DNA of 64,000 bases, taken from NCBI GenBank assembly GCA_964016885.1, contig OZ024757.1, positions 43,338,001-43,402,000 of the forward strand. The letters are read 5' to 3'. The notes below the pieces were generated by a model. That model saw only the letters and a list, made by a program, of their open reading frames with translations, did not search any database and was not told the origin of the DNA. The position numbers and the translations under genes were made by a program. Source of the stretch: Eledone cirrhosa. Its lineage: Eukaryota. Shown one piece after another: positions 1 through 64,000 of the stretch (positions within the stretch are counted from its first letter, which is position 1; every line of letters begins with the position of its first letter).

Positions 1-3000
1 CATGCGCCAAGGCCGCCGTACCGTTGTGCGCATGCGCAAAGACCGCTGGCCCTTAGTGCGCATGCGCCATGGCCGCCGGACCTTACTGCGCATGCGCTAA
101 GGCCGCCGGACCTTACTGCGCATGCGCCAAGGCCACTGGACTGTAGTGCGCATGCCCCACGGCCACTGGACAGTACTGCGCATGCGTCAAGGCCACCGGA
201 ACGTAGTGCGCATGCGCCAAGACCGCCGTACCGTTGTGCGCATGCGCCAAGGCCGCTGGACCGTACTGCGCATGCGCAAAGGCCACCGGAACGTAGGGCG
301 CATGCGCCAAGGCCGCCAGAACGTAGTGCGCATGCGCCAAGGCCGCCGGACCGTAGTGCGCATGCGCCAAGGCTGCCAGACCGTAGTGCGCATGCGCCAA
401 AGCCGCCGGACCGTACTGCGCATGTGCCAAGGCCACCGGAACGTAGTGCGCATGCGGGAAGGTCGCCGGACCGTAGTGCGCATGCGCCAAGGCCGCCGAA
501 CCGCATGCGCACAAAGGTCCGGCGGCCTTGGCGCATGCGCAGTACGGTTCGGCGGCCTTGGCGCATGCGCACGACGGTCTGGCGGCATTGGCACATGCGC
601 ACTACGGTCCGACGGCCTTGGGGCATGCGCAGTAAGATCCGGCGGTCTTGGAGCATGCGCACTACGGTCTGGCGGCCTTGGCACATGCGCACTACTGTCC
701 GACGGCCTTGGGGCATGCGCAGTACGATCCGGCGGTCTTGGATCATGCGCAGTACCGTTGCGTGGCCTTGGCGCATGCGCACTACGGTCCAGCTGCTTTG
801 GCGCATGCGCAGTACGGTTCGGCGGCCTTAGCGCATGCGCACTACGGTCCGGAGGGCTTGGCGCATGCGCAGTATGGTCCGGCGACCTTGACGCAGGCGC
901 ACTACGGTTCGGCGGCTCTGGCGCATGCGCACTGCGGTCCGGCGGCCTTGGCGCATGCGCAGTACGGTCCGGCGGCCTTAGCGCATGCGCAGTTCGGTAC
1001 TGGGACCTTGACGCATGCGCAGTACAGTCAGTCGGTCTTGGCGCATGCGCACTACGGTCCGGCGGCCTTGGCGCATGCGCAGTACGGTTCGGCGGCTTTG
1101 GCGCATGCGCACTACGGTCCGGCGGCCTTGGCACATGCGCAGTACGGTCCGGCGGCCTTAACGCATGCGCAGTTCGGTACTGCGACCTTGACGCATGCGC
1201 AGTACAGTCAGGCGGCCTTGGCGCATGCGCAGTACGGTCCGGCGGCCTTAGCGGATGCGCAGTTCGATACTGCGACCTTGACGCATGCGCAGTACAGTCA
1301 GGTGGCCTTGGCGCATGCGCAGTACGGTCCGGCGGCCTTGAAAATGGTTAAACTGCATCATAAATTACTAAAATAACTCAAAATGGCTAAATATGGACTG
1401 TACTGCGCATGCGCCAAGGCCACCAGGACGTAGTGCGCATGCGCCAAGTCCATCGGACCGTAGTGCGCATGCGCCAAGTCTGCCAGACCGTAGTGCGCAT
1501 GCGCCAAAGCCACCGGACCGTACTGCGCATGTGCCAAGGCCACCGAAACGTAGTGCGCATGCGGCAAGGTCGCCGGACCGTAGTGCGCATGCGCCAAGAC
1601 CGCCGGACCGTAGTGCGCGTGCGCCAAGGCCGCCAGACCGTAGTGCGCATGCGCCAAGGTCGCCGGGCCGTACTGCGCATGCGCCAAGGCCGCCGGGCTG
1701 TAGTGCGCATGCCCCAATGCTGCTAGACCGTAGTGCGCATGCACCAAAGCCACCGGACCGTAGTGCGCATGCGCCAAGGCTGCCGGACCGTAGTGCGCAT
1801 GCACCAAGGCCGCCGGACCGTTGTGCGCATGCGCAAAGAACGATGGCCATCTTAGTGAGCATGCGCCAAGGCCGCCGGAACGTACTGCGCATGCGCTAAG
1901 GCCGCCGGACCTTACTGCGCATGCGCCAAGGCCACTGGACAGTACTGCGCATGCGTCAAGGCCACCAGAACGTAGTGCGCATGCGCCAAGGCCGCCGTAC
2001 CGTTGTGCGCATGCGCAAAGACCGCTGGCCCTTAGTGCGCATGCGCCATGGCCGCCGGACCTTACTGCGCATGCGCCAAGGCCACTGGACTGTAGTGCGC
2101 ATGCCCCAAGGCCACTGGACAGTACTGCGCATGCGTCAAGGCCACCGGAACGTAGTGCGCATGCGCCAAGGCCGCCGTACCGTTGTGCGCATGCGCCAAG
2201 GCCACTGGACCGTACTGCGCATGCGCAAAGGCCACCGGAACGTAGTGCGCATGCGCCAAGGCCGCCGGACCGTAGTGCGCATGCGCCAAGGCTGCCAGAC
2301 CGTAGTGCGCATGCTCCAAGACCGCCGGATCTTACTGCGCATGCCCCAAGGCCGTCGGACCGTAGTGCGCATGTGCCAAGGCCGCCAGACCGTAGTGCGC
2401 ATGCGCCAAGGCCGCCGTACCGTACTGCGCATGCGCCAAGGCCGCCGGACCTTTGTGCGCATGCGGTTCGGCGGCCTTGGCGCATGCGCACTACGGTCCG
2501 GCGACCTTCCCGCATGCGCACTACGTTCCGGTGGCCTTGGCACATGCGCAGTACGGTCCGGCGGCTTTGGCGCATGCGCACTACGGTCTGGCAGCCTTGG
2601 CGCATGCGCACTACGGTCCGGCGGCCTTGGCGCATGCGCACTACGGTCCGGCGGCCTTGGCGCATGCGCACTACGTTCCGGTGGCCTTGGCGCATGCGCA
2701 GTACGCTCCAGTGGCCTTGGCGCATGCGCAGTAAGGTCCGGCGGCTTTGGCGCATGCGCACTATGGTCTGTCAGTCTTGGCGCATGCGCACTACGGTCCG
2801 GCGGCCTTGGCGCATGCGCACTACGTTCCGGCGGCCTTGGCGCATGCGCACTACGTTCCGGTGGCCTTTGCGCATGCGCAGTACGGTCCAGCGGCCTTGG
2901 CGCATGCGCACAACGGTACGGCGGCCTTGGCGCATGCGCACTACGTTCCGGTGGCCTTGACGCATGCGCAGTACTGTCCAGTGGCCTTGGGGCATGCGCA

Positions 3001-5814
3001 CTACAGTCCAGTGGCCTTGGCGCATGCGCAGTAAGGTCCGGCGGCCATGGCGCATGCGCACTAAGGGCCAGCGGTCTTTGCGCATGCGCACAACGGTACG
3101 GCGGCCTTGGCGCATGCGCACTACGTTCTGGTGGCCTTGACGCATGCGCAGTACTGTCCAGTGGCCTTGGCGCATGCGCAGTAAGGTCCGGCGGCCTTAG
3201 CGCATGCGCAGTACGTTCCGGCGGCCTTGGCGCATGCGCACTACGGTTCGGCGGCTCTGGCGCATGCGCACTACGGTCCGGCGGTCTTGGTGCATGCGCA
3301 GTACGGTACTGGGACCTTGATGCATGCGCAGTACAGTCAGGCGGCCTTGGCGCATGCGCACTACGGTCCGGCGGCCTTGGCGCATGCGCAGTACGGTCCG
3401 GCGGCCTTAGCGCATGCGCAGTTCGGTACTGCGACCTTGACGCATGCGCAGTACAGTCAGGCGGCCTTGGCACATGCGCACTACGGTCCGGCGGCCTTGG
3501 CGCATGCGCAGTATGGTCCGACGGCCTTGGCGCATGTGCACTATGTATCGGCGGCCTTGGCGCATGCGCACTACGGTTCGGCGGCTTTGGCGCATGCGCA
3601 CTACGATCCGGCGGCCTTGGCGCATGCGCACTACGGTCCGGCGGCCTTGGCGCATGCGCACTACGGTCATATGGCCTTGGCGCATGCGCACTACGGTACT
3701 GCGGCCTTGTCGCATGCGCAGTACGGTACTGCGGACTTGGCGCATGCGCAGTACGGTCAGGCGGCTTTGGCCCATGCGCACTACGGTCCGGCGGGCTTGG
3801 CGCATGCGCAGTATGGTCCGGCGACCTTGACGCATGCGCACTATGGTTCGGCGGCTCTGGCGCATGCGCACTGCGGTCCGGCGACCTTGGCGCATGCGCA
3901 ATACGGTCCGGCGGCCTTAGCGCATGCGCAGTTCGGTACTGGGACCTTGACGCATGCGCAGTACAGTCAGGCGACCTTGGCGCATGCGCACTACGGTCCG
4001 GCGGCCTTGGCGCATGCGCAGTACGGTCCGGCGGCCTTAACGCATGCGCAGTTCGGTACTGCGACCTTGACGCATGCGCAGTACAGTCAGGCGGCCTTGG
4101 CGCATGCGCATTACGGTCCGGCGGCCTTAGCGCATGCGCAGTTCAGTACTGCGACCTTGACGCATGCGCAGTACAGTCAGGTGGCCTTGGCGCATGCGCA
4201 CTACGGGCCCGCGTCTTTGGCGCATGCGCACTACGGCCCGGCGGCCTTGGCGCATGCGCAGTATGGTCCGGCGGCCTTGGCGCATGCGCACTACGGTTCG
4301 GCGGCTCTGGCGCATGCGCACTACGGTCCGGCGGTCTTGGTGCATGCGCAGTACGGTACTGGGACTTTGATGCATGCGCAGTACAGTCAGGCGGCCTTGG
4401 CGCATGCGCACTACGGTCCGGCGGGCTTGGCGCATGCGCAGTACGGTGCGCAAAGAACGATGGCCCTTAGTGCGCATGCGCCAAGCTAGCCGGAACGTAC
4501 TGCGCATGCGCTAAGGCCGCCGGACCTTACTGCGCATGCGCCAAGGCCACTGGACAGTACTGCGCATGCGTCAAGGCCACCGGAACGTAGTGCGCATGCG
4601 CCAAGGACGCCGTACCATTGTGCGCATGCGCAAAGACCGCTGGCCCTTAGTGCGCATGCGCCATGGCCGCCGGACCTTACTGCGCATGCGCTAAGGCCGC
4701 CGGGCCTTACTGCGCATGCGCCAAGGCCACTGGACTGTATTGCGCAGGCTCCAAGGCCAGCAGGACGTAGTGCGCATGCGCCAAGGCCATCGGACCGTAG
4801 TGCGCATGCGCCAAGTCTGCCAGACCGTAGTGCGCATGCGCCAAAGCCACCGGACCGTACTGCGCATGTGCCAAGGCCTCCGGAACGTAGTGCGCATGCG
4901 GTAAGGTCGCCGGACCGTAGTGCGCATGCGCCAAGACCGCCGGACCGTAGTGCGCGTGCGCCAAGGCCGCCAGACCGTAGTGCGCATGCGCCAAGGTCGC
5001 CGGGCCGTACTGCGCATGCGCCAAGGCCGCCGGGCTGTAGTGCGCATGCCCCAATGCTGCTAGACCGTAGTGCGCATGCACCAAAGCCGCCGGACCGTAG
5101 TGCGCATGCGCCAAGGCCGCCGGACCGTAGTGCGCATGCACCAAGGCCGCCGGACCGTTGTGCGCATGCGCAAAGAACGATGGCCCTTAGGGCGCATGCG
5201 CCAAGGCCGCCGGAACGTACTGCGCATGCGCTAAGGCTGCCGGAACTTACTGCGCATGCGCCAAGGCCACTGGACAGTACTGCGCATGCGCCAAGGCCAC
5301 CGGAACGTAGTGCGCATGCACCAAAGCCGCCGGACCGTAGTGCGCAGGCGCCAAGGCCGCCGGACCGTTGTGCGCATGCGCACTACGGTCTGGCAGCATT
5401 GGCGCATGCGCACTGCGGTCTGGCAGACTTGGCGCATGCGCACTACGGTCCGATGGCCTTGGCGCGTGCGCACTACGTTCTGGTGGCCTTGGCGCATGCA
5501 CAGTACGGTCCAGTGGCCTTGGCGCATGCGCACAACGGTCCGGCGGCCTTGGCGCATGCGCACTACGGTCCGGCAGCTTTGGTGCATGCGCACTACGGTC
5601 TGGCAGCATTGGCGCATGCGCACTACGGTCCGGCGGCCTTGGCGCATGCGCAGTACGGCCCGGCGGCCTTGGCGCATGCGCACTACGGTCCGGCGGCCTT
5701 GGCGCATGCGCACTACGGTCCGGCGGCGTTGGCGCATGCGCACTACGGTTCGGAGGCCTTGGCGCATGCGCACTACGGTCCGACGTCCTTGACGCATGTG
5801 CAGTACGGTCCGGA

Positions 5815-6080
5815 TGACTTTTTAGCCATTTTAAGCCTTTGTGTTGCCATATTTAGCCATTTTGAGTTATTTTAGTAATTTATGATGCAGTTTAACCATT
5901 TTAGAGCCATTTATAGTCATTTTAGACGTTTCAGTCGAGTTAGAGTCATTCTAGTCAATTATGATACGGTTTTAGCATTTTATTGTCACTTTAGTCATTT
6001 ATTATGCCGTCTTAGCCATTTTGTTGTAATTTCAGACATACATGATGACATTTCGGCCATGTTAGTCCTTTTTGATGACG
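5815..6080. repeat. AT-rich spacer of ~265 bp; near-identical copies at 8045-8312, 14328-14595 and 22048-22315, inverted fragment at 1341-1395
   Basis: The string gatgactttttagccattttaagcctt...gttagtcctttttgatgacg recurs almost verbatim. 1341-1395 is the reverse complement of ~5848-5902. Confidence 0.93.
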
Positions 6081-9000
6081 TGCCCATGCGCCAAGACCGC
6101 CAGACCGTACTGCGCACGCGCCGAGACGGCCTGATCGTAGTGCGCATGCGCCAAAGCCGCCTAACCGTAGTGCGCATGCGCCAAGGCCGCCGATACATAG
6201 TGCACATGCGCCAAGGCCGTCGGACCATACTGCGCATGCGCCAAGGGCGCCGGACAGTTGTGCGCATGCACCAAGGCCGCCTGACTTACTGCGCATGCGT
6301 CAAGGTCGCAGTACCGAACTGCGCATGCGCTAAGGCCTCCGGACCGTACTGCGCATGCGCCAAGGCCACCTGACTGTACTGCGCATGCGTGAAGGTCGCA
6401 GTACCGAACTGCGCATGCGCTAAGGCCGCCGGACCGTACTGCGCATGCGCCAAGGCCGCCGGACCGTAGTGCGCATGCGCCAAGGCCGCCTGACTGTACT
6501 GCGCATGCATCAAGGTCCCAGTACCGTACTGCGCATGCACCAAGACCGCCGGACCGTAGTGCGCATGCGCCAGAGCCGCCGAACCGTAGTGCGCATGCGC
6601 CAAGGCCGCCGGACCATACTGCGCATGCGCCAAGGCCGCCGGGCCGTAGTGCGAATCCTCCAAAGACGCGGGCCCGTAGTGCGCATGCGCCAAGGCCACC
6701 TGACTGTACTGCGCATGCGTCAAGGTCGCAGTACTGAACTGCGCATGCGCTAAGGCCGCCGGACCGTACTGCGCATGCGCCAAGGCCGCCGGACCGCAGT
6801 GCGCATGCGCCAGAGCCGCCGAACCGTAGTGCGCCTGCGTCAAGGTCGCCGAACCATACTGCGCATGCGCCAAGCCCGCCGGACCGTAGTGCGCATGCGC
6901 CAAAGCAGCTGGACCGTAGTGCGCATGCGCCAAGGCCACGGGACGGTACTGCGCATGCTCCAAGACCGCCGGATCGTACTGCGCATGCCCCAAGGCCGTC
7001 GGACAGTAGTGCGCATGTGCCAAGGCCGCCAGACCGTAGTGCGCATGCTCCAAGACCGCCGGATCTTACTGCGCATGCCCCAAGGCCGTCGGACCGTAGT
7101 GCGCATGTGCCAAGGCCGCCAGACCGTAGTGCGCATGCGCCAAGGCCGCCGAACCGTACTGCGCATGCGCCAAGGCCGCCGGACCTTTGTGCGCATGCGG
7201 TTCGGCGGCCTTGGCGCATGCGCACTACGGTCCGGCGACCTTCCCGCATGCGCACTACGTTCCGGTGGCCTTTGCGCATGCGCAGTACGGTCCAGCGGCC
7301 TTGGCGCATGCGCACAACGGTACGGCGGCCTTGGCGCATGCGCACTACGTTCCGGTGGCCTTGACGCATGCGCAGTACTGTCCAGTGGCCTTGGGGCATG
7401 CGCACTACAGTCCAGTGGCCTTAGCGCATGCGCAGTAAGGTCCGGCGGCCATGGCGCATGCGCACTAAGGGTCAGCGGTCTTTTCGCATGCGCACAACGG
7501 TCCGGCGGCCTTGGCGCATGCACACTACGGCCCGGCGGCCTTGGCGCCTGCGCACTACGGTCCGGCGGCTTTGGTTCATGCGCACTACGGTCTGGCAGCA
7601 TTGGCGCATGCGCACTACGGTCTGGCAGACTTGGCGCATGCGCACTACGGTCCGATGGCCTTGGCGCGTGCGCACTACGTTCTGGTGGCCTTGGCGCATG
7701 CACAGTACGGTCCAGTGGCCTTGGCGCATGCGCACAACGGTCCGGCGGCCTTGGCGCATGCGCACTACGGTCCGGCAGCTTTGGTGCATGCGCACTACGG
7801 TCTGGCAGCATTGGCGCATGCGCACTACGGTCCGGCGGCCTTGGCGCATGCGCAGTACGGCCCGGCGGCCTTGGCGCATGTGCACTACGGTCTGGCGGCA
7901 TTGGCGCATGCGCACTACGGTCCGGCGGCCTTGGCGCATGCGCACTACGGTCCGGCGGCGTTGGCGCATGCGCACTACGGTTCGGAGGCCTTGGCGCATG
8001 CGCACTACGGTCCGACGTCCTTGACGCATGTGCAGTACGGTCCGGATGACTTTTTAGCCATTTTAAGCCTTTGTGTTGCCATATTTAGCCATTTTGAGTT
8101 ATTTTAGTAATTTATGATGCAGTTTAACCATTTTAGAGCCATTTATAGTTATTTTAGACGTTTCAGTCGTGTTAGAGTCATTCTAGTCAATTATGATACG
8201 GTTTTAGCATTTTATTGTCACTTTAGTCATTTATTATGCCGTCTTAGCCATTTTGTTGTAATTTCAGACATACATGATGACATTTCGGCCATGTTAGTCC
8301 TTTTTGATGACGTGCCCATGCGCCAAGACCGCCAGACCGTACTGCGCACGCGCCGAGACGGCCTGATCGTAGTGCGCATGCGCCAAAGCCGCCTAACCGT
8401 AGTGCGCATGCGCCAAGGCCGCCGATACATAGTGCACATGCGCCAAGGCCGTCGGACCATACTGCGCATGCACCAAGGGCGCCGGACCGTTGTGCGCATG
8501 CGCCAAGGCCACCTGACTGTACTGCGCATGCGTCAAGGTCGCAGTACCGAACTGCGCATGCGCTAAGGCCGCCGGACCGTAGTGCGCATGCACCAAGGCC
8601 GCCGGACCGTTGTGCCCATGCGCAAAGAACGATGGCCCTTAGTGCGCATGCGCCAAGGCCGTCGGAACGTACTGCGCATGCGCTAAGGCCGCCGGACCTT
8701 ACTGCGCATGCGCCAAGGCCACTGGACAGTACTGCGCATGCGCCAAGGCCACCGGAACGTAGTGCGCATGCGCCAAGGCCGCCGTACCGTTGTGCGCATG
8801 CGCCAAGGCCGCTGGACCGTACTGCGCATGCGCAAAGGCCACCGGAACGTAGTGCGCATGCGCCAAGGCCGCCGGAACGTAGTGCGCATGCGCGAAGGCC
8901 GCCGGACCGTAGTGCGCATGCGCCAAAACTGACAGACCATAGTGCGCATGCGCCAAAGCCGCCGGACCTTACTGCGCATGCGCCAAGGCCACTGGAGCGT

Positions 9001-12000
9001 ACTGCGCATGCGCCAAGGCCACCGTAACGTAGTACGCATGCGCCAAGGCCGCCGGACCGTAGTGCGCATGCGCCAATGCTGCCAGACCGTAGTGCGCATG
9101 CACCAAAGCCGCCGGACCGTAGTGCGCAGGCGCCAAGGCCGCCGGGCCGTAGTGTGCATGCGCCAAGGCCGCCGGACCGTTGTGCGCATGCGCAAAGACC
9201 GCTGACCCTTAGTGCGCATGCGCCATGGCCGCCGGACCTTACTGCGCATGCGCTAAGGCCGCCGGACCTCACTGCGCATGCGCCAAGGCCACTGGACTGT
9301 ACTGCGCATGCGCCAAGGCCACCAGGACGTAGTGCGCATGCGCCAAGGCCATCGGACCGTAGTGCGCATGCGCCAAGTCTGCCAAACCGTAGTGCGCATG
9401 CGCCAAAGCCACCGGACCGTACTGCGCATGTGCCAAGGCCACCGGAACGTAGTGCGCATGCGGCAAGGCCGCCGGACCGTAGTGCGCATGAGCCAAGACC
9501 GCCGGACCGTAGTGCGCGTGCGCCAAGGCCGCCAGACCGTAGTGCGCATGCGCCAAGGTCGCCGGGCCGTACTGCGCATGCGCCAAGGCCGCCGGGCTGT
9601 AGTGCGCATGCTCCAATGCTGCTAGACCGTAGTGCGCATGCACCAAAGCCGCCGGACCGTAGTGCGCATGCGCCAAGGCCGCCGGACCGTAGTGCGCATG
9701 CACCAAGGCTGCCGGACCGTTGTGCGCATGCGAAAAGAACGATGGCCCTTAGTGCGCATGCGCCAAGGCCGCCGGAACGTACTGCGCATGCGCTAAGGCC
9801 GCCGGACCTTACTGCGCATGCGCCAAGGCCACTGGACAGTACTGCGCATGCGTCAAGGCCACCGGAACGTAGCGCGCATGCGCCAAGGCCGCCGTACCAT
9901 TGTGCGCATGCGCAAAGACCGCTGGCCCTTAGTGCGCATGCGCCATGGCCGCCGGACCTTACTGCGCATGCGCTAAGGCCGCCGGGCCTTACTGCGCATG
10001 CGCCAAGGCCACTGGACTGTACTGCGCAGGCGCCAAGGCCAGCAGGACGTAGTGCGCATGCGCCAAGGCCATCGGACCGTAGTGCGCATGCGCCAAGTCT
10101 GCCAGACCGTAGTGCGCATGCGCCAAAGCCACCGGACCGTACTGCGCATGTGCCAAGGCCACCGGAACGTAGTGCGCATGCGGCAAGGTCGCCGGACCGT
10201 AGTGCGCATGCGCCAAGACCGCCGGACCGTAGTGCGCGTGCGCCAAGGCCGCCAGACCGTAGTGCGCATGCGCCAAGGTCGCTGGGCCGTACTGCGCATG
10301 CGCCAAGGCCGCCGGGCTGTAGTGCGCATGCCCCAATGCCGCTAGACCGTAGTGCGCATGCACCAAAGCCGCCGGACCGTAGTGCGCATGCGCCAAGGCC
10401 GCCGGACCGTAGTGCGCATGCACCAAGGCCGCCGGACCGTTGTGCGCATGCGCAAAGAACGATGGCCCTTAGTGCGCATGCGCCAAGGCCGCCGGAACGT
10501 ACTGCGCATGCGCTAAGGCTGCCGGACCTTACTGCGCATGCGCCAAGGCCACTGGACAGTACTGCGCATGCGCCAAGGCCACCGGAACGTAGTGCGCATG
10601 CACCAAAGCCGCCGGACCGTAGTGCGCAGGCGCCAAGGCCGCCGGACCGTTGTGCGCATGCGCAATGACCGCTGGCCCTTAGTGCGCATGCGCCATGGCC
10701 GCCGGACCTTACTGCGCATGCGATAAGGCCACTGGACCGTAGTGCGCATGCGCTAAGGCTGCCGGACCTTACTGCGCATGCGCCAAGGCCACTGGACAGT
10801 ACTGCGCATGCGCCAAGGCCACCGGAACGTAGTGCGCATGCGCCAAGGCCGCCGGAACGTAGTGCGCATGCGGGAAGGTCGCCGGACAGTAGTGCGCATG
10901 CGCCGAGGCCACCGAACCGCATGCGCACAAAGATCCGGCGGCCTTGGCGCATGCGCAGTACGGTTCGGCGGCCTTGGCGCATGCGCACTACGGTTCGGCG
11001 GCTTTGGCGCATGCGCACTACGATCCGGCGGCCTTGGCGCATGCGCACTACGGTCCGGCAGCCTTGGCGCATGCGCACTACGGTCATGTGGCCTTGGCGC
11101 ATGCGCACTACGGTACTGCGGCCTTGTCGCATGCGCACTACGGTCCGGTGGCTTTGGCGCATGCGCACTACGGTCCGGCGACCTTGGCGCATGTGCAGTA
11201 CGGTCCGGTGGCCTTGGCGCATGCGCACTACGGTCCAGCTGCTTTGGCGCATGCGCAGTACGGTTCGGCGGCCTTAGCGCATGCGCACTACGGTCCGGCG
11301 GGCTTGGCGCATGCGCAGTATGGTCCGGCGACCTTGACGCATGCGCACTACGGTTCGGCGGCTCTGGCGCATGCGCACTGCGGTCCGGCGGCCTTGGCGC
11401 ATGCGCAGTACGGTCCGGCGGCCTTAGCGCATGCGCAGTTCGGTACTGGGACCTTGACGCATGCGCAGTACAGTCAGGCGGCCTTGGCGCATGCGCACTA
11501 CGGTCCGGCGGCCTTGGCGCATGCGCACTACGGTCCGGCGGCCTTGGCACATGCGCAGTACGGTCCGGCGTCCTTAACGCATGCGCAGTTCGGTACTGCG
11601 ACCTTGACGCATGCGCAGTACAGTCAGGCGGCCTTGGCGCATGCGCAGTACGGTCCAGCGGCCTTAGCGCATGCGCAGTTCGGTACTGCGACCTTGACGC
11701 ATGCGCAGTACAGTGAGGTGGCCTTGGCGCATGCGCACTACGGTCCGGCGTCTTTGGCGCATGCGCAGTATGGTCCGGCGGCCTTAGCGCATGCGCACTA
11801 CGGTTCGGCGGCTCTGGCGCATGCGCACTACGGTCCGGCGGTCTTGGTGCATGCGCAGTACGGTACTGGGACCTTGATGCATGCGCAGTACAGTCAGGCG
11901 GCCTTGGCGCATGCGTACTACGGTCCGGCGGCCTTGGCACATGCGCACTACAGTCCGGCGGCCTTAACGCCTGCGCAGTTCGGTACTGCGACCTTGACGC

Positions 12001-15000
12001 ATGCGCAGTACAGTCAGGCGGCCTTGGCGCATGCGCAGTACGGTCCGGCGGCCTTAGCGCATGCGCAGTTCGGTACTGCGACCTTGACGCATGCGCAGTA
12101 CAGTCAGGTGGCCTTGGCGCATGCGCACTACGGCTCGGCGTCTTTGGCGCATGCGCACTACGGCCCGGCGGCCTTGGCGCATGCGCAGTATGGTCCGGCG
12201 GCCTTGGCGCATGCGCACTACGGTTCGGCGGCTCTGGCGCATGCGCACTACGGTCCGGCGGTCTTGGTGCATGCGCAGTACGGTACTGGGAACTTGATGC
12301 ATGCGCAGTACAGTCAGGCGGCCTTGGCGCATGCGCACTACGGTCCGGCGGCCTTGGCGCATGCGCAGTACGGTCCGGCGGCCTTAGCGCATGCGCAGTT
12401 CGGTACTGCGACCTTCACGCATGCGCAGTACAGTCAGGTGGCCTTGGCGCATGCGCAGTACGGTCCGGCGGCCTTAGCGCATGCGCAGTTCGGTACTGCG
12501 GCCTTGACGCATGCGCAGTACAGTCAGGCGGCCTTGGCGCATGCGCACAACGGTCCGGCGCCCTTGGCGCATGCGCAGTATGGTCCGACGGCCTTGGCGC
12601 ATGTGCACTATGTATCGGCGGCCTTGGCGCATGCGCACTATGTATCGGCGGCTTTGGTGCATGCGCACTACGGTCTAGCAGCATTGGGGCATGCGCACTA
12701 CAGCCCGGCGGCCTTGGCGCATGCGCAGTACGGCCCGGCGACCTTGGCGCATGCGCACTACGGTCTGGCGGCCTTGGCGCACGCGCACTACGGTCCGGCG
12801 GTCTTGGCGCATGCGCACTACGGTCTGGCGACCTTGCCGCATGCGCACTACGTTCCGGTGGCCTTGGCACATGCGCAGTACGGTCCGGTGGCTTTGGCGC
12901 ATGCGCACTACGGTCTGGTGGCCTTGGCGCATGCGCAGTACAGTCCACTGGCCTTGGCGCATGCGCAGTAAGGACCGGCGGCCTTAGCGCATGCTCAGTA
13001 AGGTCCGACGGCCATGGCGCATGCGCACTAAGGGCCAGCGGTCTTTGCGAATGCGCACAACGGTACGGCGGCCTTGGCGCATGCGCACTACGTTCCGGTG
13101 GCCTTGACGCATGCACAGTACTGTCCAGTGGCCTTGGCGCATGCGCAGTAAGGTCCGGCGGCCTTAGCGCATGCGCAGTACGTTCCGGCGGCCTTGGCGC
13201 ATGCGCACTAAGGGCCATCGTTCTTTGCGCATGCGCACAACGGTCCGGCGGCCTTGGTGCATGCGCACTACGGTCCGGCGGCCTTGGCGCATGCGCACTA
13301 CGGTCCTGCGGCTTTGGTGCATGCGCACTACGGTCTAGCAGCATTGGGGCATGCGCACTACAGCCCGGCGGCCTTGGCGCATGCGCAGTACGGCCCGGCG
13401 ACCTTGGCGCATGCGCACTACGGTCTGGCGGCCTTGGCGCACGCGCACTACAGTCCGGCGGTCTTGGTGCATGCGCACTACGGTCCGGCGACCTTGTCGC
13501 ATGCGCACTACGTCCTGGTGGCCTTGGCGCATGCGCAGTACAGTCCAGTGGCCTTGGCGCATGCACAGTAAGGTCCGGCGGCCTTAGCGCCTGCGCAGTA
13601 AGGTCCGGCGCCATGGCGCATGCGCACTAAAGGCCAGCGGTCTTTGCGCATGCGCAAAATGGTCCGGCGGCCTTGGCGCATGCACACTACGGCCCGGCGG
13701 CCTTGGCGCCTGCGCACTACGGTCCGGCGGCTTTGGTGCATGCGCACTACGGTCTGGCAGCATTGGCGCATGCGCACTACGGTCCGGCGGTCTTGGCGCA
13801 TGCGCACTACGGTCCGGCGACCTTGCCGCATGCGCACTACGTTCCGGTGGCCTTGGCACATGCGCAGTACGGTCCGGTGGCTTTAGCGCATGCGCACTAC
13901 GGTCTGACAGACTTGGCGCATGCGCACTACGGTCCGATGGCCTTGGCGCGTGCGCACTACGGTCCGATGGCCTTGGCGCGTGCGCACTACGGTCCAGTGG
14001 CCTTGGCGCATGCGCACAACGGTCCGGCGGCCTTGGCGCATGCGCACTACGGTCCGGCAGCTTTGGTGCATGCGCACTACGGTCTGGCAGCATTGGCGCA
14101 TGCGCACTACGGTCCGGCGGCCTTGGCGCATGCGCAGTACGGCCCGGCGGCCTTGGCGCATGCGCACTACGGTCTGGCGGCCTTGGCGCATGCGCACTAC
14201 GGTCCGGCGGCCTTGGCGCATGCGCACTACGGTCCGGCGGCGTTGGCGCATGCGCACTACGGTTCGGAGGCCTTGGCGCATGCGCACTACGGTCCGACGT
14301 CCTTGACGCATGTGCAGTACGGTCCGGATGACTTTTTAGCCATTTTAAGCCTTTATGTTGCCATATTTAGCCATTTTGAGTTATTTTAGTAATTTATGAT
14401 GCAGTTTAACCATTTTAGAGCCATTTATAGTTATTTTAGACGTTTCAGTCGTGTTAGAGTCATTCTAGTCAATTATGATACGGTTTTAGCATTTTATTGT
14501 CACTTTAGTCATTTATTATGCCGTCTTAGCCATTTTGTTGTAATTTCAGTCATACATGATGACATTTCGGCCATGTTAGTCCTTTTTGATGACGTGCCCA
14601 TGCGCCAAGACCGCCAGACCGTACTGCGCACGCGCCGAGACGGCCTGATCGTAGTGCGAATGCGCCAAAGCCGCCTAACCGTAGTGCGCATGCGCCAAGG
14701 CCGCCGATACACAGTGCACATGCGCCAAGGCCGTCGGACCATACTGCGCATGCGCCAAGGGCGCCGGACCGTTGTGCTCATGCGCCCAGGCCGCCTGACT
14801 GTACTGCGCATGCGTCAAGGCCGCAGTACCGAACTGCGCATGCGCTAAGGCCGCCGGACCGTACTGCGCATGCGCCAAGGCTACCTGACTGTACTGCGCA
14901 TGCGTCAAGGTCGCAGTACCGAACTGCGCATGCGCTAAGGCCGCCGGACCGTACTGCGCATGCGCCAAGGCCGCCGGACCGTAGTGCGCATGCGCCAAGG

Positions 15001-17789
15001 CCGCCTGACTGTACTGCGCATGCATCAAGGTCCCAGTACCGTACTGCGCATGCACCAAGACCGCCGGACCGTAGTGCGCATGCGCCTGAGCCGCCGAACC
15101 GTAGTGCGCATGCGCCAAGGCCGCCGGACCATACTGCGCATGCGCCAAGGCCGCCAGGCCGTAGTGCGCATGCGCCAAAGACGCCGGGCCGTAGTGCGCA
15201 TGCGCCAAGGCCACCTGACTGTACTGCGCATGCGTCAAGGTCGCAGTACCGAACTGCGCATGCGCTAAGGCCGCCGGACCGTACTGCGCATGCGCCAAGG
15301 CCGCCTGACTGTACTGCGCATGCGTCAAGGTCGCAGTACCGAACTGCGCAGGCGTTAAGGCCGCCGGACTGTACTGCGCATGTGCCAAGGCCGCCGGACC
15401 GTAGTGCGCATGCGCCAAGGCCGCCTGACTGTACTGCGCATGCATCAAGGTCCCAGTACCGTACTGCGCATGCACCAAGACCGCCGGACCGTAGTGCGCA
15501 TGCGCCAGAGCCGCCGAACCGTAGTGCGCATGCGCTAAGGCCGCCGGACCATACTGCGCATGCGCCGAAGACGCCGGACCGTAGTGCGCATGCGCCAAGG
15601 CCACCTGACTGTACTGCGCATGCGTCAAGGTCGCAGTACCGAACTGCGCATGCGCTAAGGCCGCTGGACCGTACTGCGCATGCGCCAAGGCCGCCTGACT
15701 GTACTGCGCATGCGTCAAGGTCGCAGTACCGAACTGCGCATGCGTTAAGTACGCCGGACCGTACTGCGCATGTGCCAAGGCCGCCGGACCGTAGTGCGCA
15801 TGCGCCAAGACCGCCGGACCGTAGTGCGCATGCGCCAAGGCCGCCTGACTGTACTGCGCATGCGTCAAGGTCCCAGTACCGAACTGCGCATGCGCTAAGG
15901 CCGCCGGACCGTACTGCGCATGCGCCAAGGCCGCCGGACCGCAGTGCGCATGCGCCAGAGCCGCCGAACCCTAGTGCGTATGCGTCAAGGTCGCCGGACC
16001 ATACTGCGCATGCGCCAAGCCCGCCGGACCGTAGTGCGCATGCGCTAAGGCCGCCGAACCGTACTGCGCATGCGCCAAAGCAGCTGGACCGTAGTGCGCA
16101 TGCGCCAAGGCCGCCGGACCGTACTGCACATGCGCCAAGTACGCAGGACCGTAGTGCGCATGCGCCAAAGCCACCGGACCGTAGTGCGCATGCGACAAGG
16201 CCGCAGTACCGTAGTGCGCATGCGCCAAGGCCACATGACCGTAGTGCGCATGCGCCAAGGCTGCCGGACCGTAGTGCGCATGCGCCAAGGCCGCCGGATC
16301 GTAGTGCGCATGCGCCAAAGCCGCCGAACCGTAGTGCGCATGCGCCAAGGCCGCCGATACATAGTGCACATGCGCCAAGGCCGTCGGACCATAGTGCGCA
16401 TGCGCCAAAGCCGCCGGACCGTAGTGCGCATGTGCCGAGGCCGCCTGACTGTACTGCGCATGCATCAAGGTCGCAGTACCGAACTGCGCATGCGCTAAGG
16501 CCACCGGACCGTACTGCGCATGCGCCAAGGCCACCTGACTGTACTGCGCATGCGTCAAGGTCGCAGTACCGAACTGCGCATGCGCTAAGGCCGCCGGACC
16601 GTACTGCGCATGCGCCAAGGCCGCCGGACCGTAGTGCGCATGCGCCAAGACCGCCTGACTGTACTGCGCATGCATTAAGGTCCCAGCACCGTACTGCGCA
16701 TGCACCAAGACCGCCGGACCGTAGTGCGCATGCGCCAGAGCCGCCGAACCGTAGTGCGCATGCGCCAAGGCCGCCGGACCATACTGCGCATGCGCCAAGG
16801 CCGCCGGACCGTAGTGCGCATGCGCCAAAGACGCCGGACCGTAGTGCGCATGCGCCAAGGCCACCTGACTGTACTGCGCATGCGTCAAGGTCGCAGTACC
16901 GAACTGCGCATGCGCTAAGGCCGCCGGACCGTACTGCGCATGCGCCAAGGCCGCCTGACTGTACTGCGCATGCGTCAAGGTCGCAGTACCGAACTGCGCA
17001 TGCGTTTAGGCCGCCGGACCGTACTGCGCATGTGCCAAGGCCGCCGGACCGTAGTGCGCATGCGCCAAAGCCGCCGAACCGTACTGCGCATGCGCCAAGG
17101 CCGCCGGACCGTAGTGCGCATGCGCCAAGGCCGCCTGACTGTACTGCGCATGCGTCAAGGTCCCAGTACCGAACTGCGCATGCGCTAAGGCCGCCGGACC
17201 GTACTGCGCATGCGCCAAGGCCGCCGGACCGCAGTGCGCATGCGCCAGAGCCGCCGAACCGTAGTGCGCATGCGTCAAGGTCGCCGGACCATACTGCGCA
17301 TGCGCCAAGCCCGCCGGACGGTACTGCGCATGCTCCAAGACCGACGGATCGTACTGCGCATGCCCCAAGGCCGTCGGACCGTAGTGCGCATGTGCTAAGG
17401 CCGCCAGACCGTAGTGCGCATGCTCCAAGACCGCCGGATCTTACTGCGCATGCCCCAAGGCCGGTGGACCGTAGTGCGCATGTGCCAAGGCCGCCAGACC
17501 GTAGTGCGCATGCGCCAAGGCCGCCGAACCGTACTGCGCATGCGCCAAGGCCGCCGGACCTTTGTGCGCATGCGGTTCGGCGGCCTCGGCGCATGCGCAC
17601 TACGGTCCGGCGACCTTCCCGCATGCGCACTGCGTTCCGGTGGCCTTGGCGCATGCGCACAACGGTCCGGCGGCCTTGGCGCATGCGCACTACGGTCCGG
17701 CGGCCTTGGCGCATGCGCACTACGGTTCGGCGGCTTTGGTGCATGCGCACTACGGTCTGGCAGCATTGGCGCATGCGCACTACGGTCCG

Positions 17790-18905
17790 TCTAATTTATG
17801 ATGACGTTTCATCCATTTTATTCATTTCTGAAGACCTTTTAGACATTTTATTGTCTTTTTAGTCATTATGATGCCATTTCATCCATTTTAGTGCAATTGT
17901 AGCCATTTACGATGTCGTTTTACCCATTTTAGTGATTTATAATGACGTTTAAGCAATTTTATGTAGTTTTAGTCATTTACGATATCGTTTTAGCCATTTT
18001 AGTCATTGATGATGACGTTTTAGTCATTTATGATGCAGTTTTAGCCATTCTGTTGTAATATGGCAACATAAATGATTAAATGGCTCTAAAATGGCTAAAA
18101 CGGACTCATATTTGACTAAAATGACTCTAAAACGACTAAAATGACTCGTAAATGAGTAAAACGGCATAAAAATTGACTAATATGACACTAAAATGGCTAA
18201 ATCAGCATCATAATTCACTAAAATGACTCTAAAACGAGTAAAATGACAAAAATGACTCGTAAATGAGTAAAACGGTATCATAAATGACTAAAATAACTCT
18301 AGAAAGGCTACAACAGCATCATAAATGATTAAAATGACTCTAAAACGACTAAAACGTCTAAAATGACAAAAATGGCTCTAATATAGCTTAAACTGCATCA
18401 TAAATGACTAAAACGACTAAAATGACTCCGAAATGGCTAAAAATGACATTATAAATGACTAAAATGACGAAATTGGCTAAAACGTCATGATAAATGACTT
18501 AAATGTCTTAACCGTCATCATAAATGGCTAAAAGGACATCGTAAATGAATAAAATTACACTAAAATTGCTTAAACGTCATCATAATGACTGAAACGGCTA
18601 AAACGACATCGTAAATGGCTAAAATGACACTAAAGTGGCTAAAACGGACTGTTAAATTGCTAAATTGTCTCTAAAATGGCTAAAACGTCTTCATAAATAA
18701 ATAAAATGGCTAAAACGTCATCATAAATGACTACAACGTCATCATAAACGACTAAAATGGCAAAAACGACATCGTATATTACTAAAATTACACTAAATTG
18801 ATTGAAATGGAATCATGATAACTAAAAAGACAATATAATGTCTAAAACCTCTTCATAAATGAATAAAATGACTAAATAGGACTGTTAAATGACTAAAATG
18901 ACTAA
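17790..18905. repeat. AT-rich satellite block (10-bp subunits TTTTAGYCAT, ~30-bp unit) with an internal strand flip at ~18060
   Basis: Repeated ttttagtcat/ttttagccat/ttatgatgacg. Switches to the A-rich strand at ctgttgtaatatggcaaca. Nearly identical to 22400-23517. Confidence 0.92.
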
Positions 18906-21900
18906 ACGACCGTACTGCGCATGCGCCAAGGCCGCCGGACCGTACTGCGCATGCGCCAAGGACGCCGGACCGTAGTGCGCATGCGCCAAAGCCACCGGAC
19001 TGTAGTGCGCATGCGCCATGGTCGCATGACCGTAGTGCGCATGCGCCAAGGCCTCCCTACCGTAGTGCGCATGGGCCAAAGCCGCCTGACCGTACTGCGC
19101 ATGCGCCATGTCCGCAGTACCGTACTGCGCATGCGACAAGGCCGCAGTACCGTAGTGCGCATGCGCCAAGGCCACATGACCGTAGTGCGCATGCGCCAAG
19201 GCCGCTGGACCGTAGTGTGCATGCGCCAAGGCCGCCGGATCGTAGTGCGCATGCGCCAAAGCCGCCGAACCGTAGTGCGCATGCGCCAAGGCCGCCGATA
19301 CATAGTGCACATGCGCAAAGTCCGTCGGACCATACTGCGCATGCGCCAAGACCGCCAGACCGTACTGCGCACGCGCCGAGACGGCCGGACCGTAGTGCGC
19401 ATGCGCCAGAGCCGCCGAACCGTAGTGCGCATGCGCCAAGGCCGCTGGACTATACTGCGCATGCGCCAAGGCGGCCGGACCGTACTGCGCATGCGCCAAG
19501 GCCGCCTGACTGTACTGCGCATGCGTCAAGGTCGCAGTACCGAACTGTGCATGCGCTAGGGCCGCCGGACCGTACTGCGCATGCGCCAAGGCCGCCGGAC
19601 CGTAGTGCGCATGTGCCAAGGCCGCCTGACTGTACTGCGCATGCGCCAAAGACGCCGAACCATCGTGCCCATGCGCCAAGACCGCCAGACCGTACTGCGC
19701 ACGCTCCTAGACGACCTATTCGTACTGCGCATGCCCCAGGGCCGTCGGACCGTAGTGCGCATGCGCCAAAGCCGTCGAACCATAGTGCGCATGTGCCATG
19801 GCCGCATGACCGTAGTGCGCATGCGCCAAGGCCGCCCGACCGTAGTGCGCATGGGCCAAAGCCGCCCGACCGTACTGCGCATGAGCCAAGTCCGCAGTAC
19901 CGTACTGCGCATGCGACAAGGCCGCAGTACCGTACTGCGCATGCGAAACGGCCGCAGTACCCTAGTGCGCATGCGCCAAGGCCATCGGACCGTAGTGCGC
20001 ATGAGTCAAGGCCGCCGGATGGTAGTGCGCATGCGCCAAGGCCACCGGACCGTACTGCGCATGTGCCAAGGCCGCCGGACCGTAGTGCGCATGCGCCAAA
20101 GCCGCTGAACCGTGGTGCGCATGCGCCCAGGCCGCCGGACCGTAGTGCGCATGCGCCAGGGCCGCCTGACTGTACTGCGCATGCGTCAAGGTCCCAGTAC
20201 CGATCTGCGCATGCGCTAAGGCATCCGGACCGTAGTGCGCATGCGCCAAGGCGGCCGGACCGTAGTGCGCATGCGCCAAGGCCGCCGGATCATACTGCGC
20301 ATGCGCGAAGACTGCCGGACCGTAGTGCGCATGCGCCAAGGCCGCCTGACTGTACTGCGCATGCGTCAACGTCGCAGTACCGAACTGCGCATGCGCCAAG
20401 GCCGCCGGACCGTACTGCGCATGCGCCAAGGCCGCCGGACCGTAGTGCGCATGCGCCAAGTCCGCCTGACTGTACTGCGCATGCATCAAGGTCCCAGTAG
20501 CGTACTGCGCATGCGCCAAGGCCGCCGGACCGTAGTGCGCATGCGCCAGAGCCGCTGAACCGTAGTGCGCATGCGCCAAGGCCACCGGACCATAATGCGC
20601 ATGCGCCAAGGCCGCCGGACCGTAGTGCGCATGCGCCAAGGCCGCCTGACTGTACTGCGCATGCGTCAAGGTCGCAGTACCGAACTGCGCATGCGCCAAG
20701 GCCGCCGGACCGTACTGCGCATGCGCCAAGGCCGCCGGACCGTAGTGCGCATGCGCCAAGGCCGCCTGACTGTACTGCGCATGCATCAAGGTCCCAGTAG
20801 CGTACTGCGCATGCGCCAAGGCCGCCGGACCGTAGTGCGCATGCGCCAGAGCCGCTGAACCGTAGTGCGCATGCGCCAAGGCCACCGGACCATACTGCGC
20901 ATGCGCCAAGGCCGCCGGACCGTAGTGCGCATGCGCCAAGGCCGCCTGACTGTACTGCGCATGCGTCAAGGTCGCAGTACCTAACTGCGCATGCGCTAAG
21001 GCCGCCGGACCGTACTGCGCATGCGCCAAGGCCGCCTGACTGTACTGCGCATGCGTCAAGGTCGTAGTACCGAACTGCGCATGCGCTAGGGCCGCCGGAC
21101 CGTACTGCGCATGCGCCAAGGCCGCCGGACCGTAGTGCGCATGCGCCAAGGCCGCGTGACTGTACTGCGCATGCATCAAGGTCCCAGTACCGTACTGCGC
21201 ATGCACCAAGGCCGCCGGACCGTAGGGCACATGCGCCAGAGCCTTAGCGCATGCGCAGTAAGGTCCGGCGGCCTTGGCGCATGAGCACTAAGGGCCAGCG
21301 GTCTTTGCGCATGCGCACAACGGTCCGGCGGCCTTGGCGCATGCGCACTACGGTCCGGCGGCCTTGGCGCATGCGCACTACGGTCCGACGGCCATGGCGC
21401 ATGTGAACTATGTATCGGCGGCCTTGGCGCATGCGCACTACGGTCCGGCGGCCTTGGCGCATGAGCAGTACGGCCCGGCGACCTTGGCGCATGCGCACTA
21501 CGGTCTAGCGGCCTTGGCGCACGCGCACTACGGTCCGGCGGTCTTGGCGCATGCGCACTACGGTCCGGCGGTCTTGGCGCATGCGCACTACGGTCCGGCG
21601 ACCTTGCCGCATGCGCACTACGTTCCGGTGGCCTTGGCACATGCGCAGTACGGCCCGGTGGCTTTAGCGCATGCGCACTACGGTCTGGCAGACTTGGCGC
21701 ATGCGCACTACGGTCCGATGGCCTTGGCGCATGCGCACTACTTTCTGGTGGCCTTGGCGCATGCGCAGTACGGTCCAGTGGCCTTGGCGCATGCGCACAA
21801 CGGTCCGGCGGCCTTGGCGCATGCGCACTACGGTCCGGCGGCTTTTGTGCATGCGCACTACGGTCTGGCAGCATTGGCGCATGCGCACTACGGTCCGGCG

Positions 21901-22047
21901 GCCTTGGCGCATGCGCAGTACGGCCCGGCGGCCTTGGCTCATGCGCACTACGGTCCGGCGGCCTTGGCGCATGCGCACTACGGTTCGGAGGCCTTGGCGC
22001 ATGCGCACTACGGTCCGACGTCCTTGACGCATGTGCAGTACGGTCCG

Positions 22048-25000
22048 GATGACTTTTTAGCCATTTTAAGCCTTTATGTTGCCATATTTAGCCATTTTTG
22101 AGTCATTTTAGTAATTTATGATTAAGTTTAACCATTTTAGAGCCATTTATAGTCATTTTAGACGTTTCAGTCGTGTTAGAGTCATTCTAGTCAATTATGA
22201 TACGGTTTTAGCATTTTATTGTCACTTTAGTCATTTATTATGCCGTCTTAGCCATTTTGTTGTAATTTCAGTCATACATGATGACATTTCGGCCATGTTA
22301 GTCCTTTGTGATGACGTTTAACAATTTTAGTCATTCATAATGACGTTTTATTCATTTTAGTCACTTATGATGTCATTTTAGCCCTTTTAGTGTTATTTTA
22401 GTAATTTATGATGACGTTTCATCCATTTTATTCATTTCTGAAGACCTTTTAGACATTTTATTGTCTTTTTAGTCATTATGATGCCATTTCATCCATTTTA
22501 GTGCAATTGTAGCCATTTACGATGTCGTTTTACCCATTTTAGTGATTTATAATGACGTTTAAGCAATTTTATGTAGTTTTAGTCATTTACGATATCGTTT
22601 TAGCCATTTTAGTCATTGAGGATGACGTTTTAGTCATTTATGATGCAGTTTTAGCCATTCTGTTGTAATATGGCAACATAAATGATTAAATGGCTCTAAA
22701 ATGGCTAAAACGGACTCATATTTGACTAAAATGACTCTAAAACGACTAAAATGACTCGTAAATGAGTAAAACGGCATAAAAATTGACTAATATGACACTA
22801 AAATGGCTAAATCAGCATCATAATTCACTAAAATGACTCTAAAACGAGTAAAATGACAAAAATGACTCGTAAATGAGTAAAACGGTATCATAAATGACTA
22901 AAATAACTCTAGAAAGGCTACAACAGCATCATAAATGATTAAAATGACTCTAAAACGACTAAAACGTCTAAAATGACAAAAATGGCTCTAATATAGCTTA
23001 AACTGCATCATAAATGACTAAAACGACTAAAATGACTCCGAAATGGCTAAAAATGACATTATAAATGACTAAAATGACGAAAGTGGCTAAAACGTCATGA
23101 TAAATGACTTAAATGTCTTAACCGTCATCATAAATGGCTAAAAGGACATCGTAAATGAATAAAATTACACTAAAATTGCTTAAACGTCATCATAATGACT
23201 GAAACGGCTAAAACGACATCGTAAATGGCTAAAATGACACTAAAGTGGCTAAAACGGACTGTTAAATTGCTAAATTGTCTCTAAAATGGCTAAAACGTCT
23301 TCATAAATAAATAAAATGGCTAAAACGTCATCATAAATGACTACAACGTCATCATAAACGACTAAAATGGCAAAAACGACATCGTATATTACTAAAATTA
23401 CACTAAATTGATTGAAATGGCATCATGATAACTAAAAAGACAATATAATGTCTAAAACGTCTTCATAAATGAATAAAATGACTAAATAGGACTGTTAAAT
23501 GACTAAAATGACTAAACGACCGTACTGCGCATGCGCCAAGGCCGCCGGACCGTACTGCGAATGCGCCAAGGCCGCCGGACCGTAGTGCGCATGCGCCAAG
23601 GCCACCGAACCGTACTGCGCATGAGCCAAAGCCGCCGAACCGTAGTGCGCATGCGCCAAGGCCGCCGAACCGTACTGCGCATGCGCCAAGGCCGCCGCAC
23701 CGTACTGCGCATGCGCCAAGACCGCCGGATCGTACTGCGCATGCAATTATGATACGGTTTAAGCATTTTATTGTCACTTTAGTCATTTATTATGCCGTGT
23801 TAGCCATTTTGTTGTAATTTCAGTCATTTATGATGACATTTCGGCTATTTTAGTCCTTTTTGATGACGTTTAACAATTTTAGTCATTCATAATGACGTTT
23901 TATCCATTTTAGTCACTTATGATGCCATTTTAGCCCTTTTAGTGTCATTTTAGTAATTTATGATGACGTTTTATCCATTATATTCATTTCTGAAGACATT
24001 TTAGACATTTTATTGTCTTTTTAGTCATTATGATGCCATTTCAGCCATTTTAGTGCAATTGTAGCCATTTGCGATGTCGTTTTACCCATTTTAGTGATAT
24101 ATAATGACGTTTAAGCAATTTTTTGTAGTTTTAGTTATTTACGATATCGTTTTAGCCATTTTAGTCATTGATGATGACGTTTTAGTCATTTATGATGCAG
24201 TTTTAGCCATTCTGTTGTAATATGGCAACATAAATGATTAAATGGCTCTAAAATGGCTAAAACAGCATCATATTTGACTAAAATGACTCTAAAACGACTA
24301 AAATGACTCGTAAATGAGTAAAACGGCATAAAAATTGACTAAAATGACACTAAAATGGCTAAAACAGCATCATAATTGACTAAAATGACTTTAAAACGAG
24401 TAAATTGACAAAAATGACTCGTAAATGAGTAAAACGGCATCATAAATGACTGAAATAACTCCAGAACGGCTACAACAGCATCATAAATGATTAAAATGAC
24501 TCTAAAATGACAAAAATGGCTCTATTATAGCTTAAACTGCATCTAAAATGACTAAAACGACTAAAATGACTCCGAAATGGCTAAAAATGGCATCATAAAT
24601 GACTAAAATGACTAAAGTGGCTAAAACGTCATGATAAATGACTTAAATGTCTTAACCGTCATCATAAATGACTAAAATGGCTAAAAGGACATCGTAAATA
24701 AATAAAATTACACTAAAATTGCTTAAACGTCATCATAAACGACTAAAATTGCTAAAACGACATCGTAAATGGCTAAAATGACACCAAAAATGGCTAAAAC
24801 GGACTGTTAAATTGCTAAATTATCTCTAAAATGGCTAAAACGTCTTCATAAATAAATAAATAAAATGGCTAAAACGTCATCATAAATGACTACAACGTCA
24901 TCATAAACGACTAAAATGGCAAAAACGACATCGTAAATTACTAAAATTACACTAAATTGATTGAAATGGCATCATGATAACTAAAAAGATAATATAATGT

Positions 25001-25066
25001 CTAAAACGTCTTCATAAATGAATAAAATGAATAAATAGGACTGTTAAATGACTAAAATGGCTAAAC
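22048..25066. repeat. Two further AT-rich satellite blocks (22048-23517 and 23745-25066) separated by a short GC-satellite island
   Basis: Same sequence and same internal flip (~22670, ~24220) as 17790-18905. The second block is more diverged. Confidence 0.92.
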
Positions 25067-26105
25067 GACCGTACTGCGCATGCGCAAAGGCCGCCGGACC
25101 GTACTGCGCATGCGCCAAGGCCGCCGGACCGTAGTGCGCATGCGCCAAGGCCGTCAAACCGTACTGCGCCAAGGCCGCCGGACCGTACTGCGCATGCGCC
25201 AAGGCCGCCGGACCGTACTGAGCATGCGCCAAAGCCGCCGGACCATACTTCGCATGCGCCAAGGCCGCCGGACCGTAGTGTGCATGCGCCAAGGCCGCCG
25301 AACCGTACTGCGCATGCGCTAAGGCCGCTGGACCGTAGTGCGCATGCGCCAAGACCGCCGGACCGTACTGCGCCCGCTGGATAGTACTGCGCATGCGCCA
25401 AGGCCGCCGGACCTTGGCGCATGCGCAGTACGGTCCGGCGGCCTTGGCGCATGCGCACTACGGTCCGGCGGCCTTGGCGCATGCGCAGTACGGTTGTTTA
25501 ACTATTTTAGTCATTTAACAGTCCGTTTTAGCCATTCTATTCAATGATGAAGACGTTTTAGACATTTTATTGTCTTTTTAGTCATTATGATGCCATTTCA
25601 GTCATTTTAGTGTAATTTTAGTAATTTACGATGTCGTTTTAGCCATTTTAGTCATTTATGATGACATTTTAGCCATTCTGTTGTAATTTCAGTCGTTTAT
25701 GATGACGTTTTAGACATTTAAGTCCTTTTTGATGCGTTTTAGCCATTTTAATCATTTATGTTGCCATACTGCGCATGCGCCAAGGCCGCCGGACCGTAGT
25801 GCGCATGCGCCAAAGCCGCCGACCGTAGTGCGCATGCGCCAAGGCCGCCGGACCGTACTGCGCATGCGCCAAGGCCGCCGGACCGTAGTGCGCATGCACC
25901 AAGACGCCGGACCGTACTGTGCATGCGCCAAAGCCGCCGGACCGTAGTGCGCATGCACCAAGGCCGCCGGACCGTACTGTGCATGCGCCAAAACCGCCGA
26001 ACCGTAGTGCGCATGCGCCAAGGCCACCGGACCTGACTGCGCATGCGCCAAGGCCGCCGGACCGTACTTTGCATGCGCCAAGGCAGCCGGACCGTAGTGC
26101 GCATG

Positions 26106-27860
26106 CCATTTCAGTCATTTTAGTGTAATTTTAGTAATTTACGATGTCGTTTTAGCCAATTTAGTCATTTATGATTTCGTTTTAGCCATTCTATTCATTG
26201 ATGATGACGTTTTAGTCATTTATGATGCCGTTTTAGCCATTCTGTTGTAATTTCAGTCGTTTATGATGACGTTTTAGCCATTTTAATCATTTATGTTGCC
26301 ATATTTAGCCTTTTTGAGTCATTTTAGTCATTTATGATGCAGTTTAACCATTTTAAGTCCTTTTTGATGACGTTTTAGCCATTTTAGTCATTTATGATGA
26401 CGTTTAAGCAATTTTGTTGTAATTTCAGTCATTTATAATGACGTTTTAGCCATTTTAGAGTCTATTTAGCAATTTAACAGTCCTTTTTAGTCATTTTATT
26501 CATTTATGAAGATGTTTAACGTATTTTAGTGTCAATTTATCATTAATGATGCCGTTTTAGACATTTATGATGACGTTTTAGCTATTTTAGTCATTTATGA
26601 TGACGTTTTAGCCATCTTACCCTTTTTTGATGACGTTTTAGCCATTTTAGAGTCAATTTAGCAATTTAACAGTCCGTTTTAGCCATTTTATTCATTAATG
26701 AAGACGTTTTAGACATTTTATTGCCTTTTTAGTCATTTATGATGCGGTTTTAGCCATTTTAAAGTGATTTTAGTCGTTTTAGAGTCATTTTAGTCAATTA
26801 TGATGCCGTTTTAGCCATTTTAGTCATTTGAGATGCTGTTTTAGCCATTTTGTTGTAATTTCAGTCATTCATGATGAGGTTTTAGCCATTTTAGTGTCAA
26901 TATAGTCATTTACGATGTCGTTTTAGCCATTTTAGTCATTTATGGTGACGTTTAAGCAAATTTAGTATAATTTTATTCATTTACGATGTCGTTTTAGCCA
27001 TTTTAGTCATTTAAGCTATTTTAGTCATTTTTTATGACGTTCTAATCATTTATTTTAATGTTTTAGTCATTTCAGTCATTTATGATGCTGTTTTCACCAT
27101 AGTAATTTATGAATCCGTATTAGTCTTTATAGTATCATTTCCGCCATTTAAGTTTTCGTCATTTTAGAGCAATTTTATTTATTTAAGTTGTCGTTTCAGC
27201 CAATTGAGAGTCGTTTTAGTCATTTTTGTGTCAATTTCGCCATTTTGCAGTCATTTTAGTCATTCAAGGAGCCGTTTTAGAGATTTTATTCATTTAAGAG
27301 TCGTTTTAGTCACTCAATGAGCGTTCTAGCTATTTTAGGGTCGATTTAGCAATTTTACAATCGTTTTAGTTATTTTGGGAGACGTTTCAGCCATTTTAGA
27401 GTCATTTTAGCCATTTTACAGTCGTTTTAGTCATTTAAGGAGCCGTTTTAGCCATTTTAGTGTCATTTTACAGTCGTTTTAATAATGTTAGGGTCATTTT
27501 ATCATTTAAGATGTCATTTTAGCCCTGTTAGTGTCGTTTTAGCTATTTAAGAGTCATTTCAGTCATTTGCAGATCCGTTTTAGCAATTTTAGTGTTATTT
27601 TAGAAATCTAAGGTGTCATTTTAGCCATTTTACAGTCGTTTCAGTTATTTAAGGAGCCGTTTTAGCCATTTAAGTATCGACTTGCCCATGTTTCAGTCAT
27701 TTCAATAATTTAAGGTCGTTTAAAGGGTTGCTTTAGATATCTTCAGTTCTTTTATGCATTTTATTATGAGTTATTTTAGTCATTTTAAGTCTCGTTTTAG
27801 TAATTTAAAGAGTTGATGTAGCTAATTCAAGATTTGTTTTAGTCATTTAAAGAGTTTATC
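26106..27860. repeat. Terminal AT-rich satellite, progressively degenerate
   Basis: The ttttagycat periodicity persists but decays into unique AT-rich sequence at ~27.9 kb. Confidence 0.85.
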
Positions 27861-28318
27861 AAATATAATAAATGTGTTAAATTCATCTATTTATCATGAA
27901 AAAAGACCATCAAAATGCAAAAGAATTTTGATACACATTCATCTTCAGCATTAATAATGAGCATATATAGACCTCGGAAGTTCTTAGTCATTTAAATATT
28001 TGAATTTAAGTATTTTTATTGCCAAAAATAATGGCTGAAAAGAAAACATAAAATAAAATAAAGACAAATTTTGTGGAAATATAATTTATCACCAAAAATA
28101 TTAAAATATATAAATTAGAACCCAGATGTCTTCATTAACCTAGAATGTTCCTGAAAGACTTAGTTATAGCAGTGGGGCTAGGGTTTGGGGGGTGCACACA
28201 CATTTGTTTAATTTGTATTTTACTTTTAATTGTTTATCTTTTTTATAAATGAATAAAAAAAATGTAATTGTTGAATAGTTTAAGATATGAAATCTTGCTG
28301 GAATGTCCAGATATGATG

Positions 28319-28356
<38 letters not shown>

Positions 28357-28419
28357 GGTTTCAAGGTTGTACAGCACTCAAAAATAATGCTGTTTGTCAT
28401 GGAATTAATCATTAATATG

Positions 28420-30210
<1,791 letters not shown>

Positions 30211-30211
30211 A

Positions 30212-30570
30212 TCATCATCATCATCATCACCGTTTTATGTCCATTCTTCCACGCTAGCATGGGTTAGATGGGTTGTCTTGTTGTGGGCAGTGTCTGGTCG
30301 GCTGACCATGCCTTGCTCATACAGGAACTGATTTGGCTTGATTTCTACAGCTGGATGCCCTTCCTAACACCAACCTCATTTACAGTGAGTGCTGGGTGCT
30401 TTTTTGTGGCGCCTACACGTCCACTTTACAGTGTGGGCTGGGTGCTTTTTTGCCGTGGCACCTCCACGACCACCTTGCGGTGGGGAGTGTGGGGGCATAT
30501 TGTCTATATGCTTCAGCTTGTACCCATGGGAGGTCAGGTACTCTGTATTACTGCATGACGCCAGAGGTCA
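30212..30570 (-). mobile_element. RTE-related non-autonomous/SINE-like element with (GAT)n tail
   Basis: (cat)n tail, ttccacgctagcatggg and the ctggatgcccttcctaacacc motif. Near-identical inverted copy at ~62345-62640; relatives at 45560-45725, 46003-46115 and 31400-31550. Confidence 0.8.
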
Positions 30571-30702
30571 TATATATATATGTATTTATATATTTATATA
30601 TATATATGTGTGTATATACATATACATATAATTGATTCGATGTAGTCATAATTTTCAAGAATGCCTTTGGTAATGTGGTGGAAGAGTATGTTAAAATTGA
30701 AG

Positions 30703-31308
30703 TTATTTGTTGTATAGTAATAAGGAACAAACAACAAAGAAAGCGCCACAGTAGAACTGAAGTGTAAGATGTGCTTTAAAGACTACAACAGCAGCTACAC
30801 AAGAGATGATGATAGAAAGTGATGACGCAAATGACTTCAAAACATTGTCAGCATATTTAAAAACAACTGCAATACTCAGTCCTGAAAATGCTTGGATGAA
30901 AAGTGAGAGTAATACGAGATTATCGTAGCCATAGAAAAATCCCTTTTCAAAAATTTGTGTTCTGTCTTTTGTATATATTCCAACCATACCAACAAGCATG
31001 CCAAAACTGGCCAGTTGTATGTTGCGTACCCAAACAGATTTCGGGGTGGATTTGAGGATTTTTTCAAAGTAGACACCTGCAAAACCTGAGAGAAATACGG
31101 AAATTATGACGGCTGTTAACCCGAGGAAGTTATTTTGTGTCTGTACAGTGACATGGTGGTGTGTCTGTTCTGTATCAAGGTTTAACTGTACAATTGAAAC
31201 TCCGGTAAATAACACTACAATGGCTAACCCTTGCAGGCGGGTGATTTCTTTGCCAAGTATGAATACAGCAAATATACAGGTAGTGAAGATTTTGAGCTGG
31301 TAGAGCAC
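30703..31308 (-). CDS. SLC35A2: Last visible coding exon of an SLC35A-family nucleotide-sugar (UDP-galactose-type) transporter
   Basis: Motifs VLYQLKIFTT, SGFAGVYFEKILK, SVWVRNIQL and KYADNVLKSFA. Acceptor tctcttttacAG at 31310-31309, phase 0. TAA at 30705-30703. The symbol means closest family resemblance, not proven orthology. Confidence 0.92.
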   Translation of the reverse strand: MLYQLKIFTTCIFAVFILGKEITRLQGLAIVVLFTGVSIVQLNLDTEQTHHHVTVQTQNNFLGLTAVIISVFLSGFAGVYFEKILKSTPKSVWVRNIQLASFGMLVGMVGIYTKDRTQIFEKGFFYGYDNLVLLSLFIQAFSGLSIAVVFKYADNVLKSFASSLSIIISCVAAVVVFKAHLTLQFYCGAFFVVCSLLLYNK

Positions 31309-31659
31309 CTGTAAAAGAGAAAAATAAAAACCTGAATTATGGAAAAAAAAACACACAGATTTGATTTTACCTTTTTAGAAATGCCACAATAAAAAACAAA
31401 ATCTACTCCACCCAGAATGGTGGTAATGCTGGTGACATGACAAAAACGATCCAGTCCACTCTGTAAGGTGGTAGTGCTGGTAACATGACAATAAGCACCC
31501 AGTACACCCTGTAAGATGGTTAGTATTATGAAGGGCATCCAGTTGTAGAAACAAAGTAAAAACAGAACATTTGAGCAAGATGAGGTCACCTGACATATCT
31601 AACATGGCAGCCCTTCTAACTAGTTAAATGATGTTGATGAAATATTAATGAAACCAGCC

Positions 31660-31990
31660 ACTCTCTGATAGGTTTGTCATTGTGCCTGTGACAGTAGAAA
31701 CCTCTGGTGTTCTTGGACCCTGGACCACATCCCCACTCACTGCTATTGAGGAAGAGGTGGTCCCCAGACCACATCCCCACTCACTGCTATTGGGGAAGAG
31801 TTGGTCCCCAGACCACATCCCTACTCACTGCTATTGGGGAAGAGGTGGTCCCCAGACCACATCCCTACTCACTGCTATTAAGGCAGAGTTGGCTACCCAC
31901 AAATGCGAGCCCTGCAATTTGGAGTGGCTGTTTCAATGCGTCTCTCCTCGCTATCCTATTAACATCCGAGACAATGAGGTGGACAGACCT
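31660..31990 (+). mobile_element. Remnant resembling the C-terminal restriction-like endonuclease region of CRE-type non-LTR elements, containing a 44-bp x~4 tandem repeat (31723-31895)
   Basis: VPVTVETSGVLG...EPCNLEWLFQCVS resembles the FVPxAVETxGxxG...GEPRExxWLxQRxS pattern (recognised from memory). The repeat unit gaccacatccccactcactgctattggggaagaggtggtcccca is seen directly. Confidence 0.5.
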
Positions 31991-32209
31991 TTAAGTTTCA
32001 TTTATAATGGTGGCATGTAGATTTATATTTACTTAAGTTTATGTTTCTACTTTTAACATCTTGTTGCGACTGACAGATAGTATCAACAATGGAAAGACCA
32101 ATGAAAACATTGTCTCTTTCCTTCATCCAATCTGATGAGTTCCACTTCACTCGATAAGGGAATGAGATCTTGTTAATTCAGATAAAAAAATATGTAATTC
32201 AGCGTTTAA

Positions 32210-32441
32210 CCCTTTAGCAATTACATTACACTATATTTACTATTGTATTTTCAAGGTAAAGGCTTCACCTCACCTAATTATCTCATAATTTCGAATCTAT
32301 GAGATTTTGATATTATATAGTGTGAGAACAATACCTTAACATTAGTATGAGCAGTTGGTTACAAGGGCCAGTTATGGCCAGTTTGAACAGAAAGAGGAGA
32401 GAGAATTCTGGCCAGATATGGCCAGTTTAAATGCTAAAGGG
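32210..32441. mobile_element. piggyBac-like MITE
   Basis: TTAA|CCCTTTAGCA...TGCTAAAGGG|TTAA. Related copy at 51888-52168. Confidence 0.85.
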
Positions 32442-32465
32442 TTAAATGAATTACTTTCAACTCAC

Positions 32466-32800
32466 CTGTACAGTGGCTACATCCAGGTTAGATATGGCTA
32501 CAAAGAACAAGTTATTCTGAAGTGTATATATAACAGCTGGCACCATTATTTTGGCAGTGTCCCTACAATTGCCAAAGTAGCAGCCATATATAATACTAGG
32601 TAGGCGTAAGATACTGCGTTCCTCACACACGATACACACCATGCTTATAAAGAGTTTGAAGGTTTCACAGATGACAACTGCCGTTGTTGAAATAAACAGA
32701 GGTCCCTCTCTCATCCTTAGGTACCGCATCAGGAGAACGACGGTGGAATTAAGCACAGTCATCATCACAAGACTAATAGCTTTCATGTAGAGATTTTTAT
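32466..32800 (-). CDS. SLC35A2: Upstream coding exon of the same SLC35A2-like transporter
   Basis: MKAISL...STTAVVICETFKL...VPAVIYTLQNNLFFVAISNLDVATVQ. Donor CAG|GTGAG at 32466/32465, acceptor ttttctAG at 32802-32801. Joins in frame to VLYQLK. The start is either ATG 32786 or an unlocated upstream exon. Confidence 0.92.
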
Positions 32801-33317
32801 CTAGAAAAAAAAAGAAAGATTAGATAAAAAATGAAATTTGAAATTATACAATTAGAGACGGTTGTATCCCAGTTTTTAGAATAGGTGCATTGCATCCTGA
32901 AAGGGTTTGTGGCAGGAAGGCCATATGGGAGTAAAAGATTGTCTCAAACTATACCAGCATAGAAAAAGGGACATAAAAATTATATATATATATATATAAA
33001 TATGTGTGTGTGTGTGTGTGTGTACCACAAACAATTATAAGCTTTCTGAAGAAGTGTGATAAATAATTAAATATTGCAAATGATTGAACAATATATATTG
33101 TAGTCAGCATATGTAGACTATTATAATAGATGAAGAAACATATGTTGAAGCCAATAAATCCCTATTGTCACACAGAAGTGACTGGAAGAAGGAAATAAAG
33201 GGGATGTAGAATACAAGAGGTGGGTGTGAACATGGCTGAGAGAGAGAGAAAAAGTCAGAACGAGAGAGTGATAAAGAGGAAGTGAGAAAGAGTGAGTGGA
33301 AGAAATATATATATATA

Positions 33318-33530
33318 TCATCAGCATCATTTTATGTCCGCTTTTCCATGATTGGATGGGTCCTATTCAGCACAGCATCTCTCCACTTGTCACGGTCCTT
33401 CGTCATCTCCTCGGTGAGTTTCAGCGATCTGAGGTCTGCTCTCACCACCTCCACCCATGTTTTACGTGGTCTTCCTCTACTGCGTCCTCCTTTTACCGGG
33501 ATTTCTTGGCACTTCTTCACCCATCGGCCA
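33318..33530 (-). mobile_element. RTE LINE 3' fragment
   Basis: RWVKKCQEIPVKGGRSRGRPRKTW...DRDKWR, homologous to 38934-39158. Confidence 0.85.
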
Positions 33531-33535
33531 TATAT

Positions 33536-33582
<47 letters not shown>

Positions 33583-33593
33583 CATACACATAT

Positions 33594-34375
33594 ATCATCA
33601 TCATCATCATCATCATCAACGTTTAACGTCCGTGTTCCACGCTTGCATGGGTTTGGACGGGGGTTTTCCCACTTGAGGCAAGAGTGATTATCTTGCTCGC
33701 ATAGGACTGTCTGGCGGGTTTTCTACAGCTGGATGCCCTTCCTAACACCAACCACATTTACAGTGTGGGGCTGGGAGGTTTTTACCATGTTGCCTACACG
33801 GCCACATTACAGCATGGACTGTCTGGTAGGTTTTCTACAGCTGGATGCCCTTCCTAACACCAACCACATTTACAGTGTGGGGCTTGGAGGTTTTAGCCGT
33901 GTTGCCTACACGGCCACATTACAGCGTGGACTGTGTCTACACGATCTCATTTGTTTCGGCCTGGATGTTGTGGGGGTGGTGGGACGAGGATGTATTTAGT
34001 TAGAGATGCCTACTGGCTGTAGTAGGTTTTACTTTGTATTTAGGTAAGGCGGGTCTTCTCTATTACTGAGTACCGCCAAAGGTCTCGGTCCAGTGACATT
34101 GTCTTGGAGAGGTGTGTGTGAGGTCAGAATTTATCAGCTCGTCCCAGGTTTTTCTGGGTCTGCCTACTCCGTAGCTACCGTCTATCTTTATTGCCCTGCA
34201 CTTTGTTATACAGCTGTCGTCTTTCATGCGCATCACGTGTCCATACCAACGTAGTCTTCTCTCGAGTAAACAACATTTGATCCCTCTTATTTCTAATTTT
34301 TTCCTTAGTTCGCTTATGCTTTGCCGTTCACGTATATTACTGTTACACATCCAGCGGAGCATGCAAGCTTCGTTT
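33594..34375 (-). mobile_element. RTE 3' ORF fragment plus 3' region and (GAT)n tail; inverted copy of ~36030-36885
   Basis: MLRWMCNSNIRERQSISELRKK...GRPRKTWDEL is nearly identical to the + strand copy. The downstream sequence is also shared. Confidence 0.88.
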
Positions 34376-34897
34376 GGTCTCCTAGTTAGAATTTTAGTCT
34401 ACAACTTCTGCTATACCATTTACGTGGTATTGTCTTTGCGTGCAATTGTTCTCCACGCTCCACATATGACGTATTATCTTCGTTTTTTCGTTCATTGCCA
34501 GAGAACGTCTCTATGCACCACCTAAGAGAACATTAGTCTACGACCTCCTTTATACCATAAACGTGGTTCTGTCTTTGCGCGTAATTGGTTTTCACCGCAC
34601 CTATTAATGACGTATTATTCGTTTTTTCCCGTTCTTTGCCAGCGAATGTTACCACGAACCAAAGTATCGTCTTCCTGTCTTCCTCCGGTTGCAACGTTTT
34701 TTGAAATATCCACTTCTGCGTTTACAGATTGACTTCGTTAATTTCAGAAGATCCCGTTAAGGGTGAAAGCAGCGATTCTTTGCTGAAACTTTAATCTGTT
34801 ATTTCAATAAATATTTGCTCTACGGTTCTTATATATTTGATATATATTTATCCTTATCGAGCCCTCTTTGTATTTTAGTCTTCAATTTTATTATTAT

Positions 34898-35347
34898 TTT
34901 CTAGGTCTGCCTACTCCGTGGCTACCATCTATCTTTATTGCCCTGCACTTTATTATACAGCTGTCGTCTTTCATGCACATCACGTGACCATACCAACGTA
35001 GCCTTCTCTCGAGTAAACAACATCTGATCCTTCTTATTTCTAATTTTTTCCTTAGTTCGCTTATGCTTTGCCGTTCACGTATGTTACTATTACACACCCA
35101 GCGGAGCATGCAAGCTTCGTTCCTCTCCAGTCTGCGTATATCCTCTGCACACAATGTCCATGTCTCACTGCCATACTTGCTGCTACTTATTGCACCAGAG
35201 CACCGGCCACATGTATAATCTATATTCTTAGTTACCTTACCTGTGACCCCACTACATCTTTTATGCACCTTTCTTACACACTGAGCATGGCCATTTCCCA
35301 GATGGGACCAGTGCCCTATTTTCCTTCCAACATATTAGAACTTTAGT

Positions 35348-35348
<1 letters not shown>
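34898..35348 (-). mobile_element. Internally deleted RTE fragment, inverted relative to 35447-36370
   Basis: HKRCSGVTGK...CGRC fused to GSETWTLCAEDIRRLERNE. Confidence 0.85.
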
Positions 35349-35417
<69 letters not shown>

Positions 35418-35445
35418 TATATACACACATATATATATATATATA

Positions 35446-36854
35446 AATGACCGAACTAGAGAAGAAATTCCAAACGTGGAAGCACGGCCTAGAATCAAAA
35501 GGCCTTAAAATTAACCTGGCTAAGACTAAAGTTCTAGTTTGTAGGAAAGAAAATAAGGCGGCGGTCCCATCGGGGAAATGGCCATGCTCAGTGTGTAGGA
35601 AAGGCGTAGGTAGAAACTCCATTTTATGTCCCAAATGCAAAGTATGGGTGCATAAAAGATGTAGTGGGATCACAGGTAAGCTAACTAAGAACATAGATTT
35701 TACATGTGGCCGGTGCTCTGGTGCAATAAGTAGCAGCAAGTGCCCACAAAATACTAGCTCCTTCAACTGCGCAGAGGGTTCTATAGAAATAGTGGACAGC
35801 TTCCGTTATCTGGGTGACAAAATCAGCAGTGGGGGAGGGTGCTCTGAAAGTACAGTAGCTAGAGTCAGAACTGGATGGAAAAAGTTCAGAGAGCTTATAC
35901 CACTATTAGCCGCTAGAGGGTTCTCCCTAAAAATGAAAGGCAGGTTATACGATGCCTGCATACGAACAGCAATGCTGCATGGCAGTGAGACCTGGGCATT
36001 GTGTGCAGAGGATATACGCAGACTAGAGAGGAACGAAGCTTGCATGCTCCGCTGGATGTGCAATAGTAATATACGTGAACGGCAAAGCATAAACGAACTA
36101 AGGAAAAAATTAGAAATAAGAGGGATCAGATGTTGTTTACTCGAGAGAAGGCTACGTTGGTACGGTCACGTGATGCGCATGAAAGACGACAGCTGTATAA
36201 CAAAGTGCAGGGCAATAAAGATAGACGGTAGCCACGGAGTAGGCAGACCCAGAAAAACATGGGACGAGCTGATAAATTCCGACCTCACACGCTTACACCT
36301 CTCCAAGACAATGTCACTGGACCGAGACCTTTGGCGGTACTCAGTAATAGAGAAGACCCGCCTTACCTAAATACAAAGTAAAAACCTACTACAGTCAGTA
36401 GGCACCTCTATCAAAACACACCCCCGTCCCACCACCTCCACCCCACCCACACCGCCCCTTTCAATGTAAAGTTATGTTGGTCCCACAACATCCAGGCCGA
36501 AACAAATGAGATCGTGTAGGTGTCACGACAAAAAACACACAGTCCACGCTGTAAATGTGGCCGTGTAGGCAACACGGTAAAAACCTCCCAGCCCCACACT
36601 GTAAATGTGGTTGGTGTTAGGAAGGGCATCCAGCTGTAGAAAACCCGCCAGACAGTCCACGCTGTAATGTGGCCGTGTAGGCAACACGGTAAAAACCTCC
36701 CAGCCCCACACTGTAAATGTGGTTGGTGTTAGGAAGGGCATCCAACTGTAGAAAACCCGCCAGACAGTCCTATGCGAGCAAGACAACCACTCTTGCCTCA
36801 AGTGGGAAAACCCCCGTCCAAACCCATGCAAGCGTGGAACACGGACGCTAAACC

Positions 36855-36885
<31 letters not shown>
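35446..36885 (+). mobile_element. 5'-truncated RTE LINE (end of RT, PHD-like finger, C-terminal domain) with 3' region ending in (GAT)n
   Basis: ORF 35447-36370: GLKINLAKTKVL, FRYLG, MLHGSETW, RRLRWYGHVMR, GRPRKTW. Confidence 0.92.
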
Positions 36886-37556
<671 letters not shown>

Positions 37557-38928
37557 CTACTCTTTTACCTGTTTCAGCCATCTGGCTGAGGCCATGCTGG
37601 GGCACCGCCCTTGTTGCTACACATTTTATCTCCAGCCTGTATAGGTTGGCCACTGGTGTAAGAGGGAGTTTGTTGCTGCTACCCTTAGGTTTCCCTCATG
37701 TCTTGCTGTGGGCTCATCCGGGAGCCTGGATAACAAGGTGTCGAGATGTTTCTTAAAGACATCCACCTCCACGTCATGCAAGTCTCTCAGATCCCTCGGC
37801 AGCCTGTTGAAGAGTTGAGGGCCCTTGAATCCCAGGCTATTGCAATACCTGCTCCTTATTCTAGATGTGGAAGACGGGACCTTTGGCACCACACAGTGAC
37901 GTCCTGTACGACGGTTGGTCCAGCTCACAATGCCAAAGTTTGGTGCTAGTCCCTCCAGGATTTTCCACATGTAGATCACTGCGTATCTCTCCCGTCTTCG
38001 CTCCAAGGAGTAGAGGTTCAGTTCCTTTAGCCTCTCCCAGTAGCTTGTCTCCCTCATCTTGGCAATCCTCTTGGTGTAGCTTCGCTGGATTGCCTCAAGC
38101 TCCGTGGTTAGTTTGACACTATGGGGTGACCACAACTGGGAGCAGTAATCCAGGCGGCTTAGGACAAATGTCCTCCATAGTGTCAACATGGTGTCTCGAT
38201 CTCTTGTCCGGAAAGTCGTCAAGATCCAGCCAGCGAGTCGTCTGCACATTGTCGCCACTTTCATGATGTGAGAGGAAAAAGATGCATCATCGCTCATGTC
38301 TATGCCCAGGTCTCGTATCGATTTTGACACGGGGATATCGGTCCCTCCTGGTCCTGTGTAGTTGTGTTCCACTATATTTGTGTTTGCAGGTTTGTATTGT
38401 AGGGCTTGGAATTTGCCAGCATTAAACTGCATGTTGTTTTCTTCCGCCCATTTGTATATGGCATCCACATCCTGCTGTAAAAGGGCAGCGTCAGCCGGGT
38501 TTTTGATTGCCTGTGCTACCTTAGTGTCATCAGCATAGCTAGCGAGGGATGTTGTTGTATGTACTACAGAGGGCATGTCTGAGAGAGCCACCAAAAACAG
38601 TAGTGGTCCCAGGACTGTCCCCTGGGGCACCCCACTTGTTATCGGTGTTTCCCTCGAGAGGGCCCCATTTGCTGCGACTGCCTGGCTTCTGTCCCTTAGG
38701 AAGCCATGCAGCCACTCACCTACTTTTCCAGTTATGCCGAGTCCGTGTAGTTTGTGACATATCATTCCGTGGTCGACCTTGTCAAAGGCGTTCGCAAACT
38801 CAAGATATATCACGTCCACATGTGAGCTGTCTAGTAGTTGTCTCAGTACCCAGGCGTAGTGATGTAGCAGCTGTGTAAGGCAGATTCTTCCTGGGCGGAA
38901 GCCATGCTGCGTGCTAGTCAGGCGGTCA
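37557..38928 (-). mobile_element. 5'-truncated CR1-group LINE (RT and C-terminus) with short 3' tail
   Basis: QHGFRPGR, DVIYLEFANAFDKVDH, SGVPQGTVLGPLLF, YADDTK, DYCSQLWSP, LYSLERRRER. Confidence 0.92.
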
Positions 38929-38929
38929 T

Positions 38930-41900
38930 TATTTTACGTCCGCTTTTCCCTGCTTGCAAGGGTGGGACGGGTCTTATTCAGTACAGTATCTCTCCACTCG
39001 TCACGGTCCTTCGTCATCTCCACGGTGAGCTTCAATGATCTGAGGTCTGTTCTCACCACCTCCGCCCATGTTTTTCGTGGTCTACCTCTACCACGTCTTC
39101 CTTCAACTGGCATTTCCTGGCACTTCTTCACCCATCGGTCATCCTCCATGCGCATCACATGTCCATACCACCTCAGTCTCCTCTCTCACACACTACATTC
39201 TATCCCTCTCAGACACAGTTTCTCTCTCAACACATTTATGCTGGGTCGTTCACGCACATTTACACTGCACATCCAACGGAGCATGCTTGCCTCATTTCTC
39301 TCCAGCCGTCGCATATCCTCTGCAGTTGCTGCCCATGTCTCACTACCATGCAGCATCACCCTCCTCACTCAGGCATCATACAACCGGCCTTTCGTACGCA
39401 GGGAGAAACCCTTCTTCGTCAACAGAGGAAGCAGCTCCCTAAACTTCTTCCAACCCGTCCTTATTCTAGATACTATGGCCTCGGAACACCCTCCTCCCAT
39501 GCTAATCTGATCTCCTAGGTACCGGAAGCTATCCACCACTTCTATAGCCCCCGCCTGCATTTGAAAAATGTGTCTATCAATGCGACTTCTACTGTCTAAT
39601 TTCCCTGTACATCTACTGCATACATATTTCTCCCTACCTGTTAGTTTGCCTGCTATCCCGCTACATCTCTTGTGTACCCAGGATCTGCATTGTGTGCATT
39701 TTATAGAATTTATGCCAGTTCCTTTTCTATATATTGAACATGGCCATTTCCCCTGATGGAATCAGAGTTTTGTCCTCTTTTCTACACTTCAACACTTTTG
39801 TCTTAGCTAGATTCACTCTCAGTCCTCTTGCCTCCAACTGCTGTTTCCATAGCCAGAATTTATTCTCTAGCTCCTCTACTGATTCTGCTATAAGAACCAG
39901 ATCGTCAGCATAGAGAAGTTCCCATGGACAGCCAGTCTTAAACTCCTCTGTTATGGCTTGGAGGACTATAATGAACAAGGGCGGGCTGAGGACCGAACCT
40001 TGATGTACTCCTACTTGTATCTGGAATTCCTCACTAAACTCCATTCCTACCCTGACTTTACTGAGAGTACCTCTGTACAAAGTTTGCACTGTCCTCACAA
40101 GCCATTCCTCAACACCTAGCTTCCTTAGGGACCACCAGATGACAGCTCGGGGTACCCTATCAAAGGCCTTCTCTAGGTCAACAAAGGCTAAGTATAGTGG
40201 CTTATTTTTCTCTAAGAACCTCTCTTGCAATTGTCTCACCAAGAAGGGTGCATCTGTTGTACTTTTCCCAGGCACAAAACCAAACTGCATCTCATCTAGT
40301 TTGACCCTTTCTCTAATTAGTTGTGCTAATATCCTTTCTGCCACTTTCATAACCTGATCCATCAGCTTTATACCCCTATAATTGCTCCTCTCCAGAGCAT
40401 CCCCTTTACCTTTTTAGCAATTTATGAGAATACTGCTGCACCAGTCTTTGGGTATGACACCACCATATATAGCCTGATTGATGATGCGTGTAACCAGTCT
40501 AGTGCCTACGTCCCCTGATGCCGTCAGCATCTCAGCAACTATTCCCGATGGTCCAGCAGCCTTACCATCTTTCATTTCCCTAATTGCCTCTTGGACCCTA
40601 TATTCGTCAATCTCAATAGCTGGTCCCTCTGTAGGAACTACCAAGGGTAATTTCTCTTTCTCCCATTCGTTCTCCACATTCATCGGTCTCTCATAATGAC
40701 ATTACCAGGTCTCCTTTTTCTGATCATTCGTGACACTAAGTACACCGGCATCATCCCGGACACATTTATCTCCAACAACATCCTGATTTGCATTAACACA
40801 CTGGCTTGCAATGTGGAACACCGCACGTCTCTGATCTTCCTGTCGCAGAACATTGGCAAACCTCCTACTCTCCGCCTCACTGCGTGCTAAGTACACCTGA
40901 CGCCTAGCTTCTCTCTTAGTGGCTGTATATTCTTCCCTACTCCCACCCATTTTCCAAGCCTTCCATGCTAGTCTTTTGTCTTTAATGGCCTTATCTACTG
41001 TGCTGTTCCACCACCAGGTCACTCTGTCTGGTTGGAGCTCTCCTCCAGCCACAAGTTTCGTCAGTAGCCTGCAGCAAGTTGTCACGTAAGAAATTCCAGT
41101 TATTATCTATGTCATACGTCTCTAAATCGTCTTCTACATAAACCGTCATATACATCTTGAAGGGCTTTCCTAAATTTGCATTTTAGTGAAAGGTCTTTTA
41201 GCTTCCAGACCTTTCTTCTCCACACCTTCCTATATGTCTCATTCCATCTCTTGCTTACTGAGATATCACTCACGACTAACCTATGCTGTGGGGTACATTC
41301 TTCCCCAGGGTATGCCTTGGTATTAGACACTATCTGCCTGTCCCGCTGCCTAACTAGTAAGAAGTCAATCTGGCTTATGTGCTCACCAGATTTGTACGTA
41401 ACCGTGCCCACCATGTACCCCAGTGTAACCATCCTGGAGCTGTCCAACATGACCATTGAAGTCTCCTGCTAGCATAACGATGTCTCCGTCCTCTGTCATT
41501 TCAGTTGTTTGTAAAAGTTGCTCGTAAAAGCAGTCTTTCTCATCTTTGCCTAGGCCTGCTTGGGGAGCATAGGCCGAGATGATTGTCAGTAGTCTCCTGC
41601 CTACAACTAATCTAAGCTTAATTATTCGATTACTAACTCGAACTACCTCTATTGTCTTATTGATCCATTTCTCAGCCAGGAAAATGCCTACTCCCCCTAA
41701 CCCATCATCCTTACCTACCCAGAATAGCTTATAGCTAAGACGTTTGCCTACGACTAGTCTCGCAGAGGCACCTCTCCATCTCACCTCTTGCACGCAGCAC
41801 ACATCCATCTGCCTTCTCTCCAGCATCTCCGCTATTTCAGCAGATCTACCTCTGAGAGTGCCAACATTAAGTGTTGCAACTCTGAGATGCGACGTCTTCA

Positions 41901-42030
41901 TATTTTGTTGTTCCTATTTGTTGCTGTGCTGATAAGCCTTTTGGCATTGATACACTGGTTGGATGCCCTTCCTAACACCAGCGCCACTTTACAGCATGGA
42001 CTGGGTGCTTTTATTTGTGCCACCAGCACT
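38930..42030 (-). mobile_element. Near full-length, disrupted RTE LINE (APE endonuclease + RT)
   Basis: EN: LRVATLNVGTL, CVQEVRW, ISAYAPQ, AGDFNGHVG, QIDF. RT: QFGFVPGKSTTD, VDLEKAFDRVP, GVHQGSVLSP, LLYADD. Several stops and frameshifts. Confidence 0.95.
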
Positions 42031-42199
42031 AGAGAGGATGTCTTACTAGACTCAAGGGCCCTCTCTACCCCTCCATTTTACAGCATGGTCATTAAAGAAA
42101 AAAAAAAACAAAATAAACAACTTATATATATATATATGTGTATAACAATATATATAAGTTGTTTTTTTTTTGTTTTTTGTTTTATATATATGTATACAC

Positions 42200-55520: not shown

Positions 55521-55526
<6 letters not shown>
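54542..55526 (+). mobile_element. Internal RTE RT fragment, near-identical inverted duplicate of ~39562-40530
   Basis: Same peptides (STTDAPFLV, VLSPPLF) and same frameshift (SGEMAM). Flanked by TA tracts. Confidence 0.93.
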
Positions 55527-55557
<31 letters not shown>

Positions 55558-55907
55558 CACATTACATATATATAAATATATATATATACATACACATTAC
55601 ATATATATATATATATATTAGAAAGTGAGGTTTTTTTTTACAAAATGAAAAATAACCGAGGTGTCCTACATGAGTGAAAGTATAAAGAAAAAAAGATGAA
55701 ATCGAAAATGCAACTGAGTCTTATTTAAAAAAAAAATATATATATTTATTTGGTTCCTTTACCGGTTTCGCAGTTCTATACATACACATTACATATACAT
55801 ATATATATATATATACACATTACATATATATATATATATACATACACATTACATATATATATATAATCAGGTCATCTAAAATGAGGATGATGAAAACAGT
55901 TTTGATA

Positions 55908-56400
55908 GTAATGCTGTAGTTATAGCTAACATTAATGAGGGACAAATGTGTGTGTGTATCTGTGTGTATGTGTCTTTGTATGTGTGTATATATGTGTGTA
56001 ATGCTGTAGTTATAGCTAACATTAATGAGGGACAAATGTGTGTGTGTATCTGTGTGTATGTGTCTTTGTATGTGTGTATATATGTGTGTAATGCTGTAGT
56101 TATAGCTAACATTAATGAGGGACAAATGTGTGTGTGTGTCTGTGTGTATGTGTCTTTGTATGTGTGTAATGCTGTAGTTATAGCTAACATTAATGAGGGA
56201 CAAATGTGTGTGTGTGTATCTGTGTGTATGTGTCTTTGTATGTGTGTATATATGTGTGTAATGCTGTAGTTATAGCTAACATTAATGAGGGACAAATGTG
56301 TGTGTGTGTATCTGTGTGTATGTGTCTTTGTATGTGTGTATATATGTGTGTAATGCTGTAGTTATAGCTAACATTAATGAGGGACAAATGTGTATGTGTG
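55908..56400. repeat. ~90-bp minisatellite, ~6 copies
   Basis: gtaatgctgtagttatagctaacattaatgagggacaaat plus a variable (GT) tract. Confidence 0.93.
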
Positions 56401-58133
56401 TATCTGTGTGTATGTGTGTATATATGTGTGTATGAGTCTATATGTGTATGTATGTGTGTGTGTGTTTATTATCATAACTATCTTTTTCATCTTCCTATTA
56501 AATTATTTCTATGGAAGCAACGATTGGGGTGTATCTGTATATATATATATAACGAAGGAAGTGTGGTAAGGAACCAGCTGGACCAATAACGCACCAGAGT
56601 ACTCATTAGGGTAGTTAGGTAATAGGAAAATGTTTAACCCCAACGGCAGAGCTCAAGCAGTTTCGACGAAACGGCTTGAGCTCTGTCATCAGGATTAAAC
56701 ATTTTCTTATATATATATCTGTTAGAACACGAAAAGTGTGAAACAACAGAATGTTCACTTTTCGTGTTCTAACATATATGCCTAGCTTCTTTAAAAATTT
56801 TTCGGGGATAGCCGTGGTGGTGGTGATCGTATGTCATTGGCTAATTTTCAACCAATCAGAGTACCTCTCTCTATATCTCTTCCACTGTTACTTACGCCTG
56901 TTTCTCTCTATCTGTTCCGTCTCTATTTATATCTCTTACTCTTTCGCTTTGCACTCCTCCCCTTCAATACCATCTCTCCCCCTCTCTATATATTTGTTAC
57001 TCTATCGCTGCACGCTCCTCTCCTTCAATATATCAATTACACACGCTTTACACTCCTTTATCCCCAGCGCCCCTATATATACATCCCCCCCCCCCTCTCC
57101 CGCATCTATATTTTAATGTACCGTTGCACCGTGAATATATGTGTCTATATATATATACATATATATTGTATATACACATTCATGTATGTGTATACACACT
57201 CATGTATGTATATACACTGGTTTTATGTGTGTATTGTAAATTTGTACTGTTAAAACACGAAACTAACATTCGATTGACACTTTGATTACCTGTACAGGCA
57301 ATAGTTATTAGAATGCTGTTGAAGTGTGTATATATTTTTGGGGGACATCCTGTATATACACACATTATATATAATACAATAAACAGATAAATACACACAT
57401 ATATATATGAGCTTATTTAATTATAAATATTGTGAATTTTTAACTCAGTTCAATTATATATATAAATGGCTTCTACAGGACTAGAACTGTTTCATTCGAA
57501 AGAAATCATCATAATATTGAGAGGGGGGACTAGATAAAATATTTCAAATCCAATGTGTATAAGTTATAAGTTAAAATGTATAAATAGAGACGATAGTGGA
57601 GGTATATCTGTTTAGTGGAACAGTAGACGATAGAATTAAATACAGACGATAATCTCCCTTTAATGAAACAGCAGACGATAGAATTAAGGCAATTTAAATT
57701 TTAAGCATTTGCATTTTTGCATTTCATCGTTACGGGGTCGATAAAATAAAGTACCAGTAATACACTGTCACTATAAGTAGACGACTTTCAAATTGAATTG
57801 TTGGTTCCATTTCTTTAGTATTTTCAATTGTAGTTATCTACTTAAAAAGCGTTACACGGTTAGAGACATAATTGGTAAGTTATATCTTCCCTATTAAACC
57901 ATTGCATTATTTCGCCTACAATAGAACAAAAATGAAATGTTCTTTAAAGAAACAGGAATATAACTTTATAAAAAAAAAAGTTGCATCCGCTTCTTTTATC
58001 ATTGATAATTTTTTCGTTTTAATATTAATTGTTTTTTGTAGTTGTTTATATTAAAAATCTTACTGTAATATTTACTTAAACGAAGGCAAACATCTAAACT
58101 TATAGATTAATCTTGAGCGAAGGACTAGATAAA

Positions 58134-58167
<34 letters not shown>

Positions 58168-58544
58168 AACGAAGAATGATAAAATTTCAAGCAAAGAGTT
58201 TAATTAGGTATATTTTGTAATATTATTAACTAATTATTATAATTAACGCGCATATTTTGCTATCCTCAAACACGTTTACACATGGCATGAAATATAACTA
58301 ATCCGAGATGGCTAGGTTTCATCTTCTAACTGGATATACGAAATCCATTATGTCTTGACAACAACATGAGGTAACATTATGTTATTCACAGACACACTTT
58401 GTACACTGTTTCATATCAGAATGTATTTCCTTCGTCACATTCACAAACAGTATTGAAAATATGTTCTTCGGCAAATAAAAATGTTTTGTTCATAATATTT
58501 CAACTAGCGATTGCTCTACTCCACGCACGACCACCATAAATTAA

Positions 58545-58735
58545 TGACCAGCTCAACACAAGTATTGGTAGAGCGTCAGACACCATGCTTTGCAGTATTG
58601 TTATGGTCCTTTGCATTCTAAGTTCAAATCCTGCCGAGGTTAACTTCGACTTTCATACTTACTAATTCGATAAAATAAAGTACCAGTAATGGACTGCCGT
58701 AATGGATTTGTGCCGAAAAATAGAAACACTATTAA
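58545..58735 (+). mobile_element. tRNA-derived SINE, degenerate
   Basis: tggtagagcgtc, gttcaaatcc and cgataaaataaagtaccagt; collinear with 47080-47290. Confidence 0.7.
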
Positions 58736-59239
58736 TGTGCAATAAGAGCAAAATATAACGACATTGCTCAATTATTTTATCTAATGTTGTAATAACACAA
58801 GGAAATGTTGTTTGTGTATTTTTTTTTATATTTGCTCATAGGCTTTTACAATTTCGCTCAGCCAACAACTATTAAAAAGTGAGTTGCTTAAGATAACAAT
58901 TTAATCACAAATTGTTGCTATCTTTTAATACACTCCAACAAGTCATCAAATTATGTACAATAAAAACAAATCTTATTAATTTGCTCAGGGAATATAAAGA
59001 AAATGTATATACACTGATAATTGCAATTGTATGTAAATATTTTGTTTTTGTATTGTTTATTTTATGTTTTCTATTATGTATAATATATTGATTTAATATT
59101 GATTGTTTTTTGTAGTTGTTTATATTAAAAGTCTGAAAATATTTTTATACATCTTACACTAATATTTATAAGATAATTTATAATAACAATTACATAATCT
59201 AATTACATTACAACGATAATTTATTATTAATATATATCA

Positions 59240-59732
59240 AACCGCCAGACTCTTTCAAAAACGAAAGAGAGGCGGTTTTCCTCTGTACGGTGGCTATGGT
59301 GGACGAGGTTGAGAGGACTGAGGACAGATGCCTTTCTCTCCGGACAACAATTGATTCCATTCTTTAAGTATCACTTTAGAAGGAGAATCAGGGTGGAGAG
59401 AGAGGCACTGCACCCCAGTAAATTTACTGAAAGGTGGGTGAATGAAGCGAAAATGGCCCGAGTGATTGGGCCTTCTCTGTTTATAAGCCTGTAGGTTGAG
59501 GAAGAGAGCAAAAGGAAGAAAGGAGCACTTGCACAGCACACTCCTTGAGTTGAGGGTTGTTCTATCGACGGGGTATTAAACAACCCATTTGTGGCGCCTC
59601 CCCCCCTATTGGGGATTTCGATTGTTGAAATTGTTTGTTTTTATATTTTTTACACGACTGTATGTAAAATCCCCGGCATGTCTTTGTATTGTCCCCTTTC
59701 TTGTTGCGCCCTTGTGGCTAATAAAGAAATCA
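59240..59732 (+). mobile_element. Probable L1/Tx1-group LINE 3' end
   Basis: Decayed frame AVFLCTVAM...FFKYHFRRRIRVERE...KFTERW* followed by a 3' UTR ending AATAAAGAAA. Confidence 0.55.
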
Positions 59733-59787
59733 ATATATATCCTGTTTAACTAGAGTTATTACAAGCGTTGCCTTAAAAAAATATTAA

Positions 59788-60743
59788 ACTAGACATGAAA
59801 AATGCGCAAGCTCAAAAGTGCCACAGAATGTTATAATAAACCTTCAAAAGTGTGGGACTAGAGTTGTTGCTAAAAAATATTGTAATCATTATATATCGTA
59901 CATTCTGTGGCATCCTTTATAAAAATAGCTTAAACCAACGAAGCCTTTATTTTTACGCTATTTCACTTAGTTAATTCTTAGAGTGTAACATATAAAAATA
60001 AATACATCTATGTTTAATGTAATAACAGCTATAAATAATTACGTAATATTATTATCATATACTCATAGTAACAAAATAATTGTGTTGAAACTTAATATGA
60101 TGCTTATATGAACGATCAAATCTATAATGATAATTTCTTAAATATACTAATAGTAAAATAATTTAGTTATCTATTGTTACATTTTCATAGAACTATAATA
60201 TTAACAATCGTATTGCATTATCAAATTTTTATCACTACAAACTTTCATATTGGAATTACCTTAAGCCACTTATTATTACTTCGCTTTCGTACTTTTACAG
60301 CTGTAGATATTGCGCTGTATCTTATATCTAATATCAATATCTCGTGGTAATTTACATGAAGTGTAAAATAGGTTTATTAATAACTTTAATATGAAATGTA
60401 TTATACAGGGCTGCGGAGTCGGCCAAAAATTGACTGGCTCCAACTCAGGATCCGATACTCCATTATTTCCTAAATTTCAGCTCCGCAGCTCTGTTATTAT
60501 ATTAATTAATTTATTTTATAGTTGTAAATCATATTTTTATATGTTACACTCTAAGAATTAACTAAGTGAAATAGCGTAAAAATAAAGGCTTCGTTGGTTT
60601 AAGCTATTTTTATAAAGGATGCCACAGAATGTACGATATATAATGATTACAATATTTTTTAGCAACAACTCTAGTCCCACACTTTTGAAGGTTTATTATA
60701 ACATTCTGTGGCACTTTTGAGCTTGTGCATTTTTCATGTCTAG

Positions 60744-60744
<1 letters not shown>
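59788..60744. mobile_element. Non-autonomous element with ~213-bp terminal inverted repeats
   Basis: 59788-60000 is the reverse complement of 60532-60744, with one mismatch noticed. Confidence 0.88.
60406..60493. mobile_element. Tiny hAT-like MITE nested in the long-TIR element
   Basis: CAGGGCTGCGGAG...CTCCGCAGCTCTG termini. 8-bp flanks gtattata/ttattata (7/8 match). Confidence 0.7.
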
Positions 60745-60810
<66 letters not shown>

Positions 60811-60954
60811 ATATTATTCAAAATATTAATAAATGAGAAATATTATCATAACCAAAGTATATATTTTATTATACATATTTCAAAGGTACAATGGTGTTTC
60901 AGTAAGTTTTCATCAGATAAAAATATATAAGAGATTGGTTATACGACATACCCC

Positions 60955-61540
60955 TAAGGTTGAAGGTCACAGAAAGAGTTATAGCGCAACTAATCAGAGA
61001 ACAAATTGATCTAGATGAAATGCAGTTTGGGTTTGTGTCAGGTAAAACTACTACAGACGCTCTTTTCCTTGTACGGCAACTACAGGAGAAGTACCTAGTT
61101 AAAAGTAAACCCCTATACTTAGCTTTTGTAGACCTGTAGAAAGCCTTTGACAGAGTCCCCCGCTCGATTATCTACTGGGCTCTTAGAAAACTAGGTGTTG
61201 ATGAATGGCTTGTGAGAGCTATACAAGTTATGTATAAAGAAACAGTCAGTAAGGTTAGAATTAACAATGAATATTGTGAAAAATTTAGTGTAAAAGTTGG
61301 TGTTCATCAAGGCTCTGTCCTTAGCCACCCTCCTATTTATTATTGCCCTTCAGGCTATAACAGATGAGTTCAAGAGCGGCTGCACAAGGAAACTCCTATA
61401 CGCAGATGATCTAACTCTCATAGCTGAATCAATGGCTGAACAAGGGAAGGAATTCCAAACATGGAAGCATGGCCTAGAATCAAAAGGCCTTAAAGTTAAC
61501 TTGTCTAAGACTAAAGTTCTAGTTTGTAGAAAGGAAAATG
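60955..61540 (+). mobile_element. RTE RT fragment, disrupted
   Basis: LDEMQFGFVSGKTTTDALFLVRQLQEKY, LLYADDL, KHGLESKGLKVNLSKTKVL. Confidence 0.9.
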
Positions 61541-62040
61541 GCTCAAGCTGAACACCGATGGTTACATCCGCGTTGTGAGCGAGGTAGTAAAGCCCTGGAT
61601 CGACCAGGTAGCTGCAGGTAGGCCGTATGTGTGGCAGCAAGACGTGTGGCGCACTGCCATACCAGCCGAAAGACCTAATCCTGGCTGTCAGAGAACTTCA
61701 TCGACCACATTTCACCCGACATCTGGCCTCCCAGCTCGCCTGGCTGCAACCCCCTCGACGTCTTTGTGTGGGGCGCAGTGGAACGAGACACCAACAGATC
61801 TAGCTGCAATATGAAAGACGATCTGAAGGCCAGGATCACAAGTGTATTTAGGGGACTAAGTCGGGGGACAGTGATGAAGGCCTGTAGCCGGTTCCGAGGT
61901 CGCCTTGAGGCCGTCATCAAAGCCAATGGCGGGTTTATTGAGTGAGATCAAAAGAACAAGTCATGAAAACAAACTGACCCAAGTTTGATAAATATATCTT
62001 AAAAAATAACACTACTGTCATAACAAATATCGTCCGCACC

Positions 62041-62043
<3 letters not shown>
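61540..62043 (+). mobile_element. Tc1/mariner-superfamily (maT/DD37D-like) transposase 3' fragment with right end
   Basis: VKPWIDQVAAGRPYVWQQD, then after a frameshift WPPSSPGCNPLDVFVWG...RLEAVIKANGGFIE*. Terminus caccctg|TA. Confidence 0.85.
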
Positions 62044-62075
<32 letters not shown>

Positions 62076-62219
62076 CATATACATATATACATAACCCATG
62101 CTCCAACTGTCTGGCGGGTTTTCTACGGCTGGATGCCCTTCCTAACACCAAGCATATACTTATATATACATATACATATATATATATATACATATACATA
62201 TATATATATATACATATAC

Positions 62220-62250
<31 letters not shown>

Positions 62251-62251
62251 C

Positions 62252-62297
<46 letters not shown>

Positions 62298-62344
62298 ACA
62301 TATATATACATATACATACATATATATACATATACATATATATA

Positions 62345-62640
62345 CAATATGCCCCCACACGCCCCACTGCAAGGTGGTCGTGGAAGTGCCACGGCAAAAA
62401 AGCACCCAGCCCACACTGTAAAGTGGACGTGTAGGCACCACGGAAAATCACCCAGCACTCACTGTAAATGAGGTTAGTGTTAGGAAGGGCATCCAGCTGT
62501 AGAAATCAAGCCAAATCAGTTCCTGTATGAGCAAGGCATGGTCAGCCGACCAGACACTGCCCACAACAGGACAACCCGTCTAACCCATGCTAGCGTGGAA
62601 GAACGGATGTAAAACGGTGATGATGATGATGATGATGATA
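62345..62640 (+). mobile_element. RTE-related non-autonomous element, inverted twin of 30212-30505
   Basis: Near-identical reverse complement; (GAT)n tail. Confidence 0.85.
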
Positions 62641-62657
62641 TCTCTCTCTATATATAC

Positions 62658-62689
<32 letters not shown>

Positions 62690-62692
<3 letters not shown>

Positions 62693-64000
62693 AGAAGTTT
62701 ATGAAATGGAAATGCGGGTATACAGAATTTATCAGGTAACAATTGTTTCTATAGTGTATGGGTTACCTATATCTCGCTATTTGAATAATATAAAAATATT
62801 ATCATAAACCGAAGGTACACTGTAAGCAAACACACCATTTCGTCAGACCTTTGTATTGGAATGATATGAAAATATTTTATACACTAGATAAAAGATAAAG
62901 AAGGAGGTAGGAAGAGAAGTGGAAGAGGGAAGTGAGTAAGGTGGAGGGAGTCTTAGGATTTAAGACTGTCAGACTAGTAGAGATTGTAAGGAGAGAATGT
63001 TTTGGCAGCAGTTAGCTTAATTAGGCGTGTTAGGGTTGGCGGGGGAAGTAAATTCTTCTAGTGGTGTTGTTCGGACAAAATTTAGTTAAAGGGGTCAAAG
63101 TGGTACAGTGTCACAGACAAGTTATTGGTGCTATTATAGTAGCAGGTTATTTCTAAAGGGGTCCACAAAACATAAAAATAATTGTAACTGCACCAAACCA
63201 GGTACGTGCCCACTGAATAACCAGTGCCTAGCACGCAATATTGTCTACCGATGTACAATAAATTCCGGAACCAACAAATGGTATTACGTCGGATGTACCG
63301 CAACTTCTTTCAAGGCTCGCCTATACCAACATCGATCTTCGATCAGGCACGAGAAAATGCGCTCCGTAACAACCCTCGCCGATAAAGCCTGGCAGCTCCA
63401 GAGGAACAATCAAGCATTCTCCCTTGATTGGCAAATTATTGCAACTGCGCCTGCATATAAGCAAAATCATTGATTCTGCAAGTTATGCAATTTGGAGATA
63501 TACTGCATTTTAACGTCGGTAAACAAACTTTTGAACAGCAAAATTGAACGTTCTCTATACTGTAACCATCGTTTGAAAACGACTTTTTCTTTTTTTTAAA
63601 TGCATATAATGTTACCTTTTTACACCACCGTTTGCAAATTTCTGTTTTATATGTTTATACACAAGATATGGCTTTCTATAATAATAATACTAAACACTGT
63701 TTTCTGGACCCCTTTAGAAATAACCTGCTACTATAATAGCCCCAATAACTTGTCTTTGACACTGTACCACTTTAACTAAATTTTGTCCGAACAACACCAC
63801 TAGAAGAATTTACTTCCCCCGCCAACCCTAACACGCCTCATTAAGCTAACTGCTGCCAAAACATTCTCTCCTTACAATCTCTACTAGTCTGACAGTCTTA
63901 AATCCTAAGACTCCCTCCACCTTACTCACTTCCCTCTTCCACTTCTCTTCCTACCTCCTTCTTTATCTTTTATCTAGTGTATAAAATATTTTCATATCAT
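62690..64000 (+). mobile_element. Penelope-like element: GIY-YIG C-terminal fragment flanked by inverted copies of its 3' repeat
   Basis: CNC..CPL..CL..IVY..YYVG..FKARL..H..W..CKLC..E..LN...C.H at ~63175-63585, with an internal TGA. ~62861-63171 is the reverse complement of ~63698-64000. Confidence 0.88.
62734..62850 (-). ncRNA. Type I hammerhead ribozyme motif with expanded stem II
   Basis: aggu-CUGACGA-a-auggugugu...auacacuau-a-GAAA-C(AAUU)GUU-accu. Confidence 0.7.

Follow-up and report, generated by a model that had tools for sequence, protein, structure and literature searches.

A 30-bp octopod satellite with a conserved core matching the NRF1 consensus, interleaved with an AT-rich repeat

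Does a 10-bp palindrome that recurs hundreds of times in an octopod tandem repeat persist through protein binding, or is it the slowly changing part of an ordinary drifting satellite? The window (the whole stretch of DNA analysed, 64,000 nucleotides) contains 695 copies of a GC-rich 30-bp monomer, amounting to 20,850 bp of its first 26,106 positions, in a composite satellite array (1-26106) that leaves the window at its left edge. The commonest monomer is GGACCGTAGTGCGCATGCGCCAAGGCCGCC, with G in 57% and C in 43% of copies at position 9; mean identity among the 695 array monomers is 90.8%, and distinct cores number 37 versus 226 distinct 20-bp linkers. An earlier note had counted about 700 palindromes spaced every 30 bp. 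Sites with at most one mismatch to GCGCATGCGC number 671, but the perfect palindrome occurs just 438 times, and not once past position 26105, i.e. nowhere in the other 38 kb of the window; GCGCNTGCGC-type sites number 460 in the array and none in the rest of the window. The 12-bp extended palindrome occurs only 20 times, because the dyad partner of its outer T is C. Intervals between exact cores are 30 bp in 270 of 437 cases and a multiple of 30 in 414, but 16 strand switches, together with eight AT-rich inserts of 64-1470 bp inside the array, divide this register into 25 runs. With 10.5 bp to a helical turn, the spacing comes to 2.86 turns, not about three as had been proposed, and neighbouring sites would thus be rotated by about 51 degrees on free DNA; neither this spacing nor the 16 inversions fit a protein-binding lattice presented on one face.

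The array is a mosaic of inverted blocks. Sixteen plus-strand units (18-497) end at an inversion junction, J1 (498-520), which has 2 bp of microhomology by eye and recurs in both orientations at 2447-2469, 7181-7203, 10914-10936 and 17556-17578. Beyond it lie 27 minus-strand units (521-1330), a 64-bp gap holding a monomer end and a short AT-rich repeat piece (1331-1394), 35 plus-strand units (1395-2446) and 66 minus-strand units (2470-4449), the last ending in the sole direct minus-to-plus junction (4450-4461). Thirty plus-strand units (4462-5361) then meet 15 minus-strand units (5362-5811) at strand switch J2, near 5375 and exactly within the 10-bp core palindrome. A 260-bp AT-rich repeat insert (5812-6071), which recurs with about 99% identity at 8044-8303 and 14326-14585, precedes 37 plus-strand (6072-7180) and 28 minus-strand units (7204-8043); the largest blocks follow, with 87 plus-strand (8304-10913), 113 minus-strand (10937-14325) and 99 plus-strand units (14586-17555), of which positions 10965-12609 are a 98.8% inverted duplicate of 14713-16357. 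Seven minus-strand units (17579-17788) adjoin an AT-rich repeat segment (17789-18906) that is internally inverted near 18065 and 99.7% identical to 22402-23559. Next come 78 plus-strand units (18907-21246), strand switch J3 near 21243 (at a GGCC dyad, with 3-bp microhomology by eye) and 26 minus-strand units (21267-22046); seven plus-strand units (23517-23726) are flanked by internally inverted AT-rich segments of 1470 bp (22047-23516) and 1339 bp (23727-25065). Short GC-rich blocks (25066-25496; ten plus-strand units with two deletions, then three minus-strand units, switching at J4 near 25414) and a 264-bp AT-rich insert (25497-25760) lead to the last block of 11 plus-strand units (25761-26106), which meets the AT-rich flank at 4 bp of microhomology by eye. 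That flank (26107-27900) is built of 8-13-bp A-tract subunits with periods of 9, 20, 21, 30, 41, 71 and 111, and it decays outward.

These features indicate that the array spread by duplication of multi-monomer segments in both orientations. Microhomology of 1-4 bp at most breakpoints suggests template switching or microhomology-mediated joining. The AT-rich repeat, which occupies 5 kb inside the array, is unrelated to the GC-rich monomer: a common origin was rejected at an alignment score of 20 versus 21.8 for shuffles (P 0.74). With a long head-to-tail, non-coding monomer and duplicated segments 97-99.8% identical, indicative of concerted homogenization, the array conforms to a satellite. 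It has no regular higher-order period, mean monomer distance staying within 4.8-5.6 across lags 1-24, and a regular higher-order repeat was rejected accordingly. A coding repeat was rejected on variation that by eye lacks codon periodicity and on blocks that switch strand; a structured RNA or tRNA array, on the window's zero tRNAs and zero Rfam matches at gathering score; a prokaryotic origin, on zero exact matches of the 30-bp pattern, searched as a single exact pattern, in prokaryotic genome contigs; and derivation of the monomer by inverted duplication of a 15-mer, on a best self-complementary register of 14/30 compared with a shuffle mean of 16.5. The window holds no telomeric array of tandem TTAGGG or TTAGG. 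Outside the array, two minus-strand coding exons of an SLC35A-type nucleotide-sugar transporter (30703-32819; splice sites near 32465 and 31307 read directly) have their best named match in Octopus sinensis, at 78%, which places the DNA in an octopod. We read the array as the margin of a block of octopod satellite DNA in which the GC-rich 30-bp repeat is interleaved with a more diverged AT-rich repeat.

Within this satellite the core is conserved beyond chance, changing at about half the linker substitution rate after correction for shared descent and base context. Non-majority bases average 4.2% per position in the core versus 13.5% in the linker over all 695 monomers, and 5.2% versus 15.8% over the 290 distinct ones, bearing out the earlier claim that the core is the better conserved part. 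The gap persists once shared descent is corrected: with G/C content, CpG and homodimer context as covariates, the substitution rate ratio to the linker is 0.53 for positions 11-20 and 0.41 for positions 10-18, and none of 210 neutral simulations reached the observed ratio, a best-of-30-windows statistic included. Near-identical segment copies, represented by 207 of the 563 monomers with full flanks, differ 12 times in the core and 50 times elsewhere (P 0.007); a flank-based grouping at threshold 0.3, in which 470 monomers fell into one group, was left out. Variants at positions 10-18 are carried by 2.3 copies each versus 5.4 elsewhere (median P 0.005 over 200 trees, not calibrated by simulation). 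The profile repeats between array halves (rho 0.90) and between strands (rho 0.93), and all statistics describe one array in one assembly.

The conserved stretch does not coincide with the palindrome. It runs over positions 10-18 (TGCGCATGC), off-centre relative to the dyad, and the lowest-rate windows are 8-18, 7-18 and 10-18 rather than 11-20. The last two bases of the palindrome vary by 10.9% and 13.8%, close to linker values, and T10, outside it, varies in only 4 of the 695 monomers, its dyad partner being C and not A. A symmetric dimer would not predict a conserved stretch displaced from the dyad in this way.

All ten bases of the core, each the majority allele, match the NRF1 consensus GCGCATGCGC as given in the available part of Liu et al. 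2023 (PMC10810270), as the earlier note had recognized, and the slower change there hints that protein binding may shape the repeat. Table 2 of that source reports that single half-site changes cost NRF1 2-12-fold, and six of eight mirrored double changes left weak binding only. The crystal structure, as far as described there, has two halves read alike and names no base contact to the outer T. The coldest array sites include C14, A15 and G17, which correspond to the inner pairs contacted by R206, and the inner C/G and central AT of the NRF1/EWG/P3A2 site are among the coldest; in contrast to that site, constraint in the array is skewed to one half and takes in the outer T. Eight NRF1 affinity changes tabulated against allele counts were too few and too asymmetric for a test. 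NRF1 homologues have been reported in fly, sea urchin and oyster, the oyster gene having been assayed, and NRF motifs are enriched in unmethylated annelid promoters. The in-vivo NRF1 logo may be asymmetric, a point that we do not use as evidence. No such asymmetric logo was found in the available part of PMC3820735.

The two half-sites are not constrained symmetrically. Among the 290 distinct monomers the left half is hit in 38 and the right half in 98, and mirror alleles differ in copy number (74 for C20>T versus 2 for G11>A; 48 for G19>A versus 13 for its mirror); counted as events on trees, neither mirror pair reaches significance by itself (11/20, P 0.10; 12/19, P 0.21). Both halves are hit in just five of the 290 distinct monomers (Fisher P 0.003; P 0.017 under a swap null); on trees, 7.5 double hits are observed versus 13.4 expected (P about 0.06), and out of 500 simulations per setting, 12-19 reached the deficit in each of three matched settings and 45 did so in a fourth. 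When 315 window pairs were compared, the 12 with the most negative association all spanned the core; the strongest, between windows 9-13 and 15-19, has its centre to the left of the dyad. Regional clustering was rejected as the source of the deficit, left and right hits being spread along the array. The scarcity of monomers damaged in both half-sites, which a dimeric binder predicts, is thus suggestive only, at P of about 0.02-0.09.

CpG-to-TpG decay, expected of germline 5-methylcytosine, is not seen in the array. Linker transitions per site number 8.35 at CpG and 7.85 at non-CpG G/C, whereas in the flank repeats 8.9% of CpG positions differ compared with 2.4% of other C, a 3.7-fold excess resting on about 12 CpG differences; CpG observed/expected is 1.25 in the array versus 0.45 in the flank. 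The methylation switch suggested by the earlier note has therefore left no germline trace. Counting against an unmethylated array, satellites of O. bimaculoides are, according to Macchi et al., relatively more methylated than other repeats. Z-DNA, raised in the same note, would tolerate transitions, which keep purine-pyrimidine alternation, over transversions. Both are depleted together in the core (5.25/5.12 per site at CpG and 2.10/3.63 at other G/C, versus 8.35/9.20 and 7.85/7.86 in the linker), and Z-DNA is accordingly not favoured.

Our tentative reading, to which we give appreciable credence while stopping short of calling it probable, is that this is a germline-unmethylated satellite whose turnover may favour monomers retaining a putative NRF1/EWG-type site. 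On this view the unmethylated core would be the target of a dimeric factor, for which the octopod NRF1/EWG orthologue is the most plausible candidate; the factor would anchor on the stronger TGCGCA half, so that damage to one half-site would be tolerated but damage to both would not. Monomers that still bind would be preferentially kept or templated, whether because conversion or amplification is biased or because selection acts on the whole array; for a single monomer among hundreds, selection is expected to be very weak, and a biased-turnover step must therefore be assumed. At its most speculative, the bound array might form a long CpG-island-like and possibly transcribed domain, like the human subtelomeric 29-bp NRF1 repeats. 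The constraint on the site relative to its flanks, the fewer copies of core variants and, suggestively, the double half-site deficit point to such a binding constraint.

Four other readings bear on the same evidence. Some other factor, such as a lineage-specific zinc-finger or satellite-binding protein, may read the asymmetric TGCGCATGC, perhaps with flanking TA and AA, leaving the NRF1 match incidental; zinc-finger genes have expanded in cephalopods. The off-centre low-rate windows, the negative association left of the dyad and the near-invariance of T10 opposite a C all suit this reading, yet the majority allele is the NRF1 base at all ten positions, positions 19-20 with 16.9 and 13.0 events stay somewhat below the linker G/C mean of 19.7, and exclusion between the two halves suits a dimer, so that we regard it as unlikely but worth keeping in view. 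We are about equally doubtful that the core has no function, its alternating purine-pyrimidine tract being a mutation cold spot, or better repaired, in an ordinary drifting satellite. The three coldest G/C sites (11, 14 and 17) do share the context TGC/GCA while most linker G/C sit in GG/CC pairs, the cold zone stops where alternation stops, and depletion is already seen in recent differences; but the identical GCG/CGC context has 9-11 events at core positions 12, 13 and 18 versus 23 at linker G28, TGC is not distinctly cold in the flank repeats (1.8%, versus 2.2% for GCC and 2.1% for CCA) or in the AT-rich repeat (5.9%, versus 7.7% and 4.5%), both on few events, and from a low rate by itself one would expect no drop in copies per variant and no double-hit deficit.

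It is less likely again that DNA structure is responsible, with self-complementary neighbouring cores pairing in single strands, or forming Z-DNA, so that forks stall and the cores further their own amplification or repair by fold-back. A predicted single-strand fold does pair core with core (-63.4 kcal/mol for 240 nt, z -2.0, equalled by 8 of 200 shuffles), one of the 16 strand switches falls exactly in the core, and conserved boxes lie at monomer junctions of nematode satellites (available part of PMC3694981). Against this, compensated mirror pairs are absent among the 290 distinct monomers, on which ground fold-back conversion was rejected; mirror alleles are unequal; T10 is nearly invariant though unpaired in the dyad; the core dyad hosts just one of five distinct GC-to-GC switches; alternation-keeping transitions are depleted together with transversions; and whole-monomer self-complementarity is no higher than in shuffles. 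It is very improbable that artefacts of assembly or of reads, for example fold-back chimeras, produced the inverted mosaic or the pattern of variation. Inversions are many, segment pairs are 97-99.8% identical and the analysis covered the assembled sequence, but none of the 20 segment pairs of at least 300 bp is 100% identical, J1 occurs at five places, in one orientation or the other, with substitutions particular to it, and the conservation profile is reproduced between halves and strands.

For the reading that binding at the NRF1-type site biases turnover, the nearest parallels are found in the human subtelomeric 29-bp NRF1 repeats and in the CENP-B box. The human 61-29-37 repeats (TERRA promoter; Le Berre et al. 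2019, PMC6600276, available part) share with the array a CpG-rich tandem unit of about 30 bp with NRF1-type sites, and NRF1 binds them by ChIP, increasingly upon demethylation. The human unit carries two putative sites, both departing from the consensus by two bases, and in telomerase-positive lines it is highly methylated; the array, by contrast, has one perfect consensus site per unit, no CpG decay, 695 units and inversions; the likeness is one of organization, and sequence homology is not claimed. The CENP-B box of alpha and mouse minor satellites (available parts of PMC5615363 and PMC4107277) is likewise a short protein-binding motif kept in a fast-changing monomer, but is 17 bp long, whereas the array motif is a 10-bp palindrome of a general transcription factor in a 30-bp monomer. 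Meloidogyne satellites (Mestrovic et al. 2013, PMC3694981, available part) also interleave unrelated repeats and carry short conserved motifs; their boxes are obligatory junction components, in contrast to array breakpoints, which are scattered over the monomer, and the two repeats of the array have no detectable similarity. Among the literature matches listed, which exclude most subscription journals, none describes this satellite or a cephalopod satellite with NRF1 sites, and the two for the motif plus 'satellite' are both oligonucleotide or probe sequences.

Protein-binding constraint is hard to distinguish from drift in short satellite motifs, the CENP-B box being the main example. The array offers a compact test: the structure of the candidate factor is solved, its affinities have been measured for single as well as double changes, and 290 natural monomer variants can be ranked against them. 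If binding fails, the array would nevertheless illustrate clearly both a cold spot and the mixing of two satellites through microhomology. If binding is true, one repeat block would hold hundreds of perfect sites for a dosage-relevant regulator of mitochondrial and housekeeping genes, in a group without a described satellite among the literature matches listed. It is conceivable, though we think it rather improbable, that the satellite has captured this housekeeping transcription factor. NRF1/EWG occupancy would then keep perfect sites unmethylated and open over tens of kilobases or more, bias monomer copying and build a domain on the scale of a chromosome, be it a TERRA-like subtelomeric promoter, a block associated with the centromere or an NRF1-titrating sink. 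An invertebrate satellite would in that case carry, in its variant spectrum, the imprint of how strongly a general transcription factor binds each variant.

Conservation of the core of the GC-rich satellite, a 10-bp NRF1/EWG-type palindrome at positions 11-20 of the 30-bp monomer, is real: over all 695 monomers the mean share of non-majority bases is 4.2% for core positions versus 13.5% for the linker (the other ~20 bp), and 5.2% versus 15.8% over 290 distinct monomers. Events counted on 200 random minimum-spanning trees, with G/C, CpG and homodimer context fitted as covariates, give substitution rate ratios of 0.53 at positions 11-20 and 0.41 at positions 10-18, an off-centre stretch that includes the outer T beside the palindrome; because the latter was picked after seeing the data, the best-scoring window of each simulation was considered too. 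Of the 210 arrays simulated under neutrality, which held ~178 distinct monomers versus 290 in the real array, none matched the observed values. Recent differences between near-identical copies (207/563 monomers used) are likewise depleted in the core, with 12 there and 50 elsewhere, and the conservation profile is reproduced between array halves, between strands and in maximum-likelihood site rates. An earlier note, which had described a conserved core, was largely right in its observation.

Its count of about 700 palindromes every 30 bp requires qualification. A scan that tolerated up to 10 mismatches per 30 bases and put no weight on the core recovered 695 non-overlapping monomers, which together occupy 20,850 bp of positions 1-26,106, and 671 core sites have at most one mismatch, but the exact 10-mer occurs only 438 times, all inside the array and never elsewhere in the window. 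The monomers are grouped in blocks, and their 30-bp spacing is interrupted by 16 strand switches and eight AT-rich inserts (64-1470 bp, totalling 5,035 bp), the repeat of which is unrelated to the GC monomer by alignment comparison and also runs on beyond the array to ~27,900. Segments of 0.3-1.6 kb are duplicated at 97-99.8% identity in both orientations, and no regular higher-order period was found among array monomers. Position 9, immediately ahead of the core, carries a stable dimorphism across the whole array (394 G, 296 C) with no periodicity along it. The AT-rich repeat (17789-18906, 22047-25065 and 26107-27900), which has A-tract subunits of 8-13 bp, periods near multiples of 10 (20, 21, 30, 41, 71 and 111) and internal inversions of its own, may be curved or nucleosome-phasing DNA.

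Microhomology of 0-10 bp, read by eye and approximate because the AT-rich donors have diverged, occurs at 15 distinct junctions (14 involve the GC repeat and the remaining one is internal to AT-rich sequence) and reaches at least 2 bp at ten of them; one strand switch sits exactly in the core palindrome. Between 497 and 25760, all eight plus-to-minus switches are direct GC-to-GC joints, whereas seven of eight minus-to-plus switches run through AT-rich DNA, an asymmetry due partly to shared descent. Five copies of a single junction exist, in both orientations and with private substitutions, and real duplication is therefore favoured over chimeric reads. The array has probably grown through duplication of segments and through template switching mediated by microhomology, a history that suits this pattern.

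Animal DNA makes up the right 36 kb of the window; it contains microsatellites, LINE fragments recognised by reverse transcriptase matches, and a pair of open coding exons (30703-32819, minus strand) from an SLC35A-type nucleotide-sugar transporter. Among named relatives of the transporter, those of Octopus sinensis (78%) and Argonauta hians (74%) come closest, other named molluscs reaching at most 56%, which points to an octopod source, probably one other than O. sinensis. The 3' end of these exons and the satellite edge are ~2.8 kb apart, and no exon further upstream was found. A 1.7-kb GGT-rich microsatellite (47328-49071) adjoins a 94-bp tandem repeat (49154-50660; 16 copies, 98% matches). 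Two inverted, 98% identical copies of a LINE reverse-transcriptase region (39564-40531 and 54556-55523), which we take to be RTE-like, have related fragments near 34150-36370 and 60950-61540, and a different LINE (37626-38933, minus strand) retains an open 435-residue reverse-transcriptase frame. A GIY-YIG match that is weak and falls short of the Pfam cut-off (63090-63470) is flanked by 312-bp inverted copies, 96% identical, in an element (62861-64000) that is presumably Penelope-type.

Among the 290 distinct monomers, five are hit in both half-sites of the core, 33 in the left only and 93 in the right only. Of 30 adjacent window pairs compared, only the core shows this double-hit deficit, but it is modest under strict tests: P is ~0.06 on trees, and the deficit was reached by 12, 16 and 19 of 500 matched simulations and by 45 of 500 less matched ones. 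Core variants average 2.3 copies versus 5.4 elsewhere, in a test not calibrated by simulation. No mirror compensations between the core halves were found in distinct monomers, as fold-back repair would leave them, and transitions in the core are not spared, contrary to the Z-DNA raised by the earlier note; together with the deficit and the low copy numbers of core variants, these observations fit a protein reading two half-sites better than either process, and DNA structure as the driver of the constraint is distinctly improbable. A plain mutation cold spot draws support from the TGC context common to all three coldest G/C sites, yet TGC is not markedly cold in small controls from other repeats, and we consider this explanation unlikely. 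That the pattern is an artefact is very improbable.

The core word is, as had been noted, the NRF1 consensus GCGCATGCGC, for which Liu et al. (PMC10810270) report that single changes cost 2-12-fold in affinity and that six of eight mirrored double changes bind weakly. The coldest sites of the array include the central AT and the inner C/G pair contacted by R206 of NRF1. However, the right core end drifts (C20>T in 74 copies, the mirror G11>A in two), and the outer T, to which no base contact appears in the consulted passages of Liu et al., is nearly fixed; both count against a simple NRF1 model. One strong and one weak half-site would reconcile the asymmetry with NRF1, and there is a minor chance, similar to that of a cold spot, that the constraint comes from another binder. 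Putative NRF1-family binding, at somewhat under an even chance, is the best single explanation, ahead of another binder, a cold spot, structure and artefact. NRF1 homologues are reported from fly, sea urchin and oyster (PMC13562396 for the last). A one-sided protein lattice is not sustained, since 30 bases make 2.86 turns of free DNA and the array contains inversions.

Nor is there a sign of the suggested methylation switch: transitions per linker site are 8.35 at CpG versus 7.85 at other G/C. This near-equality, a CpG observed/expected ratio of 1.25 in the array versus 0.45 beyond 28 kb, and differences 3.7 times more frequent at CpG in duplicated repeats beyond 28 kb (~12 events) suggest that the array is probably unmethylated in the germline. 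A CpG excess is also absent from the AT-rich repeat (5.1% versus 6.8%, few events). In octopus, repeats are mostly unmethylated with satellites relatively higher, according to Macchi et al. (PMC9476566), so somatic methylation of the array is possible. A germline-unmethylated state would be compatible with putative NRF1 binding; NRF motifs mark unmethylated annelid promoters (PMC11292947).

Our literature search found no description of this satellite in the publications retrieved. In the way it would work it most resembles the 29-bp repeat of human subtelomeres, which carries NRF1 sites (PMC6600276), and the CENP-B box is its evolutionary analogue. On present evidence the array behaves like a factor-site satellite; membership of the subtelomeric NRF1-repeat or the CENP-B system would go beyond that evidence.

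What the first reader, a model, noticed from the sequence alone, without database searches (positions are those of the whole stretch)
1..27860. Composite fold-back satellite domain with an orientation grammar
Seen: two unrelated-looking satellites alternate. Call orientation A = ..GCGCCAAGG.. and B = its reverse complement. A->B switches occur directly, at or beside the palindromic core, with no spacer (~504, 2462, 5375, 7198, 10920, 17575, 21240, 25410). B->A switches almost always pass through an AT-rich block (1341, 5815, 8045, 14328, 17790, 22048, 25495; exception 4447). Each GC block between AT blocks is therefore a kilobase-scale inverted repeat, and the long AT blocks are themselves imperfect palindromes. 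Known: most satellites are head-to-tail, whereas Foldback-type transposons have inverted arms built of short tandem repeats. Inference: this is either an amplified nest of a fold-back element (AT arm + GC arm) or a centromeric/subtelomeric domain evolving by palindrome-mediated inversion. I do not recognise it as a described family.
Basis: partly seen in the sequence, partly recalled or inferred. Interest (0 to 1): 0.85.

Follow-up and report, generated by a model that had tools for sequence, protein, structure and literature searches.

The report
Alternating inverted satellites in an octopod
Two unrelated short DNA repeats alternate here in blocks that flip direction at a few reused junctions, a layout that the papers I found report only from flour beetles; this copy is likely from an octopus relative and was likely built by copying one inverted unit many times rather than by a transposon.

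Summary
The array is real. Window 1-27860 holds 690 copies of a 30-bp GC-rich monomer alternating with a degenerate AT-rich satellite, in a likely incirrate octopod. The listed switch coordinates hold, and two GC/AT junctions recur in reads from other samples. The 'grammar' is mostly inherited: 5 of 8 A->B switches are copies of one junction, 7 of 8 internal AT blocks match pieces of one cassette, and the bias is not significant on distinct junction types (p 0.05-0.18). Arms are not mirror images (0.81-0.86 identity at the seven long switches, background 0.83), two GC blocks never flip, and no inverted termini or target-site duplications were found, so it is not a Foldback element. It matches the 'macro-dyad symmetry' layout of Tribolium putative (peri)centromeric satellites, stated in 2026 to be documented only in that genus. 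Likely mechanism: a GC|AT boundary fragment folded back once in each satellite, and the inverted dimer was amplified and trimmed by deletions. The monomer core equals the NRF1 consensus (438 perfect sites) and is six-fold more conserved than the rest; binding and centromeric location are untested.

The parts
1..1340 (.). GC 30-mer array 1 (cut by window start): A 1-504, B 505-1340; switch is junction J1 in minus orientation
1341..1394 (-). 54-bp AT block, A-rich strand on +; its junction to the A array (K4, 1394) seen as a 63-read loose end in run X4
1395..5813 (.). GC array 2 with four subarrays: A, J1 (2462), B, direct B->A switch (4447), A, J2 (5378, perfect 14-bp core palindrome), B
5814..6080 (+). 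267-bp AT block, T-rich; 97% identical to the first 268 bp of the master cassette; junctions K1 and K6
6081..8045 (.). GC array 3: A, J1 (7196), B
8046..8312 (+). 267-bp AT block, copy of 5814-6080 (K1, K6)
8313..14327 (.). GC array 4, the longest: 87 A monomers, J1 in minus orientation (10921), 112 B monomers
14328..14594 (+). 267-bp AT block, third copy (K1, K6)
14595..17789 (.). GC array 5: 99 A monomers, J1 (17571; spanned by an X1 contig), 7 B monomers
17790..18906 (.). two-armed AT cassette, shortened left arm (K2), centre at 18066, K3 at right; 99.6% identical to the matching part of the master
18907..22048 (.). GC array 6: 76 A monomers, J3 (21241), 26 B monomers
22049..23516 (.). master two-armed AT cassette: K1, T-rich arm, centre at 22676, A-rich arm, K3; K1 seen in reads of X4, X5, X6
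23517..23744 (+). GC array 7: 7 monomers, A only (breaks the stated rule; ends in A->AT junction K8)
23745..25065 (.). two-armed AT cassette, more diverged copy (93-96% to master), centre at 24228
25066..25495 (.). GC array 8: 11 A monomers, J4 (25412), 2-3 B monomers
25496..25765 (+). 270-bp AT block, T-rich, entered by K3 in plus orientation; 83% to master arms
25766..26106 (+). GC array 9: 9-10 monomers called, A only; ends in A->AT junction K9
26107..27860 (+). terminal AT block, T-rich, old and unamplified (best non-self matches 76-83%), fading into ordinary DNA
30703..32800 (-). context only: two 3' exons of a nucleotide-sugar transporter gene (SLC35A-like) ending about 2.8 kb from the array; places the host among incirrate octopods

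Best explanation
This is a composite satellite array in which a 30-bp GC-rich repeat and an AT-rich repeat alternate and flip orientation at a few reused junctions, likely because one GC|AT boundary fragment was folded back once inside each satellite and the resulting inverted dimer was then amplified and trimmed. Step 1 (shown): the blocks can be read as the cycle A, B, T-rich AT arm, A-rich AT arm, which is a unit (B + T arm) followed by its reverse complement. Step 2 (inferred): the two turning points arose by template switching or fold-back priming at short inverted repeats; the GC monomer supplies a 10-bp palindrome every 30 bp. Step 3 (sequence shown, cause inferred): the commonest GC turning point J1 aligns as a core-centred palindrome lacking 7 bp at its tip, as expected if a perfect palindrome was stabilised by an asymmetric deletion. 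Step 4 (shown): junctions and arm segments were copied in both orientations (J1 five times, K1 and K3 four times each, K6 and the AT centre three times each) and monomer runs were reshuffled, so arms are no longer mirror images. Step 5 (inferred): the short AT spacers, the A-only blocks and the direct B->A switch are deletion products of the same cycle. The grammar is then mostly ancestry, and no selection on orientation is needed.
For: Junction copies in both orientations with 95-100% mean identity over 60 bp. Of 8 internal AT blocks, 7 match pieces of the 22049-23516 cassette at 93-99.6%. All turning points fold as short-looped hairpins, and J1 aligns to J2 with one 7-bp gap. Distinct junction types fall off with the number of skipped blocks, 9:5:1. 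Nearest-copy divergence rises from about 2 to 11 differences per 120 bp toward the edge. Reads of three other samples show K1 (177, 73, 50 reads), and a further B->AT junction absent from the window appears in X1, X4, X5 and X6, with the same polarity. ODIRA yields an inverted dimer with junctions at short interrupted inverted repeats and later secondary deletions (PMC10766183, passages); Tribolium satellites occur in circular extrachromosomal DNA (PMC12581902 passages; PMC13081366 section 10).
Against: The 9:5:1 fall-off is not significant (p=0.12), and any adjacency can be derived from the cycle by some deletion, so the model is hard to falsify in one window. The two arms of the AT cassette are only 71-73% alike, so the founding fold-back is old or joined two different parts of the AT array. 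Overlaps at the GC/AT junctions are 0-5 bp, close to chance. No intermediate was observed. The AT centre and K2 were not clearly bridged in any of the four runs laid, and K5 was not supported. Block order over kilobases was not checked on long reads.
Confidence: 0.6

Rival explanations
1. The macro-dyad layout is kept by selection because this is a (peri)centromeric or other structural heterochromatin satellite, with turning points or monomer cores acting as protein-binding or non-B-DNA sites, as proposed for Tribolium.
For: Same layout in a distant phylum (PMC13081366 sections 7 and 10). One-directional blocks are the short ones, as in T. madens. 15 of 17 GC/AT junction copies share one polarity. 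Core positions 1-9 deviate 2.0% against 12.3% elsewhere, and common variants are depleted there (4 common/18 rare against 38/22, p=0.0004). Loss of both TGCGC half-sites is rare (4 of 294 monomer types, 12.9 expected).
Against: On distinct junctions the polarity is not significant (7 of 9, p=0.18; 8 of 10 with the read-derived one, p=0.11). The array ends 2.8 kb from a gene. Genome-wide size and position are unknown. Recent differences are also lower in the core (24/2682 against 123/5960), so mutation or conversion bias explains part of the conservation; types with a changed left half-site carry fewer changes elsewhere too (1.9 against 2.7).
Confidence: 0.2
2. Each switch is an independent inversion made by recombination between palindromic cores on opposite strands, with AT blocks marking the other breakpoints.
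For: J2 is a perfect 14-bp core-centred palindrome and J1 derives from one; near-exact inverted segment matches are common.
Against: 5 of 8 A->B switches are one junction, and J3 and J4 are off the core. Core-to-core inversion would give direct B->A switches as often as A->B ones; there is 1 against 8.
Confidence: 0.08
3. An amplified nest of a Foldback-type transposon whose long terminal inverted repeats consist of an AT arm and a GC arm.
For: Foldback elements have long inverted repeats with internal tandem repeats, and Tetris supplied a satellite in D. virilis (PMC4079207, passages).
Against: No mirror arms; candidate termini at the AT centres match at best 18 of 30; no 8-10 bp duplication at 8 GC and 8 AT blocks tested, the only longer hit being in-phase monomer sequence; no middle domain; the array fades out without a terminus.
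Confidence: 0.07
4. The inversions or the block order are library or assembly chimeras.
For: Fold-back chimeras are a known risk in amplified or hairpin-prone DNA (own knowledge). Block order is untested, and X1 may be the source sample.
Against: Switches are not mirror-symmetric; the longest perfect palindrome is 16 bp and the longest exact repeat 462 bp; J1 recurs with point differences in both orientations and is spanned by an X1 contig of depth 90.6; K1 and K4 occur in other samples.
Confidence: 0.05

Closest known systems
Tribolium macro-dyad symmetries: TmSat1/TmSat2 of T. madens (PMC13081366; abstract, passages, sections 7 and 10 read) and TfSat01/TfSat03 of T. freemani (PMC12581902; passages read)
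   Same: Two intermingled satellites; arrays mostly of two inverted subarrays of unequal length; a few reused inversion sites and transition zones without foreign sequence; minor satellite as a two-armed cassette; one-directional arrays shorter.
   Different: Mollusc rather than beetle; monomers are 30 bp and about 67% GC, and a degenerate 9/21/30/41-bp AT family, against 225 and 704 bp units in T. madens; arrays 0.2-6 kb against a median of 14 kb; 5 of 8 internal AT blocks have one arm only; megabase extent, presence on all chromosomes and (peri)centromeric position are unknown here.
ODIRA inverted amplification (PMC10766183; passages read)
   Same: Unit plus its reverse complement, turning points at short interrupted inverted repeats, secondary deletions near the tips.
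   Different: Described for single-copy loci with a replication origin, giving triplications; here many rounds in satellite DNA, and no origin or intermediate shown.
Foldback-type transposons such as Tetris (PMC4079207; passages read)
   Same: Inverted arms built of tandem repeats, in two domains.
   Different: No conserved termini, no 8-10 bp target-site duplications, no middle domain, arms not copies of each other.
Human Yq12 DYZ1/DYZ2 (10.1101/2022.12.01.518658; passages read)
   Same: Alternating arrays of two satellites of different GC content, with more diverged units at the periphery.
   Different: Arrays of tens to thousands of kb, with DYZ2 inversions at the proximal and distal ends rather than in most arrays.
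NRF1/EWG/P3A2 binding site (PMC10810270; passages read)
   Same: The monomer core is the consensus GCGCATGCGC; 438 perfect copies in the array, none in the 36-kb flank.
   Different: Known as a promoter element; binding by the octopod homologue to this satellite is untested.

Membership tests
Tribolium-type macro-dyad satellite domain | two satellites in intermingled, alternating arrays | tested here: met
   9 GC arrays alternate with 9 AT blocks
Tribolium-type macro-dyad satellite domain | arrays mostly made of two (or an even number of) inverted subarrays | tested here: met
   of 8 complete GC arrays 5 have two, 1 has four, 2 have one; only 3 of 8 internal AT blocks have two
Tribolium-type macro-dyad satellite domain | few, highly conserved inversion sites without foreign sequence | tested here: met
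   J1 five copies, 97.7% mean identity; AT centre three copies, 100% over 60 bp; J1 spanned by an X1 contig
Tribolium-type macro-dyad satellite domain | conserved transition zones between the two satellites | tested here: met
   K1 98.9%, K3 94.7%, K6 100%; K1 in reads of three other samples from one study
Tribolium-type macro-dyad satellite domain | one-directional arrays shorter than two-armed ones | tested here: met
   GC 228 and 341 bp against 430-6015 bp; internal AT 54-270 bp against 1117-1468 bp; the terminal one-armed AT block is 1754 bp
Tribolium-type macro-dyad satellite domain | multi-megabase domains on many chromosomes, putatively (peri)centromeric, confirmed on raw long reads | not testable with these tools
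   no genome held; no run with long reads on record among the 6 listed
Foldback-type transposon | long terminal inverted repeats whose arms are copies of each other | tested here: not met
   mirror identity at background level; AT arms 71-73%; candidate termini at best 18 of 30
Foldback-type transposon | 8-10 bp target-site duplication | tested here: not met
   16 blocks tested: four 6-bp satellite motifs and one in-phase monomer match, otherwise none
Foldback-type transposon | middle domain between the arms | tested here: not met
   27,485 of 27,860 bp are GC monomers or AT blocks
Foldback-type transposon | dispersed discrete copies in the genome | not testable with these tools
   no genome held
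ODIRA-type inverted amplicon | turning points at short interrupted inverted repeats within about 100 bp | tested here: met
   all five GC turning points and the AT centre fold as short-looped hairpins; in an inverted satellite this is partly automatic
ODIRA-type inverted amplicon | replication origin in the unit and a hairpin-capped or circular intermediate | not testable with these tools
   needs eccDNA or origin mapping
NRF1/EWG/P3A2 site array | GCGCATGCGC consensus, conserved relative to its surroundings | tested here: met
   438 perfect sites; core six-fold more conserved
NRF1/EWG/P3A2 site array | bound by the factor in vivo | not testable with these tools
   needs ChIP or CUT&Tag; satellites are relatively more methylated in O. 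bimaculoides (PMC9476566, passages), which by my recollection would hinder NRF1 binding

The most novel reading that the evidence does not exclude
Macro-dyad satellite architecture has evolved convergently in cephalopods and beetles as a structural design of (peri)centromeric chromatin, and in this octopod the GC monomer is a dense array of NRF1/EWG-family binding sites (one per 30 bp, at least one half-site kept in 683 of 690 monomers), so that a conserved transcription factor serves as the satellite's organising protein.
Probability: 0.15. Interest if true: 0.8.

Novelty: new variant of a known kind. Interest (0 to 1): 0.5.

Why it matters
The T. madens paper of March 2026 states that satellite macro-dyad symmetries have been documented only in Tribolium, and leaves open whether they are functional or a by-product of how satellites spread. 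A mollusc case with 30-bp monomers makes that question testable across phyla. Because the monomers are short and variable, each junction can be traced, and this window points to inheritance from a few founding junctions. My three searches on octopus or cephalopod satellites listed no paper that by title or abstract describes one, so it is also a candidate probe for cephalopod heterochromatin. The conserved NRF1-like core gives a concrete protein to test.

Tried and rejected
Common origin of the two satellites by transition-biased decay: not supported (p=0.35 and 0.92). Literal fold-back symmetry at switches: rejected. Strong germ-line CpG decay: weak at most (CpG transitions 0.073 against 0.058 at other C/G; CpG o/e 1.16 in the array, 0.45 in the flank). 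Telomere adjacency: one 1-mismatch hit to a doubled telomere hexamer in 64 kb, within chance. RNA families: 0 hits in 17000-31000. Whole-genome mapping: no genome held. Expression: no RNA holder listed. Copy number: summed contig depth reaches about 199,000 over consensus-like monomers against 24.5 on an AT arm contig, but the tool states this is no copy number, so I did not use it. I first read the joint 17552->17724 as support for the whole 1341-1394 spacer; it is only A monomers continuing, so only K4 is supported. Earlier findings of this scan: nothing by place or sequence; three viral palindrome notes do not bear on this. Literature: ('macro-dyad') held 5 papers and listed 4: two Tribolium papers and two that carry the term only in the reference list. 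Searches gave the other comparisons. The library lacks most subscription papers, and I read no supplements.
Full report
Host and setting. No genome is held for this window. Two exons on the minus strand near 30703-32800 encode a nucleotide-sugar transporter (Pfam PF04142). The best hits of the last exon are Octopus sinensis (78%), an unnamed protein (74%) and Argonauta hians (74%); longer proteins gave at most 64%. The host is therefore likely an incirrate octopod but probably not one of those species. The gene ends about 2.8 kb from the array. The rest of the window holds microsatellites, reverse-transcriptase fragments and other repeats.

Anatomy. A sliding match to a window monomer (at least 21 of 30) finds 690 GC monomers, 407 in orientation A and 283 in B, with the same consensus TGCGCATGCGCCAAGGCCGCCGGACCGTAG and 89.8% mean identity. 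They form 9 arrays separated by 9 AT-rich blocks with periods of 9, 20-21, 30, 41 bp and longer. The GC monomer does not align to the terminal AT block better than shuffled monomers (p=0.92 and 0.35). GC monomers and AT blocks account for 27,485 of 27,860 bp. Nearest-copy divergence of five-monomer contexts is about 2 differences per 120 bp up to 18 kb, 4.5-5 at 18-24 kb and 11 beyond (only 5 contexts there). The terminal AT block has no match better than 76-83%. The array is younger inside and older at the edge.

Checking the grammar. All 8 A->B switches are direct, and 7 of 8 B->A switches pass through AT (Fisher p=0.0014). These are not independent events. A 40-bp search on both strands shows J1 five times (2462, 7196, 17571 on plus; 505, 10921 on minus), K1 four times, K3 four times (one plus, three minus), and K6 and the AT centre three times each; the other ten types are single. 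Copies are 95-100% identical on average over 60 bp. On distinct types the association gives p=0.048-0.14, the polarity 7 of 9 gives p=0.18, and the best symmetric cycle explains 9 of 15 types (p=0.12).

The arms are not fold-back copies. Mirror identity outward from the switches is 0.81-0.86 at seven of them and 0.90 at the eighth (3 pairs), against 0.826 for random A/B monomer pairs. Near-exact inverted matches are plentiful but centred elsewhere. The longest perfect palindrome is 16 bp; the longest exact direct and inverted repeats are 462 and 345 bp. Seven of the 8 internal AT blocks match pieces of the cassette 22049-23516 at 93-99.6%; the block at 25496 matches at 83%; the two arms of the cassette are 71-73% alike.

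Is it real? Of the 6 runs listed, three from one sample hold 27-34% of the 714 sampled words of 20900-28200, and three are RAD runs added by species label. I laid 4 of the 6 on 17530-18120. An X1 contig of depth 90.6 covers 17530-17607 and so spans J1; X1 may be the source sample. In X4, X5 and X6 (three samples, one study) many reads begin at 17592, 17652 and 17682 on plus, at the core hexamer that I recall as the SphI site, and run from B monomers into AT. The joint 17730->18080 (177, 73 and 50 reads) is K1: the listed other letters rebuild the last monomer before 22049 and the loose end matches the sequence after it. A 63-read loose end in X4 matches the AT side of K4. A further B->AT junction occurs in X1 (depth 126), X4, X5 and X6 and is absent from the window, so more such cassettes exist elsewhere. 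About 7 reads in X4 and 2 in X5 cover the J1 bin, none in X6. K2, K5 and the AT centre were not clearly bridged (the one X1 piece has 23 letters left of the centre). The tool showed only part of its rows (41 other-letter, 5 joint and 152 loose-end rows hidden). Block order over kilobases is untested.

Mechanism. Written as A, B, T-rich arm, A-rich arm, the array is a unit followed by its reverse complement, repeated. Distinct junction types number 9 for adjacent steps, 5 for one block skipped and 1 for two skipped. J2 is a perfect 14-bp core palindrome, and J1 aligns to it with one 7-bp gap at the tip. J3 and J4 lie elsewhere in the monomer. I infer two founding fold-backs by template switching, stabilising deletion at the tip, amplification in both orientations and later deletions. 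ODIRA gives the same geometry in yeast: an inverted dimer with junctions at short interrupted inverted repeats and secondary deletions (PMC10766183, passages). No intermediate is shown here, and overlaps at the GC/AT junctions are 0-5 bp.

The core. Positions 1-9 deviate from consensus at 2.0% against 12.3% for positions 10-29. Differences between nearest copies are 24/2682 against 123/5960, and common variants are depleted (4/18 against 38/22, p=0.0004). [quoted passage not shown] The array holds 438 perfect sites and the flank none. Both half-sites are lost in 7 of 690 monomers (15.1 expected) and 4 of 294 types (12.9 expected), an odds ratio of 0.2 that is below all 36 non-core control pairs and among the two lowest of 20 partners of the left half-site. 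Against this: types with a changed left half-site carry fewer other changes, monomer types are related by descent, the conservation is lopsided across the palindrome, and octopus satellites are relatively more methylated than other repeats (PMC9476566, passages). It is a lead, not a finding.

Comparison. [quoted passage not shown] Those authors state the pattern is documented only in Tribolium and allow that conservation may reflect how the arrays spread. A search for 'macro-dyad' held 5 papers and listed 4, the two non-Tribolium ones only citing the title. All five features testable in the window are met; genome-wide extent and position are not testable. Foldback membership fails on arms, termini, duplications and middle domain (PMC4079207, passages). 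Human Yq12 alternates two satellites but on a far larger scale (10.1101/2022.12.01.518658, passages). Supplements of the Tribolium papers, which hold the junction alignments, were not read and may bear on how close the match is.

Verdict. A real composite satellite with a Tribolium-like macro-dyad layout in a likely octopod: a new variant of a known kind. The grammar is best read as ancestry of a few junctions (0.6), with a functional reading open (0.2). Interest 0.5.

Noticed in passing
window 30703-32800, minus strand: Two exons of an SLC35A-like nucleotide-sugar transporter (PF04142) ending 2.8 kb from the satellite and transcribed toward it; only 78% identical to its best Octopus hit.
   Followed up: partly
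window 59785-60747: 216-nt inverted repeat, 99% complementary, 531 nt apart; looks like a young non-autonomous DNA transposon.
   Followed up: no
window 62861-64000: Inverted arms of at least 235 + 79 nt (99% and 95%), about 525 nt apart, cut by the window end.
   Followed up: no
window about 49150-50640: Near-identical tandem array of a unit of about 87 bp by eye, roughly 17 copies.
   Followed up: no
window 47300-49060: About 1.8 kb of GGT-type microsatellite with extreme G skew.
   Followed up: no
window 37629-38933 and 39730-40413 (minus), 35447-36367 (plus): Retroelement-like fragments: two with RVT_1 hits and one with a PHD-finger hit.
   Followed up: partly
run X1, X4, X5, X6 on window 17530-18120: A B->AT junction with five extra letters that is not in the window, so further cassettes lie outside it.
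   Followed up: partly
runs X4-X6: RAD reads start at the monomer core, so these libraries sample GC/AT junctions directly and could be used to count junction types across individuals.
   Followed up: no
window 8313-21240: Higher-order periods inside the GC arrays, with near-exact direct matches at shifts of 300, 390, 420 and 720 bp, that is 10, 13, 14 and 24 monomers.
   Followed up: no
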